DNA of 62,696 nucleotides, counting the filler, from Stramenopiles sp. TOSAG23-6 (taxonomy: Eukaryota): NCBI GenBank assembly GCA_900128565.1. It is 7 parts of 7 records of this genome, joined end to end, with 100 filler letters (N's around TTAATTAATTAA, not from the genome) between each part and the next. Parts side by side here need not be neighbours in the genome. Positions count along the whole stretch, not along the records: positions 1 to 11,901 come from LT636230.1; positions 12,002 to 23,891 come from LT636231.1; positions 23,992 to 35,827 come from LT636232.1; positions 35,928 to 47,762 come from LT636233.1; positions 47,863 to 59,688 come from LT636234.1; positions 59,789 to 61,192 come from LT639106.1; 1 more part is not named here. The stretch is one strand, 5' to 3'. Position 1 is the first letter of the stretch, and each line of letters opens with the position of its first letter. Made by a program: the position numbers and the translations under genes. This document shows, piece by piece, positions 1 to 62,696 of this stretch. The notes under the pieces are model-generated. The model was given only the letters and a program-made list of their open reading frames with translations, ran no database searches and was not told the DNA's origin.

Positions 1-2
1 CA

Positions 3-1322
3 AAGCCAAAATCAAAAAAAAAGGAAAAACAAAAGAAAAAGAAAAACAAGAAAGCAGCAAAAGCAGAAGCAAAAAAAAAAAAAGAAGATGAGGAAGAATG
101 GTTAAACAGGCAAGTAAAAGCAGCATCTCGTGCAAGAGAACAATTAGCTAGACAGCAAAATGCCAAAATAGCACAATTAGCTAGAGAGAAAAATGCCAAA
201 AGTTTGTTTCCTCTTAGAGGTGCAAGGTTTGAATATGAAATAAAAAGGGACATTGAAGATCAGAAAATTATTGACACGATGGTAAAGGAAAAATATGCGA
301 AAATTCCCATGGAATTTGCCGTAATTACATTTTTCTTCTCTGATGCAGTTGATGTATTTATGAGCGGTTTGAAACAACAAAGAGATGTATTTGTGAAGGG
401 ATCGAAACGAGAAAAAAGACAAAGATATATTCCGGATCGTGCGAAGGATTTTAGTTTCGATAAAAAGGTGACATCTAAAGATTTAAAACTTTTCTTGGTT
501 CATGAAATTGGTGAAAAAGTAGTGAAATTTCTTCCTAAAGTCAAAGAGGATATGGATGAAGAACTATCACAAAAAGGAATGTCCGATGCTGATGCGAGAC
601 GTCTCTGTAACAAGTTCATTGAATATGTGATACAAAATATTTCTGATGCAGAAGAAATTACTGGTAAAAAGCCAATGCTTCAAAAGACTTTGAATTNACA
701 CGGCGAGAGCGACCTTTTNTTGAATAGAGATATCAAAGCTAATATATTAAATAGTTTTGATGTAATTGCAAATGTCTTACAACAGAATATGCACACAGAA
801 CCGAATATGCGCACAATGAAGTCAAGTTCTCTACCACATGTGTGGTTACGCCAGATGAAACGCCCAGAAGTTGCTGTTCGCCTTAAAGGAAATCAACAGT
901 ACATGCATTCAAGAATTGACCCGGCGATCTTTATATTTCATTTTTTGAAGCTTCAAAAAAAAAGTATTTTTCATCAAGTCTTTGAAGTCCCAGACCAAGA
1001 TAGAGACCCNAAGGATCAAANTATTCAATTTTCTGCACCCATTTATCTGCATTTCTATCGGCAACGTCGGGAACAAACAATGATGGAGGGCCTACCACTG
1101 GAAAGTTTTATTGACCTTTTACAAGTCTTGGGTGATACNCCAGCGAGAGGTGCAGTGCAAACGACACCTGTTCGTCTTGAGCCTGAACCACTACCNCCAN
1201 AAGAAGCAGCTCGTCTACAAATATTGAGAGGNGCAAGTAAATCTACTGTTACAACTGCATCATCAAATGAAATTNCAGAAGCAGTGTCTGTCCNTGATGG
1301 TGAAAGTTCTACTGAAAAATAA
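3..1322 (+). CDS. Hypothetical protein, 5'-partial, Lys/Glu-rich N-terminus
   Basis: Frame open from the contig start to the stop at 1322; no recognisable domain. Confidence 0.6.
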   Translation, partial: KPKSKKKEKQKKKKNKKAAKAEAKKKKEDEEEWLNRQVKAASRAREQLARQQNAKIAQLAREKNAKSLFPLRGARFEYEIKRDIEDQKIIDTMVKEKYAKIPMEFAVITFFFSDAVDVFMSGLKQQRDVFVKGSKREKRQRYIPDRAKDFSFDKKVTSKDLKLFLVHEIGEKVVKFLPKVKEDMDEELSQKGMSDADARRLCNKFIEYVIQNISDAEEITGKKPMLQKTLNXHGESDLXLNRDIKANILNSFDVIANVLQQNMHTEPNMRTMKSSSLPHVWLRQMKRPEVAVRLKGNQQYMHSRIDPAIFIFHFLKLQKKSIFHQVFEVPDQDRDXKDQXIQFSAPIYLHFYRQRREQTMMEGLPLESFIDLLQVLGDXPARGAVQTTPVRLEPEPLXPXEAARLQILRXASKSTVTTASSNEIXEAVSVXDGESSTEK

Positions 1323-1375
1323 TATATTTCAAGTTAATAACAAGGAAAACAATATAATTTATGTATAAAATTTTA

Positions 1376-3043
1376 CTAATTGTTGTCATCATCTTCACTA
1401 CTTTGAAAACATTTAAAACACGCTCTAAATCTTCCCTTGGATCTTTTTGTTGTNGTTTGACGAGGTAATAGTGNGGCATGCAAAGAATCAATATCTGTAT
1501 ATTTCATATGCTTTACTTTTTNCCGTGTTTTTGATTGTTGGATATTTGGAGGTACTACTATTGCAGAAGTTGCTTTTTTCATTTCCCCTAATATCCCTTC
1601 ATACGGATTTGGCCGTGCTGGATTTGAGTAGGTATAACATTCGCGTTGTAATTCTTCATCTTTGGTATGTTTGGCGGTCCACAGTANATATTCAGAAATA
1701 GATCTGTACATGACATTTAAGTTCATCAATGCATTCAGGGATGCTAAAAAATCTGGTTTATTGCACTCTCTCATTAGATTGAGTACTTTGTGTATTTCAA
1801 GACTCTTTTCGGCAGTTTCAGGCGTTTCTTTCAATGAAGATATATATGACTGTAATCGANCAATATTTNTTTTCATCCATGTAGTAAAAGCATCTGGATC
1901 AAAATGTGTGACATGTTGCGTATCTACTACAGAGCTTGAACCCCCATCAAAGACATACAGTGAAAGCATAGGTTCAGATATAAGTGCCGATCCTAGGGGG
2001 AAACTTATTGTATCAAGAATGACCATCGCAAATCCCCAATGATCCCACGCGTATGCAAGACTAGTTCTGTCCGTAGTATTGGTTTGTCTTATTGAGCCTC
2101 GAATGAAANCTTCTGGTGGCATAAACCTTGTAGATCCAACCTTCTTCAGTTGCCATTCTGTTGTTTCTACAGATAAGCCGAAGTCTATCAAATATGCTTT
2201 TTCGTGATCTTCACTAAGAACAATGTTTTCAGGTTTGAGCTATAGTTTTATGACATATTTATTAAGTATTTNGTAATTAGAAGGATTTATAATAAGTACA
2301 TGAAAATAAACAAAAATAATTATAAAAGATAAAAGGATTATCAACATTGAAAAGCAACAAAATGGAAAACATACGTCTTGAAAAATGATACCAATATCAT
2401 GCAAGCATTCNATTGCAACAGCAATTTGTCCAAGCCAATTTGGTAGCAGTTTCATAAATGAATCAATCTGGTGTGCAGAACGAGTGAATTCAAAAAGGTC
2501 ACCACCACCATAAAATTCTAAAAGCATCATATGGTTACCATCTTCGTCTAGCAATTTGAAGTCATTTCTTTTTTTGGAAGCCAAGCGTACAACATGCGGA
2601 CATCTTTGAGCACGTCGAGTCAATTCGATTTCTTTTCGGAAACGAGAATTTTTCATAGATATTGACTCATNATCCTCATATGGGCTATACTTAAATTTTT
2701 TCAAAACCATTACTTTCTTTTTGGCAACATCACGTACTTTTAGAATGATTCCTTGAGAACCTTCGCCAATTTTGGAATGTTTCAATAACTTTGTCAATTT
2801 TCGGCGGAAAATCTGAGAAGCAAAAGATTTGACATGGTTCGGTTTGATTTCCTGCAAGATTTTAAATCGTTGTGCAATATTCGAATACTGAAAAAGNCTG
2901 GAGTTTATTTTATTATAATTGGCATTTGCCGTTGTTTCTTTAATCGATGTTGGGTCTCCCGTTATTTCNTGCGACTTTGAAAGTATAAAGAATATATGAA
3001 GAGTCAATANTATCAACGTGGGTTTACAATGAATTTTATGCAT
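1376..3043 (-). CDS. Ser/Thr protein kinase with hydrophobic N-terminus; exons 3043-2375 and 2239-1376
   Basis: GEGSQG loop, VLK, IIFQD|LKPEN rejoined across canonical GT-AG intron 2374-2240, then DFG and GSTRFMPPE. Confidence 0.85.
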
Positions 3044-3502
3044 AGCTAANGTATAAAGGTAGAAGATACCTCAAATATGTACTATTTTATTACAAGTATG
3101 AATGATAAAATTGTTGTGTAGTACCGAAAGCCAATTTTAGTGCATGTGGTGTGGATAGCCAATGAATTTGACAGCAGCATCATTTTGATGATTTTAAATT
3201 TTTAATCGAAATGAAATCTCTCTCTCTNACGGTAATTTNCGCGTGTATTAGATGTTATGACGTGAATTGATGTTTTCAATTTTCGGTATCTTTATTTGTC
3301 CTTGACAATAATTAGTAATACAATACCCTCATTGTTTTCATATCGGTTCACATGGAATTTTCAAGTAATATAAATAATTTGAAGTNTTTTTTTNAAGATT
3401 TCTTTATTTTTAAAAGTTGCTTTAGTTCAACTTTTAGCNACAAATTTAACTAAAAACAAAGCACGCGTTTCGAGACTCTTTTATTGCAGTTATTAGAATA
3501 CA

Positions 3503-4264
3503 TTACGTATTTAATGAATAAGCAAGTGGAAACTCAGAAATTATTTGAGCAAGATACTCATTTGCTATACATCGATTGCACACTTTTTCTCGAGTACAAG
3601 TTTGGCACTCTTNATTCAGTGCCCCATAGTTATCTTGAAAATTCACCCTCATAAATGTCAACAAAAGACCTGATATACTNTTGCACTCATTGGCAAAGAA
3701 TTCTACCGATGGATCTACATTCATATATTGATCTGCTGCTCCTTCTTTGCTTTCTTCTGATTGAGCTAATTTGCGCAAACTTTGCTCTTTCAGTCGTAAA
3801 ANTAAAAGAAGGCATTGCAATTTTAAAGTACTTTTGTGACTGATCATTGTTCTATCTCTTGCAATTATACCTGGAATAAGTGAGCTTAACTGTTTCGAAT
3901 CAAAAAAGAAGAAAAATGCCCTAGGAGAGCGCTTTGCTGCTATCTCTAAAATACGCTTTCCAGATACATGTGCATAAGGTCGAATGTCATCTTCTACAAA
4001 GAAACCATTGTGAGGCACTCGTTTAGGAGATCTTCGCTTGTTTGTACCAGGTATTCTTCTCTCATCACTTGTATTCTTATTATTTGTGAAGCATGNACGA
4101 CTAACACTTTGATCGCGTACCTCAAGATACCAAAGAATTGCAGTTTGTAAAAACTGCCGACTAGCAATTTCAGTTACTGGACAACGCTCTAGAATTTTTT
4201 CTAGTTGAAGCTTTACTGAAAATTCTGGTTCNGGTGAAGATATTAAATTGTTTAAAATATCCAT
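3503..4264 (-). CDS. Hypothetical protein with C-terminal CxxC...CxxC
   Basis: 253-aa ATG ORF. Confidence 0.55.
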   Translation of the reverse strand: MDILNNLISSXEPEFSVKLQLEKILERCPVTEIASRQFLQTAILWYLEVRDQSVSRXCFTNNKNTSDERRIPGTNKRRSPKRVPHNGFFVEDDIRPYAHVSGKRILEIAAKRSPRAFFFFFDSKQLSSLIPGIIARDRTMISHKSTLKLQCLLLXLRLKEQSLRKLAQSEESKEGAADQYMNVDPSVEFFANECXSISGLLLTFMRVNFQDNYGALNXECQTCTREKVCNRCIANEYLAQIISEFPLAYSLNT

Positions 4265-4575
4265 TATAGCTAATACATCAAAAANCCCTTTAATGTCATA
4301 AAACAGAGAAAATTCAGTGTATTACAAATACAGTTTTGTACACACGGTCAGATGCAAATTGCGGAAGATCAGTAGGGTATCAAAAACTTTCCAAGAAATT
4401 TTTTTGACCGTTTCNANTTCTCTCGATATGGAACNAACCTGCTTTTTTNAAAATGGATTCAGTCAGTTTCGCGAAAGCAATGACTTCTTCTCTCTTCCCC
4501 GTGTGCCGTCCCTGTTTGGTGTTTGCTTGTGGTGTTTTCTGTTGTTTCTATTACCTCTCAAAACAAATACACAAA

Positions 4576-5255
4576 ATGGTACAGACTAAACGCAGAAGAA
4601 ATTACCGCAAAACTTTCAAGACTCCTCGTCGTGCATACGAAAAGGAGCGTCTTGACCAGGTATGTAGAATCTATAACAACGTCTCCACATTGCATTGACT
4701 ATTTACCCACTTTTCACTTTTTTACTCACCCTTTCTTCTTTTATTATATTTCACTCATTACAGGAATTGACCTTATGTGGTGAATTCGGACTCCGTTGTA
4801 AGAAAGAAATCTGGCGTGTTCAGTTAGTTCTTGCTAAGATCCGTAAGACTGCACGTCAGCTTTTGACTCTTGACGATAAAGACCCAAAGAGAATCTTCGA
4901 AGGTCACTCTCTCATGCGCCGTCTCGTTCGCTACGGACTTCTCGGAGAAGATGAACGCAAGCTTGATTACGTTCTTCAGCTCGGAACACAGAAGCTCCTT
5001 CAACGTCGTCTTCAGACTTTGGTAGCTAAACTTGGTCACGCTAAATCTATTCACCACGCACGTGTGATTATTAGACAACGCCACGTCCGTGTTGGTCGTC
5101 AACTCGTCAATATTCCTGGATTTCTTGTTCGTCAAGATTCTGAACGCCACATTGGATATACTATGAAATCACCATTGGCTTCTTCCCAACACTTTGGTCG
5201 CGTTGCACGTAAGAAAAATGCTGCTGCTGCTGGAGGAGATGAAGACGATGAATAA
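4576..5255 (+). CDS. RPS9: 40S ribosomal protein S9 (uS4); exons 4576-4659 and 4764-5255
   Basis: [40 protein letters not shown]...AKSIHHARV; canonical GT-AG intron 4660-4763. Confidence 0.97.
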
Positions 5256-5294
5256 GTCGATTTTCGTACGCAATTTCGTACTTAATGATTCCAT
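5256..5294 (+). mobile_element. Miniature 39-nt introner-family copy directly after the RPS9 stop codon
   Basis: GTCGATTTTCGTACGCAATTTCGTACTTAATGATTCC-AT: family core, GT start, CC-AT end. Confidence 0.5.
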
Positions 5295-5881
5295 CAAGTT
5301 CGTTTGAAAGTTGTTTTTTTTGGTAAGATGAAGTCATTGTGATGGCAAAATTTATATTTATAGAAAGANATCAAAAACNATTGATGTGTTATTGTGTATG
5401 TTGTTTACTACAACTTTTTGTAGTGTATTTGTTCAACATTTTTTATTGAAATAATAAAATAATCTGAGGTTTTCCTCGTGTTACCCGGTAACCAATGCTA
5501 CACGAATGTTGATGTGCATAGTATAGTTGGAAACAACTTTTCTATGATTATAANTACATTTCGTTGAAGCATTGGTTATGTCTGCACACACTTGCTTATA
5601 TTAATCCTATTTGGATGGCCCTGGCACGGCACTTTCCCTCTTTTTTTNTTTNTNTTTNTNTTTTNCTACCAATTTTTAGTATACAAATCTGTTTTTTTGN
5701 CAACTTTTTCCCAAGTATAGAAATGTATTTTTTTTTGTATTGTGTGTGTTTCAACAAGTACTAGGTATATCATTGTTATAGNAACGTAAAGAAGTGGATT
5801 ATGATTAAACTATATGATACATATTGTAGAAAGGGAAGTTGACGATTACAAAACTGTAGTAGGGTTAGGGTTCTTTTTTAG

Positions 5882-5940
5882 GTAATGAATTTTCGTACGA
5901 AATAAATTGTGCAAATATATTATATTTTTCCAAAATATCT
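5882..5940 (+). mobile_element. Degenerate introner-family copy, possible UTR intron
   Basis: GTAATG...TTTTCGTACGAAA...ATTTTTCCAAAATAT-CT. Confidence 0.45.
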
Positions 5941-6099
5941 TTTTGCCATTTCAATTTTCAACGGATTTGTTGTAAATTCTTTTCTTCTTCTCTACAACTT
6001 TTGTAAGAATAATATTGATGTTCTTGAGTCCATAATTCTGGTGCGCGTCTCATTATATAGAATTAACCAAGTGAAATAGTTAAATATATTTATTAGCAT

Positions 6100-7020
6100 A
6101 TGAATACATTGAATGATTGTAGTGGCAAACATAAAACTCTTGCACTTCAAAATGAAACACAAATAATGTCAAAAACCTCGACAAATACTACTTCTATTCA
6201 CTATAGCAGTGAAAGAAATGATACATATAAAAAGATTCCAAAGCATTTCAATACCAATACCATGAACGTTCGAAATATCTTTGTCAACACGGATAAACTT
6301 ACGAGGATTGATCGTGCAAAGAAAGATAAATTATGGTCAAGNGACGTATCACCTCTATACAAATCAAAAAATCTCATGTTTGGGCGAAGAAGAAGAGAAA
6401 ATACTTCTGTAACAAATACAGAACATGTAAATNATATTAAGTTTACTAATACAAGTCAGTCAACATATAGATCTGCATTTCAATATAGTCCTCGAATGCG
6501 AAAGCCGAAAAGATCTATAGACGATACGAANACTTCAACAACAAAAACACAAACAAGACAATTTAAGGCTTCTTTAGACCCATTGAATATGTTGGTTGTT
6601 GATAATACACACAATACTGATAATAATATACGCCATACACTATTATCTAGATCAAAATATTCGCGCATGAAAAGACGACGAATGCATTCCACATCAACTG
6701 CTGTGGAATCCTTGAAAAAAAGCGAGGAAGATTCGACATTTGTTAATAACGAACTTCATCTTTTCAAAAATCAAAAGAAAAATGATACAAAAATGAAAAA
6801 TAACAGTGGGGATATGAATGATAAAGATGAAATCAGTACTCAAAAAATAAAAGGTAGAGAAATGCATCGATGTAAAGGCCGAAATTTTTTTCCTGAAGAG
6901 AAAATGACGTCACTAATCAAATATGATGTAGTAACAACTAGTCCGATTTCGTGTAAGAATCATTCTATCTTATGGAAAGGTTTGTCAGCTATGAAAATTT
7001 TAACCCCAACAAGCTGTTAA
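6100..7020 (+). CDS. Hypothetical basic low-complexity protein
   Basis: 306-aa ATG ORF, rich in T/N/K/S. Confidence 0.55.
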   Translation: MNTLNDCSGKHKTLALQNETQIMSKTSTNTTSIHYSSERNDTYKKIPKHFNTNTMNVRNIFVNTDKLTRIDRAKKDKLWSXDVSPLYKSKNLMFGRRRRENTSVTNTEHVNXIKFTNTSQSTYRSAFQYSPRMRKPKRSIDDTXTSTTKTQTRQFKASLDPLNMLVVDNTHNTDNNIRHTLLSRSKYSRMKRRRMHSTSTAVESLKKSEEDSTFVNNELHLFKNQKKNDTKMKNNSGDMNDKDEISTQKIKGREMHRCKGRNFFPEEKMTSLIKYDVVTTSPISCKNHSILWKGLSAMKILTPTSC

Positions 7021-7127
7021 AGCATACAATACAATGATTCGTCATTAAAAAAAAAAAAAAAAATGATTGTTTATTTGTATACTTATAGCACAATATATTA
7101 TATATGAGTGGATGGTTGAGCTATTAA

Positions 7128-7185
7128 AAAAAATCATTAGGTACAAAATTTCGTACTAAAAAAAAATGAAATTCATGATGCTTAT
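7128..7185 (-). mobile_element. Intergenic introner-family remnant
   Basis: Minus strand reads CATCATGAATTTC...TAGTACGAAATTTTGTACCTAATG. Confidence 0.55.
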
Positions 7186-7548
7186 ATATGACATTTGTGA
7201 AAATGACAAACAAATATCTGTTTTGTTATGAAAAAATATATTTTTTTTTTAATAAACAGAAAGAAGATAAAAAAAACGTCATAGAAAAATTTACACAAAT
7301 ATATAACAAACATCATTCTTTTATGTCACTACGACTTTTGTTAGTTAGATATCATGCTGACCGGCTGGCCTACTCGGTTCTTCTTTATAACCATAGCGAT
7401 AGCTAGAAAGAAACGCCATCGATTTTGACAATTTGACACGCGACACGAGTTCGAGTTCAGTTCGAGTTCTTATTTTCTTCTGGGAACACATCTTCTTGAT
7501 CAGTATAATCGTATAATCTTGTAATTATCTACCATTACATCCCAAGTA

Positions 7549-8496
7549 ATGAAATCTTATGAATTATTTTTTTTATTCTCACTATTATATGGGATTCGTC
7601 CATCATGTGTACAATCAAAAACCATTAATGAGAATGACACATTTGGTACTTTTACTGCTTCAAAGTGTAACCTCAAACGTGTTCGAGAAAGTCTCCTAAT
7701 TATATGGAAACAACATTATTTAGAGTCCCTTGCCGATTCTAATTATTTAACATCAAAGTATGATGATGTCGTTTATTCTGATCCAAATGCACCATGGTTC
7801 CAACTAGATCGAGAATTTAGCTCAAATATAGCAGGAGAAACTGGTGCTGTGGGTATTTATTTAGGTGCTAAAACTGGACTTCTTCATCGCAGCATCCTTC
7901 AGAAACAGTTCGATAGGTTGTATGGATATGTATGGTTATTTGAATACTCTAAAAAAGACACCAAACAATTTGATGTAGCTCCTGAAGTTACACGCTTTAT
8001 TGAGGAACATTTAAAGACAGAAAGAAGGCATTTAGANATATTTCAGAAACTTCTTCCCCCAGAAGAAGGAAAATATACTCAGTTATTGTCATTATGGNCA
8101 ACATTTGGCTTTATTCTTGGATATTTACCAACAATGATTTGTGGACATAATTGTTTATTCCATACTATTGATGCAGTTGAAACTTTTGTTGAAATACACT
8201 ATAATAATCAAGTGTTATTTTTGCAAAAATATGTAGAAAACAAAGATATAAAAAGTAAAAATAATATTTTTCAAAGTGAATGCCTTGAAATGAGTCATGA
8301 TGATANCCCTCAGTTAATCACGTTGTTGAAGAGCCTTCAACTAGAAGAAATAAAACACAAAAATGAAGCACACTTTCATTGTCAAAATCTTCTGAGTGAT
8401 ACAAAAAGTCATATTTATAATAATTTAGCTATAATTTGGCGTGAAATTGTCATGTTTGGCAGTAGTGTCGCAGCTGACATAGCACGATATATTTAA
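7549..8496 (+). CDS. COQ7-like ferritin-fold di-iron protein (demethoxyubiquinone hydroxylase family)
   Basis: AGETGAVGIYLG, ERRH, AVETFVEIHY and EEIKH di-iron motifs. Confidence 0.75.
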   Translation: MKSYELFFLFSLLYGIRPSCVQSKTINENDTFGTFTASKCNLKRVRESLLIIWKQHYLESLADSNYLTSKYDDVVYSDPNAPWFQLDREFSSNIAGETGAVGIYLGAKTGLLHRSILQKQFDRLYGYVWLFEYSKKDTKQFDVAPEVTRFIEEHLKTERRHLXIFQKLLPPEEGKYTQLLSLWXTFGFILGYLPTMICGHNCLFHTIDAVETFVEIHYNNQVLFLQKYVENKDIKSKNNIFQSECLEMSHDDXPQLITLLKSLQLEEIKHKNEAHFHCQNLLSDTKSHIYNNLAIIWREIVMFGSSVAADIARYI

Positions 8497-8570
8497 TTAA
8501 CTCTAACCCTAATAAATTTTAAAATATATCTAGTACAAAATTAAATGTGATAAAATGCAATGCATATTAT

Positions 8571-10141
8571 TCAGTCTTGACAGGCAAATGGTTTATAGAC
8601 ACCAGGCGATCCATGTGATGATTCTAGCCCTAACCCTAACCCTGAACAAATTCCAACAACCAAAATTATGCAAAATCCAATATTAAGTAAAACATATAAT
8701 GACACGAAAGGAACTTCTAAAAAGCCTACTCTTAAATATAATAACTTATAAGNCATGAGAATTGTTCCACTAGGGAGTAAATAAAATATCACATTTTGAC
8801 ATAGGCCATAAAAGAAAGCGAATAGATCTGACACGTGTCGTGAAATATATGTCAAATTTGAGATTGATTNCGTACAGATTTTGGTACAAAACAAATAAAT
8901 TTGAAAAGAAAGATGAAAACATACATAAACGGTACGACACAAGCTAAGATAAAGCAAAATGATACTAGTAAAATTGTCATACTAAACCACTGAAATATGT
9001 CTTGTGTTTTTGTCACAAAATGAAAAACTCCTTTATAATGTAGCGTTTTTCTTATTATTTGCAATAGGACTATTTGACGTATTGTATAACCAACTATNAG
9101 ATTAACTAATAATATTATGGTACAAGTTTTCATGATATACCAATTTTGTAGTATTTGTATTAACGTGGACGGTGTTTTTTCACCCATAATCATGAATGCA
9201 AGGCAACATAAAGATATATAGGCTGCAATGATAATAATTAAAGAAATAAAAGTTGCTTTCGGAAAATCACGCGGTTGTTTCATTTCTCTGACAATTTCCA
9301 AGTAAACATCACAGCTAGAAAAAACAAATTGAATACCTAAAATAGCATACGCTATATCCCAGACTTCACTTTTTAAATTTTGATTATCATAGATAGCTTT
9401 TGGAGTTAGAAGATTCAACTTTTTTCTTTCATTCTTTCCAAATAAAACACCGGAACTCAAAACAAAAAGGATCACAAATGAAAAACAAGATACCACACTA
9501 AAGTATACTACATTCGACAGCTTCTGAATCTGTGCTGGTATAATCACACATAAGCACATTATAATNGTAGAAGTCGGTAAACAAATTACATATTCAGCTG
9601 TCANTTGAACTAATTTTCCCCCTAGTCGAAGATACAAAGACATCGTGTATATTAAATAGAAAATATGGAAAAAGTACACAAACGAATACCACTTTTTACC
9701 TAAAATTTGATACACTNCATCAGCAAAATTTTGCGCATTTGGAAAAGCAATATGAAATCGTGTAAATATTATACTTGTGTAAAGTGTGACTAGAAAGAAC
9801 GAAAAAACAACTATAAAACCGTATACCAAGCCGAGAGCTCTAAAGTTACCCATAATTGACATAACTCCTGCACACCCCAATATGTTACTAGATTGTAACA
9901 GAATGGTATCTAATAAATTATTTCCCCCCTCCCTTACTTTAGTATTGTTTCTTTGCCGAAAATGTCTAGACAATGTATAATTTTCAATGTGCTGCAACTT
10001 GCGTGAATCAACCACTTTCTGAGAATCACTACTATTCGTGTGAATATACTTACTATTGGACACTTCATGTGAATCATTNTCGTCGAGTAGTNGAAGAGAC
10101 TCGACATCATCATTTTCTTTTTGATGTAAAGACATTACCAT
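8571..10141 (-). CDS. Amino acid transporter (Aa_trans/AAAP); exons 10141-8925 and 8832-8571
   Basis: Multiple TM segments, EMKQPRDF; PFM|SDLF rejoined after removing 8924-8833. Confidence 0.85.
8833..8924 (-). mobile_element. Introner-family non-canonical intron, GT-GT (92 nt)
   Basis: at|GTATGTTTTCATC...TTCACGACAC-GT|g; restores PFMSDLF. Confidence 0.75.
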
Positions 10142-10508
10142 TTATCTTTCCCACTTTTAAAACGGAAGATTCGGTGTATTTTTCACTATTTTTAGAGGTA
10201 TTTTTTTTCGAAAATTTTTTTTGAAATTTTTTTTTTGAAAGATTTTCGCACAAACCTGTTTCACGTCACTCGNACTCAAAAAAAAATATTCAAAAAGTTT
10301 CAAAAAACGTTTCAGAATTTCAGAAACTTCTTTTGTGCTTTGGTACACTTTTCTTGTACTTAAAACTAAGAATTTTCTTTGAAATACCCTCGTTCAACTC
10401 TTTCGCNAAAAAGATTCAAGAAAAGCTATCATTGTTTTCTCCAAAAAAATTGACAATTGTTGCCATTATTAGTTTCCACTTGATTACGCCTTNAAAACAT
10501 CTCTCAAA

Positions 10509-11849
10509 ATGATGGATGATACCCTTATTGCAGAACTCGCTGAACCAGCAGAGACAAAAGTAACAGCTCCAGGTCATGAACTTCCACTGGCCACCCGCCA
10601 AGTAACAGTGTCTAGTGAAACTGATAATATATGGGAGGAATTAGGAGAAAATTCTCGTATATCTCATAATGAGACAAGACAGCAATCTGGTACACCTGTA
10701 GATTCGGTATCCGAAGGTCCTTTTGCTTTTTTTGAGCGTGTTCGTGAAGTTGTTTTGGGTTCTTCACCTGACAAAACTCCTTTTAATGACTGCGTTGAAG
10801 ACGCAGAAGACTTGGAAGCTCCGTACCACCCTGTATCAAATGGACAGCAACAAGGAAGTTGTGACAATCAGTGTACAGATTCCTATTCTCGTGAATTTTT
10901 TTCGGGTGTTCAAGATGTTCCTGGCACAGAGTCACTTCTTGGCGGAAACCGTCGTGTAATTGTGTCGCATGAGACAAATACTAACGGTGCTCTACGAAGT
11001 CTTAACTGTATACGTAATTCTGTACATGTTGTTGGTGATGGTATTGTTGGTGCAGGTGTTGGTCTTGGTATAGTTAGTGGTGATGCAGTGTCTAGTGATG
11101 AAGAGGACTTTATTGACACTGATAAGTTGACAGGATCAACAACAACCAGAAATATTGGAAATTCTACTGCTAGTGGAAAAGAATGGGCCGCTGTATCAAA
11201 TCTTGATCAATTCTTTCAAGAAATGTATAAGTATTACCGTGAGAAAGGATTCGTATGTATGGTTCTCACAAGACTAACTAATTTAGCATCATTAGCTTTC
11301 ACAATTGCATTCTCAACTTTTGTATTTTTATTTGTGAATTGGTCCAATTTACTAAAGTGTCACTCAGAAAGTTCTTGTAAAACTTTAGAAGAATACATCA
11401 CATTTGACTCTCTTACTACCATGTGGAATAACCCATATGCTTCAAGTCATTGGGAAAAAATTGTGGCTGGATATACCATTGTTTTTTTCATCCACTGGCT
11501 GTGGTCTTTTTTATCTTTTTTTCCGACGCTAAAATGCGCATTTGAAATGAAAAAATTTTATAGAGATAAATTAGGCCTTCGAACACGGGATCTTCAAACA
11601 ATACCATGGAGTGAAGTGACAAAGAGACTTGCTCAGTTACAATGTAATGGCGTTTATATAATGCAAATTAACAAAAATGATGTTAATGCGCATGATGTTG
11701 CAAGTCGAATTATGCGGAAGGATAATTATTTAATTGCATTATTCAACAAAAATATTTTAGATTTATCAATTCCATTACCCTGTCCAATCCGATGTGTGAT
11801 AGAAAAGTTATTGGGGAAATTAAATACAAAAATGTATTTAACAAGACAT
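10509..11849 (+). CDS. ATG9: Autophagy protein 9, 3'-partial
   Basis: NLDQFFQEMYKYYREKGF and AHDVASRIMRKDNYLIALFNK. Confidence 0.93.
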
Positions 11850-11901
11850 GTATGTTTTCAGGATCAATTTTAAATTTATTTATATTTCGTACGAAATTTT
11901 G
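11850..11901 (+). mobile_element. Introner-family intron truncated by contig end
   Basis: at|GTATGTTTTC...TTTCGTACGAAATTTTG then gap. Confidence 0.75.
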
Positions 11902-12001
11902 NNNNNNNNNNNNNNNNNNNNNNNNNNNNNNNNNNNNNNNNNNNNTTAATTAATTAANNNNNNNNNNNNNNNNNNNNNNNNNNNNNNNNNNNNNNNNNNN
12001 N
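11902..12001. other. Artificial contig spacer; also at 23892-23991, 35828-35927, 47763-47862, 59689-59788 and 61193-61292
   Basis: Identical N44-TTAATTAATTAA-N44 six-frame-stop linker. Confidence 0.98.
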
Positions 12002-12003
12002 CA

Positions 12004-13323
12004 AAGCCAAAATCAAAAAAAAAGGAAAAACAAAAGAAAAAGAAAAACAAGAAAGCAGCAAAAGCAGAAGCAAAAAAAAAAAAAGAAGATGAGGAAGAAT
12101 GGTTAAACAGGCAAGTAAAAGCAGCATCTCGTGCAAGAGAACAATTAGCTAGACAGCAAAATGCCAAAATAGCACAATTAGCTAGAGAGAAAAATGCCAA
12201 AAGTTTGTTTCCTCTTAGAGGTGCAAGGTTTGAATATGAAATAAAAAGGGACATTGAAGATCAGAAAATTATTGACACGATGGTAAAGGAAAAATATGCG
12301 AAAATTCCCATGGAATTTGCCGTAATTACATTTTTCTTCTCTGATGCAGTTGATGTATTTATGAGCGGTTTGAAACAACAAAGAGATGTATTTGTGAAGG
12401 GATCGAAACGAGAAAAAAGACAAAGATATATTCCGGATCGTGCGAAGGATTTTAGTTTCGATAAAAAGGTGACATCTAAAGATTTAAAACTTTTCTTGGT
12501 TCATGAAATTGGTGAAAAAGTAGTGAAATTTCTTCCTAAAGTCAAAGAGGATATGGATGAAGAACTATCACAAAAAGGAATGTCCGATGCTGATGCGAGA
12601 CGTCTCTGTAACAAGTTCATTGAATATGTGATACAAAATATTTCTGATGCAGAAGAAATTACTGGTAAAAAGCCAATGCTTCAAAAGACTTTGAATTNAC
12701 ACGGCGAGAGCGACCTTTTNTTGAATAGAGATATCAAAGCTAATATATTAAATAGTTTTGATGTAATTGCAAATGTCTTACAACAGAATATGCACACAGA
12801 ACCGAATATGCGCACAATGAAGTCAAGTTCTCTACCACATGTGTGGTTACGCCAGATGAAACGCCCAGAAGTTGCTGTTCGCCTTAAAGGAAATCAACAG
12901 TACATGCATTCAAGAATTGACCCGGCGATCTTTATATTTCATTTTTTGAAGCTTCAAAAAAAAAGTATTTTTCATCAAGTCTTTGAAGTCCCAGACCAAG
13001 ATAGAGACCCNAAGGATCAAANTATTCAATTTTCTGCACCCATTTATCTGCATTTCTATCGGCAACGTCGGGAACAAACAATGATGGAGGGCCTACCACT
13101 GGAAAGTTTTATTGACCTTTTACAAGTCTTGGGTGATACNCCAGCGAGAGGTGCAGTGCAAACGACACCTGTTCGTCTTGAGCCTGAACCACTACCNCCA
13201 NAAGAAGCAGCTCGTCTACAAATATTGAGAGGNGCAAGTAAATCTACTGTTACAACTGCATCATCAAATGAAATTNCAGAAGCAGTGTCTGTCCNTGATG
13301 GTGAAAGTTCTACTGAAAAATAA
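12004..13323 (+). CDS. Hypothetical protein (duplicate of 3-1322)
   Basis: Identical ORF. Confidence 0.6.
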   Translation, partial: KPKSKKKEKQKKKKNKKAAKAEAKKKKEDEEEWLNRQVKAASRAREQLARQQNAKIAQLAREKNAKSLFPLRGARFEYEIKRDIEDQKIIDTMVKEKYAKIPMEFAVITFFFSDAVDVFMSGLKQQRDVFVKGSKREKRQRYIPDRAKDFSFDKKVTSKDLKLFLVHEIGEKVVKFLPKVKEDMDEELSQKGMSDADARRLCNKFIEYVIQNISDAEEITGKKPMLQKTLNXHGESDLXLNRDIKANILNSFDVIANVLQQNMHTEPNMRTMKSSSLPHVWLRQMKRPEVAVRLKGNQQYMHSRIDPAIFIFHFLKLQKKSIFHQVFEVPDQDRDXKDQXIQFSAPIYLHFYRQRREQTMMEGLPLESFIDLLQVLGDXPARGAVQTTPVRLEPEPLXPXEAARLQILRXASKSTVTTASSNEIXEAVSVXDGESSTEK

Positions 13324-13376
13324 TATATTTCAAGTTAATAACAAGGAAAACAATATAATTTATGTATAAAATTTTA

Positions 13377-15044
13377 CTAATTGTTGTCATCATCTTCACT
13401 ACTTTGAAAACATTTAAAACACGCTCTAAATCTTCCCTTGGATCTTTTTGTTGTNGTTTGACGAGGTAATAGTGNGGCATGCAAAGAATCAATATCTGTA
13501 TATTTCATATGCTTTACTTTTTNCCGTGTTTTTGATTGTTGGATATTTGGAGGTACTACTATTGCAGAAGTTGCTTTTTTCATTTCCCCTAATATCCCTT
13601 CATACGGATTTGGCCGTGCTGGATTTGAGTAGGTATAACATTCGCGTTGTAATTCTTCATCTTTGGTATGTTTGGCGGTCCACAGTANATATTCAGAAAT
13701 AGATCTGTACATGACATTTAAGTTCATCAATGCATTCAGGGATGCTAAAAAATCTGGTTTATTGCACTCTCTCATTAGATTGAGTACTTTGTGTATTTCA
13801 AGACTCTTTTCGGCAGTTTCAGGCGTTTCTTTCAATGAAGATATATATGACTGTAATCGANCAATATTTNTTTTCATCCATGTAGTAAAAGCATCTGGAT
13901 CAAAATGTGTGACATGTTGCGTATCTACTACAGAGCTTGAACCCCCATCAAAGACATACAGTGAAAGCATAGGTTCAGATATAAGTGCCGATCCTAGGGG
14001 GAAACTTATTGTATCAAGAATGACCATCGCAAATCCCCAATGATCCCACGCGTATGCAAGACTAGTTCTGTCCGTAGTATTGGTTTGTCTTATTGAGCCT
14101 CGAATGAAANCTTCTGGTGGCATAAACCTTGTAGATCCAACCTTCTTCAGTTGCCATTCTGTTGTTTCTACAGATAAGCCGAAGTCTATCAAATATGCTT
14201 TTTCGTGATCTTCACTAAGAACAATGTTTTCAGGTTTGAGCTATAGTTTTATGACATATTTATTAAGTATTTNGTAATTAGAAGGATTTATAATAAGTAC
14301 ATGAAAATAAACAAAAATAATTATAAAAGATAAAAGGATTATCAACATTGAAAAGCAACAAAATGGAAAACATACGTCTTGAAAAATGATACCAATATCA
14401 TGCAAGCATTCNATTGCAACAGCAATTTGTCCAAGCCAATTTGGTAGCAGTTTCATAAATGAATCAATCTGGTGTGCAGAACGAGTGAATTCAAAAAGGT
14501 CACCACCACCATAAAATTCTAAAAGCATCATATGGTTACCATCTTCGTCTAGCAATTTGAAGTCATTTCTTTTTTTGGAAGCCAAGCGTACAACATGCGG
14601 ACATCTTTGAGCACGTCGAGTCAATTCGATTTCTTTTCGGAAACGAGAATTTTTCATAGATATTGACTCATNATCCTCATATGGGCTATACTTAAATTTT
14701 TTCAAAACCATTACTTTCTTTTTGGCAACATCACGTACTTTTAGAATGATTCCTTGAGAACCTTCGCCAATTTTGGAATGTTTCAATAACTTTGTCAATT
14801 TTCGGCGGAAAATCTGAGAAGCAAAAGATTTGACATGGTTCGGTTTGATTTCCTGCAAGATTTTAAATCGTTGTGCAATATTCGAATACTGAAAAAGNCT
14901 GGAGTTTATTTTATTATAATTGGCATTTGCCGTTGTTTCTTTAATCGATGTTGGGTCTCCCGTTATTTCNTGCGACTTTGAAAGTATAAAGAATATATGA
15001 AGAGTCAATANTATCAACGTGGGTTTACAATGAATTTTATGCAT
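13377..15044 (-). CDS. Ser/Thr protein kinase (duplicate)
   Basis: Identical to 1376-3043; intron 14375-14241. Confidence 0.85.
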
Positions 15045-15503
15045 AGCTAANGTATAAAGGTAGAAGATACCTCAAATATGTACTATTTTATTACAAGTAT
15101 GAATGATAAAATTGTTGTGTAGTACCGAAAGCCAATTTTAGTGCATGTGGTGTGGATAGCCAATGAATTTGACAGCAGCATCATTTTGATGATTTTAAAT
15201 TTTTAATCGAAATGAAATCTCTCTCTCTNACGGTAATTTNCGCGTGTATTAGATGTTATGACGTGAATTGATGTTTTCAATTTTCGGTATCTTTATTTGT
15301 CCTTGACAATAATTAGTAATACAATACCCTCATTGTTTTCATATCGGTTCACATGGAATTTTCAAGTAATATAAATAATTTGAAGTNTTTTTTTNAAGAT
15401 TTCTTTATTTTTAAAAGTTGCTTTAGTTCAACTTTTAGCNACAAATTTAACTAAAAACAAAGCACGCGTTTCGAGACTCTTTTATTGCAGTTATTAGAAT
15501 ACA

Positions 15504-16265
15504 TTACGTATTTAATGAATAAGCAAGTGGAAACTCAGAAATTATTTGAGCAAGATACTCATTTGCTATACATCGATTGCACACTTTTTCTCGAGTACAA
15601 GTTTGGCACTCTTNATTCAGTGCCCCATAGTTATCTTGAAAATTCACCCTCATAAATGTCAACAAAAGACCTGATATACTNTTGCACTCATTGGCAAAGA
15701 ATTCTACCGATGGATCTACATTCATATATTGATCTGCTGCTCCTTCTTTGCTTTCTTCTGATTGAGCTAATTTGCGCAAACTTTGCTCTTTCAGTCGTAA
15801 AANTAAAAGAAGGCATTGCAATTTTAAAGTACTTTTGTGACTGATCATTGTTCTATCTCTTGCAATTATACCTGGAATAAGTGAGCTTAACTGTTTCGAA
15901 TCAAAAAAGAAGAAAAATGCCCTAGGAGAGCGCTTTGCTGCTATCTCTAAAATACGCTTTCCAGATACATGTGCATAAGGTCGAATGTCATCTTCTACAA
16001 AGAAACCATTGTGAGGCACTCGTTTAGGAGATCTTCGCTTGTTTGTACCAGGTATTCTTCTCTCATCACTTGTATTCTTATTATTTGTGAAGCATGNACG
16101 ACTAACACTTTGATCGCGTACCTCAAGATACCAAAGAATTGCAGTTTGTAAAAACTGCCGACTAGCAATTTCAGTTACTGGACAACGCTCTAGAATTTTT
16201 TCTAGTTGAAGCTTTACTGAAAATTCTGGTTCNGGTGAAGATATTAAATTGTTTAAAATATCCAT
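15504..16265 (-). CDS. Hypothetical protein (duplicate)
   Basis: Identical to 3503-4264. Confidence 0.55.
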   Translation of the reverse strand: MDILNNLISSXEPEFSVKLQLEKILERCPVTEIASRQFLQTAILWYLEVRDQSVSRXCFTNNKNTSDERRIPGTNKRRSPKRVPHNGFFVEDDIRPYAHVSGKRILEIAAKRSPRAFFFFFDSKQLSSLIPGIIARDRTMISHKSTLKLQCLLLXLRLKEQSLRKLAQSEESKEGAADQYMNVDPSVEFFANECXSISGLLLTFMRVNFQDNYGALNXECQTCTREKVCNRCIANEYLAQIISEFPLAYSLNT

Positions 16266-16576
16266 TATAGCTAATACATCAAAAANCCCTTTAATGTCAT
16301 AAAACAGAGAAAATTCAGTGTATTACAAATACAGTTTTGTACACACGGTCAGATGCAAATTGCGGAAGATCAGTAGGGTATCAAAAACTTTCCAAGAAAT
16401 TTTTTTGACCGTTTCNANTTCTCTCGATATGGAACNAACCTGCTTTTTTNAAAATGGATTCAGTCAGTTTCGCGAAAGCAATGACTTCTTCTCTCTTCCC
16501 CGTGTGCCGTCCCTGTTTGGTGTTTGCTTGTGGTGTTTTCTGTTGTTTCTATTACCTCTCAAAACAAATACACAAA

Positions 16577-17256
16577 ATGGTACAGACTAAACGCAGAAGA
16601 AATTACCGCAAAACTTTCAAGACTCCTCGTCGTGCATACGAAAAGGAGCGTCTTGACCAGGTATGTAGAATCTATAACAACGTCTCCACATTGCATTGAC
16701 TATTTACCCACTTTTCACTTTTTTACTCACCCTTTCTTCTTTTATTATATTTCACTCATTACAGGAATTGACCTTATGTGGTGAATTCGGACTCCGTTGT
16801 AAGAAAGAAATCTGGCGTGTTCAGTTAGTTCTTGCTAAGATCCGTAAGACTGCACGTCAGCTTTTGACTCTTGACGATAAAGACCCAAAGAGAATCTTCG
16901 AAGGTCACTCTCTCATGCGCCGTCTCGTTCGCTACGGACTTCTCGGAGAAGATGAACGCAAGCTTGATTACGTTCTTCAGCTCGGAACACAGAAGCTCCT
17001 TCAACGTCGTCTTCAGACTTTGGTAGCTAAACTTGGTCACGCTAAATCTATTCACCACGCACGTGTGATTATTAGACAACGCCACGTCCGTGTTGGTCGT
17101 CAACTCGTCAATATTCCTGGATTTCTTGTTCGTCAAGATTCTGAACGCCACATTGGATATACTATGAAATCACCATTGGCTTCTTCCCAACACTTTGGTC
17201 GCGTTGCACGTAAGAAAAATGCTGCTGCTGCTGGAGGAGATGAAGACGATGAATAA
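16577..17256 (+). CDS. RPS9: 40S ribosomal protein S9 (duplicate)
   Basis: Identical to 4576-5255; intron 16661-16764. Confidence 0.97.
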
Positions 17257-18100
17257 GTCGATTTTCGTACGCAATTTCGTACTTAATGATTCCATCAAGT
17301 TCGTTTGAAAGTTGTTTTTTTTGGTAAGATGAAGTCATTGTGATGGCAAAATTTATATTTATAGAAAGANATCAAAAACNATTGATGTGTTATTGTGTAT
17401 GTTGTTTACTACAACTTTTTGTAGTGTATTTGTTCAACATTTTTTATTGAAATAATAAAATAATCTGAGGTTTTCCTCGTGTTACCCGGTAACCAATGCT
17501 ACACGAATGTTGATGTGCATAGTATAGTTGGAAACAACTTTTCTATGATTATAANTACATTTCGTTGAAGCATTGGTTATGTCTGCACACACTTGCTTAT
17601 ATTAATCCTATTTGGATGGCCCTGGCACGGCACTTTCCCTCTTTTTTTNTTTNTNTTTNTNTTTTNCTACCAATTTTTAGTATACAAATCTGTTTTTTTG
17701 NCAACTTTTTCCCAAGTATAGAAATGTATTTTTTTTTGTATTGTGTGTGTTTCAACAAGTACTAGGTATATCATTGTTATAGNAACGTAAAGAAGTGGAT
17801 TATGATTAAACTATATGATACATATTGTAGAAAGGGAAGTTGACGATTACAAAACTGTAGTAGGGTTAGGGTTCTTTTTTAGGTAATGAATTTTCGTACG
17901 AAATAAATTGTGCAAATATATTATATTTTTCCAAAATATCTTTTTGCCATTTCAATTTTCAACGGATTTGTTGTAAATTCTTTTCTTCTTCTCTACAACT
18001 TTTGTAAGAATAATATTGATGTTCTTGAGTCCATAATTCTGGTGCGCGTCTCATTATATAGAATTAACCAAGTGAAATAGTTAAATATATTTATTAGCAT

Positions 18101-19021
18101 ATGAATACATTGAATGATTGTAGTGGCAAACATAAAACTCTTGCACTTCAAAATGAAACACAAATAATGTCAAAAACCTCGACAAATACTACTTCTATTC
18201 ACTATAGCAGTGAAAGAAATGATACATATAAAAAGATTCCAAAGCATTTCAATACCAATACCATGAACGTTCGAAATATCTTTGTCAACACGGATAAACT
18301 TACGAGGATTGATCGTGCAAAGAAAGATAAATTATGGTCAAGNGACGTATCACCTCTATACAAATCAAAAAATCTCATGTTTGGGCGAAGAAGAAGAGAA
18401 AATACTTCTGTAACAAATACAGAACATGTAAATNATATTAAGTTTACTAATACAAGTCAGTCAACATATAGATCTGCATTTCAATATAGTCCTCGAATGC
18501 GAAAGCCGAAAAGATCTATAGACGATACGAANACTTCAACAACAAAAACACAAACAAGACAATTTAAGGCTTCTTTAGACCCATTGAATATGTTGGTTGT
18601 TGATAATACACACAATACTGATAATAATATACGCCATACACTATTATCTAGATCAAAATATTCGCGCATGAAAAGACGACGAATGCATTCCACATCAACT
18701 GCTGTGGAATCCTTGAAAAAAAGCGAGGAAGATTCGACATTTGTTAATAACGAACTTCATCTTTTCAAAAATCAAAAGAAAAATGATACAAAAATGAAAA
18801 ATAACAGTGGGGATATGAATGATAAAGATGAAATCAGTACTCAAAAAATAAAAGGTAGAGAAATGCATCGATGTAAAGGCCGAAATTTTTTTCCTGAAGA
18901 GAAAATGACGTCACTAATCAAATATGATGTAGTAACAACTAGTCCGATTTCGTGTAAGAATCATTCTATCTTATGGAAAGGTTTGTCAGCTATGAAAATT
19001 TTAACCCCAACAAGCTGTTAA
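18101..19021 (+). CDS. Hypothetical protein (duplicate)
   Basis: Identical to 6100-7020. Confidence 0.55.
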   Translation: MNTLNDCSGKHKTLALQNETQIMSKTSTNTTSIHYSSERNDTYKKIPKHFNTNTMNVRNIFVNTDKLTRIDRAKKDKLWSXDVSPLYKSKNLMFGRRRRENTSVTNTEHVNXIKFTNTSQSTYRSAFQYSPRMRKPKRSIDDTXTSTTKTQTRQFKASLDPLNMLVVDNTHNTDNNIRHTLLSRSKYSRMKRRRMHSTSTAVESLKKSEEDSTFVNNELHLFKNQKKNDTKMKNNSGDMNDKDEISTQKIKGREMHRCKGRNFFPEEKMTSLIKYDVVTTSPISCKNHSILWKGLSAMKILTPTSC

Positions 19022-19538
19022 AGCATACAATGATTCGAAAAAAAAAAAAAAAATGATTGTTTATGTGTATACTTATAGCACAATATATTATATATGAGTG
19101 GATGGTTGAGCTATTAAAAAAAATCATTAGGTACAAAATTTCGTACTAAAAAAAAATGAAATTCATGATGCTTATATATGACATTTGTGAAAATGACAAA
19201 CAAATATCTGTTTTGTTATGAAAAAATATATTTTTTTTTTAATAAACAGAAAGAAGATAAAAAAAACGTCATAGAAAAATTTACACAAATATATAACAAA
19301 CATCATTCTTTTATGTCACTACGACTTTTGTTAGTTAGATATCATGCTGACCGGCTGGCCTACTCGGTTCTTCTTTATAACCATAGCGATAGCTAGAAAG
19401 AAACGCCATCGATTTTGACAATTTGACACGCGACACGAGTTCGAGTTCAGTTCGAGTTCTTATTTTCTTCTGGGAACACATCTTCTTGATCAGTATAATC
19501 GTATAATCTTGTAATTATCTACCATTACATCCCAAGTA

Positions 19539-20486
19539 ATGAAATCTTATGAATTATTTTTTTTATTCTCACTATTATATGGGATTCGTCCATCATGTGT
19601 ACAATCAAAAACCATTAATGAGAATGACACATTTGGTACTTTTACTGCTTCAAAGTGTAACCTCAAACGTGTTCGAGAAAGTCTCCTAATTATATGGAAA
19701 CAACATTATTTAGAGTCCCTTGCCGATTCTAATTATTTAACATCAAAGTATGATGATGTCGTTTATTCTGATCCAAATGCACCATGGTTCCAACTAGATC
19801 GAGAATTTAGCTCAAATATAGCAGGAGAAACTGGTGCTGTGGGTATTTATTTAGGTGCTAAAACTGGACTTCTTCATCGCAGCATCCTTCAGAAACAGTT
19901 CGATAGGTTGTATGGATATGTATGGTTATTTGAATACTCTAAAAAAGACACCAAACAATTTGATGTAGCTCCTGAAGTTACACGCTTTATTGAGGAACAT
20001 TTAAAGACAGAAAGAAGGCATTTAGANATATTTCAGAAACTTCTTCCCCCAGAAGAAGGAAAATATACTCAGTTATTGTCATTATGGNCAACATTTGGCT
20101 TTATTCTTGGATATTTACCAACAATGATTTGTGGACATAATTGTTTATTCCATACTATTGATGCAGTTGAAACTTTTGTTGAAATACACTATAATAATCA
20201 AGTGTTATTTTTGCAAAAATATGTAGAAAACAAAGATATAAAAAGTAAAAATAATATTTTTCAAAGTGAATGCCTTGAAATGAGTCATGATGATANCCCT
20301 CAGTTAATCACGTTGTTGAAGAGCCTTCAACTAGAAGAAATAAAACACAAAAATGAAGCACACTTTCATTGTCAAAATCTTCTGAGTGATACAAAAAGTC
20401 ATATTTATAATAATTTAGCTATAATTTGGCGTGAAATTGTCATGTTTGGCAGTAGTGTCGCAGCTGACATAGCACGATATATTTAA
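19539..20486 (+). CDS. COQ7-like di-iron protein (duplicate)
   Basis: Identical to 7549-8496. Confidence 0.75.
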   Translation: MKSYELFFLFSLLYGIRPSCVQSKTINENDTFGTFTASKCNLKRVRESLLIIWKQHYLESLADSNYLTSKYDDVVYSDPNAPWFQLDREFSSNIAGETGAVGIYLGAKTGLLHRSILQKQFDRLYGYVWLFEYSKKDTKQFDVAPEVTRFIEEHLKTERRHLXIFQKLLPPEEGKYTQLLSLWXTFGFILGYLPTMICGHNCLFHTIDAVETFVEIHYNNQVLFLQKYVENKDIKSKNNIFQSECLEMSHDDXPQLITLLKSLQLEEIKHKNEAHFHCQNLLSDTKSHIYNNLAIIWREIVMFGSSVAADIARYI

Positions 20487-20560
20487 TTAACTCTAACCCT
20501 AATAAATTTTAAAATATATCTAGTACAAAATTAAATGTGATAAAATGCAATGCATATTAT

Positions 20561-22131
20561 TCAGTCTTGACAGGCAAATGGTTTATAGACACCAGGCGAT
20601 CCATGTGATGATTCTAGCCCTAACCCTAACCCTGAACAAATTCCAACAACCAAAATTATGCAAAATCCAATATTAAGTAAAACATATAATGACACGAAAG
20701 GAACTTCTAAAAAGCCTACTCTTAAATATAATAACTTATAAGNCATGAGAATTGTTCCACTAGGGAGTAAATAAAATATCACATTTTGACATAGGCCATA
20801 AAAGAAAGCGAATAGATCTGACACGTGTCGTGAAATATATGTCAAATTTGAGATTGATTNCGTACAGATTTTGGTACAAAACAAATAAATTTGAAAAGAA
20901 AGATGAAAACATACATAAACGGTACGACACAAGCTAAGATAAAGCAAAATGATACTAGTAAAATTGTCATACTAAACCACTGAAATATGTCTTGTGTTTT
21001 TGTCACAAAATGAAAAACTCCTTTATAATGTAGCGTTTTTCTTATTATTTGCAATAGGACTATTTGACGTATTGTATAACCAACTATNAGATTAACTAAT
21101 AATATTATGGTACAAGTTTTCATGATATACCAATTTTGTAGTATTTGTATTAACGTGGACGGTGTTTTTTCACCCATAATCATGAATGCAAGGCAACATA
21201 AAGATATATAGGCTGCAATGATAATAATTAAAGAAATAAAAGTTGCTTTCGGAAAATCACGCGGTTGTTTCATTTCTCTGACAATTTCCAAGTAAACATC
21301 ACAGCTAGAAAAAACAAATTGAATACCTAAAATAGCATACGCTATATCCCAGACTTCACTTTTTAAATTTTGATTATCATAGATAGCTTTTGGAGTTAGA
21401 AGATTCAACTTTTTTCTTTCATTCTTTCCAAATAAAACACCGGAACTCAAAACAAAAAGGATCACAAATGAAAAACAAGATACCACACTAAAGTATACTA
21501 CATTCGACAGCTTCTGAATCTGTGCTGGTATAATCACACATAAGCACATTATAATNGTAGAAGTCGGTAAACAAATTACATATTCAGCTGTCANTTGAAC
21601 TAATTTTCCCCCTAGTCGAAGATACAAAGACATCGTGTATATTAAATAGAAAATATGGAAAAAGTACACAAACGAATACCACTTTTTACCTAAAATTTGA
21701 TACACTNCATCAGCAAAATTTTGCGCATTTGGAAAAGCAATATGAANTCGTGTAAATATTATACTTGTGTAAAGTGTGACTAGAAAGAACGAAAAAACAA
21801 CTATAAAACCGTATACCAAGCCGAGAGCNCTAAAGTTACCCATAATTGACATAACTCCTGCACACCCCAATATGTTACTAGATTGTAACAGAATGGTATC
21901 TAATAAATTATTTCCCCCCTCCCTTACTTTAGTATTGTTTCTTTGCCGAAAATGTCTAGACAATGTATAATTTTCAATGTGCTGCAACTTGCGTGAATCA
22001 ACCACTTTCTGAGAATCACTACTATTCGTGTGAATATACTTACTATTGGACACTTCATGTGAATCATTNTCGTCGAGTAGTNGAAGAGACTCGACATCAT
22101 CATTTTCTTTTTGATGTAAAGACATTACCAT
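20561..22131 (-). CDS. Amino acid transporter (duplicate); GT-GT introner intron 20914-20823
   Basis: Near-identical to 8571-10141. Confidence 0.85.
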
Positions 22132-22498
22132 TTATCTTTCCCACTTTTAAAACGGAAGATTCGGTGTATTTTTCACTATTTTTAGAGGTATTTTTTTTCG
22201 AAAATTTTTTTTGAAATTTTTTTTTTGAAAGATTTTCGCACAAACCTGTTTCACGTCACTCGNACTNAAAAAAAAATATTCAAAAAGTTTCAAAAAACGT
22301 TTCAGAATTTCAGAAACTTCTTTTGTGCTTTGGTACACTTTTCTTGTACTTAAAACTAAGAATTTTCTTTGAAATACCCTCGTTCAACTCTTTCGCNAAA
22401 AAGATTCAAGAAAAGCTATCATTGTTTTCTCCAAAAAAATTGACAATTGTTGCCATTATTAGTTTCCACTTGATTACGCCTTNAAAACATCTCTCAAA

Positions 22499-23839
22499 AT
22501 GATGGATGATACCCTTATTGCAGAACTCGCTGAACCAGCAGAGACAAAAGTAACAGCTCCAGGTCATGAACTTCCACTGGCCACCCGCCAAGTAACAGTG
22601 TCTAGTGAAACTGATAATATATGGGAGGAATTAGGAGAAAATTCTCGTATATCTCATAATGAGACAAGACAGCAATCTGGTACACCTGTAGATTCGGTAT
22701 CCGAAGGTCCTTTTGCTTTTTTTGAGCGTGTTCGTGAAGTTGTTTTGGGTTCTTCACCTGACAAAACTCCTTTTAATGACTGCGTTGAAGACGCAGAAGA
22801 CTTGGAAGCTCCGTACCACCCTGTATCAAATGGACAGCAACAAGGAAGTTGTGACAATCAGTGTACAGATTCCTATTCTCGTGAATTTTTTTCGGGTGTT
22901 CAAGATGTTCCTGGCACAGAGTCACTTCTTGGCGGAAACCGTCGTGTAATTGTGTCGCATGAGACAAATACTAACGGTGCTCTACGAAGTCTTAACTGTA
23001 TACGTAATTCTGTACATGTTGTTGGTGATGGTATTGTTGGTGCAGGTGTTGGTCTTGGTATAGTTAGTGGTGATGCAGTGTCTAGTGATGAAGAGGACTT
23101 TATTGACACTGATAAGTTGACAGGATCAACAACAACCAGAAATATTGGAAATTCTACTGCTAGTGGAAAAGAATGGGCCGCTGTATCAAATCTTGATCAA
23201 TTCTTTCAAGAAATGTATAAGTATTACCGTGAGAAAGGATTCGTATGTATGGTTCTCACAAGACTAACTAATTTAGCATCATTAGCTTTCACAATTGCAT
23301 TCTCAACTTTTGTATTTTTATTTGTGAATTGGTCCAATTTACTAAAGTGTCACTCAGAAAGTTCTTGTAAAACTTTAGAAGAATACATCACATTTGACTC
23401 TCTTACTACCATGTGGAATAACCCATATGCTTCAAGTCATTGGGAAAAAATTGTGGCTGGATATACCATTGTTTTTTTCATCCACTGGCTGTGGTCTTTT
23501 TTATCTTTTTTTCCGACGCTAAAATGCGCATTTGAAATGAAAAAATTTTATAGAGATAAATTAGGCCTTCGAACACGGGATCTTCAAACAATACCATGGA
23601 GTGAAGTGACAAAGAGACTTGCTCAGTTACAATGTAATGGCGTTTATATAATGCAAATTAACAAAAATGATGTTAATGCGCATGATGTTGCAAGTCGAAT
23701 TATGCGGAAGGATAATTATTTAATTGCATTATTCAACAAAAATATTTTAGATTTATCAATTCCATTACCCTGTCCAATCCGATGTGTGATAGAAAAGTTA
23801 TTGGGGAAATTAAATACAAAAATGTATTTAACAAGACAT
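22499..23839 (+). CDS. ATG9: ATG9, partial (duplicate)
   Basis: Identical to 10509-11849. Confidence 0.93.
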
Positions 23840-23995
23840 GTATGTTTTCAGGATCAATTTTAAATTTATTTATATTTCGTACGAAATTTTGNNNNNNNNN
23901 NNNNNNNNNNNNNNNNNNNNNNNNNNNNNNNNNNNTTAATTAATTAANNNNNNNNNNNNNNNNNNNNNNNNNNNNNNNNNNNNNNNNNNNNAACT

Positions 23996-24108
23996 ATAGG
24001 GAGTGATTACGACACATGACCTGTTCTGAACGATATTTGCTTTGAGCCACCCTTTAGGGAGGTTCGGCTAACGTGTGGATACAACATGCACCACCAAATG
24101 AACCCTAT
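23996..24108 (+). ncRNA. Box C/D snoRNA, snR55/U33-like (copy 1)
   Basis: ATAGGG/CCCTAT terminal stem, box C GTGATTA, box D ATGA; guide CATGCACCACCA is antisense to conserved SSU UGGUGGUGCAUG, and D+5 falls on the U equivalent to yeast Um1269. Confidence 0.7.
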
Positions 24109-24151
24109 CATTTGTTCTTTTCCTATTTCCCCCTTTTTTTTTCTATTTTAG

Positions 24152-25779
24152 GTATATATTCAACTATAGGGAGTGATTACGACACATGACCTGTTCTGAA
24201 CGATATTTGCTTTGAGCCACCCTTTAGGGAGGTTCGGCTAACGTGTGGATACAACATGCACCACCAAATGAACCCTATCATTTTTGTTCAGTTGAACCAT
24301 TTTTTTCTTTTTTTTTTTACAATAATAAGATCTGGTATGCGAGCTTTGGGATGTAGTAACCCTCAGCAGCTACCACTGCAATGATTTGCGCTGAGTTTTC
24401 TTTTCTAAGTTAACATTTCATGACGTCAATGCAAAGCTAAAGATCTTAAAGTAACGAAGTTGTTGAGCTGCTATGTATTCTACATGTATAGTTCTATATG
24501 TACAAATATGTGTAGTATTGTAACGTGCTCCTTCTTTTCGGTCTCTATATTCCTAGTCTTGATNTTAGCAACTATGTTGCCATTGATGTTGAGAAAAACC
24601 ATAGATGAAACAACCCTAACCACAACCCTAACCATATGAAACACTTTTTTATTTTTTATTTTTTTTTATTTTGATGTGTGTACTCATTTATTTTACTTTT
24701 TCGTATATATATTTTATAACAAAGAGTTCTTCCCTCTGTAGGCAATGAAGTTTTAAAGTCTGTAGTCGCTCAATATCCTGCTTCAGAGCTCTTAACGAAG
24801 CGTGACGAAGTTTCTAAAGATATTCGTAAACAATTGACCACTCGCTGTGCTGAATTTCATATTGATTTGGATGATGTATCAATTACGTACGTAATATTAT
24901 TACACAAACCCTAACCCTAATGTTTTGTACAGATTGTATGAAATATTTTGAAATATTTCGTGTTATTTTCCATTTTTATGATCTTTTATTTTGATTTATG
25001 GCATCAATCAATCATTGAGGGCATTGACGACAACACAATTAATTGAGACTTTTGTTCTACAAACAAATACTCGATGAACGATTGAGATTTCTGCCCGAGC
25101 CCTTTTTTGTTTGGTACGATTNTTTTTCATACGAAATTTCGTACCTAACGATTTTTTTTTGTTTGGTACGATAGCAAAAAATTGCCAATTTAAAGTATTT
25201 CATTTTTTTTTTCGTACGAANTCTTTGAGATTGTTTTCATTTGATTTAAAATTGTATGATGATTGGAATTAAACCATCTTTCGACTGACTGGGTGTTGCA
25301 ACCCACAAGTGATTACGAAAAGGTCCCAACATTCTGACAATAATCAATCTAAAGTTTATTTTTTTTTACTATGAAAATTTCTCCAACAAATTATGTGTTT
25401 TACTATTTGCTTTTATATTTTCAATGTCTCATTTCAAAACTTTGTTTGACAATATTTTTAATACAACAGTCATCTTACATTTGGTNCAGAGTTTACCAAA
25501 GCTATTGAGCACAAGCAAGTTGCACAGCAGGAAGCCGAACGTGCAAAATTTATTGTTGAAAAATCTGAACAAGAAAAGAAAGCTAAAATTATAACCTCTG
25601 AAGGTGAGTCTGAATCCGCGGAATTGTTTGGAGAATCTATTAAAACACATGGAAATGGTTTCTTGGAGTTGAGTAGAATTCATGCTGCCACTGAGATTGC
25701 ACACACTCTTGCTAGATCTCGAAATGTCACATATATGCCACCTGGAAATTCTTCTAATATGCTTTTAAGCATTAAGTAA
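24152..25779 (+). CDS. PHB: Prohibitin, 5'-partial; exons ~24152-24186, ~24723-24886 and 25470-25779
   Basis: [28 protein letters not shown]...[37 protein letters not shown]; intron 24887-25469 is GT-AG. Confidence 0.92.
24166..24278 (+). ncRNA. Box C/D snoRNA, snR55/U33-like (copy 2, 170 nt downstream)
   Basis: Identical to 23996-24108. Confidence 0.7.
25251..25341 (+). ncRNA. Intronic box C/D snoRNA, snR39/U51-like, with two guides
   Basis: ATTGT/ACAAT stem, box C ATGATGA, D' CTGA, C' GTGATTA, D CTGA; guides ACCATCTTTCG and GGTCCCAACA are antisense to LSU UGUUGGGACCCGAAAGAUGGU. Confidence 0.85.
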
Positions 25780-25816
25780 AAAAAATGTATCCTTCGATCA
25801 TATTTTGCAAAGAAAT

Positions 25817-25919
25817 TCTTGTGGATGTTCGTTTCATCGTAAAAACGTCTTGTGGATGTTCNTTTNATTGTAAAAACGTCTTGTGNATGTTCTTTTTATT
25901 GTAAAAACGTCTTGTGGAT
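25817..25919 (+). repeat. ~31-bp tandem repeat (about 3.3 copies) in the prohibitin 3' UTR
   Basis: Repeated TCTTGTGGATGTTC...GTAAAAACG. Confidence 0.8.
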
Positions 25920-26076
25920 AGTGTGTGATATTATTTTATTATGATTGGAATGACATATTATGTTGTATTTGTTTTTGTAATAAAAGATGTACATAGTATA
26001 TAAAGCCTGTTATGTCTTTAAGTGGGTTTTCGTGTTTTTTTTTGTTTTCTTTATTTTTTTTTTTTTTATTTTCAAA

Positions 26077-28382
26077 TTATCGTTTTCTTTTGTTCCCTAT
26101 TATTGTATCATTTGAACGATTCATTACCTTTCGCATAGCATCCCAATCGCCTAATGTACCATCATGGGACTCTATAATTCGTGCATGCACATCAGGATAT
26201 ATTTTCTTCAAAAATTCACCAGCCATTTCACTTCTTTTTTTTTCTTTATTACGAGTTTGTTGAGATGTTTCACTGCCTCCTTTAGTGCCAAGCTTCTGAA
26301 CTATCCAAATTGGTCTTGGTTTTCTAACATGTCCACTACTTCCAACACACCCCAAATACATACAATTTGATAATCGCCACATCATAAATAAAACCATTTT
26401 TTCACATACTAAAACGCCTGCAGAAGGAATATCTGTAATATGTATCGCCATGTAACCGCCTTTATCCAACAAGCTCCATGCTCGTGATAACGAAACATAT
26501 AAAAAACCAACAAGCCAGTCATTAAACTGCTGAAATGTGTCCATAGATTGCCCCTTTAATGAAGTATATACTTCAAAATCAAAAAATGGAGGTGAAGTGA
26601 ATACGAGATCATACCTTTCTAATTGGCCTCTTCCTCCTTTTTTACTATTTTTATCCAATTTTCGTGGTAGAGCTGCTGTTTCAAAAGGCTCGTACACAAT
26701 AGTTGCATTTGTACGCATGTATTTTGAAAAACAATTTCAAAAAAAAAAACTAAAATTTGTTAGGTACAAAATTTCGTACGAAAAAAAATCAAAATTGAAA
26801 AAAAATAAAACCTACAGACTACGACCAGGTCGAGAAAGACGTTGAAAACGCTCGATGATTTTATCATGACCAGATTTAAGTTCAGAATTAGGATCACATG
26901 CTACATGTATTGTGAAAAAAAAAACATTTTAGTCAAACAAATTGTTAAGATACAAAATTTTCTACCAAAAAAAAAATTAAAATTTTTAAAAATGATGAAA
27001 ATGTACATATCTCTCAACACCTGCAGCAAGAGCACCGATGAGACGATCGCCCCAACCTGCACTTATATCTAATACACGAGTCGCCCTGAAGAGTTTCATA
27101 ACAGATGCTGCAAGACTTGCTTTAAATTGAGTACATATATTGTGAAAAATTATTTTACATTTAATTTTTTTGTTAGGTACAAATTTTTGGTACAAAATAT
27201 ATATATATATTACGTTCAATTTTGAAATCGGACATTCTCTTAGGCATTTCCACATGGCTTCCCGCATTGCAAATGGTGTTAAACCCTCAGGTCTTTCCAT
27301 TGTAGCTTCGATGAGTGACTTTTGAAATACTTTGTCTTCAGCATACATTTCTAAAGGACATAAAGTTTGTATTGTGAAAAAATATTTTTTTTTCGTGCAA
27401 AAAAATCGTTAGGTACAAAATTTCGTACGAAAAAAAAATGAAATTCATGATGAAAAGGTACTTGATCTTTACGCCTCGCTGACATTCTCTGAACTTCAGT
27501 GAAATAATCAGTCACAATGTCCATGTCCCAATACTCGCTATCTTTATGCATAAATAAAACAAAATTAAAATCATCTTTTTTTTGTGGATTACGCATTGCG
27601 ATCTGTAAAAAACCTCTAGGAGTTTTGAATTTCACATTAAAAGGTTTGAAGGTTTCATTAGAGACGTCGATGCTACACCTTTGTAAATTTCTGAATTTTT
27701 GGTCAATATCTGTAAGGTAATGCACTTTTAAGGGGAATGTGATATGACCCAATTGCATTAGTTGGCACATAGCNGTAACAATATAGCTTGCACCAAACTC
27801 TGTAACTAAAAGTTTTAACTTCGCCTTTGGTAAATGAATTTGGGAATTACTATCAATAAAATGATACATTAGAGCTCGGCATGATATTGCACCAATATCT
27901 CCTAGTAACTGTACAACACGATCATTTTTAATACTTCTTTCCTTGCATAAGATAGGAATCCATTCGCGGCGTAGTTGTCGCATTTTGCTACAAGCTTTAT
28001 TTGCTTCTTCAAGAAGAGCAGTGCGCAGATCTTTTGTTTTTTTACGTATTTTTTGCTCAACATCATCACACATACCAAGGAGTACACGTGTACGCTCTAC
28101 TCTACCTTCTGAACCTGACGGTGATTCAACTCTAAGATAATCAATTAACTTATCNCGCAATCCAACCAGCTTTANAAGATAAGTTTTTTTTCGCAGTAAG
28201 GTTTCATCACGTTGGCTCTGACATTTGTTCTCCCAACGAGAAACTAAGTCAAGGAGGAAGAGTAGAGGTTTTGAACCTGCCTCTCGACCTCGAACAACAT
28301 CAGCTGCTTCTTTCAATGCAGTTTCTTGACCACTGAGTAAAATATTAAGACGCTCATCTTCTGGGTCAAAAGTCTCATCCAT
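26077..28382 (-). CDS. SAM-dependent amino-(N6A/N4C) DNA methyltransferase-like protein, five exons
   Basis: ECTQFK, VLDISAGWGDRLIGA, Y|VACDPN and DLVFTSPPFFDFEVY reconstructed by removing four introner introns. Confidence 0.8.
26717..26815 (-). mobile_element. Introner intron, GT-AT (99 nt)
   Basis: ct|GTAGGTTTTATT...core...TCAAAATAC-AT|g. Confidence 0.8.
26905..27006 (-). mobile_element. Introner intron, GT-AT (102 nt)
   Basis: at|GTACATTTTCATC...CACAATAC-AT|; restores ERY|VACDPN. Confidence 0.85.
27135..27233 (-). mobile_element. Introner intron, GT-AT (99 nt, in frame)
   Basis: at|GTCCGA...CACAATAT-AT|gt; restores RECTQFK. Confidence 0.7.
27367..27461 (-). mobile_element. Introner intron, GT-AA (95 nt)
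   Basis: aa|GTACCTTTTCATCATG...CACAATAC-AA|; restores RKDQ|TLCPLEM. Confidence 0.85.
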
Positions 28383-28886
28383 CTTGTAAGAAAAAAGAAG
28401 AGTTTTATTGAAGAAGACCTAAAAGAAAGTGTGACTGACTGTTAATCTTAATCCAGAATCGATCAATTATTATGAAATTATTATCGATAATATATATCGA
28501 TTTTTGACACGAAATACTATTTTTTTTATTAATATTAGTAAAAATAACTTGAAAAATACTACGTAAAAAATAATCGGAAAGAATCACGAAATTTCTGATT
28601 TTATCTGGATTTTATCATATGTTTGCGTATGTTCCATGTTTTTTCAACATATATTTTGGAATATTTTATAATGTTTAACATATTGTTAAAAAGTTAATCG
28701 AAGTACAAAGAGGAGGAAACAAAGATATACACAATTACAGTTGAGTCAAATTTCTTTTTATTTTCAGCACATTTTTACAGAAGAAATTTTTATATACATA
28801 GAACTTTCCAAGAACTCTCTCTCTCCACAGAAAGTTACACTCTCTATTCCGACTCTATTAGTCTACTCACCTGACTTGACTTGAAA

Positions 28887-29690
28887 TTATCGGCCACCTN
28901 CACTTGTTTCCATTGTATCTACCGGTAACTCTAAATNTCCAGTATAGTNAAANTCANCANCNTCAGCAAACNCATTTNCGATATNTNCGTCATCCTCTTC
29001 GTACTCTTTGTAATGAGTTGAGTTCGTATCACATTGATACTCTGTNGTTTGNACTCCACTNCACTTGGCGGATACAGTGTGCGAATTATCATTGTTGTAC
29101 TTCGATGTCTCACAGGCACAAAATAACTCCAAAGCTTCTTGTTGAAGTAAAGCTCGAGCCTTTTCCAAATCAATCTTTGCCAATCCGATTTCTTTCACTG
29201 CCTCGTTAACTGCATCTTGTGTTGTTGTTAGTGCAGTAGCACCGCAACCTCCAACATTTTCCTGGCAGTCTTCTGGTGCCTCCCCTGAGCAGCAATTATG
29301 CTGTGCTTCAGCAGCCACAATTTTTGCGTTGTACCCGTCGATCGCATCTTTGTGGCGGCTCATGCTCGCTTCATGATAATTGCATTGCGTTCCGCGTAAA
29401 CCACTTCCATTCATATCAGTTCCCATGGTACTCTCATCACAATAATCGCTGATATGTTCATACTGTTCCTCAATGTTTCCAGCAGTGTTGAGATAGCCTT
29501 CATCAAATCCATTCTTAAATTCACCTTCACCCGTTAAATTAAAGGCATCATCAACATCATCGCCCCATATATCCTCCTGGTCGTCATTCAATTTGCGTCG
29601 CTGTAGATTTTTCCCCGAATTTTCGGCAACCTTTGATTCGTTTTGTTTCGATATTGATTGTTGGAAGACAACGCCAAGCAAACCCAACAT
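28887..29690 (-). CDS. Putative secreted/surface Cys-containing acidic protein
   Basis: Hydrophobic N-terminus, RRKL motif, spaced Cys, many ambiguous bases. Confidence 0.6.
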   Translation of the reverse strand: MLGLLGVVFQQSISKQNESKVAENSGKNLQRRKLNDDQEDIWGDDVDDAFNLTGEGEFKNGFDEGYLNTAGNIEEQYEHISDYCDESTMGTDMNGSGLRGTQCNYHEASMSRHKDAIDGYNAKIVAAEAQHNCCSGEAPEDCQENVGGCGATALTTTQDAVNEAVKEIGLAKIDLEKARALLQQEALELFCACETSKYNNDNSHTVSAKXSGXQXTEYQCDTNSTHYKEYEEDDXXIXNXFAXXXXFXYTGXLELPVDTMETSXGGR

Positions 29691-29988
29691 AGAAATGACG
29701 ATACCGATCTGTTTAAATGACGGNATTTTATTACTCCAGATTTAGTTTCCAACGTTACTTTTCGTTTTGTGTTCTTTTACACTTGTTGCAAGGACTGCGA
29801 CTACACTTTTTTTTTTAGATTTCTTCTTTATAACGGTTGTTTGTTTGTGTTCAATGTAACGGAAGCGACGGAAACGGAAAATCCCCGCGGTTACCGGGTA
29901 CCGATGGAAACGCGTTTATCGTTACTTTTTGACTCAAGATCACTTTCCACAAGTTATNCTCTCNTTGTGAAGTCGTTTTTAAAGCAAT

Positions 29989-31302
29989 ATGACTGAGGAG
30001 TATTCTTTACAGTATCTCGATACTCTTGAGACTTTGAGTTGGATTGAGAGGGCCGGNAAAGTTCGAGTTGCATATCCAAATGGAGACACGTATGAAGGAN
30101 GTGTAAATTCCAAAGGATATAAACATGGTAATGGGACATATACGTGGAAATGTGATCTTGAAGCAAACCCAAACCTTAACGCTCTAGTTGACGCTGGGGC
30201 TGACCCGGAAAAGATGACGATGAAGTATACAGGAGAATATTTAATGGGTAATAAGCATGGAATCGGTTCAATGGAATATCCAGATGGTTCAAAGTATAAA
30301 GGTTCATGGCAACACAATCAACGCCAAGGTGTTGGTACATATACATACCCGTCGGGAGATAAGTATTCTGGCAGTTGGGTTGCGGGGAAAAGACATGGCC
30401 ACGGAGCATATGTATCTAAAGTAGGTAGATCTCAGTATGTCGGAGTATGGCAAAATGGACAACTTTCTCAGGGACAGTGGGTACTTGAAAATGGGACAAT
30501 ATATTCTGGGTCCTTCAACGATGGCATTTGCCCATCAGGCGAAGGTCGCTTCGATTTTCCTGGTGGGGGACAAGAGCTAGGAGAACTTAGTCCATCAGTA
30601 GTCGAAGATGANGACGCAGCAACTTCTTTTACTTGGTCTGGCAAAGGTGCAAAAACAGCAGCTTTGAAATCTGCTGATGTATCTCGTGCATTAAGTTCAG
30701 TTCCACCTCTGACAGCTACCAGAGAAATAGTTGAAAAATTAAAGATTACAAGCGCTGATGCTTCTGGATGTGTTACCATTACAAATGAAGGTGATACACA
30801 AGCGAATTGCCAAGGATTGCGTCTAGAACATAGAGATTCTGCTCAATCTAAATCTGAAAATTCCGACGAAAATGTTGAAAATGACACAGATAAAAATGAT
30901 GAAAATCAATCGGATAAAAATTTAAATGTTTTAAAAGTTTTTGTATTCAAAAATGATTGTAAGCTAGAAGCTGGTCAAAGTTGTTACATTTTGAGTGGTG
31001 ATTCTGCCGCACCAAACAGTGCTAATGTTGGGGGAGTAAGTGTTAAAGCACCAGATAACGAGGAGGGTGAAGAAGCCGAAGGCTCATTGAAACCTTTATT
31101 TTTGGTATGGGGCAAAGATGATATATTTAGTGGGGCCTTATCACGTCAAGTTCTTGCTTTGACTTCACCTTCCTTTGGTGATTTAAGTGTACTTGAGGAA
31201 GCATCAGGAAAAGATGAGGTTCCAGTTGAAGAACCAGGGCAAGAAGTATCACCCGATGCACCTGATGAACCTGGTGAACCTGATCAACCGGATGAAGAGT
31301 AA
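29989..31302 (+). CDS. MORN-repeat protein (RSPH1-like) with possible lamin-tail-like domain
   Basis: Repeated YxGxWxxxxRxGxGxY MORN motifs. Confidence 0.85.
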   Translation: MTEEYSLQYLDTLETLSWIERAXKVRVAYPNGDTYEGXVNSKGYKHGNGTYTWKCDLEANPNLNALVDAGADPEKMTMKYTGEYLMGNKHGIGSMEYPDGSKYKGSWQHNQRQGVGTYTYPSGDKYSGSWVAGKRHGHGAYVSKVGRSQYVGVWQNGQLSQGQWVLENGTIYSGSFNDGICPSGEGRFDFPGGGQELGELSPSVVEDXDAATSFTWSGKGAKTAALKSADVSRALSSVPPLTATREIVEKLKITSADASGCVTITNEGDTQANCQGLRLEHRDSAQSKSENSDENVENDTDKNDENQSDKNLNVLKVFVFKNDCKLEAGQSCYILSGDSAAPNSANVGGVSVKAPDNEEGEEAEGSLKPLFLVWGKDDIFSGALSRQVLALTSPSFGDLSVLEEASGKDEVPVEEPGQEVSPDAPDEPGEPDQPDEE

Positions 31303-31433
31303 ATGCGAAATCCTAACCCTAACTAAAACAATAGAGTAATAACGGGACTTTGTCTGTACAATATTATAGAGTAAAACATGATTTAACAAGGGATTTCCAA
31401 TTTATAAGATACATAATAAAAACTAATATAGTA

Positions 31434-34400
31434 TCATATCGAGTCTTCATAAATTTGNTCTAAAAGTTTTCTACCTGTAGATGCAGTTGACCTTAATCCA
31501 GATGTATTCGCCTCTTCTATTAATTCCTCTAGTGTAGCCGTATCTAATGTCTTCAATGCATTCCACATTCGTTTCCGCAACATTCCAACTCTTTCACTGT
31601 CTGAAGTATCCTTTTTACTTTCTTTAATAATGCCTTCAAAAACTCTTTGACTCTTTTCAAATTCTCTTGCTGCTTTCATTGCTTCTTTCCCCATTTCAAA
31701 CTTAGATCTAGGCCTTGGTTTAAGTGTTAATTTCACAATGCGGCTCTCAGGTCCATGATGTGAAGTCGATGCGANGTCTCCCATTTCTGACACTCCACTA
31801 CTTTGAGTGTTATGTTTTTCTTCTCTCCCACTTGGAACTACGGATTTTGATTGTCTTGAAGATATAACAGGGAATCTAGATTTAAGATCTGTAACTTCTG
31901 GGCTACGNACATAATCATATTCTGACTCNTTTCCTTCATTTTTTAATATATCGTTANCATCAACTTTTGTCTCTTCAGTTTTAATGTTTATGGAAAGATT
32001 CTCCAGTTCATTCACATGTTTTTTAAAGATTATATTCCACATAGGGTGTGCCATACCTTGGCGCAATGTTGCTATCAAAGACCCATCTTCGATGTCCCAG
32101 AGAGCGATTTTACAATCACTTGAACCAGTAAGTAATTTCGGCGGGTCTGCATTGTCTACAATAGTAGTGGATAATATAGCACTATCATGCGCCCGTTTCA
32201 CTTTCCAAGACACATCTGGTGCACACTGCTTTATTTGAGATATATCTATTTGAGATCTTTTCGGTGAACTTGGTGTAACCCGAGCATCCCANATAGACGG
32301 GGTGCTTCCTAACTTCTTCACTATAAGATCTTCCAAGGATTGTGCACGCAAGTCACCATATTCATCTCCAGTATATAAGGTCATATTTGGCGTGTGAAAT
32401 GCTGCAGAAACGGCTGTGCCGGGAATTCTNGCTTTAGATGACTGCTTAAATTGAAGAATTTTAGTGTGATTTAGACCACTTGAACGACATCCCCATATNT
32501 CGATATCGCCAGTCGACACTCCACAAGCAAAAAATGGGTAAGGTCCTAAAAATTGTATAAATGTCGTATGACCTCTGTATGCCTCGATCTTTTTAATACT
32601 ATTCACTTTGTGATGAAGCTTCGCCTCATTTGACTCATCTTTTCCATGTTTAATTACGCCCTCGAGTTTTCCATCTGTATAATTCCATAATCGAATGGTC
32701 GAATCAGCACTCCCTGTAGCAATAAGCGATAGTTCCTGAGAGTATGATGATGTAGTCAAATCATCAGTATGTCCTTGAAGTCTCTGTGGGTCTAAACATA
32801 ACAAAACTGCGTCATTCATTCCTTCATCAACATTATCATCATGAATGATTATTCTTCCCGACCAATCACAAGAAACAATGCACCCAGGTTCAGCAACAGG
32901 AGAATCACTGATTTTAGGACAATATAAAAGACTGGTTATCTCAGTTGGTTGTGGCATCAAACTTTTTACTTTTGAACCAGATCTAAGATTAACGGCAGAA
33001 ATGTTTCCATCATCGTCGCCTAAGAATACTACTCGTCCCTTATAATCCAAACAAGCTGCTGTAATTGTAGAGGGCATAATTGATCGGAACTCTTCTAAAA
33101 GTTTTCCATCTTTGGCAGACCATACTTTTACATTTTTTTCATGTGTAGAGACAATTATTTTTGTGTCAGGAGAAAAAAGAAGTGAAGAAACTGGCAAATC
33201 ATCTGAGAGGTTTCTTACTCCTGTACCTTGTGGCTTTTCCCTCTTGAACACTGACAAATACGTTTTAGATGTCGTCACGTACTGTAAAAAAATATTTCAA
33301 AAAAAAAATCGTTAGGTACAAAATTTCGTACGAAAAATAAATAAATTTAAAATGCATGATAAAAACGTACACTATCTGGGACGTCCGTTCTACTTTTCGA
33401 AATAAACCAGGACCATTTGTAACTTTGAATTCACGCGGGGGTATGTATGCAACTGCTGTTCCCTGTTTTATGTCTCCAGTAAAAGTTTGAAGGCAACGAA
33501 AAGTTCGAATATCCCATATTTTACAGATTCCGTCAGCATCAGTGGTCAAAACTTCATTGGAATCGTCACCTCCCATTCGAGTCACATTAACAAGTGACGC
33601 TGAATGTCCTTTGAGTGTAAATACCTCAGCTTCGCCAAACGGACTCCATACATATGCTTCGTGATCAAAACCAGCACTAACTAACAATTTTGAACTTGGT
33701 AAATAGGATAAAGATACGACACCAAATGTGTGTCCACGTAATATTTGTTTTCGAACTCCAGTAAAAACATGTAGTATGAAAAACTATTTTAGGAAAGAAA
33801 TCGTTAAGTACGGAATTTCGTACGAAAAAAAAATATTTGAAATTTATCATGAAAACGTACATCCCAGATACAAATATTTGTATCAAGTGAAGCCGACGCA
33901 ATTGTATCCAATGAACCCAGGTGGTGCAAATCCATGACCATATCGGCATGACCTTGCATTGCAGACGCTTTTTCACGACGATTTTGAATATCCCAAACAT
34001 GAACCAGTCCATTGACAGTACCCGAATACATTCGTTTGTGTGTATCTAACCAGCATAAACTCATATTAACACTGGGTGCAGGCCAACATAGTGGGGTGTT
34101 TCCATCATCACTTAATGCAACTTTATATTGCCGTTTTCCGCGGCTTAAACTCCACAGACCCATCGTAGCATCTCCAAATGAAAACATCATTCCGTTATAT
34201 TCTGGAACATATTCAGCAGCCATCGGAGCCCCTCGTCTTGCAAGGTCAATACTTGCTGATATTTGTGAGCTTTCGATATCATATATCCTAACAACTGATC
34301 CACGCTCTTCCATGATTGCTAATTGATCTGTTGGTTCCATATATACTGCATACTGTATATCTGAGGAGTGTCGATGTTTACGACAAGATTCACTTTGTCC

Positions 34401-34472
34401 CTTACAAAAGGCGAATTTTTGAAAGTCTTTATTTAGAACTTCACCCCCTTGATTGTCTTGGTTATTATTCAT
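31434..34472 (-). CDS. WD40-repeat protein; exons 34472-33861, 33768-33371 and 33276-31434
   Basis: Many GH...WD repeats; frames joined by removing two introner introns. Confidence 0.88.
33277..33370 (-). mobile_element. Introner intron, GT-GT (94 nt)
   Basis: gt|GTACGTTTT...TTACAGTAC-GT|g; using the nearby AG gives an immediate stop. Confidence 0.85.
33769..33860 (-). mobile_element. Introner intron, GT-AT (92 nt)
   Basis: Restores ICIWD|VFTGVRKQILRGH. Confidence 0.88.
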
Positions 34473-34721
34473 GGTTCTTGCTTTAATGAATATAAGTGTG
34501 TATAAGCAGGTGAAAGAGCTTATAATGTATCAATTTTAAAAAAGAATGTACGTATCTAATTTTTGTGAACCACTTGAAAGAAACAAACTTCTTGATTAAG
34601 GTAACATTTCAATTCGCCTGTCAAAGTTTGTAACTGACAGTCATATGAAAATTATGAAAAAGTAATTAACTTAACCAACTGGATTTCAAATTTATTTATT
34701 TTTTCGTACGCAATTTCGTAC

Positions 34722-35772
34722 CTATTGATTTTTTAGTAATTCAAACACTGAAGTTGACGAATTTGCTGTCTTGAGAAAATCCAATCTTAGTTTGAGCTTT
34801 CTTTCTTCACTTTTTTTGTTTTGTGTTGTTTCCTCAGTCAAAAACTTAGATACAGGGAAAGAGGAAGATCGAAGTCGTCCAGCAAATATTTTGGTGAACA
34901 ATATATCAAATTCGAAATTCGGTAAGTACATTTTTTTCTTTAAATTCAGAAATTGGTAAAAACGTAGATGTCAAAAAAAAAAAATCTTTTTTTGTTTAGG
35001 TACAAAATTTCGTACAAAACAAAATTAGAAATTTATGATGAAAACGAAAAAAATTTAGTTGTTAGGTACAAAATTTCGTATGAAAAATAAATTAGAAATT
35101 CATGATGAAAACGTACATGATTCGAGGACTAATCTTTGTTGTCTAATATTTCCCAATGATTTTAAAGTAGGATTGATAATTGTGGGTAAAATCTTCTCCT
35201 TTAAGAACCGGGTTTCGTTTACAATGTGACTACCGATAGTCTTTTTATTTCGAATAGATTTTTTGGAATATCGGGATTTCGTGTTTTTTGTTTCATAATT
35301 TATTTCGTTTCGTATTTCGTAATTTAAATCCAATAAAACTTTTCTTCTACATAGCGACAAATAATGGTATAATGCCAAACTTGATAAAGAATGTCTATTC
35401 TTATAAAACATATACTATGAAAAATATTTTTTTTGTAAAATTTGTTAGGTACGAAATTTCGTACGAAAAAAAAACTTGAAATGAATGATGGAAAAAATAC
35501 ACCTTAATGTCCCTAAGAAAATTTACCAAATGTCGTGACTGCTTTGCATCATCACTCTTTAGTATTTCTATAACTTTATCATATGAAATTGAGTTTTCTC
35601 CTGAATCTCTAAATAGTTTTTCAATGTTTGCAAGCAGTAAAAGGGACTTTATATTTGAAGATTGTTGAAATTTCTCATTAGGGTTAGTAGGGTTAGGGCT
35701 TTGAGAATATCGGTTAGAACTTTTCACTAAAGATGGACTTGGTATTCTGATTGAATTACTTCTTCTTTTAGT
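34722..35772 (-). CDS. Hypothetical multi-exon protein, 5'-partial; one likely homopolymer frameshift near 34935
   Basis: ORF segments separated by introner introns. Confidence 0.5.
34962..35116 (-). mobile_element. Introner intron with internally duplicated core, GT-GT (155 nt)
   Basis: Two tandem CGTTTTCATCAT...TACGAAATTTTGTACCTAA units. Confidence 0.7.
35410..35500 (-). mobile_element. Introner intron, GT-AT (91 nt); a canonical GT-AG alternative 35502-35415 is also in frame
   Basis: Family core present. Confidence 0.7.
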
Positions 35773-35827
35773 ATGTATTTTGGAAAAATATTTCAAAAAA
35801 AAAAAAAACTAAAATTTGTTAGGTACA
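35773..35827 (-). mobile_element. 3' half of an introner intron at contig end (ends AT)
   Basis: GTACCTAAC...TTCCAAAATAC-AT|. Confidence 0.75.
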
Positions 35828-35972
35828 NNNNNNNNNNNNNNNNNNNNNNNNNNNNNNNNNNNNNNNNNNNNTTAATTAATTAANNNNNNNNNNNNNNNNN
35901 NNNNNNNNNNNNNNNNNNNNNNNNNNNGAACAAATTGAATAATTATTTGGAATCTTTAAAGTATACATTTTT

Positions 35973-37284
35973 TTATAACTTTGAACAAATTGAATAATTC
36001 TTTGGACTCTTTAAAGTATACATTTTCTTACAAATCGTATCAAATCGATTCCATTCCGACATTGTTGATAGTAACGCAGCAGTGAGTGCAAGTGGCTGAT
36101 CTAGCATTATATGATGTCCCGCGGCTTTTATCTCAATGATTTGACATGGACCAACATCTTAGGTATAAAATTTGGTACGAAAAAAAAAATGATGAAAACA
36201 TACATGAACCTTGGCGCTCACATTCTTGTTTCACATGTTCATAAGCTACATTTTCTTGATTAAAAAATATTGAATTCTCGCCAGTATATAAACAACATTT
36301 ACATCGCACACTTGAAAGAATATTAGACAATACTTGAATTTCAGCTTCATGGTCAACAGCAGTCCTCAATTCAGGCACTCCGCCAAATGTATTAACTATT
36401 GTATGCCATGTTGTTTTCGCAAAAATTTCAGGATCAAATTTCCACGAATATAATGTAGATTCACCCAAAGATGCATGATATTTTTGAATTTCACTATGAA
36501 TTCGATGTACATCAGCATCTTCTACCAATGGCTTTGAGTTTTTTGTGTATTTTGCGTTTGGTACGTGTACGTGTCCTTTATAACCAGACCAATCTGTATT
36601 TGAATCAGGAACAACTGATGCAGCATTCTCCGACCAAAGACGGACACCATGAAACGATACATGATTTAAAATAAATGAATTCAAACAGGATTGAGATGGT
36701 CTTAATTTAAAACGCTTTAAAAGTGTTTCAATTTTTTTAAACATTCGCGGTCGTCTCCCCAAAGCTTTCTTGTGCTTCAACCGAGAAATGGGAAGCCAAG
36801 CTCTTAACATTTCCTCTGATCTAACGGGTGTGTCAATGACAATGAGGCCACCTAAATAACTCGATCGTTTGATATCATGTGCCAGAAACATTGATACTAA
36901 TCCACCATAACTGTGTGCAACTATGACAGGTTTAATGACTGTGGGGAAGTTCGAGTCTTTTAAAACACTAAATACCTCTAAAGCGTGAACTTGAATAGAA
37001 TAAGACTGTCTCCAGCCAGAGTCACCATTCCCTGATAAATCTACAGCAACTACTTGATATTTCTCAAGCAGTAGTGGTGCTATAAAGCTCCACCAATGTG
37101 CATTTGCTTGTGACCCATGGACAAGTAAAATTCCAGGTTTTTTAGTATTACGGTCCCAGTGAAGGTAGTGAATATTACACGAACATTCGTTCCCATCAAT
37201 TAAAAACGGTACCTTTACACTTCTGTGCTCATATGGAGTATGTATCGCATTACTAAACCATTCACAATGCTCTGAGGTCGACAT
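35973..37284 (-). CDS. Alpha/beta hydrolase with C-terminal SKL (PTS1); exons 37284-36204 and 36145-35973
   Basis: LLVHG, AHSYGG nucleophile, AGHH catalytic His in exon 2, ends ICSKL*. Confidence 0.9.
36146..36203 (-). mobile_element. Short introner intron, GT-AT (58 nt)
   Basis: at|GTATGTTTTCATC...core...GGTCC-AT|gt. Confidence 0.8.
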
Positions 37285-37534
37285 AGGTCTATAGTATGTG
37301 CATTACAATCATCTGAGTTAAAATAGCGAATTCAGAATAGCGAAAAAGTCCGAAAAGAGAATTGAACAAGAACAAGAACAAGTGGACAACAAAGTTTAAA
37401 AAATTTTGACTCGGTCAAAAGGATACCCGGTACCCTTTTTTAAAACTGACTGACATCCTCTTTCAGTCTTGAGTTGAGAATCACATCCTCCTCCTCTCTG
37501 TGGGTGTATTATATATTTTCGTTGTCAGACTTTA

Positions 37535-38374
37535 ATGACTATGGAAATGAAAGACGAGAAAGATAAACAGAATATCGACTGGGAAAATGCACCACGACGA
37601 AAAAATACTTGGGTTGCGTATTATCTCTTATTTGTTCTTGGTTTTTTTGGTGCGCACCACTTTTATTTGGGTCGTGTTAATCATGGTTTGTTCCATGCTT
37701 TTACTCTAGGAGGCTTCTGTGGTCTTGGTACTCTAATAGATTGTTGTTTTATTCCTTCGTACACACGACAAGCAAATAGATTGATTCATGCAAATGCAAA
37801 ATATGACACGACTGTAAAGAAGATATTTCATCACTTTAGTGGCATGTGTTTCTTGATAGTACTGTTTCTTACAGTAGTATTTTTCCTTTTGCCATTGGTA
37901 TTACGTGGCGTAGGTTTGGTCACCTTACAAAACGATCCATATTCTGTGTTGGGAGTCTCATCTAATGATTCGCCGTTAGTAATTAAAAAACGATACCGAG
38001 CTTTAGCTCTTCAGTGGCATCCAGACAAAAACCGGGAGTGTGGTGAAAAGTGTAAGATGAAAATGACAGAAATTGCGGATGCGTATACCGAGTTAAAAGA
38101 CTGTGACTTTCAGTATAGTGTTCCAGGTCATTTCTGGGAACAAGTTATTCTCGATGTAGCTGAATGGGCAAATGAAGAAACTTCGTGGGTATCACGTTTA
38201 TCAGCATGGCTTGATGAAACCAGTAGAGACAGAAAACGAAAAAAAAAAAAGAGAAAAAAAGAGAAGAATAAAAAGCAAAAAACAAAAAACAAAAAAGAAA
38301 TGGAAGATGATGATTGGGAATGGATCTTTGAGTTTCTTGATGATCTAACTGAGGATGGTGAACAGGAATTATGA
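37535..38374 (+). CDS. TM2-domain plus DnaJ-domain membrane protein
   Basis: LGFFGAHHFYLG (TM2) and DPYSVLG...WHPDKN (J domain). Confidence 0.88.
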   Translation: MTMEMKDEKDKQNIDWENAPRRKNTWVAYYLLFVLGFFGAHHFYLGRVNHGLFHAFTLGGFCGLGTLIDCCFIPSYTRQANRLIHANAKYDTTVKKIFHHFSGMCFLIVLFLTVVFFLLPLVLRGVGLVTLQNDPYSVLGVSSNDSPLVIKKRYRALALQWHPDKNRECGEKCKMKMTEIADAYTELKDCDFQYSVPGHFWEQVILDVAEWANEETSWVSRLSAWLDETSRDRKRKKKKRKKEKNKKQKTKNKKEMEDDDWEWIFEFLDDLTEDGEQEL

Positions 38375-38568
38375 AAATGAAGAGTCTTTGTTTTATAAAA
38401 TTTATACTAAAGTACTACGATTGTTTTAGCTATGTTATTGTACAAATCTCACATATGATATGATGTGACATTGTTTACCCGTTCATTTTCATCTTTTTGT
38501 TCATGCTATACGATTATATCAGTACATATTATGACATATTATGACATATTGATATTGTATAATAATCT

Positions 38569-39675
38569 CTACTCTTCCATTGAGATTTTATCTTCGACAT
38601 CGTCAAATGATAGTTTCAATTCTTTGTACAGTTTGTTTTTTATTTCATATTCTTTGCGTAGTGTCACAAAAAGATCATAGAGTTCCCCTACAAATGACGC
38701 CAAGCCTTCATCGTTAAAACTATGAGCAGAATTGAGTATTACACTTCCACAACACATAATTTTATTGAACAGTTCCGCCTCTTCGCGTTTTTCTTCTGTT
38801 TTTTCGTGCACCTGACCGACAATGACGCTTAAATTTTCATCCTGTTTGATCACTAGACGTTTTAAGTGTTCGATTTCATTCTCAAAACTTTGATTATGAG
38901 ATCTAAACTCGTTCTGGGTATTAGAGTTAGGACTGGTGTTTGTTTTAGACGCCTGATGCCTGGTCTGATGAAGTATATCATCGACTTCATTGACTGTTCT
39001 ATCGATGACTTCTAATAAATTTTCTTGCACTGATACACCAGATTCATCAACAGTATTTACTGTATATATATTCTTTGATGTGTTCATCGTGTTTTCGTAC
39101 TCATCTAGTGATAAGAAGGAAACGTTGACAACTTCTTTCACTTGGCGTTCATTCGTTGGAGGCGTATTTGGATTTTTGTTTGAATATATTGTCTGAGATG
39201 TTGTTGATTTTGTTGATTTACATGTACAAATAATGTTAGTTTGAATATTCTGTAATGCTTTACTCAACTTGTTCATCAAAACAATTTGTTTACCACAATC
39301 GATCATTGCTTGCTTGTGCTCTGAGTCTCTTGTTGTGCTTATCAATTCGAGTCGCCTCTTTTCAAGAAGATGTGACTGAACTGTACTTTCATTAACCGTA
39401 ATTTTGTCTTGCATTACAACTATACGTTTTTGGAGTTCTGTAATATTACTCTTAATTTCAGTAATTTCTGATTGAAGCTCCTTGATGCCAAACTGAACAG
39501 TCTCTAACTCCCCTTGGGCTTCAACACGGTGGGCTTCAGCCAACTGCTGCTTCAGTTTGACATCCAAGTGTCGTTGCTCTGCAGTCAAAGTTGCCTCAAG
39601 AAGATTTTTCAGTGATACCGATGAAGATGATGACTGCATCCGCGAAGCCATGAATGTTCCTCTTTTTATGTTCAC
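38569..39675 (-). CDS. Coiled-coil protein
   Basis: 368-aa ORF with heptad pattern; start codon uncertain. Confidence 0.65.
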   Translation of the reverse strand: MNIKRGTFMASRMQSSSSSVSLKNLLEATLTAEQRHLDVKLKQQLAEAHRVEAQGELETVQFGIKELQSEITEIKSNITELQKRIVVMQDKITVNESTVQSHLLEKRRLELISTTRDSEHKQAMIDCGKQIVLMNKLSKALQNIQTNIICTCKSTKSTTSQTIYSNKNPNTPPTNERQVKEVVNVSFLSLDEYENTMNTSKNIYTVNTVDESGVSVQENLLEVIDRTVNEVDDILHQTRHQASKTNTSPNSNTQNEFRSHNQSFENEIEHLKRLVIKQDENLSVIVGQVHEKTEEKREEAELFNKIMCCGSVILNSAHSFNDEGLASFVGELYDLFVTLRKEYEIKNKLYKELKLSFDDVEDKISMEE

Positions 39676-40025
39676 GTACTTCTGAAATATGATTTGTGTT
39701 TATATTATTTTTCTCTCGATAACGAGAACAACGAGAAACGAGAACAAAACAAAACATTATTTTTGACAGCAGCTTTTCTTGGCTGCCGATCAAATAAAAA
39801 AAAAATCAAGAAAAAAAGTCCGATCATAACCCTAACCCTACATAACAACAAATCAGCAAATAATTCTTTATTGAAATTTAAATTTAAAAGAAAAAGCAAA
39901 ATGAAAATTGAAAAAAGCAGTTGGGGTTGGATTTGAGATTGGTGTATCGCTTCTCTATTGTGATGGATCTTGGATCTTCCACGAAATCTTGATATATTAT
40001 TAAAAAATCCTAAATATAAAAATCA

Positions 40026-40901
40026 TCATCCACCACCTCCTCCACCACCTCCACCACCGCCACCCTGGCCTCCACCGCCTCCTCCACCGCCACCACCATA
40101 AGGTGCGATAGCTTTCTGCAGCTTTTTCAGAGGCATAGATTGAACCATGACCAAGCCAGGACCTTTGAGGACTGTATTGAAACAACCTTGACCTGCACAA
40201 CAACAAACCATAAATCCATCTGTTTTACGAACATCAAAAGTACAAGTGCTTTCAAATGCTAAAAGTACATCAGGATCAACAATGAGTTCTTCCCCTGGTG
40301 CTAAACGTCGAGTCATCACAGTCCCACCAGCTTGTAAAAATGCCATTTTACTACCAGTAAGAATCTTTTGAAACAAACCTTGTCCACCACAGCACGCCTT
40401 GGTAATACCCATAGCTTTAAGATTGATTGACCATTCTTTACCAGTTCCCATAGCTGCCAAGAATGAACCGTCATTAATTGCTATTCCAGACATAACCGAT
40501 AAATCAAGTGGGACAATTTTGGCTGGAAATGTTGGTGAAATTGCCGCAATAGAATCTTTTTGATCTCTATTATGCATCACTAACTGGCAACACGAAACTC
40601 CAGCACAACAAACTTCACTCAAACTTCTGATGTCTGTTGAAAGATACACCCCTGGATCCATGTGCATCATAGAGTGGTTTTGTGTTGAAACCTTTTCATC
40701 TGGCGTGAGATGAAGCTCGAGAATTTGAGAATAATCTGAGCCCAAAATCGTGTATGCTGTATTGTTCGTTACCGGTGCAGCATAAGGAATAAAACCTTTC
40801 ATTTCCATACCATTCGACTTGCCCTCATCACGAGACATTGCTACCGCGACTGAGCCGCCAGGGCCCTGACTCATGTCAGGTTCAACCTTGGCTGTATTCA
40901 T
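40026..40901 (-). CDS. AIM24-family (DUF124) protein with poly-Gly tail
   Basis: GGQGLF, GQGCFNTVLKGPGLVMVQSMP. Confidence 0.85.
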   Translation of the reverse strand: MNTAKVEPDMSQGPGGSVAVAMSRDEGKSNGMEMKGFIPYAAPVTNNTAYTILGSDYSQILELHLTPDEKVSTQNHSMMHMDPGVYLSTDIRSLSEVCCAGVSCCQLVMHNRDQKDSIAAISPTFPAKIVPLDLSVMSGIAINDGSFLAAMGTGKEWSINLKAMGITKACCGGQGLFQKILTGSKMAFLQAGGTVMTRRLAPGEELIVDPDVLLAFESTCTFDVRKTDGFMVCCCAGQGCFNTVLKGPGLVMVQSMPLKKLQKAIAPYGGGGGGGGGGQGGGGGGGGGGGG

Positions 40902-41239
40902 TGAGTACGCTTCTGAGGTTTATTGAAAAAAGAATTGTCGAAATACCAAATGAGATGAGTGGTTAAAATTCGAAAAGTCAACACAAATATCATAAATGAC
41001 AGTAAGTCAAGGCAAGCAAGTGACACGAAATCCGTAAATTTCATGCCCGGAGAAATTGGGGATATTACACCGTGGACCGTTACGAAAAAAAGAGGAAAAA
41101 AAAGGAATCATAGAATAAAAACTGATCAGTACCTGCCCCAAGGTTATCAGTTGGCTTTTCTGCATATAAAGGACACCACGGAATCTTTTTACACATAATC
41201 ACGGTGTACTGGAAAACTGGAAAGAATAATTATTATATA

Positions 41240-43003
41240 ATGAGTTGTTGTATTGACCTCTGTTTCGGTTGTACTTGTGAAGGTTTAGCTTGTTGTGGTG
41301 CAGTATGCTGTACCTGTTTGTCATCAAGAAAGCAACACCGACGAGATGATGAAGCGCATACATTCTGTTCGCGATTCTGTATCTGGTGTCAGTTTGCCTT
41401 TTATTGCATCATGGCTGGTGTAACAATGGTTTTAATCTTTATTATTGGAATGGCGCCGGAGTCCCTCGGTTTAGGTACGGCAAAGACAGGTGAAAATAAT
41501 TGTATCCAACAGCCGGGATGTGACGTCATAGTTCTTTCTATGTGTAATCCAAATATCTATAATTGTCCTGTAGACGATGATGATAATCCAGACACAGAAA
41601 AACCATTCAATCCGTTTTTTGAAAAATCACTTTCAATACAAGGAGATGTAGTAAAAACTTGTCGAATATTTGAAAGATGTATGTTTTATTTTTTTTTTTA
41701 ACAAAAAAATCGATTTTTTTTTCGTACGCAATTTTGTACCTAACGAATTTTAAGTTTTTTTTTTTGAAATATTTTTCAAAAATACATACGGTTCACATTG
41801 GACAATTCCTGCTTCCTCAGATACATCAATGGAATCTACATTACGAAAAACAAAACCAGAGTTATTTCGAGATCGCACTTGCTCAGATGCATCTTCAGAA
41901 GCAGATTGTGATATTCTTATTGGATGTAATTGTACGTTTTATGATGATTTTTTTTTACCAATTTTTTTTTCATACGAAATTTTGTACCTAACAAAACATT
42001 TTTACAAAAAAAAATATTTTTTCAAAATACATGGAGTGGTTCCTGTGGGGGGATGATAACAAAATGTAATGATATCACAGATACAGGAAGCAATGCTGGA
42101 GTGACTGCGCTTATTGTTATATTACTTATAGTTTTCATCGTATTTGTAGGGGTTGCTTTTATGCGTCATCGTGTAATTTTTCAAAATTGATTTTTTTTTT
42201 ACCAATTTCAAATTCATTTTTTTTCCTTATCAATTCTGTAACTAACAAATTTCGAATGTAAAATATTTTCTTCAATCCATACACTTTATCTATATGATGA
42301 AAAGATGAAAAAACTTGCGGATGAGAAGAAGGACCATAATAAAGAAAAAGAAGAAGAAGAAGAAGAAGAGGAACCAAATTATTGCTTGGAATGTCCACCA
42401 TTATGGTGTGTAAGATGCATGCCTACTAAAGTACGTAGCTCTTGTTGTGATGGTTGTTGTGATTGTGATGATGAAGAAGATGGAAACGTTAAAGCGACTG
42501 CCAAAGTTAGCCCCTTATCGCCAGAGGAAACAAAAGGTCCGCCTGAAAGAGGTGCCCAAATGTCAGACCCAAGAATGGGTGAAGTTGGTACAAATAAAAT
42601 AAATCGACCTAATTTACAAATTTCTCCTGATTCTGGTCGTGGTGGTCTTGATGGACTAGGTGATGTTGGATTGATGCAATTATCGGGTGCAGTGCCTAGT
42701 TTTGCTACTAATGATATCAATCGTTCAAGTAGCATGGCAGATTTTCGACAAAAACAAATTGAACAAGAACAAAAAAATCAACTCTTACAAATGGAAATAA
42801 CTCAACTTCGAATGGAGCAATCTCTAAATAATAATGCAAATATTCAGAAATCAGCGAGTATGAACAATATAAATCAAATGGGTAGTCAAATGGGTATTCA
42901 GAGATCAGCAAGTTTGAATCCAAATATGAATTCAGGAATGTCAAATTTGAATAGCATGAATACAAATATTCAAAAATTTAATGCAAATATTCAGAACTTT
43001 TAA
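41240..43003 (+). CDS. Cys-rich two-TM membrane protein, four exons
   Basis: Continuous frame after removing introns 41679-41787, 41932-42032 and 42173-42280. Confidence 0.7.
41679..41787 (+). mobile_element. Introner intron, GT-AT (109 nt)
   Basis: at|GTATGTTTTATT...core...AAAAATAC-AT|ac. Confidence 0.85.
41932..42032 (+). mobile_element. Introner intron, GT-AT (101 nt)
   Basis: tt|GTACGTTTT...core...CAAAATAC-AT|gg. Confidence 0.85.
42173..42280 (+). mobile_element. Degenerate introner intron, GT-AT (108 nt)
   Basis: GTAATT...GTAACTAAC...TTCAATCC-AT|. Confidence 0.65.
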
Positions 43004-43065
43004 TAAAAATATTCCAGACAAAGGTTACATTACTTTAAAATACAATGCTTTAAAATACAATACTT

Positions 43066-45172
43066 TCAAAATAAACTACGCAATGTTTTAGTCAGTTCAA
43101 CTAAAGCGAGCGTGTCTCTTTCACAATATTCTAATAAAGACTTTCGTACTTTTCGTCTTTCCTTACCTGTATATTCTTTGGTCATGATAAACTTTTCCAG
43201 CATCACTGCAGCTAATTGGCCTCCATGAACATCTAAATCCTCATAGGACATGTCGGGTATTAAAGCAGGCAGAACTTTTTTAAGACTAAAACTACCATGA
43301 AAATTTGGATGGTATACGTAGTTTCGTATCACAGGTAGTAAATCGACAAATTTGTCATTCATGCTTAATAATATATCAGCATCCTTTGGTGGAAGAAAAC
43401 GAGAAAGATCGTGAATGACACGCTTCTCAAATGATGCTGAGTATTCATTGTGAAAAATAGTACAAAAAAATGATTTTTTCCGTTAGGTACAGAATTTACA
43501 ATCAAAACAAAATCGAATTAAACAATACATTTGAAATGAATGATGAAAATATACATGCAACAAATGTTTTTACATTTTTCAATTTTTTTACCAAGGTAGC
43601 GGCTAACTTTGGACGAGGGTCATTGGCATCTTCTGATAGCCATTCAATATGTGATAATTCCCCATTACATGACAGATAATGAACCGATACCTGCACAGCT
43701 ACTTGACCGTATGGTCTTACATGAGGCCAGATAGGTATAACACTATTGATTGCTTCAAAATCAATGTATTTTGGAAAAATATTTCAAAAACAAATCGTCA
43801 GGTACAAAATTTTTATAAAAAAAAAATTCGAATTTGAAAATAAAATAAAATAAAATAAAACATTCATGAAAGCTACTGGAGGTATAATCTTACTCAATTC
43901 TTTTTCAAGTCCAGGTTGAATGACTAATTTATTTTCTTTATGTGATTCAACTTGTCTCTTTTGAATAGCTGATAAAGATATATCAGAAGGTATATCCTCA
44001 ATTTTATCAATTTCGCGAAAACGCAAAATTTTCATCAATTTTTCATTTTTTCTGTATAATTCATCAATATTTCCAATTCCTGTTTGATTACACCGATTGT
44101 AAAAAGGACAAAGATATGGTTTTTTACAATGTTTCCCCGGAGTCACTTTGGGTCTCCTCTCTGTTTTTGTTATACTGTCTCATGAAAAAAAAAAATCAAA
44201 TTTTTTTGTTAGGTATAAAATTTCGTATTAAAAAAAAAAAAAGTCAATTTTGAAAACGTACACATCTCGTAAATGTTTTGCTATGTAAGGAATATCGGAA
44301 ACCAAGTCACGTGCCTCCAAAGTTACATTATTACGTTTAAAAAGTGATTGTTTGCTATTGTGACTTTTATTGTTGTTGTTGTTGTTGTTGTCTGACGATG
44401 ATGGTTGATCTTTTGTAAAATTAGAATAAGATGGAGTGGGCTGGTTCATTTGTAACCGATTTTTTAATTCTTTCACTAAAATATTTTTTTTTCTATTTGC
44501 TTTAATTCCAAAACTTTTACAATACTTTTGAAGATCGCGATAACTTAATGTATCTATAGACGCACAATCTAATTTAAGATGTGAGGAAGAGTTGATTTTA
44601 ATATCCGAAAATACACTTGTATTTGAAATTTCGTAATCCTTATTTAACGTCAAAACATCCACCTGATCAACTGTAACTCCTTGAGACTCTAGGACATATA
44701 TTTGAACGGCTACATCAAATATATGTTGTTTCTTAACCGAATTTGTCGACTTGACTTCTATAATATTCCAAGCACAATCATTATCTGTATTGCGTTCAAG
44801 AACATCTACCGCAACAAAAATACCGTCGTGAGTAAACGAAGCTTCATAAATTAAGGACGATTCACTTTCCATGGCACGTTTCGTAGCCTCAACCATGAGA
44901 CTTTTATTTGATTCATATTGAATAAGAACACCATTTGGAAATGATTCCATTGCTGCTTTGCCTACCCTGTGTCCATTGTCAAAAACAGCCTGTAACTCGG
45001 GCGATATTTCAAGTTCTGGTGCATCAGGTTCATGAATAGTATTCCAAAGCAACAATGGACACTGATGACCTGAAAGTATTCTAGACTTTGATAAACCCCC
45101 TATAGAAGACGCATATCGATGTCGTGCTAAATTAAATAAAGAAATGCGGATATACTTACTCAACATGTGCAT
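43066..45172 (-). CDS. DUF2779-family protein: PD-(D/E)xK nuclease, SAP-like insert and RNase H-like domain; four exons
   Basis: LSKSR..G.QCP, VDVL...IIEVKS, DFE, SFEK, GSFSLKKVLPAL, LLEYCERDT. Confidence 0.85.
43443..43554 (-). mobile_element. Introner intron, GT-AT (112 nt)
   Basis: Restores FVAYSASFEK. Confidence 0.8.
43764..43865 (-). mobile_element. Introner intron, GA-AT (102 nt)
   Basis: at|GAATGTTTTATT...TCCAAAATAC-AT|t; restores AFIDFE. Confidence 0.8.
44175..44261 (-). mobile_element. Introner intron, GT-AG (87 nt)
   Basis: GTACGTTTTC...ATACCTAAC...CATGAGAC-AG|. Confidence 0.85.
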
Positions 45173-45574
45173 TCTATATAGACGGCATTGGTGAGGTTGC
45201 CTACTTTGAAATTGATTAAAACAGATTTCAAGTGACTCAAGAAGAAACAAGTTTCTGGTGATCGATCGACTCTCGGAGGTTTTTGTTCGTTCGCGTTCGG
45301 TTGTTTTCCAAAAAATAACAAAATATTTTAGCAGTTACTCTCTAATACCTTTGGTATAGGTACCCTTGCTAGCAACACTGTTAAGCCTTACCTCACTACA
45401 CGTAGTAGGTAGTAGTAGGCTACTAACTAGGTACTACATACTAGTACCTACCATATTAAGATAGTGAATCATTTAGATCCCTTATATATAACATGGTAAT
45501 TTCATATAAAAGTCCTGCTAGAGAAATAAAAACCATCTGTAGGCAGGGATAAAAAAGACTACATTTAATATATA

Positions 45575-47709
45575 ATGACAGACAAAATTTCAGAAGCAGA
45601 TTCACTAAAATCTGAATCTTATTTTGTATCTTCTGACGAAGAACTAGACAATATATGCGGTGATTCTCACAATTCCTTGCTCAAACGGTCACATTCCCCA
45701 ACATTATCTATATCAACAGGATATTCTATAGAAGAGAAGGAACCATCCGATTTAGCTAGTTTTGCTCTTTTACCAGAACCTTTAGAGTCTGGTAGAAGTG
45801 TAGAAGCTTTAGAGTTACTCCGCCATGCCCAAGATTTTTCGTACATAGGTGCTTATGCTCAGGCTGAGTCTTGCTTACGGTCAGTTTCTCACAATAATCC
45901 TAAAGATGGTTTTGTCATGACTCGATATGTGACTTTGCTACAGCGACAAGTTTTTAATGATGCTAGTGAAAGTTCTAGCAAAATGGAGCTACAAAAACTC
46001 ATAATAGAATATCTAGACAAGCTTATTGTAAATATCACACTTCGTGTAGAAGGCCTCAGTGAAATTGAAGCATATCAGCACAAAGCCGAACTGGCTTGGG
46101 CTCTCCTATTACGAGGTTTTATTTCTTGGTGGCAACGAGATTTTAATCGTGCAAAGGAACTTTTCAATGCAGCGTCTACAGCTGATGATAAATATGCACC
46201 AGCGGAGACCGCTCAAGCTTTGCTACTTAAAATGGAAGGCAATTTAGTAGATTCAGAGAGACGTTATCGACTTGCACTTTCACTTGATGGTGAATATACT
46301 TTAGCGCGTCAAGGGTTAGGGTTGTTGCTTCAACGGACTAAACGATTTGGAGAAGCTGAGAGACAATATGAGAGAATACTTGAGTCTGACCCAGAGTTTC
46401 AACCTGCACGAAAACAATTAAAGATTTTGCGTGCACCAAAACCAAAACCCAGTCAAAAAGGATGGCAAGATGATGTAGTTTTGAAGCCTGTGTGGGATAA
46501 TGAGATTGAAACAGATTCCTCTTCCCATAGAGGTATGTTTTTAGAACCCTAAACCCTAATGAATTTTGTGTCTACATTTTTTTTCATCCGAAATTATTTT
46601 TTCATATGCAATTTTGTACCTAACGAGTTTTTTTTTTTTTTTTTTCACAATGCATGTGATTGGGGAGTAGATAAATCAAAAGCCTTTAGTACCCCAGAGA
46701 AACACATAGCTGGCGCAGGTTTCCAGGCAGGTTTGCGAATGGTCGGGCGACGAGTGAATAAGAAAGGTGATCGAATTTACATGACTTCAAAACCTGTAAC
46801 TCTGGGTGGTGATGGAAATATAGGTGAATTTGTTGCATTTGTTCCAGATAAAGTTACAGCAAACATGTTTGAAGTGAACAAATGGAGTCTCGAATTAGTC
46901 CGGCGTATCTTAGTTCCAGCAAGAAAGAAATATATGGCTCTTCGGTTTCTTGCCAAATCTATGGAAAATAAAGTCTTACGATGTGGTGATGTACTATCTT
47001 CGTTTAAAAATACATCTATAGGTTTACAGAGTGCGGAAAAGTTAATTTCATCACCCGCCGATGTATCATCTACAAGACATAAAAAAGAGCAGCTGAACAA
47101 ATGGATGCGTGCAGCAGCTAGTGCAAGTTGCCTTGTTGCTGATACTGAATCCGTCCTCGACGAAGCAAATAAAAGACTTACAATACAATATAATGCAAGG
47201 CAAGCAAAAGATACTAAAATCCGTGAATCTCTTTGGAGTAGAATTAAACTGGCACAAGCTGATATACTTTTCTGTCATGAGACTCTAAGAATGCACGAAA
47301 TGAACCAAGAAGTAAAAATGATGATGAAAACATTAATTGATAAGACTGATATTCATATGGAAAGAGCTATCCAATGGCTCGAAACCCCTTCAAATTTTCA
47401 TGAAAAAGAAGAAATGAATGAAACCCAAGAAAGCTGTCGTTTGGCTGTTGACCGAGCTGTAGAAGAAGTAAAAACAATGAGCTCTAGTTTCAAGGGTAAT
47501 ATGAAACCTGTTCTTGAATTAGAAGATAGAACAAATCGAAATAAGAAGAGCCTTGAAGATTCTCGCATTACATTAAAAACATCAGGCGATATAATCAAAT
47601 TGATGAGAAAGCAATTATTTGAAGTAAATGTAATGTTGCAAAAAATACCAAAGCTTGTTGATTCTTTGGAGTTATGTCACAGATTTTGGAATGAAGCAAT
47701 GGAATACAT
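45575..47709 (+). CDS. TPR-repeat plus coiled-coil protein, 3'-partial
   Basis: TPR motifs; exons 45575-46532 and 46656-47709. Confidence 0.75.
46533..46655 (+). mobile_element. Introner intron, GT-AT (123 nt)
   Basis: GTATGTTTT...TTTTGTACCTAAC...CACAATGC-AT|gt. Confidence 0.8.
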
Positions 47710-47762
47710 GTATGTTTTATTTTTTTTCAATTTCGAATTTATTTTTCGTACGAAATTTTGTA
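47710..47762 (+). mobile_element. Introner intron truncated by contig end
   Basis: at|GTATGTTTTATT...TTCGTACGAAATTTTGTA then gap. Confidence 0.78.
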
Positions 47763-47862
47763 NNNNNNNNNNNNNNNNNNNNNNNNNNNNNNNNNNNNNN
47801 NNNNNNTTAATTAATTAANNNNNNNNNNNNNNNNNNNNNNNNNNNNNNNNNNNNNNNNNNNN

Positions 47863-48611
47863 CGTCCCATTTGTTGTTGATATTGTGTCTCACTAGTTGC
47901 CTTCTTTGCTTTGTTTGCTTGAGCAGTTAAAGGATTATTTGCAAGAAGAAGTTTTGTTTTTTCAAGGAATGGATTATCTTCATTTTGTGAACTTCTTTCT
48001 TTATCAGAGTCATGCATTTTTCCTTTTGGAAACTCTCCTATTATTGCCAAGAACTCAGCATACCATATAGTTTTAGTTTTATTTGGATCTAAATAGTTTA
48101 CTATTTGGTTAATACGTTTATCTTGGATTAAAAGTCTCTGCAAAATATTTTTAAATGTTTCAATGGTAACTTTACCATTCTGAAGGTGATCTTGTGCAAC
48201 AAATTGTTTCTCGAAAACATCTCTTAATGTTCGAAAACTTTTCCCCCAGTCTCTCAGCTCTGCACGAAGTGTTTGATATTGATTTACAACACGAAAGACA
48301 CTTTTTTTATTATCCTTCTTTTTCTTAACTACATTCAGTACTTGAAAACCTCGATTACGTAGCTTGTTTTTAATTTCGCTTTCACCAGTTGTTTTTGTAG
48401 CATACTTTGCTGCCGCTTTTATGTCTTCATATTCTGGAGTATTTTCATTTAGATCGAAAGTCTTTTGCCGAAGTTCCCTAGATTTTGGAGAAACTGGAAC
48501 AGAATCATCCGAAATGATTCCAACATTGCTTTTAACATTTATCCTTTGTATTGAACCTTTCCTGGTCTGTTTTGATGGCATCTTATTTCTAGATTCTGTA
48601 TCAAGATTCAA
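47863..48611 (-). CDS. EF-hand-like protein, 3'-partial
   Basis: DHLQNGKVTIETF and LDPNKTKTIWYAEF; start uncertain. Confidence 0.65.
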
Positions 48612-48824
48612 GAAGTCTTACACTTGATTGTTTTGACTACTTAAGTAAATAAAATCAACTGTAAAAAAGTAACTGTCAAAAATACTGAAAATTCGAATTT
48701 GACATTTTTTATGAGACTGTCACATTTCGGTCGATTGGCTTTCAATTCAACATAAAAACAAAAAAATCCAACGTGTAATTTTTTTTTCCACTGTTCATCA
48801 AAAGACTTTGTGTGATATTTTCTC

Positions 48825-51800
48825 ATGAAGGTGGGAGATACTATAGTTGCTCTATACGACTATATCCCAGATGAGAATGATGGTTTAAGTCTTGAGGAAG
48901 GTTTAGAACTAGTTGTTATTGAAATAGACGGTGACTGGACGTGTGCACGACTCTGTTCAGGTGCTACTAGTGGTTGGATACCGACAAACTATGTTGAAAA
49001 GGTAAAAAAGAAAAAGAAAAAGGAAGTTCCCTCTCTTCCGAATAGTAGTCGGCGTGTATCGCCTTTACAGCACGAGCATTATATGATTACGAAGCCGAAG
49101 ATGAAGGTGAAATGACGATCAGGCTCGGGGACTTGATCTCTGTTATTGAAGACTCAGATTCTGACTGGTGGGTTGGTACGTTACGGGGCAAAACAGGATC
49201 ATTTCCGCGTACATATGTTGAAGTGGTGTCCAATACTTCACGGGACGATACAACTGAATCAGTATCATATGATGCTGAGATCAGAGCTGAAAAAGAAAAT
49301 AAACGAGAAGAAAAGGAACGTCAACAACGTGAAAAAGAACGCACTGAGCGAGAGCAGCGTGAAAAAGAGCAGCGTATAAAACGAAGGAAGGAACGTGAAG
49401 AAGCTGAACGTAAGAGAAAGATGGAAGCAAGTGCGAAAAAATCAAATATAAAATCTAAAAAAAATGGCATAAAGAAAGCAAAGAAAAATAATAACAGTGC
49501 ATTAATGGCTGCTATTGCAGGTAAAAAGAAAAGTGGACCACCCTCTGGTGATAGAAGTGCATTAATGGCTGCTATTGCAGGTAAAAAGAATAAGAAATCG
49601 AGCAAACGACAATGCGAAGAAGAATCAGGTCATCAATTATTTACAAAAAGTAAAGAAAAACTAAATCGTAAAAAAAAAGATCGATTGCGTCGTCGGAAAG
49701 CTGTGGAATCTGTACGTTTTCATCATGAATTTTAAATTAGTATGTAATTTTTGTAGAAAGTTTTGTACCTAACTATTTTTTTTAAACCAAAAAAAAAAGA
49801 TATTTTTCACAATATTCGTACGCCTTATTGCGGATGTTCACGGAGTGGATGATATGGTTTTATTGCCTAAACTATCTGACAAATCAATCGTAGGAAATTT
49901 ATCTCAGCGTCACAAGAATGATATCATTTACACTTATATTGGAAATGTTTTAATTTCGTTAAATCCTTTTAAATGGATAAAAATGTATGACGAATTTCAT
50001 ATCAATAAGTACAAAGGTAAACAACCTGTCGATGTGCCACCTCACGTATATGCTGTTGCAGAGTCAGCGTATAGGGAAATGAATGAAGAGGAAGAAAGTA
50101 TGTTTTATTTTTTTTCAATTTCGATTTTTTTTTCGTACGAAATTTTGTACCTTGTACCTAACAAATTTTACAAAAAAAATATTTTTTCACAATACAAGCC
50201 AATGTGTTATAATCAGTGGAGAGTCTGGAGCTGGTAAAACCGAAGCTGCTAAGCAAATCATGAGATATATAGCTGCTGTCAGTGCTGGTGGTCATTCAGA
50301 AGCTGTAGCTCGTGTTAAAGATGTCATTATGGAAAGTAATGCAGTATTAGAGGCATTTGGTAATGCAATGACTTTGAGAAATAATGTACGTTTTCATTTC
50401 AATTTCGAATATTTTTTTTCATACGAAATTTTGTACCTGACAAGTTTTTTTAGATTTTTTGAAATATTTTTTCATAATCCATAATTCTTCTCGGTTTGGT
50501 AAATATTTGGAAATACAATTTGATCTTCAAGGAACACCAAGAGGGGGAAAAATTACAACATATTTACTTGAAAAATCTCGAATTGTCCGTCCAAGTGAAG
50601 GGGAAAGATCTTTTCATGTACGTTTTATTTTTTTTTCAATTTCGATTTTTTTTTTTATAAAAATTTATATTTTATATGATGCTTTTTGGTATGCCAGAAT
50701 CACTTCGATCAAAATTAGAACTCGGTTCTCCTAATGAATTCGCGTACTTAAGACAAAGTGGAACATATACCATTGATAATGCTGGTGGTAAAATTAACGA
50801 TAAAACAGAATATCAAGATATGACAAGAGCTATGGATAAGATGGGAATCACGAAAAATGATCGTCTAGAAGTATTTAAATTATTAGCAGGAATTTTACAT
50901 CTAGGTAATGTAACTTTCAAACCCAAAAGAATTGGATCTGCTGATGGTTCGTGTGTTGGTGATACACGTGCACTCGAAATTACCGCGGATCTTTTAGGTG
51001 TAGATTCTCAGTGCTTGGAATTTGCGTTGACATTTAGAATGATGCATACCGGTGGGGAAACATTTGAAGTACATTTTCATCACTTGATTTTTTAAAATTA
51101 TTTTTTTTTTTTGGTATGAAATTCCATACCTAACGAATTTTACAAAAAAAACTATTGTTGCATAATACATGTCCCAGAAAATCCAACAAAAGCAAATGCT
51201 GCAAGAGACGCACTTGCAAAAGCTATTTATTCAAAAATCTTTGATTTTCTTGTAAAAAAAATCAATTTATCATTGAAATTAAAAGATGAATTTGATGAAT
51301 TTGATAATGAGGACGATGAAGATGATTTACTTACGATTGGAGTTTTGGATATTTATGGTTTTGAAATATTTGAGACTAACTTTTTTGAACAGTTTTGTAT
51401 TAATTATGTCAATGAAAAATTACAACAGATTTTCATTGAGCTTACGTTAAAAGCTGAACAGGAAGAATATTCAAGAGAAGGAATTACTTGGACAGAAATC
51501 CCATTTTTTAATAACAAAATTGTTTGTCAACTGATTGAAGCTCGAAAGCCTCCAGGAATCTTTACAATATTAGATGACACCTGCAAAACCATTCACGCAG
51601 AATCACGGGGAGTTGACATTAAGTTTTTGGATAAATTGAAGAGCTTTCAATCAAAACATAAACACTTTACCGGGATGAAACACAAATTTGTTGTGAAACA
51701 TTATGCTGGAGATGTGGAGTATGTATGTTTTATTTTTTTTTTAAACAAAAAAATCGAATTGTTTTTTCGTACGAAGTTTTGTACCTAACAAATGTTTTTA

Positions 51801-54800
51801 GATTTTTTTGAAATATTTTTCCAAAATACAGACGGTGGATGGATTTTGTGTAGCTAATAAAGATTCTTTGGTAAGTGATATTGCTGATGTCTTGGCAACA
51901 AGTGAAAACATTCTTATCAAAGATTTTTTTTCTGATAATTGTCTAAAAAATGNAAAAAAAAAGAAAACATCTGGTGAGAAGATTAAAAATCAATCGAAAG
52001 CTTTAGTGAAAAAACTTATGGCTGCTAGTCCTCATTATATCAGATGTCTTAAACCAAATGATAAAAAAAGAGCTGATTTTATTAATCCAAATAGGATTTC
52101 TCATCAGTGTAAATATTTAGGTCTTTTAGAAAATATCAAAGTTCGCCGCGCAGGGTTTGCATATCGAGCAGAATTTCATCGTTTTGCAGAAAGATTTCGA
52201 CTTTTATCTTGTAAAACTTGGCCGAAGCGCTTCGTTGGTACTGAAAAAGAAGCATGTAGAGCAATCATAAATGATGCAAGTAGAATTATACCGGAATTAA
52301 ATGGCCCCGAGGCTCAACTAGGAAAATACAAAGTCTTTATTAAACGTCCAAAAACGTTTTTTAAACTGGAAAAACAACTTCAATTACGGCGCAGTGGTTT
52401 TGCTCTACAAATTCAAAATCTTTGGAGAAGATATTTAGCTCGTCGGGATCTTGTGGAATTACGTCTTTCAATAGGTCAATTATATACGAATAATAATAAA
52501 AGTCGAGCAAGGGGAAGTATTTATCGTCCCTATGATGGAAATTATTTACAACGATTGCCTGAAGCTGTACGTATTGCAGTAAATGACATTATCAGCTATC
52601 ATGATGACACAGAATTTATTGTTTTTGGTGATGTGATTAAAAAGCTTCAATGTGGTATTGGTGATGATCGAGATGGTATCATTGTTTCGAGAATCTTTGT
52701 TATTACGAATAAAGCAATATATATTATGGAACAAATGCAACGATGTCGTCAACTAATAGTCGGAAATGAAGGTCATATGACCTTACCTTCAAAACCAAAG
52801 AAATCAAACATGTTTTCTAGTTTATTAGGCAAATCTACAAAAACTATCGAAGAACTTGAAGCGAGTCAAGAAATTAGTGCCAAAAAATTCAAACATGTAC
52901 ATCTTCGCCGTCGTACTAAATTAATCAACATTACTAGTGTCACTGTATCAACCCTCAGTGATGATTTATTAATGATTTCAGTCAAAGAGGATAATGTTTC
53001 ACCAGTTCCAGATAAAAGTCACTGGTTACCAGACTCCCAATGTGATGCTTGCATGCAAACAGGTAAAGTATTTGGTAAGATATTTAATCGAAGACATCAT
53101 TGTAGATTGACAGGAAATCAGTATTCGGATAGTGTCTGTAATGCTTTAGTATTATTGCCAGACTTAGGATGGTATACTCCACAGCGAGTTCACGATGGTG
53201 CTATTGGTTTTGCTAGTACTGAGATGCGTGAAGATACTGTTCTTCTCTCTCAAAGAAAAACTGAAATTGCAGCTATTTTACATGAACGTTGTGCCAAGGA
53301 TAAACTAATGAAACGTTTTATTTACTTTTCGAATCAAATACGCCCAAAACAAGCTCCAATGAAAGAGTTATCGTGTACCGTTGCTGGGACAATTAATATT
53401 CAAAAATTTCGAAGTTCTAGTAGTAATTTGACCGATGCGAAACCTATTGGGTTTGAGGATTGGACTGTCTCTTCCCCAGCTGGTGTTTTACAAGATGTTG
53501 TAAAAGCTCGTTTAGAAAGAGATGAAGTACGGAAAGTCCGCCGTCAGAGAGAACGCGAAGACGAACGCCGAATTCGTATGTTTTCATGATGAATTCCATT
53601 TTGTTTTTGGTATGAAATTCCGTACCCTAACGATTTTTTTTATACAATATTTTTCACAATGCATGTAAAGATCGCCAAGAAGCTAGAGCCGCGGAGCGTG
53701 CTGAACAACGCGCTCAGCGTATTGCAGCAAAGCGTGCACGAAAAGCAGAATTACGAAAAAATGGTAAAAAAACTAAATGTGACCGGAAAGTGAATGATAA
53801 GTCTGTTATGTCATCAAAAAAAAAACGAGACGTTCCAACTTGGATGAAGAAAAAAACTACAACAAAGGTAGCAACAGTTCCAAATTCAAAACTAAAATTG
53901 AAAACAAGTAATATTATAGAAACAAAAAAAGTACAATCAAAAGTCTCTCGTCCACCTCCTCCAGCATTACTCTCCAACACAACTAAAAAGAAAACAAGTA
54001 TTCGTCCACCTCCTCCAGCATTACTCTCCAATACAACTAAAAAGAAAACAAGTATTCGTCCACCTCCTCCAGCATTACTCTCCAACACAACTAAAAAGAA
54101 AACAAGTATTCGTCCACCTCCTCCAGCATTACTCTCCAATACAACTAAAAAGAAAACAAGTATTACAAGTATTCGTCCACCTCCTCCAGCATTACTCTCC
54201 AACACAACTAAAAAAAAAACAAGTATTCGTCCACCTCCTCCAGCATTACTCTCCAACACAACTAAAAAAAAACAAGTATTCGTCCACTTTTACCAAAGGT
54301 TCCAAAAAGAGATAATAAATCAAAAAGTCAACCAGCGTGGATGGATCAACGACAGAACCAATTATCAGTTGTCACTGAAAAACAAAAGTTTACCAAGGCC
54401 AAAAAACGTTTATCCAAAGAAATTCCAATAAAAGATTCAACAAACATGGATACACCAAAACGTTTACCCATGCGACCTGTGCCAAAACTAAAAAAACTGA
54501 AGAAGAATAAAAAGGAAGTAGTGAAAGACAATAAAGAAGTTAAATCAAAAAAGACTCGAAATGATGGAAAAGAAAATAAAGAAGATAAAAAATCTATAGA
54601 AAGTCTAAAGAAAGCACAACAGGTAGCTGTAGATGCAAGAGATTTTCGTAAGGCAGCAGACTTGGGAGATAAGATAAAAGTATTAGAAGAAGAGCAAAAA
54701 AATGCAGAAAATAATCGAAACAATCAGAAGAAAATAGAAGAACTCGAAATTCGTTTGGAAAAGGCTGTGAAAAATCGAAATTATCACCTGGCTGGCGATC

Positions 54801-54955
54801 TTGATGATGAAATTAAGGCTCTAAAAAATTGCACTACAGATGTTTCAAAAGTTTCACCAACTGAAAAAACCCCAACAACAATCAAACGTAAAAACACAAA
54901 AGTTGTAAATACATATAGTGACTCAGAATCCGATTGGACATCAACAGAATGTTAA
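48825..54955 (+). CDS. Unconventional class-I-like myosin: SH3-SH3-WH2-like x2-motor-IQ-TH1 with FYVE insert-SAH-Pro-rich repeats-UVR x2
   Basis: [38 protein letters not shown]; seven introner introns, a probable 47-nt GT-AG intron 49002-49048 and a homopolymer frameshift near 54270. Confidence 0.88.
49712..49817 (+). mobile_element. Introner intron, GT-TC (106 nt)
   Basis: GTACGTTTTCATCATG...CACAATAT-TC|gta. Confidence 0.7.
50098..50197 (+). mobile_element. Introner intron, GT-AA (100 nt)
   Basis: Restores [17 protein letters not shown]; the AG 1 nt downstream is out of frame. Confidence 0.88.
50386..50482 (+). mobile_element. Introner intron, GT-AT (97 nt)
   Basis: Restores TLRNN|NSSRFGK. 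Confidence 0.9.
50618..50666 (+). mobile_element. Truncated introner intron, GT-TT (49 nt)
   Basis: Restores ERSFH|IFY; lacks core and 3' motif. Confidence 0.6.
51069..51170 (+). mobile_element. Introner intron, GT-AT (102 nt)
   Basis: Restores [21 protein letters not shown]. Confidence 0.85.
51723..51831 (+). mobile_element. Introner intron, GT-AG (109 nt)
   Basis: Restores [13 protein letters not shown]. Confidence 0.9.
53576..53664 (+). mobile_element. Introner intron, GT-AT (89 nt)
   Basis: Restores [18 protein letters not shown]. Confidence 0.82.
53949..54288 (+). repeat. Coding 54-bp tandem repeat, six copies ([18 protein letters not shown])
   Basis: Near-identical direct units with no spacers. 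Confidence 0.95.
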
Positions 54956-55284
54956 AAAGAGTATGATAATCATTTACAAGTTTTATGCAAAACCGTAATA
55001 AAATTTTCTCTTAAAAAATTATATAATAATTACACATTTTTATTCATAAACTAAACGTATAATGGAATACTATAGAACAATTTATAAATACTATCTTTTT
55101 GACAAAAATAATGACTACTACGCGAATTCATTATATTCATTTGCTCATAATTGACAGAGTTCAAAATCATTTGCTAATCTTATATGCACTTTTTATATCA
55201 TTCATTTCTCTTCATGTTGTTAAGGCGCTGTGCTGCACCATTTTTGAAAACATTTTAGTATTATAGTATATATTATTCTAAACA

Positions 55285-56921
55285 CTACATGTCAGACGGT
55301 TTGATAACAACAAATGTTAGTGATGCTTCTGTTGTCTTTGAAAAGTTACGGAGCCCATAAGTATTATGTGGTGGAACATAAAAATGATCACCTGGCGATA
55401 AAATGAATTTTTCTTCGGCGACTTTAAATTCTACAGATTTTGCTTGACCAGATATGACGTAAAATACTTGAGTACAAGACCGAACACTTTCGACATCCTT
55501 AAACGCACCCGGTCTTAATTTAACAACACCAGATACAAATTTCTTTTCATCAAAAGCACCACTCGCAAGAGCGACAGCCGAATCATCTTTTCTTGGAACG
55601 GAAGGAGCGAGTTCACGAAATTGCATCTCTGAATTCAAACGAATGACTTCCAAACTCTCTTCAATAGCTTTACCATTTTTACCATCACTTTTCCAAACGT
55701 TTGCAGCATTACCTTTGGTAATCTCATACCCTTTTGGGAGGTCCACAGGCTCTTCATTATCACTAACATCTTCACTATCAGTCGAACCACTTTCTTTCTT
55801 CTTCATCTTCCGTCGTTTTGATTTGGAATTCTTCTTCTTACCTGTAGGCTTATTTGGTTTTCGTGTTCTCTTCAATTTTGGTGTTGGAACTCCAATACGC
55901 TCTGCACCTTTCACTGAAGGGAGTGGACTGCTAGCAGTATGACCCGAAAACGTCAGTCGTTCACCTCTCCAGTACTCAAGAGGCTGCCAACGACGACGTT
56001 TAGACCGTCTAGTAGCACCATCATGAAGCGGGGAAATCGAAGCAGGACCGAGGCTCTGCCGACTTGCTTTAAATGAACCATCTCCACGTTTTCGTTTTGG
56101 TACTTTTTCGACTTTGCTATTTATTTTCTTCTTTTTTGATACAGGTTTTTTCTTTTCCAAAACACGTTTTTGTAAGTCATCACCACTATCATCATCTGAT
56201 TCTGATGACAAAGCTTCTTCTGGAACTAAATCCTGTAGATTCGTCTCGGGTTCTGGCACAACCTCATTCGATTCTTCATCTTCAATATCTACATCCACAG
56301 TAGCAGTATCATCAATTTCAGCATCAAATGAAGCTTCCATAATCATATCTCCACCATCATCTTCAAAAGAGTCGTCAACTCCAACATCTGCATTTTGTCC
56401 AAACGATAGTCTTTTATTTGGTGATACCAAGGCTGGAGATGGCACCACTGATGAGTGGGGTGAAGATTTATTCGCACGATTCATACGAGATTCGCTCCTC
56501 GTTTGTCGTTTGTGTGATGCCGTGCCGTTCGTACGACCTGAACTACTCTTCGAAACTGCTCCTGTTGAGGGCGTAACTACATTTGCAACATAACTCTGCT
56601 GTTCCTTGTCGTTAGTTTCATCTCCACCGAAAAAATCATCGACATCATCAAAACCATCACTGCCCCTTCGAATATTAGTTGGTATTTTGGTCCCAGATCT
56701 TTTACCAAATGTAAGGTTAAAGGGACGACGAGAAGTTACATAACCTTCAGAACCTTTCTTTTGGTGCCCGAAGCGTTGACGACGCGATTGCAGAGCCTGT
56801 AAAAGCAAAATGATCGAAAGAAGAATGTAAATGAGGAAACGAATAAAAAAATGATAGAATTCAATGGAGTAATATACTAAATATTTAGAAGGGAAATATA
56901 GAAATCTGGATTACTTACCAT
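55285..56921 (-). CDS. CENPC: Centromere protein C (Mif2); ATG exon then canonical intron 56918-56797
   Basis: CENP-C motif RRSKRRRWQPLEYWRGER and C-terminal cupin; ATG|GTAAGT...TTTTACAG|. Confidence 0.9.
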
Positions 56922-57241
56922 CTATAGGTTCAATGCGACTTTGTCGATTTTACGAAGGACAACAACACAGAAGACACAGTCTTTTTGCGACCGCGGTTTG
57001 AATTTTCGAACACATTTTTTTGTTTTGCCGCGAATTTTTCAAGTTTGATTTTCAGCATTTTTCGTGTAACACAAACATGCTTTTCTAAGAGAGTCGGCGA
57101 ATCGATATCGTGCTCAAGGTCAAAAATTGCAAAAAACGCCCCAAAAAACGATCGACGGCCAAGACACTACGTAGGCTACTATAAAGTAGTACTAGAATTA
57201 ATTATTATACACACGCAAGATTTATTAGTATTTAAGTTAGA

Positions 57242-57718
57242 ATGACATCTACTCCTCCAGATATGGGAGAAGGTTCCGGATGGGTCTGTATATATCCTGT
57301 GTATATCGATGCAAGTCGTAGTTTAAAAGGTGGTAGAAGAGTTGCTAAAGAGCATTGTTGTTTGAGGCCAACAGCGCGACAAATTGCTGAGGTAGCAAAC
57401 GCACTACACTTACCTGTTTTTATTGATGGTAGAAAGAGACACCCACATGATTGCTTTACATACGGTCGTTGTCATATCCGTCTTCAACGAGATGGGCGCG
57501 ACGTTCACCCAAAGATTAAAACAAGAAAAGATTTAATGCGTGAGTTGGGCGTGAAAATACCAAGACTGAAGTCCCGGATCACCATGGAAGCAAATGTAGC
57601 AAAAATGGCATCTTTACAGATTAAGCAACAAGAAGCACAGGCAGCAAAGGCCCAATCTAGATCAACAGCGGGTTCCTCTAAAAAGAGTAAGAAAAAGCGT
57701 AACAAAAAAAAGAAATAG
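57242..57718 (+). CDS. SRP19: Signal recognition particle 19 kDa protein
   Basis: WVCIYPVYID...GRRV, KRHPHD...GR. Confidence 0.93.
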   Translation: MTSTPPDMGEGSGWVCIYPVYIDASRSLKGGRRVAKEHCCLRPTARQIAEVANALHLPVFIDGRKRHPHDCFTYGRCHIRLQRDGRDVHPKIKTRKDLMRELGVKIPRLKSRITMEANVAKMASLQIKQQEAQAAKAQSRSTAGSSKKSKKKRNKKKK

Positions 57719-57841
57719 ACTGTTGATTTTTAGGCAAATTTCCTAAAGGCCCTACAAAAACACTGATAGTTCGGCAACGGTGATAATAAATAAAAAATGT
57801 ATCCACGCTTACTCATAAACTATATTTATTTTCTATATTAA

Positions 57842-59633
57842 TCAAGTTATAACATCCAATGTTTCAAGTAGTGCGATATGAATAAGCGCATATGTCGCTT
57901 CTCTTTGTTGTGGACAGTTGGAAGAGGCATGAATATCTTTCTGGCCACTATATGATTTGATGAAAGCGAGACATAAAGTATCCCTCATCGCACAATTGAG
58001 AAGCTGCTTGGATGTATTGTTCATATTGTTTTTATTACATTCACAGCAACCATCTGGAATAGGATTTTGGACTGCTCCACTGTTAACAGATGATCCAGCT
58101 AGTGTTAATAGCATACCAGAGTATTCCTCTTTAATAAGTTCTTTAAAATCAAACCAATTGTCAGGTGCTTCAAATTCTTCAGGTTTTCTATTCATGACAA
58201 ATGACTCTTCTGTGTATGCCATATCAAAATCAAGAGGTCCTAAGAATGATCTAGGCGTTTCTGTGTATAATTCGGGTGGTAAAACAACAAAATTGTTTGC
58301 ATGTGCATTGCAATGAAATGGTCCAATTGCATCGCAAAAAGTTCCCCAACTGATTTTTTCCTCATGAAGTTTCTTAAGAAATTCACCACATTCCCAACCA
58401 AGCCTCCAATATAACTCACCAAGAAGACTTATTTTATCATGATTCGTATTTAAATCTGTCATATAAGATTGAATATATTGTTGTAGTATAAAGCGCTGCG
58501 TCTTATAGACCTCATGAATATTGGAAAAATATTTAAAAAAAAAAATTCGTTAGGTACAAAATTGCGTACGAAAAACAAAATTCGACTTTGAAAAAAAATA
58601 AAACACACATGAATATTGGAATCCTCAAGAAGAGAGAAAGAAAAAGGGTTCCAGTCATTTGGTGTTTTTAACTTGAATAGCAAAGTCGCATCCAATAGAG
58701 TTTCTTCATTGGCCATCCCCATCTCTGCAAGCATTGCAGTTGAAGTAAATTCAATCCTCTTAGTGTCACTACCAACAACAGATACCCTGTCACCAAAATC
58801 AAGTGAAGGAAATTTACTAGATAATAGTAAAGTAGTTGTTGACATTTTGGCAATATTATTATCATGACGACAATCTTTGACTGGTGAGGATGGTACCAAA
58901 ATTTCATACGAAAGAATTTTCTCAAGACCAGCAAGAAGGTGTGATCCAAGTCTGCGATTTCCAAATGTTTGCATTAATGAACAACACCGTTTCACTTTAG
59001 GTATAGGATGGAGAGGTGGTACATCATATTCGTACCAGCCAATAGGTTTATTTGCACAAAACATGTTTGATTGAAAAAGTAAATCATTGATCTTTGATGT
59101 CATAAATAGTTCACGGAGAGCTGTATGCTCGTGACTTGATCCACGAATTTGTCTGCAGGTTTTTCCAATCATTTTATTAAATTCTGAACGAATTATGAAG
59201 CCTTTCCCATTTGTCATTCCACAACCCTTTAAACGAAACCATTTATATTTATTTGTATTCGAGACATTCATTTGTATAATTGCGGATCGTTGACCACTTA
59301 CGTAGGCTGATATAGTACCATCATTCGTTTTTATTAAAGGATTCAATAGAGCTGCTGGAATATATTGAGAGCTACTCTTTATTTCAGAGTGTTCAGTTTC
59401 TTTTTCTTCAAAGGTTTCATTCATTGTAGTTATTTCATTTTCTTTTTCTTCAAAGGTTTCATTCATTGTAGTTATTTGATTTTCGACAATTATATCTGTA
59501 GCAGGAACCGCCGGAACCATTACATTACTATATTCTTCTCCCAATGAGGACATCGGCTGAAGTCGGCGAAGACTTGTACTGATATTATCCTCATTCTTTG
59601 TTGATTGTCGAAGGTTATTTTTCACATAACTAT
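57842..59633 (-). CDS. Kinase-like-fold hypothetical protein, 5'-partial; exons 59633-58609 and 58513-57842
   Basis: RLKGCG, ALREL, HCNAHANNF and PLDFD resemble kinase-superfamily motifs. Confidence 0.6.
58514..58608 (-). mobile_element. Introner intron, GT-AT (95 nt)
   Basis: at|GTGTGTTTTATT...core...TTCCAATATTC-AT|. Confidence 0.82.
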
Positions 59634-59688
59634 ATGTATTTTGGAAAAATATTTCAAAAAAAAAAAAAACTTAAATTTGTTAGGTACA
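59634..59688 (-). mobile_element. 3' half of an introner intron at contig end
   Basis: GTACCTAAC...TTCCAAAATAC-AT|. Confidence 0.75.
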
Positions 59689-59788
59689 NNNNNNNNNNNN
59701 NNNNNNNNNNNNNNNNNNNNNNNNNNNNNNNNTTAATTAATTAANNNNNNNNNNNNNNNNNNNNNNNNNNNNNNNNNNNNNNNNNNNN

Positions 59789-59882
59789 TTTTTTTTTTTT
59801 TTGTAAAATTTGTTAGGTACGAAATTTCGTATGAAAAAAAATTATAAATATATTTTTTTTTTTAATCCTATATAGTATGTAC
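59789..59882 (-). mobile_element. Introner intron truncated by contig end
   Basis: at|GTACAT...CATACGAAATTTCGTACCTAAC. Confidence 0.7.
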
Positions 59883-61192
59883 ATATGAGCTCGCTTCAAG
59901 TCATGTAAACTTTTTACGTATTTTTTACTACGCGTACGTGGAGTTGATTGAAACATAATTTTGATTTCTCTACCTAATTTTTGTGTGTTTGAATTTTTGT
60001 TTTTTGTACTTAATTTTTGTGTGTTTGAATTTTGTAACTGTAAACACTCTTTCAACTCAATCGCACAAATTTTATTCTCATATAAAGTTACCTGGTACTG
60101 TGCATGTATATTTTTGAAATATGCAATACATGTATTTACTTTTGTTAGATAAAAAAGTGAACTACAAACAAAATAGTTACACAATATATAAATGTTCTAT
60201 AAAAAAAATATTTAAAAAAAAAAAAATCGAAATTGAAAAAAAAAAAATTGAAATGAGTAATACAATAATAATGGTAAAATACATGACGGATATTTTCATC
60301 AAGGATAGGCAAATGATTACTCTTGGTATTTTTTATCAAATGACTCATGTTATTATACTGTTTATCTATAGAATGATTTTCGGACATTTTCTCTAGTGTC
60401 TCGATTTCTTGCAGTGCAACTAATTTTGCTATTTCTTGTTGTCGTCTATTTAATGTGAACGATATATATATATATATATTTGTTAGGTACAAAATTTCGT
60501 ATAAAAAAAAAAATAAAAAAAAATAAAAATAAAAAAAATAACTTATCTTTCTCAATTTTTGTAACTCTTTTTTCTGTAACGCTGACAAACATCTCTTCAT
60601 TGGATTAGGGTTAGGGTTCTTCATTGGGTTTGGGCTACTTTGTGTACTATCCTGTAGACCATGTATTTTGGAAAAATATTTCAAAAAAAAATTTTAAAAT
60701 TTGTTAGGTACGAAATTTCGTACGAAAAAAAAAATCGAATTTGAAAAAAAATAAAACATACATGTATATCATTCTGTTCTTTGTGTTGATTCATTTCATC
60801 AGAATTATCTTTTGTATTGGAATGATAAATACTTGACTCAATTGTTCCATGATGTTTGCTAATCGAATGCACTCCTGTAACATTACTTTCTTTAGTGTTA
60901 TGTTCAATATTATGTAAAGCTTTGTTGATTTTATGAACTTCTGCCTCAACGGCATGTTCAATATTATGTTCAATATTATGTATTTCATTCATAGCTTTAT
61001 GAGCTTCTGCTGCAACAGCATGTTCAATATTTTGTAAGTCATTCTTAAGTTTATGAGCTTCTGCTCCAACGGCATGTTTAATATTATGTTCAATATTATT
61101 TAACTCATTATTGATTTTATGTGCTTCTGCTCCAACAGCATGTTCAATATTATGTTCAGTATTATGTATTTCATTCTTAAGTTTATGAGCTT
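59883..61192 (-). CDS. Internal fragment of a hypothetical protein with (HNIE/HAV.AEAHK) repeats
   Basis: Frames joined across introns 60761-60661, 60546-60448 and 60282-60104. Confidence 0.55.
60104..60282 (-). mobile_element. Degenerate introner intron, GT-AT (179 nt)
   Basis: at|GTATTTT...ATCTAAC...AAAATATAC-AT|. Confidence 0.6.
60448..60546 (-). mobile_element. Introner intron, possibly AT-AT (99 nt, in frame; boundaries uncertain)
   Basis: ATAAGTTATTTT...ATACGAAATTTTGTACCTAAC...CACATTAA-AT. Confidence 0.55.
60661..60761 (-). mobile_element. Introner intron, GT-AT (101 nt), near-consensus copy
   Basis: at|GTATGTTTTATT...TTCGTACGAAATTTCGTACCTAAC...TTCCAAAATAC-AT|. Confidence 0.88.
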
Positions 61193-61292
61193 NNNNNNNN
61201 NNNNNNNNNNNNNNNNNNNNNNNNNNNNNNNNNNNNTTAATTAATTAANNNNNNNNNNNNNNNNNNNNNNNNNNNNNNNNNNNNNNNNNNNN

Positions 61293-61614
61293 TCACTGGG
61301 ATGAAAAGTTGACTCCTGGATAAATCCCTAGTAGGGTTAGGGTTAGGCTTAGCAACTATGACTTTATTCATAGATATACTATTATTACTGGATAAGTGGA
61401 CTCTTTGAGTACCATTTGAAACAAATGTAGGTGAAGCACTTGGAACTCGAATTGACGAAGGAATTTCAGTAGTAGTATTTTGCGAACATGCCACCAACAT
61501 TGCATCATTTAATGCACACAAGGAGTCTCGCATTATTTCAAGTTCTTTATCCTGTTGAATTGCCTCATGAATACGTCGACGTGGAGTGCTTTTTAACGAA
61601 GAACTACTCTGCAT
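61293..61614 (-). CDS. Hypothetical protein, 3'-partial
   Basis: ATG ORF running into the gap. Confidence 0.5.
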
Positions 61615-62356
61615 GCTACTCTTCTATTTCACTCTACTGTATAATGGTGATACAACTTCTACCGTGCTTCTATAAACTACATTTTTGAAAAACAACAATT
61701 CATGAGGAGTGGCGAAATAGTTCACAAAACTAGCTAGAGATAATATTTTCAGACTTGTGTCGAGTTTGAACACGGTACTATTCCAAAATACTACCATTTT
61801 TTACGACGGTTTCATTTTTATTACTAGATAATCCTATATATAGGCTATAATATAATATTTTTTTAAAACGTGATAAAATAAATGACAAAATTAAATACAA
61901 ATTCGGATATTATCATATATTTTTTTTTATATTCAATCAAGGTGTTGCACCAATCAAACAAACAATTTTCTGAAATAGGCTTATATCATTTTGTATCCAA
62001 ATTGTATCTTCTTCATCTCATTGGGAAACAAATGTAAGCTTTTAAGTACATATTTGAATATGTAATGTACTGTATAATACTTGTTTAGGATGGGTACTTT
62101 GTAGAAATTGACCATATTTTACTGTTTGCATGGAGTTGTTTGAGTTTAGTTTACTTTATTTCGTGTTTTAAAGTTTGACGTCAACTCAAATCTCCAATAA
62201 ATTAAATGCAAATTAAATTATAAATCTGACTACTACTGAAGTCTGATCGATCAATATATAATATAACATGACGCTCCTCCACCACCACAGTAATTCAATA
62301 TTATAGCTCAATCAAAATCAAACATTGTTTGGGTATAAAAGAATAGTGTGGCAAAT

Positions 62357-62696
62357 ATGGTTGCTCATACGGATCAATTGCTGCAGTTCGTGGATAAACA
62401 TTCCCCTAATTTGCGTTCGAAAATACAGATTGATATTGATCGTACTAGAAAACCTTCAGATTTGCAATCGCTCTTTCAAAGTTATGAACGAGAGTTATCT
62501 TTAATTAAGCTTCCTCCTCGTGTTTATAATTTCTCGGATTCTTCAACTGGACTCAGTCAAGCTTTAAAAGACTGCGAACGTGAAGAATTTTGGGTAAATG
62601 GGGAAAAAGTGGTCGCTAATGCAAAGTCAGTAATGTCAAGAGTATGTACCCTTGCAGCAAGTTTCACAAGCACTGAAGCTACCAGGAAGGCTGTAG
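62357..62696 (+). CDS. Hypothetical protein, 3'-partial
   Basis: ATG ORF (MVAHTDQLLQF...) open to the window end. Confidence 0.5.
   Translation, partial: MVAHTDQLLQFVDKHSPNLRSKIQIDIDRTRKPSDLQSLFQSYERELSLIKLPPRVYNFSDSSTGLSQALKDCEREEFWVNGEKVVANAKSVMSRVCTLAASFTSTEATRKAV

Follow-up and report, generated by a model that had tools for sequence, protein, structure and literature searches.

The window, a 62,696-nucleotide stretch of DNA from the uncultured marine organism Stramenopiles sp. TOSAG23-6 (assembly GCA_900128565.1), contains a family of short elements that interrupt genes in the sense orientation, with boundaries that restore conserved proteins and, at many sites, with no usable AG at the 3' end. 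The host is a stramenopile, neither tunicate nor dinoflagellate. Sequence and homology support a 3' boundary that is independent of AG in this dispersed, introner-like family. Taken as a whole, the observations are best explained, with a probability of roughly 0.7, by an introner family in a stramenopile whose members are removed by the spliceosome with AG-independent choice of the 3' site. A preliminary description had proposed this reading; it is supported by the sequence and homology comparisons. That description did not recognise the GT-AT signature from known cases; a 3' AT has a precedent in Fritillaria. Because the 3' ends are fixed in place yet usually not AG, ordinary gene prediction fails.

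In the mechanism we propose, a short non-autonomous mobile element (an introner) would have inserted in the coding exons of many genes, and the spliceosome most likely removes the copies from pre-mRNA. The element would supply its own splicing signals: besides a U-run, these are the donor GTAYGT and, adjoining a palindromic core, a branch-site-like ACCTAAC. Cleavage on the 3' side would keep a constant register, 2 nt beyond the AATAC-like end, presumably by some measuring of the site, with the identity of those two bases irrelevant. Splicing out the element with one copy of a target-site duplication would restore the original coding sequence exactly.

The element family and its host genes

The window is made up of seven concatenated contigs, with spacers of the form N44-TTAATTAATTAA-N44 between them, and contigs 1 and 2 are redundant (99.87% identity to each other). 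The assembly is in fragments: ambiguous bases are numerous, and some contigs break off inside elements. The elements form a single family of about 90-120 nt, with copies in at least 11 unrelated genes, and are laid out as 5' GTAYGTTTT, a palindromic core with ACCTAAC, a T-run, and a 3' AATAC-like motif followed by 2 nt. A 27-nt core pattern (up to 3 mismatches) occurs 23 times, whereas 100 shuffles yielded a mean of 0.00, and a profile built from 12 copies recovered the family on one strand per site, in agreement with the shared motifs described earlier. Twenty-four two-ended copies were mapped in the non-redundant window and are the basis of the termini counts; together with four copies cut by contig ends, they account for the 28 insertions of the preliminary description. 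The copy at 8833-8924, with which that description began, exists, but on a redundant contig and merely as a duplicate of 20823-20914. Additional incomplete copies were located in a 3' UTR, within a longer intron and in unassigned DNA. The features are as follows, with a slash marking the exon junction in peptide motifs.

20823-20914 (-): Aa_trans amino-acid transporter gene; GT..GT, 92 nt; joins two open frames; no frame-preserving AG
23840-23891 (+): ATG9 gene; 5' part of an element, ending at a contig end; duplicate at 11850-11901
25116-25466 (+): longer prohibitin-gene intron, read directly from the sequence, with element fragments and an element-like 3' end, either AATAC+2 at 25466 or AG at 25469
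26717-26815 (-): methyltransferase-like gene, intron 4; GT..AT; CT before the donor, no duplication; in frame, no viable AG; homologue region variable, support weak
26905-27006 (-): methyltransferase-like gene, intron 3; GT..AT; GVERY/VACDPN the same in P0241; no viable AG
27135-27233 (-): methyltransferase-like gene, intron 2; GT..AT, diverged 5' end; gapless junction versus P0241, P0242 and P0249
27367-27461 (-): methyltransferase-like gene, intron 1; GT..AA, AA also before the donor; gapless junction versus P0241; no viable AG
33277-33370 (-): WD40 gene; GT..GT, GT also before the donor; both flanking frames Pfam-verified
33769-33860 (-): WD40 gene; GT..AT; upstream exon stops at WD40 profile position 39/39; an internal AG 15 nt upstream also preserves the frame
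35410-35500 (-): gene of unknown family; GT..AT; placed by frame only, donor 2 nt downstream of the naive choice
35774-35827 (-): 3' part of an element, ending at a contig end
36146-36203 (-): shortened element in an alpha/beta-hydrolase gene; in frame whether the 3' end is AG at 36158 or AT at 36146
41679-41787 (+): gene E; GT..AT; placed by frame
41932-42032 (+): gene E; GT..AT; in frame by the previous exon's register; no viable AG
42173-42280 (+): gene E, diverged element; GT..AT; placed by frame, in-frame stop within
43443-43554 (-): DUF2779 gene, intron 3; GT..AT; split codon gives the conserved Y of VAYSA in P0240
43764-43865 (-): DUF2779 gene, intron 2; GA..AT; VAF/IDFEAIN gapless versus P0240
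44175-44261 (-): DUF2779 gene, intron 1; GT..AG, AG in the homologous '+2' position; gapless versus P0240 (score 1226), with a gap if the AT site 3 nt on is used (1215)
46533-46655 (+): TPR gene; GT..AT; short telomere-like CCCTAAA insert inside; placed by frame
47710-47762 (+): 5' part of an element, ending at a contig end
49712-49817 (+): myosin intron 1; GT..TC; AVES/VR gapless versus P0003 and P0004
50098-50197 (+): myosin intron 2; GT..AA, AA also before the donor; split codon gives S before the P-loop motif
50386-50482 (+): myosin intron 3; GT..AT; two internal AGs unused; LRNN/NSSRFGK the same in P0003 and P0004; no viable AG
50618-50666 (+): myosin intron 4; GT..TT; ERSFH/IFY; 49-nt remnant with the 5' arm only, without core or 3' motif; no viable AG
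51069-51170 (+): myosin intron 5; GT..AT; placed by homologue alignment
51723-51831 (+): myosin intron 6; GT..AG, AG in the '+2' position; junction matched by public model P0001
53576-53664 (+): myosin intron 7; GT..AT, TC before the donor; low-complexity region, weaker support
58514-58608 (-): gene I; GT..AT; placed by frame
59635-59688 (-): 3' part of an element, ending at a contig end
60661-60761 (-): gene J; GT..AT; top match to the family profile

All 24 two-ended copies lie in the sense orientation, as had been claimed, and for 18 of them the gene strand was fixed independently by Pfam or homologues; the contig-end-cut element in the ATG9 gene is a 19th sense copy with a Pfam-set strand. 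The 5' dinucleotide is GT in 23 copies and GA in one. At the 3' end AT predominates (16 copies), followed by GT, AA and AG (two each) and TC and TT (one each); the earlier tally was likewise mostly AT, but its counts, AT in 19 of 28 and GT in 3, differ from ours. Copies share a median identity of only 58%, yet conservation reaches 90-100% at G1, T2 and A3, in the GTACCT.A motif and along the 3' T-run, the pattern one would expect of splicing signals. Between the branch-like motif and the 3' end there are 31-44 nt. The inverted repeats at the termini (GTAT/ATAC) are very short, 4-8 nt. The minimum-energy structure pairs both ends in five of the six copies folded, through a terminal helix of only 4-7 bp, and the predicted RNA folds are no stabler than those of shuffles (z -2.8 to +0.7). 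Covariation in the palindromic core was not significant (39 of 500 shuffles reached the score), and no transposase or autonomous copy was seen in the window.

Junctions, AG alternatives and flanking repeats

Fourteen junctions in three genes were compared with uninterrupted homologues. Gapless junctions were obtained throughout, and only, by taking the intron to begin at GT and to end 2 nt beyond the AATAC-like motif: 7/7 in myosin (P0003, P0004), 3/3 in the DUF2779 gene (P0240) and 4/4 in the methyltransferase-like gene (P0241), and the 3' end was other than AG at 12 of the 14. An alternative placement of methyltransferase-like intron 2 was rejected because it required an 8-residue gap. The exons of all three genes are long, open and conserved, those of myosin, interrupted seven times, matching P0003 at 59% identity across 1,592 columns, and the three spliced models contain no in-frame stops. 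The preliminary description had reported restoration of conserved motifs; this was borne out for the myosin, WD40, DUF2779 and methyltransferase-like genes; the hydrolase copy (donor 36203) is shortened and has two candidate ends. The donor register was read against the homologue junctions: where the flanks differ, GT is needed as the first intron base, and shifting the register creates a stop at 51723, while at 49712 and 50618 conserved residues are then substituted. Public gene model P0001 is correct at the GT-AG junction and at one other of the seven myosin junctions; at the remaining five it gains or loses residues, and its junctions look forced to other splice sites. A naive rule joined the longest flanking frames at 14 of 17 copies. 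For the other three, the solution was in one case a donor located 5 nt farther upstream, in another the register carried over from the preceding exon, and in the last a donor shifted 2 nt downstream. Compared with an environmental contig, the myosin gene has a frameshifting gap of 10 nt.

AG alternatives were sought in an interval reaching 20 nt back into the intron and 45 nt forward into the exon that follows. For 8 of the 24 copies no frame-preserving AG was found in this interval, and for the other 16 some AG keeps the frame at the cost of a small insertion or deletion. Canonical-looking internal AGs appear to be skipped; at 33282, for example, a T-run is followed by CAG 5 nt before the inferred site, and use of this CAG would shift the frame in a Pfam-verified WD40. 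Of 25 copies, 13 have the same 2 nt at their end as immediately before the donor (permutation P = 0.038), as do 3 of the 8 with non-AT ends (P = 0.024), these being all the AA cases and one GT case. The repetition suggests a 2-bp target-site duplication whose second copy is probably formed by the last 2 nt, though the signal is modest and 12 of the 25 copies do not have it.

The inserted form at 53576-53664 is spanned by contigs from two DNA runs belonging to separate studies (X1 record 6 and X3 record 13), and X3 is an independent metagenome run with the same insertion as the window. In run X1, 5,620 of 99,615 contigs match an 11.8-kb stretch, mostly at element sequence, which points to element copies in the thousands. 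One more in-frame copy was found in an unrelated metagenome contig, L001. A contig of RNA library X6 (record 19, depth 2.8) is unspliced, running from the interior of intron 3 through exon 4 into intron 4 (50421-50635). The RNA-library contigs matching the stretch (812 in X6, 108 in X8) are evidently mostly element sequence and could be pre-mRNA or DNA carry-over. No exon-exon joint was present among the 15 of 393 joints listed.

Alternative explanations

It might be supposed that splicing occurs at ordinary GT-AG or GC-AG sites nearby, and that the proteins differ from our models by small indels. Two copies do end in AG (44175, 51831), and 16 of 24 have an in-frame, stop-free AG alternative, but the other eight have none, and AG use would add or delete residues at otherwise gapless junctions in the three tested genes, including the loss of 8 or 11 residues of the P-loop region at 50098. 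P0001, seemingly forced onto other sites, errs at five of seven myosin junctions. We regard such splicing as distinctly unlikely. Removal from RNA without the major spliceosome, either by the U12-type (minor) spliceosome or by a structure-guided endonuclease and a ligase acting on the paired ends, is also unlikely. The minor spliceosome tolerates non-AG ends; minor introns are present in some stramenopiles, with hundreds in Blastocystis, and those surveyed in animals and plants include AT-AA and AT-AT ends (PMC10639083). Given an AT duplication, the intron could equally be written AT..AC, but where the flanks differ its start must be the GT and not the preceding 2 nt. The U12-type donor consensus is RTATCCTT, which GTAYGTTTT mismatches, and U12 branch sites typically lie a short distance from the 3' end, a distance well exceeded by the 31-44 nt here. 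The pairing of ends in five of six folded copies would suit an endonuclease, but a helix of 4-7 bp, in folds no better than shuffles, argues against one.

Ciliate internal eliminated sequences are short, transposon-derived segments in coding sequence, bounded by a 2-bp repeat (TA) and removed precisely from DNA regardless of orientation. Comparable removal in a transcribed copy of the genome could proceed by transposase-derived excision of the element with one copy of its 2-bp flanking repeat, and the element is still present in one RNA-library contig. We find this hardly plausible: it leaves the sense orientation of 24/24 copies unexplained, the donor, branch and U-run signals are conserved, DNA runs of two studies carry the inserted form, no empty-site joint is found among the 15 of 393 joints listed, and we know of no case of nuclear dualism in stramenopiles. 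That the elements are never removed, and sit in dead gene copies or are artefacts of single-cell amplification or assembly, is very improbable. The ambiguous bases and breaks inside elements in this fragmentary assembly, and the frameshifting gap in myosin, speak for it; against it are the long, open and conserved exons of the three tested genes (59% identity to P0003 for myosin), the absence of stops from their spliced models and the recurrence of an insertion in an independent metagenome run (X3 record 13). Further, random insertions would not be exclusively sense.

Comparison with known systems

No published stramenopile case was found that combines a canonical GTAYGT donor with a TACTAAC-like branch motif and an intron end other than AG. 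Ciliate internal eliminated sequences resemble the window's elements in being short, in interrupting coding sequence and in having a 2-bp repeat on either side. The repeat in the window, however, is mostly AT, every copy is sense, and DNA runs still contain the elements. The nonconventional introns of euglenids share non-canonical borders, duplication-like junction repeats and paired ends, but are described as without a polypyrimidine tract and canonical donor (PMC11282704), both of which the window's elements have.

The MITE-like introners of Micromonas pusilla and Aureococcus anophagefferens (PMC11282704, PMC9860276) are likewise short multi-copy elements that make introns in unrelated genes, with one splice site carried by the element and with removal made length-neutral by a target-site duplication; their hosts are marine picoeukaryotes, and Aureococcus is likewise a stramenopile. 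As described in these sources, they are GT/GC-AG introns with a 3' AG co-opted from the duplication or borne by the element, whereas the AG position here is mostly AT and varies with the flank. The introners and non-canonical introns of Amoebophrya, another marine protist, are also repeated, have short direct repeats (a few nt) that overlap the exon-intron boundaries, and have inverted repeats through which the ends pair (PMC7789003). According to that account, the direct repeats are 3-5 nt and the inverted repeats 8-20 nt, the terminal dinucleotides have no dominant type, and U1 snRNA is apparently absent; the window's elements, in contrast, start with GT in 23/24 copies, have inverted repeats of 4-8 nt and conserve a branch-site motif.

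In Fritillaria, AT is the commonest 3' intron end (44% in F. pellucida and 34% in F. borealis; PMC13326754), and the non-canonical introns of this genus are the subject of Henriet 2019, cited in PMC13326754 and PMC11282704. These introns are MITE-derived and keep a U-rich tract, and a YAY triplet forms their last three bases and often also precedes the donor (PMC13326754); of the window's elements, 15/24 copies end in CAT or TAT, and YAY precedes the donor in 8/24. The host there is a tunicate, an animal, and F. borealis introns also have non-canonical 5' ends (AG/AC, AG/AT) and fall into highly diverse classes, whereas the window's elements have a textbook GTAYGT donor and form one dominant family with conserved internal motifs.

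Contigs of the window and copies of the element

The window is made up of seven contigs and six spacers:

1-11901, contig
11902-12001, spacer
12002-23891, contig
23892-23991, spacer
23992-35827, contig
35828-35927, spacer
35928-47762, contig
47763-47862, spacer
47863-59688, contig
59689-59788, spacer
59789-61192, contig
61193-61292, spacer
61293-62696, contig

Each spacer has the form N44-TTAATTAATTAA-N44, the centre TTAATTAATTAA being a six-frame stop linker. Because the spacers join separate contigs, genes flanking a spacer are not genomic neighbours. Contigs 1-11901 and 12002-23891 are 99.87% identical (11,901 aligned columns with 4 mismatches and 2 gap openings), so that the seeming 12-kb tandem repeat is assembly redundancy; the pair represents either one locus assembled redundantly or two alleles or cells. 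One contig of the pair was left out of the counts below, as its features would otherwise have been counted twice. Five of the six contigs followed by a spacer break off within the element core, the expected behaviour of a high-copy repeat in short-read assembly. An Rfam search of the whole window gave 0 RNA family matches.

In the non-redundant window both ends were placed for 24 copies of the element, the rule being a start at GT and an end 2 nt past an AATAC-like motif (the '+2' register). These element-introns interrupt at least 11 genes of different Pfam families, and four further copies are broken off at contig ends. A 27-nt core pattern, allowing ≤3 mismatches, had 23 matches in the window against 0.00 expected, and a profile built from 12 copies retrieved the family. 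The dispersed family of the preliminary description is confirmed. In an alignment of 22 copies the order is GTAYGTTTT, a variable A/T-rich arm of two subtypes, a T-run, the core, a spacer and a 3' block. The palindromic core CGTACGAAATTTYGTAC continues into CCTAAC and then the spacer, which is variable; the 3' block consists of a second T-run, a C, about seven bases closing on the AATAC-like motif, and two final bases. Pairwise identity between copies has a median of 58% and a maximum of 88%, with G1, T2, A3, the GTACCT.A block and the 3' T-run conserved at 90-100%. As judged from the alignment, conservation peaks at the positions expected for donor, branch-site and polypyrimidine signals.

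Contigs from DNA and RNA runs were mapped to the 11.8-kb stretch 47863-59688. In the DNA runs, 5,620 of the 99,615 contigs of X1 and 5,501 of the about 6.56 million contigs of X3 matched this stretch, mostly via element sequence, numbers that point to a genomic complement of probably thousands of copies. The exact 22-nt degenerate core pattern was found in one contig of metagenome_contigs (L001, which carries one more copy) and had 0 matches in viral_contigs. No autonomous copy was seen. Several partial or unusual copies and neighbouring repeats were also recorded:

34994-35116 (-), composite copy with the 5' half tandemly duplicated (about 160 nt), downstream of unknown gene C
17254-17312 (+), duplicate 5254-5311, core fragment directly after a stop codon, in sense orientation
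19118-19170 (-), duplicate 7128-7180, partial copy on the strand opposite to the surrounding open frames 18098-19018 (+) and 19515-20483 (+), a possible antisense copy within a gene
46545-46560, telomere-like CCCTAAA repeats inside the element-intron of a TPR gene
25467-25776 (+), prohibitin C-terminal exon; the intron before it is longer, at several hundred nt, and contains element fragments
25790-25900 (+), roughly 33-nt tandem repeat immediately past the prohibitin stop codon

The core fragment at 17254-17312 probably lies in a 3' UTR, and partial copies thus exist beyond coding sequence. Telomere-like repeats also occur in L001 at about 2300-2340 (minus), near the contig end. The longer prohibitin intron closes on an element-like motif, with an AG 3 nt beyond the '+2' site.

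Proposed intron boundaries and protein homologues

With the boundaries so placed, the 5' terminus is GT in 23 of 24 copies and the 3' terminus AG in only two, upholding the earlier claim that most 3' ends are not AG. In a naive frame test, removal linked the longest upstream and downstream open frames in 14 of 17 copies. The exceptions were 43865, where a donor 5 nt upstream (GAATGT) was afterwards backed by homology; 41932, settled by the register carried over from the preceding exon; and 35500, settled by a GT 2 nt downstream.

Protein homologues provided a more exacting comparison. All seven myosin junctions were gap-free, over 12 residues on each side, against the homologues P0003 and P0004, which are 78% identical to the window myosin; the junctions sit in invariant motifs such as LRNN|NSSRFGK and ERSFH|IFY. 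The spliced DUF2779 product aligned end to end with its homologue P0240, and its three junctions were likewise gap-free. An initial 3' placement for donor 44261 of this gene was replaced, after the homologue alignment, by 44261-44175: the AG exactly at '+2' gave a score of 1226 and no gap, and the AT 3 nt further on gave 1215 and one gap. In the methyltransferase-like gene three junctions matched the homologue P0241 immediately and the fourth showed an 8-residue gap, which disappeared when the strict 3' rule was combined with a diverged GTCCGA donor 20 nt upstream; the initial placement at 27213 was accordingly replaced by 27233-27135. Closure of this gap is a successful prediction of the '+2' rule at the level of the protein alignment. 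The restoration of conserved motifs by the '+2' rule, as first proposed, holds at seven myosin, three DUF2779 and four methyltransferase-like junctions. At these 14 homology-backed junctions, where homology demands removal of the element, the 3' ends are AT (eight), AA (two), AG (two), TC (one) and TT (one). In a WD40 gene, the end of one exon coincides with the last of the 39 positions of the WD40 profile, at the WD dipeptide.

Where the flanks discriminate between registers, comparison of the window sequence with the homologue junctions requires the intron to start at the GT. Sliding the register 2 nt upstream creates a stop at 51723 and loses a conserved S at 49712 and a conserved H at 50618. 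Judged by these alignments, the '+2' register is strict, also where an AG is present.

The interrupted myosin belongs to class I and has TH1 and FYVE domains; its relatives at 56-63% identity are oomycete, labyrinthulomycete and other stramenopile proteins. The 11.8-kb stretch is matched by metagenomes and metatranscriptomes from seawater or other marine samples and by two small runs of one organism. The host is taken to be an uncultured marine heterotrophic stramenopile; a Fritillaria-like tunicate, considered first, was rejected on the stramenopile-type myosin-FYVE homologues. A public model, P0001, whose source label includes 'MAST', is near-identical to the window myosin and appears to be of the same gene; compared with 49049-54428, it has two of seven junctions right, the GT-AG one and 53576, and at the other five it lacks conserved residues, gains a residue or runs on into element sequence. 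Two further features of this gene were noted:

about 49062-49064, frame change between the two N-terminal SH3 domains of the myosin
53900-54300 (+), imperfect 54-nt tandem coding repeat in the myosin tail

An X3 contig has 10 extra bases at about 49062-49064 that would bring the frame back; rather than an intron, the frame change probably reflects misassembly or a rare allele in the window.

AG sites, the DNA-excision alternative and transcripts

AGs were surveyed for each copy over an interval reaching 20 nt back into the intron and 45 nt forward into the following exon. No frame-open AG was present in 8 of 24 copies, six of the eight being homology-supported, and in the remaining 16 the use of an AG would add or remove 1-15 residues. 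Conserved blocks would be disrupted in the homologue-tested genes; at 50098, for example, an exonic AG would cost 8 or 11 residues at the P-loop. Several copies skip internal AGs lying 9-29 nt past the branch-like motif. For the copy at 33370, a T-run and a CAG lie 5 nt before the inferred 3' site; use of this CAG would shift the frame, which is Pfam-verified on both sides. An introner-like family with AG-independent 3' site choice, as the preliminary description proposed, is supported by sequence together with homology, given 14 gap-free junctions and the copies that have no frame-open AG.

Ciliate-type internal eliminated sequences are cut from DNA and are insensitive to orientation, whereas the elements here are in the sense orientation of the host gene, as first claimed, in all 24 two-ended copies and in all four contig-end-cut copies. 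Gene strand was fixed independently, by Pfam or homologues, for 18 of the 24, and one of the cut copies lies in a Pfam-identified ATG9 gene. This pattern counts against DNA-level excision, which would not predict an orientation bias, and fits RNA-level removal with selection against antisense copies, which would lack the signals. Further, the inserted form is present in DNA: filled sites were spanned in runs from two studies (for example by X1 record 6 and X3 record 13, both across 53576-53664), and none of the 15 joints listed, of 393, belonged to an empty site.

The RNA data were less favourable. A contig from RNA library X6 (record 19) is unspliced across 50421-50635; this, together with the absence of an exon-exon joint among the joints listed, was counted against the splicing interpretation. 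Exon cover in the RNA libraries X6 and X8 is a few-fold only. Of 393 joints found, cross-matches between element copies dominate among the 15 listed. The element-to-exon depth ratio is smaller for the poly-A library than for DNA, these depths being measures of neither copy number nor expression level. In a search for transcript-derived, junction-bridging proteins of the same organism, no protein of 101-322 aa exceeded 72% identity, and longer proteins yielded only P0001, a flawed genomic model. Judged by sequence and homology, the elements are most likely removed at the RNA level.

Proposed mechanism and comparison with known systems

The final 2 nt of the element-intron equal the 2 nt preceding the donor in 13 of 25 copies, L001 included (permutation P = 0.038). 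Among copies with non-AT ends the flank is repeated in three of eight (P = 0.024), namely the two AA ends and a single GT end out of two. A 3-bp duplication was considered and rejected: on the 3' side the third base is always C, and the flank agrees with it in only about half of the cases; this C before the final two bases is the element's own. The final 2 nt are probably a partly eroded 2-bp duplication that favours AT targets, for which the frequencies give modest support. On that reading the splice would take out the element together with a single copy of the duplication. The terminal inverted repeat amounts to no more than GTAT/ATAC, or to about 8 nt if a bulge is allowed. Minimum-energy folds pair both ends, flank included, in five of six copies folded, and the fold energies of the six were no better than those of shuffles (z -2.8 to +0.7). 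Neither the core hairpin nor the terminal stem showed significant covariation (2 compensatory cells; 39 of 500 shuffles reached the score). Regarding structure, nothing is claimed past the palindromic consensus.

We propose that donor and branch site are textbook and that the 3' splice site would be fixed by a ruler instead of an AG, the cut falling 2 nt past the element-borne motif, about 10 nt after the U-run. If the final 2 nt are the target-site duplication, excision from the mRNA would be scarless at any insertion site, which may have let the family colonise coding exons genome-wide. In sum, a ruler-set 3' site with textbook donor and branch, duplication-based scarless excision and genome-wide colonisation of exons in an uncultured marine stramenopile together form a reading to which we give a probability of about one half. 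Beyond the preliminary description, the analysis places the host among the stramenopiles, points to a probable 2-bp duplication, finds the '+2' register to be strict even where an AG occurs and shows that the window is a concatenation with some redundancy.

If the reading is correct, 3' site recognition has changed, at the U2AF small subunit, Prp8, Slu7 or the Prp18 step, independently of the tunicate and dinoflagellate cases, and a further independent lineage has transposon-made introns that escape the AG rule. It would be an unusually clean case, with donor and branch canonical and only the 3' rule altered, isolating the question of how a spliceosome chooses a 3' site without AG. For intron origin, it would mean that, whatever the target sequence, a target-site duplication can hide an insertion from the mRNA. 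Gene finders that accept only GT-AG introns fail on genomes of this kind, as the P0001 myosin model exemplifies, and gene sets produced by GT-AG-only tools are likely to be badly affected; in an ecologically abundant group, gene counts, completeness scores and inferred pseudogenes could be systematically wrong.

A literature search found no account of such introns in stramenopiles, and supplementary files could hold relevant remarks; among the papers listed, none uses 'GT-AT' together with 'introner'. The words 'splice' and 'canonical' are absent from the main text of a 2026 preprint presenting single-cell genomes of marine protists and, as far as its main text was available, from that of a MAST-lineage single-cell genome paper (PMC5778133). 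Introner surveys, according to passages of PMC12130899, begin with annotated introns and drop unfamiliar splice sites lacking transcript support, a filter by which the present family would be overlooked.

In U12-type introns the 5' end follows the consensus RTATCCTT and the branch site, TCCTTAAC, is near the 3' end. The present elements do not resemble that class: their donor is GTAYGTTTT, and 31-44 nt separate the branch-like ACCTAAC from the 3' end. Like introners, the elements are multi-copy, carry the donor and, to judge from homology, would be removed without change of length; all are sense. Unlike the surveyed introner families, with GY-AG boundaries, they rarely end in AG. In portions of PMC11282704 and PMC9860276, length-neutral removal of the element plus one copy of the duplication is described for other introners; here the putatively duplicated bases need not be AG. 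In excerpts of the literature on them, Amoebophrya introns have no dominant termini, longer repeats and apparently no U1, and euglenid introns are without a polypyrimidine tract; the present elements differ from both. Fritillaria has MITE-derived non-canonical introns, often AT-ended, in passages of PMC13326754; these are in an animal host and have non-GT 5' ends (AG/AC, AG/AT) and YAY at both borders. In the window GT predominates at the 5' end, YAY is the final triplet in 15 of 24 copies and stands directly before the donor in 8 of 24, and the host proteins are stramenopile-like.

Follow-up and report, generated by a model that had tools for sequence, protein, structure and literature searches.

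The 62,696-nt stretch of DNA from Stramenopiles sp. TOSAG23-6 analysed here, called the window throughout, holds genes interrupted again and again by one short repeat. The question raised by the locus is how such a repeat is tolerated within coding exons, and where the last two bases of each interruption come from. The host is a gene-dense, AT-rich marine protist; stramenopiles are the closest relatives that bear a name. The window joins several contigs and has numerous single Ns, and one near-identical contig is present twice (1-11901 and 12002-23891); the two versions share 99.87% identity, without any presence/absence difference.

Scanning the whole window with nhmmer (E<0.001) gave 35 matches. 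Three of these lie in the duplicated contig, and 32 distinct loci are left in about 50 kb of unique sequence. The repeat family is confirmed, and it is present in the interval 26717-27461 named by the initial annotation, which holds four copies, all on the minus strand. Elements are 87-121 nt long, typically about 95, and median pairwise identity among copies is 71%. They fit the consensus GT[AG][TC]GTTTT ... TTTCGTACGAAATTT[TC]GTACCTAAC ... ATATTTTTCA[AC]AATAC, followed by 2 nt. The 5' end, GTATGT or GTACGT, is a conserved part of the element, a branch-point-like box (TACCTAAC) is found within it, and the 3' cut falls two bases beyond the conserved 3' end ..TTTTTCA[AC]AATAC. All copies located within an ORF are in the sense orientation; partial copies are also found outside ORFs, some antisense to adjoining genes (Table 1). 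One additional copy with the same ends was detected by scanning metagenome contigs (contig L001, a single locus); scans of viral contigs or genome contigs revealed no further members.

Table 1. Copies of the element in the window. Ends are the first and last two bases of the intron; flanks are the two exon bases preceding the intron and its last two bases.
Position	Strand	Feature	Ends	Flanks	Basis and remarks
5249-5336	+	non-coding partial copy			directly after stop codon
7106..7195	-	partial copy outside any ORF			nhmmer; between two plus-strand genes
8833..8924	-	intron copy, amino-acid transporter gene	GT..GT	AT/GT	ORF fusion; same locus at 20823-20914 in duplicated contig
11850..11901 (repeated 23840-23891)	+	5' half copy, cut by contig end			nhmmer
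25101-25192	+	non-coding partial copy
26717..26815	-	intron copy	GT..AT	CT/AT	nhmmer E=2.7e-15; ORF fusion; mismatch
26905..27006	-	intron copy	GT..AT	AT/AT	nhmmer; ORF fusion
27135..27233	-	divergent intron copy, 5' half unlike family	GT..AT	AT/AT	nhmmer E=0.03, model positions 35-90
27367..27461	-	intron copy	GT..AA	AA/AA	nhmmer; ORF fusion; non-palindromic match
33277..33370	-	intron copy, WD40 gene	GT..GT	GT/GT	nhmmer; ORF fusion; non-palindromic match
33769..33860	-	intron copy, WD40 gene	GT..AT	AT/AT	nhmmer; ORF fusion
34666-34754	+	non-coding partial copy
35412..35502	-	intron copy	GT..AT	AG/AT	frame analysis; ORF fusion, 200/200 codons
35775-35827	-	half copy			nhmmer
36158..36203	-	46-nt truncated copy (5' half)	GT..AG		ORF fusion; intron ends CCTAAG
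41679..41787	+	intron copy	GT..AT	AT/AT	nhmmer; ORF fusion
41932..42032	+	intron copy	GT..AT	TT/AT	nhmmer; ORF fusion
42173..42280	+	divergent intron copy	GT..AT	GT/AT	ORF fusion
43443..43554	-	intron copy, 3' motif ATGA+AT	GT..AT	AT/AT	ORF fusion
43764..43865	-	intron copy, 5' GT mutated to GA	GA..AT	AT/AT	family homology; ORF fusion
44175..44261	-	intron copy, canonical	GT..AG	GT/AG	ORF fusion
46533..46655	+	intron copy, extra CCCTAAACCCTAA (telomere-like) insert	GT..AT	AG/AT	ORF fusion
47710-47762	+	half copy			nhmmer
49712..49817	+	myosin intron 1	GT..TC	CT/TC	Ser kept in 3/3 orthologues, fits GT..TC register
50098..50197	+	myosin intron 2, directly before P-loop	GT..AA	AA/AA	profile 83 (+2 residues)->86; orthologues
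50386..50482	+	myosin intron 3	GT..AT	AT/AT	profile 147->148; orthologues
50618..50666	+	myosin intron 4, 49-nt truncated copy lacking CTAAC box	GT..TT		profile 192->193; His kept in 3/3 orthologues
51069..51170	+	myosin intron 5	GT..AT	AA/AT	Pfam profile; orthologues
51723..51831	+	myosin intron 6, canonical	GT..AG	AT/AG	Pfam profile; orthologues
53576..53664	+	myosin intron 7	GT..AT	TC/AT	Arg kept in 3/3 orthologues
58514..58608	-	intron copy	GT..AT	AT/AT	nhmmer; ORF fusion
59636-59688	-	half copy			nhmmer
59789-59861	-	half copy			nhmmer
60661..60761	-	intron copy, top family-model match	GT..AT	AT/AT	E=1.5e-17, best nhmmer value of the family; ORF fusion

When each element is removed together with its last two bases, whole-gene ORFs are obtained for 25 introns in 11 genes. 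Eighteen of these introns, in 10 genes, fuse ORFs over the whole tested interval: 648/649 codons in the methyltransferase-like gene hosting copies 26717-27461, 427/428 in the alpha/beta-hydrolase gene (copy 36158..36203), and 969/970 in the WD40 gene, against 620 unspliced. Removal of the divergent copy 27135..27233 is argued from family homology only, because the copy is in frame and stop-free if retained. In copy 43764..43865 an alternative GT..AC intron (43766-43861) is likewise in frame, and both versions fuse the ORF (655/656 and 657/658 codons). The rule by which the cut falls two bases beyond the conserved end is broken by three copies, 35412..35502 (3' end 2 nt before the position predicted by the family alignment), 50618..50666 (no conserved end) and 36158..36203 (internal AG).

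The remaining gene encodes a myosin, and once its seven introns are taken out a 1576-codon ORF with the terminal stop only is formed. All 7/7 junctions are supported by Pfam profile contiguity and by colinearity with orthologues. Myosin_head coordinates are continuous over exon ends, passing from 495 (+1 residue) to 497 and from 318 (+4) to 323 besides the steps given in Table 1, and at every junction the orthologues P0243, P0244 and P0246 align colinearly, free of indels. P0244 (1554 aa), encoded on one contig of 9183 nt, matches the spliced product colinearly, and its gene presumably lacks the introns. The ORF of a relative (P0001) is uninterrupted through the 51723 site; that of P0004 breaks two codons earlier. 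For the myosin locus, a public model (P0241) shows colinearity at 1/7 junctions, where intron 51723..51831 is correctly placed, and carries deletions, insertions and a read-through at the other six. The proposal of the initial annotation, that splicing out the element plus its terminal dinucleotide would restore the coding sequence exactly, agrees with the frames and alignments at all these sites.

Introns begin with GT in 24/25 cases and end with AT (16), AG (3), AA (2), GT (2), TC (1) or TT (1). The acceptor is hence variable, as initially noted, with six dinucleotides among 25 introns, and 22/25 ends are other than AG. The sequence data establish an exact removed length, a GT register at the 5' end and a majority of 3' ends other than AG. 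Removal is presumably the work of the spliceosome. U12-type introns open with ATATCC or GTATCC and have a TCCTTAAC box located 10-20 nt before their 3' end; the introns described here have GTATGT or GTACGT, and a CTAAC box is located 34-44 nt from the 3' end (five copies, counted by eye). A scan of the window against Rfam gave no match. The elements are classified as introners whose 3' splice site is non-canonical. In the main texts of open-access papers we found no protist introner family described with GT-AT borders or another non-AG acceptor.

The origin of the last two bases was approached by comparing flanks. The terminal dinucleotide had been viewed as a target-site duplication, on a count of 14/28 copies in which it equals the two bases preceding the intron. 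The curated count includes 23 copies with both ends resolved; truncated copies (36203, 50618), halves at contig ends, intergenic fragments and copies with unresolved ends (35116, 60529) were left out, and the outside contig L001 adds one match out of one. Flanks match in 12/23 copies against 8.4 expected when 3' dinucleotides are shuffled among copies (p=0.028). The count differs from the earlier one by curation. The non-palindromic matches reported at 27461-27367 and 50098-50197 (aa/aa) and at 33370-33277 (gt/gt) are all correct. These three non-AT matches (p=0.027 by shuffling) fall among the 7/23 paired copies having an intron end other than AT, and all three are direct; non-palindromic inverted matches number 0. 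In a stricter subset of 17 copies, p is 0.017 for all matches and 0.012 for the non-AT ones. Taken position by position, matches are not significant (16/23 vs 14.3, p=0.14; 16/23 vs 13.8, p=0.11), and one off-register control reaches p=0.018; for both reasons the flank-match excess is to be regarded as marginal. The signal depends on three loci, AA/AA twice and GT/GT once, which at p≈0.03 argue weakly for the view that the terminal dinucleotide is a target-site duplication.

Flanks are mismatched in 11/23 copies, and 7/11 of these have AT on the intron side and a non-AT dinucleotide on the exon side. The latter pattern fits an AT borne by the element, or selected, as well as a decayed duplication; by our estimate, about half of true 2-bp duplications are expected to be intact at 71% pairwise identity. 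Longer duplications were also considered. For a 3-bp duplication (CAT), matches at position -3 are found in 6/23 copies, about the chance level. For a 4-bp duplication (ATGT), the downstream exon opens with GT in 9/25 cases (p=4e-6 vs 5.5%), and the duplication is inseparable from a site preference, because GT is invariant in the intron. A target-site duplication of 2 bp, plausible though unproven, is somewhat favoured.

The preference for AT at the insertion site, already proposed, is well supported on the exon side (11/23 vs 8.6% background, p=1e-6). It is part of a longer motif. Upstream of the element C is found at -3 in 11/28, A at -2 in 21/28 and T at -1 in 22/28 copies; the conserved end is followed by A (22/25), T (20/25) and G (15/25). 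Departure from the coding background is significant for C (p=0.011) and for G (p=8e-6). Because flanks read CAT before the element and ATG after it, a palindromic CATG pre-insertion site is implied, a candidate target not contemplated by the initial annotation. In an independent metagenome run, the loose-end consensus of 47 and 36 contigs likewise shows ..CAT before the element and TG after ATAC+A. Splice-site context (compare CAG/G, the slash marking the junction) would account for the CAT on the exon side and for the G downstream just as well as the choice of a transposase.

Typical transposon traits were also monitored. The inverted termini are not borne out as originally described: in 18 full copies perfect terminal complementarity extends over 4 nt in six, 3 nt in six and 0-1 nt in six, and runs of at most 4 nt are too short for a terminal inverted repeat (TIR). 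Since ATGTAT/ATACAT is palindromic, AT/AT pairs cannot separate direct from inverted repeats. No transposase domain was detected in the 37 ORFs scanned out of the 50 of at least 150 aa in the window, nor was any long element of the family seen there. Five of six copies fold no better than shuffled sequences (z-score -0.2 to -1.5); the sixth has z = -4.2, owing to a copy-specific insert. An internal palindrome, GTACGAAATTT(T/C)GTAC, was evaluated on copies of the element core collected by Hamming scan. Cells are paired in 77.6% of cases vs 76.5% in shuffles (114/500 as high), with one compensatory pair, and there is no sign of selection for pairing.

RNA and DNA runs were compared over window positions 47863-59688. 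The joints listed are all repeat-to-repeat, and no exon-exon joint is among them. An RNA contig crossing exon 4 (X6 record 19, 50421-50635) is unspliced, and a DNA contig from a metagenome run (X3 record 13, 53122-53977) spans 53576-53664, element included. No near-identical transcript-derived protein was found for exon 51171-51722 among proteins 101-322 aa long, the best being 72% identical. Element stretches reach about a thousand-fold the contig depth of unique exons, a depth that is not a copy number.

On balance the data favour an introner family made of short, non-autonomous mobile elements hosted in coding exons, removed as spliceosomal introns and associated with a 2-bp duplication at CATG, a reading that we hold to be probable. 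The element would insert at the DNA level into a (C)AT(G) site and generate a 2-bp duplication, one copy of which would become the last two bases of the intron. Both the 5' splice site (GTATGT or GTACGT) and a branch-point-like box would come with the element. The 3' cut would fall two bases past the conserved end, and any dinucleotide might fill the last two places; the usual intron end, CAT/G, would be the canonical CAG/G with the last base altered. As the element is removed along with one duplicate copy, the original codons would be exactly restored. Both the duplication and DNA-level transposition are thus proposed from sequence comparisons. Partial copies located outside ORFs or in antisense, and the P0001 ORF running through the 51723 site, count for a DNA-level origin and for recency. 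A bolder formulation, which we rate slightly below an even chance, is that the spliceosome of this host has no need for a 3' G, retains pyrimidine plus A as C-A-N/G, prefers T and takes any base, and so let a CATG-duplicating transposon family fill genes with GT..AT introns.

Less likely is an introner that makes no target-site duplication and carries its own ..ATAC-AT end, AT being the preferred 3' dinucleotide of the host. Placement after CAT would result from better splicing there, or from reverse splicing and reverse transcription into proto-splice-like sites, and the AA/AA and GT/GT pairs would be coincidence. The 16/25 introns ending in AT, the 7/11 mismatched copies with AT on the intron side only, and the lack of significance of locus-specific matches at single positions all agree with it, and CAT/GT and CAT/G mirror canonical CAG/GT and CAG/G with one base changed. 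Absence of a usable TIR and the exclusive sense orientation of in-ORF copies point the same way; in the accessible text of a 2022 survey, target-site duplications are reported for 49/130 introner families with determinable status (PMC9860276). Against it are the three non-AT direct matches among 7/23 copies (p≈0.03) and the partial non-ORF and antisense copies, which reverse splicing into mRNA does not predict.

In another reading the register is shifted by two bases, and introns are NN..AC (mostly AT-AC) with a constant AC acceptor and a variable 5' dinucleotide. The major spliceosome tolerates the AT-AC pair, the mRNA is the same as with GT..NN for the 12 matching copies, and ORF continuity alone cannot separate the registers. 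The shifted one is nevertheless very improbable. It creates an in-frame TAG at 51723 and replaces the Ser (49712), His (50618) and Arg (53576) kept in 3/3 orthologues, and the GTATGT or GTACGT located at the 5' end in the GT..NN register is what the element conserves. Still more improbable is removal from DNA, as for internal eliminated sequences of ciliates, which the elements resemble in being short, AT-rich, coding-interrupting and bordered by a 2-bp repeat that is kept in one copy. Standard stop codons delimit long ORFs, the element has a 5' splice site and a branch-point-like box, the repeat is AT and not TA, and the independent DNA contig spans 53576-53664 with the element in place. Least probable of all, and close to refuted, is that nothing is removed and genes are dead or wrongly assembled, an idea encouraged by the chained, N-rich contigs, one of them doubled, and by the lack of RNA junctions among the joints listed, but contradicted by 25 interruptions in 11 genes restoring full ORFs under one rule, by exact colinearity with three orthologues and by the same element at the same place in an independent run.

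Bursts of intron gain are at present best explained by introners, and the flexibility of the spliceosome is gauged by the few lineages that tolerate non-canonical intron ends. With the 5' site and branch box normal and the last base free, the present family would single out recognition of the 3' splice site as the changed step, a question that can be tested via U2AF, Slu7/Prp18/Prp8 or the pairing of first and last intron bases. If the bolder formulation is true, retention of a textbook 5' site and branch box would make the change traceable to the second catalytic step or to U2AF, and the family would join Fritillaria and Amoebophrya as one more independent instance in which mobile elements and splicing machinery have changed together. 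Automatic gene models force GT-AG, and proteomes of this lineage would therefore be systematically wrong; as P0241 is right at one myosin junction and wrong at 6/7, protein sets of uncultured marine protists may need re-annotation. Surveys that work from annotated introns and drop families whose unfamiliar splice sites have no backing from RNA, as described in the accessible part of PMC12130899, would miss the present family.

Tc1/mariner-type MITEs generate a 2-bp TA duplication. The elements described here similarly have a putative 2-bp duplication at a short palindromic target; unlike them, the flanks are AT within CATG and not TA, TIRs are lacking, and no transposase is known. Similar copies found as introns in unrelated genes, the hallmark of introners (Gozashti et al. 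2022), are represented by 32 loci, with 25 introns in 11 genes. Comparison with introners of marine algae (Micromonas, Aureococcus, Chrysochromulina, Symbiodinium, Polarella) relies on the accessible parts of PMC9860276, bioRxiv 10.1101/2020.10.14.339549 and PMC11282704. Likened by description and not by sequence, these too are many-copy, short non-coding elements in exons of unrelated genes of marine hosts; as is proposed here, they carry one splice site, take the other from the duplicated insertion site and leave mRNA length unchanged. The Chrysochromulina family, as described there, resembles the proposed element in bringing the 5' site, borrowing the 3' site and lacking TIRs. Duplications reported in those texts span 3-9 bp and supply canonical AG or GY, whereas here the putative duplication is 2 bp, usually AT, and the acceptor is non-AG. 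TIRs of at least 6 nt, as scored in the available portion of the PMC9860276 survey, are not found, complementarity being 4 nt at best in 6/18 copies. In the nonconventional introns of euglenids, GT-AG is missing and CAG/CTG pair near the ends (PMC11282704, accessible text); the present introns have a conserved 5' GT and no CAG/CTG motif. Amoebophrya, in the part of PMC7789003 available, is also a marine protist with repeated introns, variable dinucleotides and no internal transposase, and its direct repeats over exon-intron borders have a putative counterpart here. Its elements feature 8-20-nt inverted repeats in a hairpin and direct repeats of 3-5 nt; those of the window have complementarity of at most 4 nt, and 6/23 matches at -3. 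Fritillaria borealis, as far as the accessible texts go (PMC11282704; mechanism, PMC13326754), has, as is proposed here, transposon-derived introns, a 3' dinucleotide from the duplicated target and a spliceosome tolerant of non-AG ends. Its introns, most of them AG-AC or AG-AT, depart from the canonical form at both ends and have TIRs. AG-AC and AG-AT borders are not seen here, where GT, in a yeast-like GTATGT, opens 24/25 introns and, unlike in Fritillaria, freedom is confined to the final one or two intron bases.

A family model built from eight clear copies gave 35 matches at E<0.001 in the window, which correspond to 32 distinct loci after allowing for a duplicated contig. Full copies span 87-121 nt; identity between pairs of copies ranges from 55 to 92%, with a median of 71%. 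They start with GTATGTTTT or GTACGTTTT, carry the conserved core TTTCGTACGAAATTT(T/C)GTACCTAAC, and end with ATATTTTTCA(A/C)AATAC followed by two bases, usually AT. Four copies are found in the interval 26717..27461 singled out in the initial annotation, and the aa/aa and gt/gt flank pairs named there are correct. An extra copy with the same ends (GTATG..CACAATAC between two ATs) breaks an ORF in L001, a metagenome contig from outside the window. Arrangements departing from the single copy are listed in the table; the cluster of core fragments possibly represents nested copies in decay.

Unusual arrangements of the element in the window
Feature	Position	Strand	Description
Intron copy with unique insert	46533-46655	plus	Extra stretch 46542-46575 with CCCTAAACCCTAA, telomere-like; absent from other copies
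Two partial copies, head to tail	35116-35053, 35046-34993 (region 34972-35116)	minus	Form a putative composite intron
Clustered core fragments and repeated TTTGTTTGGTACGAT pieces	25051-25230		Within 23992-26077, which has no long ORF

Removal of the element plus two bases restores the coding sequence exactly, as had been proposed from the sequence of the repeats; ORF fusion, continuity of Pfam profiles and colinearity with orthologues all agree on this. In the myosin gene, cutting six copies, each with two bases, and a truncated seventh (50618-50666) yields an ORF of 1576 codons with a terminal stop only. The Myosin_head profile (Pfam, exons scanned singly) continues across exons from position 147 to 148, 192 to 193 and 495 (+1 residue) to 497, and at further joins from 83 (+2) to 86 and 318 (+4) to 323. 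The orthologues P0243 and P0244 (both 78% identical on the query exon) and P0246 (67%) align to the spliced myosin with no indel at any of the seven junctions. Under the same rule ORFs are fused across 18 introns in ten further genes, and a WD40 gene extends over 969/970 codons when spliced versus 620 unspliced. Altogether the removal rule holds for 25 introns in 11 genes, and the elements are presumably spliced out.

The exon parts of the public gene model P0241 are identical to the window, which identifies it as a model of the same myosin locus (49049-54431). P0241 is colinear with the orthologues at one junction only out of seven, that of the GT..AG intron. At the other six it features two deletions (17 and 8 residues), two insertions (1 and 11 residues), a read-through and a truncation, because non-AG acceptors were avoided. 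Canonical-only splicing does not explain the myosin gene, and the non-AG intron class is unrecognised in this annotation. Other genes of the same organism are likely misannotated in the same way.

The first two intron bases are GT in 24/25 introns. The exception, 43865 (copies are named by 5' coordinate), has a GA 5' end by homology, and a GT..AC alternative is also in frame. The last two bases vary (AT 16, AG 3, AA 2, GT 2, TC 1, TT 1; n=25). Where flanks match, the register GT..NN and that shifted by two bases, NN..AC, give identical mRNA. At mismatched copies NN..AC fails: a stop arises at 51723, and Ser (49712), His (50618) and Arg (53576), retained by all three orthologues, are swapped out. 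The GT of the element is therefore the 5' site, and the variable dinucleotide the acceptor. At 49712-49823, GTACG opens both the intron and the downstream exon, a 5-nt direct repeat along which the splice register can slide by five bases. The distance from the CTAAC box to the cut varies from 34 to 44 nt (five copies, counted by eye), no AG is found between the two in typical copies, and in most introns a pyrimidine and an A precede the cut. The rule of a conserved end plus two bases is broken by three copies: intron 35502 ends two bases early, 50618 is devoid of box and conserved end and ends in TT, and 36203 uses as acceptor an AG arisen at CCTAAG. Most simply, the data point to a 3' site of the major spliceosome in which the last base is free. 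Divergent U2AF paralogues are described as handling non-canonical 3' sites in Fritillaria (PMC13326754).

The initial annotation had taken the two bases for a target-site duplication. Among 23 copies with both ends resolved, the two bases before GT equal the last two of the intron in 12 (AT/AT 9, AA/AA 2, GT/GT 1), against 8.4 expected by shuffling (p=0.028). By shuffling, p=0.027 was obtained for the three non-AT matches; inverted non-palindromic flank pairs were not found in the 23 copies. When single positions were tested one by one, as in a published introner survey (PMC9860276), the excess of matches was not significant (p=0.14 and 0.11). An off-register control gave p=0.018. By our estimate such divergence would leave only about half of genuine 2-bp duplications intact, and 12/23 is hence compatible with duplication. 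Seven of the 11 mismatched copies have AT on the intron side and non-AT on the exon side, a pattern which needs either acceptor selection for AT or an AT borne by the element. Conversion of TSD-derived splice bases after insertion is reported for dinoflagellate introners (bioRxiv 10.1101/2020.10.14.339549). A duplication origin of the dinucleotide is plausible and somewhat favoured, if statistically thin.

Upstream of the element the flank reads C (11/28), A (21/28), T (22/28), and downstream A (22/25), T (20/25), G (15/25). Relative to the coding background all are enriched, with p=1e-6 for AT before the element, p=0.011 for C and p=8e-6 for G. The same flanking consensus came from an independent metagenome run, in loose contig ends (47 and 36 contigs). 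Once one AT is taken away, the putative pre-insertion site is the palindrome CATG, which would be a symmetric target of the sort chosen by a transposase dimer. Alternatively, CAT/GT and CAT/G may reflect splice context, namely canonical CAG/GT and CAG/G with the last base altered.

Terminal inverted repeats, also proposed initially, were not confirmed in a usable form, as perfect terminal pairing covers 4 nt in 6/18 copies, 3 nt in 6/18 and 0-1 nt in 6/18. Folding was not better than that of shuffles in 5/6 copies, selection for pairing was not detected in the internal palindrome, and none of the 37 window ORFs scanned revealed a transposase domain. Partial copies occur outside ORFs and antisense to neighbouring genes, which favours insertion at the DNA level; copies within ORFs are all in sense orientation, as selection would yield. 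We infer that the elements moved by transposition. At the site of intron 51723, the ORF of a relative's protein, P0001 (67% identity, 163 residues), is continuous (HYAGDVDYSAEGF), and in the closely similar P0004 the ORF breaks two codons before, after HYAGDV. The difference hints that intron presence in the myosin gene varies within a related lineage, in which the intron is another one and richer in GC. The 1554 residues of P0244 are encoded on a single 9183-nt contig, and the gene is probably uninterrupted.

The contigs are chained by N44-TTAATTAATTAA-N44 linkers, for a total of 62,696 bases. The first two contigs, at 1-11901 and 12002-23891, share 99.87% identity (11,901 vs 11,890 bases, two gaps) and contain many single N; a co-assembly duplicate seems likelier than a tandem repeat in the genome. 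Five contig ends (11901, 23891, 35828, 47762, 59688/59789) lie inside copies. The repeat is thus what breaks the assembly, and long elements, if existing, would be lost from the gaps. The DNA is gene-dense, has a G+C content of 27-39% (2-kb windows), and encodes ordinary eukaryotic proteins, among which SH3-myosin-TH1-FYVE, WD40, ATG9, COQ7, AIM24 and RPS9. Stramenopiles are the closest named relatives for RPS9 and myosin, and near-identical DNA is present in seawater metagenome runs. The myosin tail ends with seven near-identical repeats of ~18 residues (54000-54431, plus strand). Two protein-kinase ORFs on the minus strand (2240-3070 and 1376-2239) are linked by an in-frame TAG (2240-2242) at the position of the D of HRD (..NKYVIKL-stop-LKPEN). 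Just upstream is a possible 36-nt mini-intron (GTAC..AAATAC+TT, 2265-2300 minus), preceded by CAT. Possible explanations are a pseudogene, a base error and another tiny copy.

Introners combining a canonical 5' site, a branch box and a non-AG acceptor were not found described in the open-access literature searched; families with unfamiliar splice sites lacking RNA support are reportedly dropped from surveys (PMC12130899). The phenomenon is real and unusual, and the framework first offered to explain it is right. It is established that transposon-derived introns can draw a splice site from the duplication, and likewise that Fritillaria, Amoebophrya and euglenids are less strict in the splice sites they use (PMC11282704; PMC7789003). 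Unlike the known systems compared, the element described here lacks TIRs and hairpins, has a putative duplication of 2 bp instead of the 3-9 bp reported for known introners, and joins a canonical 5' site and a branch box to a non-AG acceptor.

Follow-up and report, generated by a model that had tools for sequence, protein, structure and literature searches.

Introns of the myosin gene

The window analysed here, a stretch of 62,696 nucleotides joined from contigs of Stramenopiles sp. TOSAG23-6, carries a myosin gene, a WD40 protein gene, a TPR protein gene and others, and the ~100-base introns of these marine protist genes are copies of one repeated transposon-like element. The host sequence is AT-rich, and its closest named homologues are stramenopiles. 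The introns of the myosin gene, with the internal features of the second of them (i1), are as follows.

49712..49817, plus strand: intron i0, GT..TC, end motif AATAT
50098..50197, plus strand: intron i1, 100 nt, GT..AA, with AA also before the GT
50098..50106, plus strand: 5' splice-site block of i1, GTATGTTTT, a motif enriched and conserved in the family
50134..50151, plus strand: central imperfect palindrome of i1, hairpin-capable, just upstream of the branch-like motif
50158..50162, plus strand: CTAAC of i1, putative branch point, with the A at 50161, 36 nt from the 3' end
50182..50195, plus strand: terminal block of i1, TTTTTTCACAATAC, conserved in the family alignment
50196..50197, plus strand: last two bases of i1, AA, the same as the two exon bases before the GT and target-site-duplication-like
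50386..50482, plus strand: intron i2, GT..AT, within the switch-I coding region
50618..50666, plus strand: intron i3, 49 nt, a truncated copy holding the 5' half of the element only and ending in ..TT
51069..51170, plus strand: intron i4, GT..AT
51723..51831, plus strand: intron i5, GT..AG at the position given by the rule below, an upstream AG at -30 being skipped
53576..53664, plus strand: intron i6, GT..AT, with an in-frame AG 6 nt downstream that is compatible with the frame

Intron i1 starts with GTATGT at 50098 and ends with CACAATAC followed by AA at 50197. A first-pass annotation of this DNA had drawn attention to its AG-less end; that end is confirmed as real, and the phenomenon is wider than first described, although the boundary had been set at 50200, 3 nt too far. 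The same annotation had held that an AG one base downstream would lead to a frameshift and a stop, and with the donor held in place the frame is indeed shifted, a TAA being reached four codons on, ahead of the P-loop codons. By contrast, the junction at 50197 restores the conserved spacing before the P-loop in six of six homologues. Moving both cuts 1 nt downstream would turn i1 into a TA..AG intron with an identical mRNA, since the first base of exon 2 is also a G, and i1 alone therefore proves only that at least one of its ends is non-canonical.

When the introns are removed by a single rule, which starts at the G of the 5' GT and stops two bases beyond the terminal C of the end motif, the resulting myosin shows no alignment gap to its two nearest relatives, P0003 and P0004, at 7/7 junctions, and the junctions of i1, i2, i3 and i5 are gap-free against all six homologues compared. 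At i0, only the GT register yields a junction residue that agrees with P0003 and P0004. At i2, where the join is gap-free against 6/6 homologues, no AG keeps the motif in frame. Intron i3 has neither a branch-like motif nor an end motif, yet its removal is required; its length of 49 nt may reflect assembly collapse.

Because the 3' boundary lies two bases past the end motif rather than at an AG, standard gene prediction has misread these genes. P0054, the database gene model of the same myosin locus, is restricted to GT-AG introns; in it, one residue too many precedes the P-loop, switch I is interrupted by 11 inserted residues and i3 is read through. The assembly also has a frameshift near 49062, which an independent contig resolves with 10 extra bases.

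Introns of the WD40 gene and of other genes in the window

The remaining introns of the window are listed below; all belong to the family except the last.

33277..33370, minus strand: WD40 gene intron, GT..GT, with GT also before the donor
33769..33860, minus strand: WD40 gene intron, GT..AT, an in-frame AG at -15 being skipped
26717..26815, minus strand: family intron, GT..AT
26905..27006, minus strand: family intron, GT..AT
27367..27461, minus strand: family intron, GT..AA, with AA before the donor
41679..41787, plus strand: family intron, GT..AT
41932..42032, plus strand: family intron, GT..AT, with the chain translation open across it
43443..43554, minus strand: family intron, GT..AT, end motif AATGA
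43764..43865, minus strand: family intron with 5' end GAATGT, in frame by the rule, AT before the donor and AT last
44175..44261, minus strand: family intron, GT..AG at the rule position
46533..46655, plus strand: family intron, GT..AT, with an extra insert near the 5' end
58514..58608, minus strand: family intron, GTGTGT..AT
60661..60761, minus strand: family intron, GT..AT, the top match to the family profile
20823..20914, minus strand: degenerate family intron, GT..GT, with a twin at 8924 in a duplicated contig
36146..36203, minus strand: internally deleted copy of 58 nt, GT..AT, in frame by the rule
14241..14375, minus strand: conventional, non-family intron of a kinase gene, GT..TAG, its junction within the conserved catalytic-loop motif

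Splicing the WD40 gene by the rule leaves no gap at either junction (2/2) in alignments with P0129 and P0132. The TACAG that had been pointed out 5 nt upstream of the required end of 33370-33277 does give a stop when used, the reading being GTT ACG TGA. Nearby AGs in the myosin and WD40 genes would add or delete residues or create stops.

The introns form one repeat family

The family was described from ~25 copies, each of ~90-125 nt, the myosin intron i1 being one of them. Each copy opens with GTAYGTTTT; a central palindrome, CTRAC, a T-rich stretch and the motif TTTTTCAnAATAC follow in that order, and two further bases close it. GTAYGTTTT occurs 22 times against 2.4 expected, a count reached by none of 100 shuffles, and a search of the 62.7 kb with nhmmer and a profile of 12 copies returned 38 family matches at E <= 0.01. 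In the alignment of 19 copies, the 5' end is GT, within GTAYGTTTT, throughout (one further copy reads GAATGT); G1, T2 and T6-T9 are identical in 19/19, and positions +4 to +6 are Y, G/A and T in every copy. At the other end, the terminal C of the end motif is present in 17/19, and no other 3' part of the family is as conserved as the terminal block. Median pairwise identity among copies is 0.60 with near-invariant ends, the blocks that resemble splice signals being conserved far above the remainder of the element. A CTRAC or TTAAC motif 32-45 nt before the 3' end may act as the branch point, and a T-rich block precedes that end. The first exon base after the intron is G in 13 of 19 copies. All 18 full-length copies are in sense orientation and, as is characteristic of introners, many similar copies act as introns in unrelated genes.

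The element is matched by thousands of distinct contigs (5501 placed) of an independent run of seawater DNA, in which the summed depth is ~4,300-10,100 in bins with copies versus 5-10 elsewhere, a figure that is not a copy number. Contigs of the present assembly end inside the element, and element sequence is abundant in contigs from RNA runs. A scan of metagenomes yielded one locus, on the contig L001 described below, and a scan of a genome collection with the family profile returned a sole match, in a bacterial MAG, which covered profile positions 41-76 only; with the central part alone aligned, we judged it to be due to chance.

The 3' junction lies at a fixed position

Cutting by the rule joins the flanking frames in all 18 full-length copies. 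The longest flanking open reading frames were flagged as in frame by script for 17 of these, and the copy at 41932 proved to be in frame once the short preceding exon was followed; by chance, an in-frame join is expected for one intron in three. The rule also keeps the frame in the copies at 43865, 20914 and 36203, in a diverged copy near 42178-42280 (read by eye), and in the single copy of an independent metagenome contig, L001, which has the same architecture. The last two intron bases of the 18 copies are AT in 12, AA in 2, AG in 2, GT in 1 and TC in 1, so that the terminal AG of a canonical U2-type intron is replaced by another dinucleotide in 16/18. In every copy that could be tested, these observations support a 3' junction fixed 2 nt past the C of the AATAC-like end motif.

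Homologues pin the junctions at 33370, 33860, 49712, 50386 and 51723, and AGs that lie past the putative branch site but short of the junction are skipped in these five introns. At 58608, 43554, 53576, 60761 and 46533, an in-frame AG 3-12 nt downstream is allowed by frame alone. Across copies, the branch-like A is anywhere from 32 to 45 nt away from the 3' end, and branch distance alone can therefore not fix the 3' site. In 10 of the 18 copies the register is ambiguous, the flanking dinucleotides being equal. Single-base assembly errors hiding AGs are excluded as an explanation, since 12 copies and L001 all have AT at that position. In three runs, the consensus of loose ends is ..ACAT ahead of the element and T G following 50196. 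The first-pass proposal that the 3' site is set by position and not by scanning to an AG is thus upheld as regards the fixed position and the skipped AGs; as to how the position is set, measurement from the motif and pairing of the intron ends, both of which it had named, are candidates.

The last two intron bases resemble a target-site duplication

In 13 of 22 copies, the two bases before the GT are the same as the last two intron bases, compared to 8.8 upon shuffling (p ~0.01, on a small sample). Matches other than AT number three (AA, AA and GT; p ~0.014, again on a small sample). This suggests that the last two bases (NN) behave like one copy of a 2-bp target-site duplication, and NN would vary from copy to copy because it is such a copy. 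The duplication is specific to each locus, as in introners, on the small sample available. That the introns belong to a single repeat family and are flanked by a 2-nt direct repeat are two points absent from the earlier account.

Pairing of the intron ends

The candidate terminal inverted repeats of the element, GTA(Y)/(A)TAC, span only 3-4 bp, or ~8 with a mismatch in some copies. The corresponding GUA(Y)/..(A)UAC pairing of the intron ends is possible and closes the minimum-energy fold in 8/10 copies, and 84% of the cells of the central palindrome pair, though its covariation does not exceed that of shuffles. As single sequences, the introns fold no more stably than shuffles (z -1.9 to +0.35). 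In a hand-drawn structure made of the terminal helix and the central hairpin, 80% of cells pair, shuffles doing so equally, with covariation no higher than in shuffles, and RNAalifold predicted zero consensus pairs on the family alignment. A search of Rfam returned nothing at gathering scores, and nothing inside the introns at E <= 1.

Transcript and protein searches

The placing of sequencing-run contigs on the window, dominated by cross-matches among element copies, gave 222 joints, and none of the 15 listed is a junction of these genes; among the matches listed for three metatranscriptomes, the RNA contigs do not cover the myosin motor exons. Compared with longer proteins, the exon between i1 and i2 retrieved relatives of up to 87% identity and the existing gene model, and no transcript product of the same species. 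The next long myosin exon, compared with proteins of similar length, gave no match at E <= 1e-20. From the sequence, we infer that the introns are removed from these genes at the RNA level.

Proposed mechanism and alternative explanations

What the sequence shows is that the copies form a family, that their 3' junction keeps a constant position, that the joins are in frame and fit homologues gap-free, and that 2-nt repeats specific to each locus flank them. We consider it probable, with some reserve, that these are introns of the spliceosomal type derived from a high-copy, MITE-like introner family, the 3' site of which is set by position. Each copy would bring its own signals, namely GTAYGT followed by TTT, a palindrome beside CTRAC, a T-rich tract and a terminal block ending in ..AATAC, and a 2-bp target sequence, in most cases AT, would be duplicated on its insertion. 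Cleavage of the pre-mRNA at the G of GTAYGT and past the second base beyond the terminal C would then take out the element and a single copy of the duplication, no more and no less, so that the reading frame would be restored irrespective of which bases were duplicated. As the last two bases would come from the duplication, the 3' dinucleotide would mostly be AT and sometimes AG, and neighbouring AGs would go unused. The machinery would presumably be a spliceosome with a relaxed second-step requirement, the 3' site being measured from the terminal motif, which may sit beside the 5' end through a short GUA(Y)/(A)UAC pairing that leaves the two last bases unpaired. Against this reading, standard spliceosomes are not known to tolerate a non-AG 3' end when intron position 1 is G.

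A more specific version, which we put forward as a possibility rather than an expectation, is that the second cut is placed by a ruler, a 2-nt spacer past the terminal motif that is held to the 5' site by the inverted ends. Were this the case, the element and one copy of the duplication would be excised precisely from any insertion site, and the transposon would no longer need an AG or a GT in its target. The introns would then form a spliceosomal-type class whose first step is canonical and whose second step is blind to the terminal dinucleotide, standing between ordinary introners and a counted splicing code in the style of Euglena.

Another reading, which we regard as unlikely, places both cuts 2 nt upstream, the introns then being NN-GT...AC, commonly AT...AC, and spliced by a minor-type or a tolerant major spliceosome in the manner of AT-AC introns. 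AT-AC ends work in both spliceosomes, and where AT precedes the GT (8/18 copies as well as 43865, 36203 and L001) the two registers predict the same mRNA. The terminal C found in 17/19 aligned copies would suit such an end, and the copy at 43865, which has lost its GT (GAATGT), would still read AT...AC. In 10/18 copies, however, the 5' dinucleotide would be AA, CT, TT, AG, TC or GT; at i0 the upstream register alters a residue conserved in P0003 and P0004; and at 51723-51831, as the first-pass annotation had found, sliding both ends 2 nt upstream creates a TAG (GAG TAG). Minor-type introns are marked at the 5' end by a motif like RTATCCTT and have their branch motif within ~10-20 nt of the 3' end. 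That 5' motif is present in 0/19 aligned copies, and the branch-like motif, at 32-45 nt, is not close to the 3' end.

It is improbable that the introns are handled by a non-spliceosomal machinery recognising paired intron ends, as proposed for the nonconventional introns of euglenids, with which they share variable 3' borders, short direct repeats at the junctions, pairable ends and a splice position at a fixed spacer. In the Euglena code, as set out in passages of PMC12501133, splice sites are counted from a paired motif. The 5' site, the CTRAC motif and the T-rich tract are nevertheless kept in every copy of the present family, whereas euglenid nonconventional introns, as far as they are characterised in passages of PMC11282704, have no spliceosome-type 5' site, CTRAC motif or T-rich tract; moreover, the CAG/CTG pairing at +4..+6 and -8..-6 is absent here.

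Ordinary GT-AG splicing, in which the first or the second GT would be joined to any in-frame AG to yield proteins with small indels, is very unlikely. P0054 shows that in-frame combinations exist at i1, i2 and i4, the second GT puts the nearest out-of-frame AG in frame at 27006, 27461, 41932, 50098, 51069, 33370 and 50386 (AG offsets are in frame with the second GT in 10/14, an excess that is not significant), and the window does hold one conventional GT..TAG intron. The price would be 11 unrelated residues in the switch-I motif of the myosin and one extra before its P-loop, one residue lost at i4 and three gained in a WD40 repeat, all of them gaps against every close homologue; i0 would need a 6-residue insertion, and i3 would be impossible.

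We likewise give very little credence to explanations that dispense with RNA splicing (genes turned into pseudogenes by the transposon, draft-assembly artefacts or ciliate-like DNA excision), for although the assembly is fragmentary, with many N bases and the frameshift near 49062, element sequence abounds in RNA-run contigs and the element is bounded near TA dinucleotides, all 18 copies are sense-oriented and in frame under one rule, the splice-signal-like blocks are much more conserved than the rest of the element, the same architecture recurs on an independent contig, and excision from TA to TA with one TA kept would, by hand translation, lengthen the protein by 2 residues at i1 and, within switch I, by 3 at i2.

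The favoured reading, spliceosomal-type introns with a 3' site set by position, bears on how 3' splice sites are chosen, in that textbook 5' and branch-like signals are here combined with ends that are mostly AT while usable-looking AGs are skipped, and this natural set of introns makes the question testable with simple minigenes. It would also open a new route for introners, the element supplying all but the last two bases of the intron and those coming from a 2-bp duplication. In practical terms, predictors restricted to GT-AG mis-model these genes, the database myosin model having junk in its catalytic motifs, and the protein catalogues of the lineage and introner surveys based on annotated introns are likely to be affected.

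Comparison with known systems

No description of such introns was found in the literature searched, including marine stramenopile genomics papers, supplements excepted. The introners of Micromonas and Aureococcus, as described in passages of PMC11282704 and PMC9860276, are similarly short, high-copy, non-autonomous and sense-oriented in genes, and carry one splice site themselves; the other boundary lies in or beside the target-site duplication, and splicing removes the element plus one copy. They differ in that a canonical AG or GT is co-opted and that duplications measure 3-9 bp (passages of the same sources); in the present family, 2 bp are duplicated, usually AT, and 16/18 copies have a 3' boundary other than AG.

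In Fritillaria borealis, according to parts of PMC11282704, MITE-derived introns likewise carry direct as well as inverted repeats and end in A+N (AC, AT), and their removal is thought to be carried out by an adapted major spliceosome. Those introns start with AG (PMC11282704, in the same parts); here, the 5' end is a strong GTAYGT and the departure is at the 3' end only. Amoebophrya, another marine protist, has introners, repeated introns with non-canonical borders, direct repeats overlapping the junctions and inverted repeats able to join the ends, as portrayed in portions of PMC7789003. There, the direct repeats are 3-5 nt and the inverted repeats 8-20 nt long, no dinucleotide is dominant and U1 was not found, within the same portions of that source, whereas the present family has a 2-nt repeat, terminal pairing of ~4 nt and an invariant 5' GT.

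The nonconventional introns of euglenids and the non-canonical ones of hemistasiid diplonemids, as reported in sections of PMC12501133, PMC4770533 and PMC12621601, resemble ours in that the splice position is set by a constant distance from an internal motif, conserved or paired, and not by the terminal dinucleotide, and in a purine favoured as first exon base. The present family stands apart from them in its T-rich tract and branch-like motif, its canonical 5' GT and the absence of CAG/CTG pairing.

Read 2 nt upstream, the commonest copies of the family have the AT...AC ends of U12-type AT-AC introns. They differ from these in having no minor-type 5' motif, a distant branch-like motif and an AT that is not conserved.

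A diverged family of repeated introns

The start GTAYGTTTT occurs 22 times in the window against 2.4 expected, and the sequence after each occurrence repeats one architecture. In consensus order, GTAYGTTTT is followed by an A/T-rich part that varies, then by an imperfect palindrome (CGTACGAAATTTTGTACC) with CTRAC immediately behind it, another A/T-rich part, TTTTTCAnAATAC and finally two bases. A search of the window with a profile of 12 copies (E <= 0.01) returned 38 matches on both strands, and one more copy was found on a metagenome contig, L001. All 19 aligned copies share G1, T2 and T6-T9; in the closing block, conservation is 17/19 for the C, 17/19 for the A after it and 14/19 for the final T. 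Pairwise identity among copies has a median of 0.60 and a maximum of 0.88, and the copies are old and diverged. When an independent seawater DNA run was compared with the 11.8-kb contig, 5501 contigs matched, and summed depth, which is not a copy number, was ~4,300-10,100 in bins with copies versus 5-10 elsewhere. This run shows the element on very many distinct contigs.

Unusual copies and joints between copies
46533-46655: intron with an extra insert near its 5′ end holding two telomere-like CCCTAAA units (46550-46570)
34962-35116, minus strand: two partial copies, tandem or nested
50195/50196 to 50616/51720/51721: joints in the DNA run, 3-9 contigs each

In DNA-run contigs of other loci, an element end abuts AT and a new element start. 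Together with the tandem or nested pair, such joints suggest that copies insert adjacent to one another.

The 3′ end is placed by position

Sequence 49700-52100 was inspected and intron ends were set by script. The first-pass annotation had held that available AG acceptors must be ignored at three introns, and its reading of each was reproduced:
50098-50197, plus strand, myosin intron (start GTATGTTTT, end ..CACAATAC AA): with this donor, use of the AG one base past the end would shift the frame and bring in a TAA four codons further along, ahead of the P-loop codons
33370-33277, minus strand, WD40 intron: splicing at the TACAG that precedes the end by 5 nt would run into TGA
51723-51831, plus strand, myosin intron: sliding both ends 2 nt upstream creates TAG

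Since the exon after the first of these also starts with G, moving that intron downstream by 1 nt (TA..AG) would leave the mRNA unchanged, and 50098 alone thus proves no more than that at least one end is non-canonical.

We next consider the rule that the intron is cut at the G of GT and after the second base past the terminal C. In 18 full-length copies, the longest open frame up to GT was compared with the longest from 2 nt past the terminal C, and the script joined 17/18 in phase. The script's exception, 41932, sits after a 144-nt exon, and its chain translation is open through both junctions, so that all 18 copies are in frame under the rule (18/18 versus 1/3 by chance). The rule also fits 43865 (5′ end GAATGT), the degenerate copy 20914 and the 58-nt copy 36203, which has an internal deletion, and it is obeyed by the L001 copy and, in a by-eye reading, by a diverged copy near 42178-42280. 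The copy at 35502/35500 is compatible with an AG at -5, or with the rule plus a second GT; 35116, a composite or tandem copy, did not resolve under this comparison. In the minus-strand intron 43764-43865, whose GT has turned GA, an AT..AC intron would result if it were taken 2 nt upstream. The last two intron bases (n=18) are AT in 12, AA in 2, AG in 2, GT in 1 and TC in 1, the rule position carrying AG in two family copies, 51723 and 44261. The spacing between the CTRAC adenine and the 3′ end is variable (32 to 45 nt).

Homologues agree with the rule. A search with the myosin exon that is flanked by the first two motor-domain introns retrieved two close relatives (P0003 and P0004, 87% identity over this exon) and more distant myosins, one of them transcript-derived. 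The rule-spliced myosin aligned to P0003 and P0004 without gaps at 7/7 junctions, and to all six fetched homologues without gaps at the introns starting at 50098, 50386, 50618 and 51723, the first junction falling in the spacing before the P-loop and the second inside the switch-I motif. At 49712 the junction residue is conserved in P0003 and P0004 only with the cut at GT; 2 nt upstream, another residue results. In the WD40 gene, three stramenopile orthologues (P0129, P0132 and P0134) are gap-free over both junctions, and none of them has the three extra residues that TACAG plus a second GT would give. Because these junctions are pinned by homology, the AGs found downstream of the branch-like motif and ahead of the end are skipped in five introns:

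AGs skipped, by intron start (distance from the intron end)
33370: -5
33860: -15
49712: -18
50386: -29
51723: -30

P0054, a database protein modeled on the window myosin locus (~49.8-53.6 kb), illustrates the cost of forcing GT-AG ends on gene models: as only GT-AG introns were allowed, it is wrong in at least four places. At 50098 pairing of a second GT with the AG at +1 adds one residue, at 50386 a second GT and an internal AG put 11 unrelated residues into switch I, at 50618 the intron is read through and the frame shifted, and at 51069 conserved residues are lost.

A probable 2-bp duplication of the target site

In 13/22 copies the intron closes with the same two bases that precede its GT in the exon, versus 8.8 when the 3′ dinucleotides were permuted among copies (p ~0.01). 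AT is the commonest dinucleotide at both flanks; three matches are not AT (AA, AA and GT, p ~0.014). The consensus of loose ends from three runs reads ..ACAT ahead of the element and, past position 50196, T G. The flanking repeat is what would be expected of an AT-preferring target-site duplication, and variation in the last two intron bases would follow from their being the duplicated target's second copy. Where the two dinucleotides of a copy in the window differ, AT is the intronic one five times and the exonic one once, a hint of some constraint on the intronic AT.

Probable removal from RNA

The strong 5′ site, CTRAC and the T-rich tract are far better conserved than the remaining element, and every family copy lies in the sense orientation of the interrupted gene, which argues for removal from RNA by a spliceosome. 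Among the RNA-run joints listed, and in protein searches with myosin exons, no transcript crossing a junction was found. Of the proposal that the 3′ site is set by its position relative to the AATAC motif or by end pairing rather than by scanning to an AG, placement by position and non-use of AG both held. Pairing is possible between intron bases 1-4 and the four bases whose last is the terminal C, with the final two intron bases left as an overhang, and this terminal helix closes the minimum-energy fold in 8/10 copies. Fold stability of the copies was not above that of shuffled sequences, RNAalifold found zero consensus pairs in the family and pairing counts were no higher than in shuffles; a factor reading the end motif and pairing of the ends are thus not told apart by the folds.

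The 49-nt intron 50618-50666 breaks off mid-palindrome, without the second palindrome arm, CTRAC and the end motif; conserved coding sequence follows directly and homologues demand its removal. It is a possible assembly collapse, given a frameshift in the same contig near 49062, where an independent contig has 10 extra bases. On DNA and protein comparison, the observation that available AGs are ignored holds and is general in the window. We consider it fairly probable that the family members are transposon-derived, non-canonical introns whose 3′ end is set by position.

Genes and assembly of the window

The window is AT-rich (GC ~0.27-0.39 per 2 kb), with frequent single N bases. Its genes are eukaryotic (a class-I-like myosin with SH3 and FYVE parts, a WD40 protein, ATG9, COQ7, SRP19, a CENP-C-like protein and others), their nearest named homologues are from stramenopiles, and parts of the sequence are present in seawater metagenomes and metatranscriptomes. 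Element sequence stands at at least five contig ends, three of them in the central palindrome, indicating that the assembly was broken by the repeat.

Assembly and myosin features
11902-12001, 23892-23991, 35828-35927, 47763-47862, 59689-59788, 61193-61292: linkers between contigs, N44-TTAATTAATTAA-N44
1-11901 and 12002-23891: near-duplicate contigs (offset 12001), identical base for base to ~7030, where register is lost; they look like two versions of one locus, side by side
~49040-49080: frameshift between two SH3 domains at the myosin gene start; the 10 extra bases of the independent DNA-run contig, at 49062-49064, would restore the frame
~53.9-54.3 kb, plus strand: proline-rich unit of ~19 residues, repeated several times in the translated myosin tail

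Comparison with known introns

Conventional introns coexist with the family in the window:
14375-14241: kinase-gene intron, 135 nt, GTATGT to TAG, junction exactly in the conserved catalytic-loop motif
This intron shares with the family the 5′ site only.

PMC11282704 and PMC9860276 describe introners that bring one splice site of their own and gain the other from the duplication, with canonical sites. Transposon-derived introns with non-canonical ends are reported from Fritillaria (AG-AC and AG-AT, via the review PMC11282704), from Amoebophrya (direct repeats of 3-5 nt and inverted repeats of 8-20 nt; PMC7789003) and from euglenids and hemistasiid diplonemids (PMC4770533, PMC12501133, PMC12621601). 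The literature searched, including marine stramenopile genomics papers and PMC9903769, describes no such introns as ours; supplementary intron tables might hold some. As far as these sources go, the nearest analogue of the family's fixed 2-nt spacer is the Euglena code, which places both cuts by counting from a paired internal motif. What sets the family apart from the introners and the introns of Fritillaria, Amoebophrya, euglenids and diplonemids as described there is the joint presence of an invariant canonical 5′ site, spliceosome-type internal signals, a 2-bp duplication and a 3′ end that appears to be counted rather than read.
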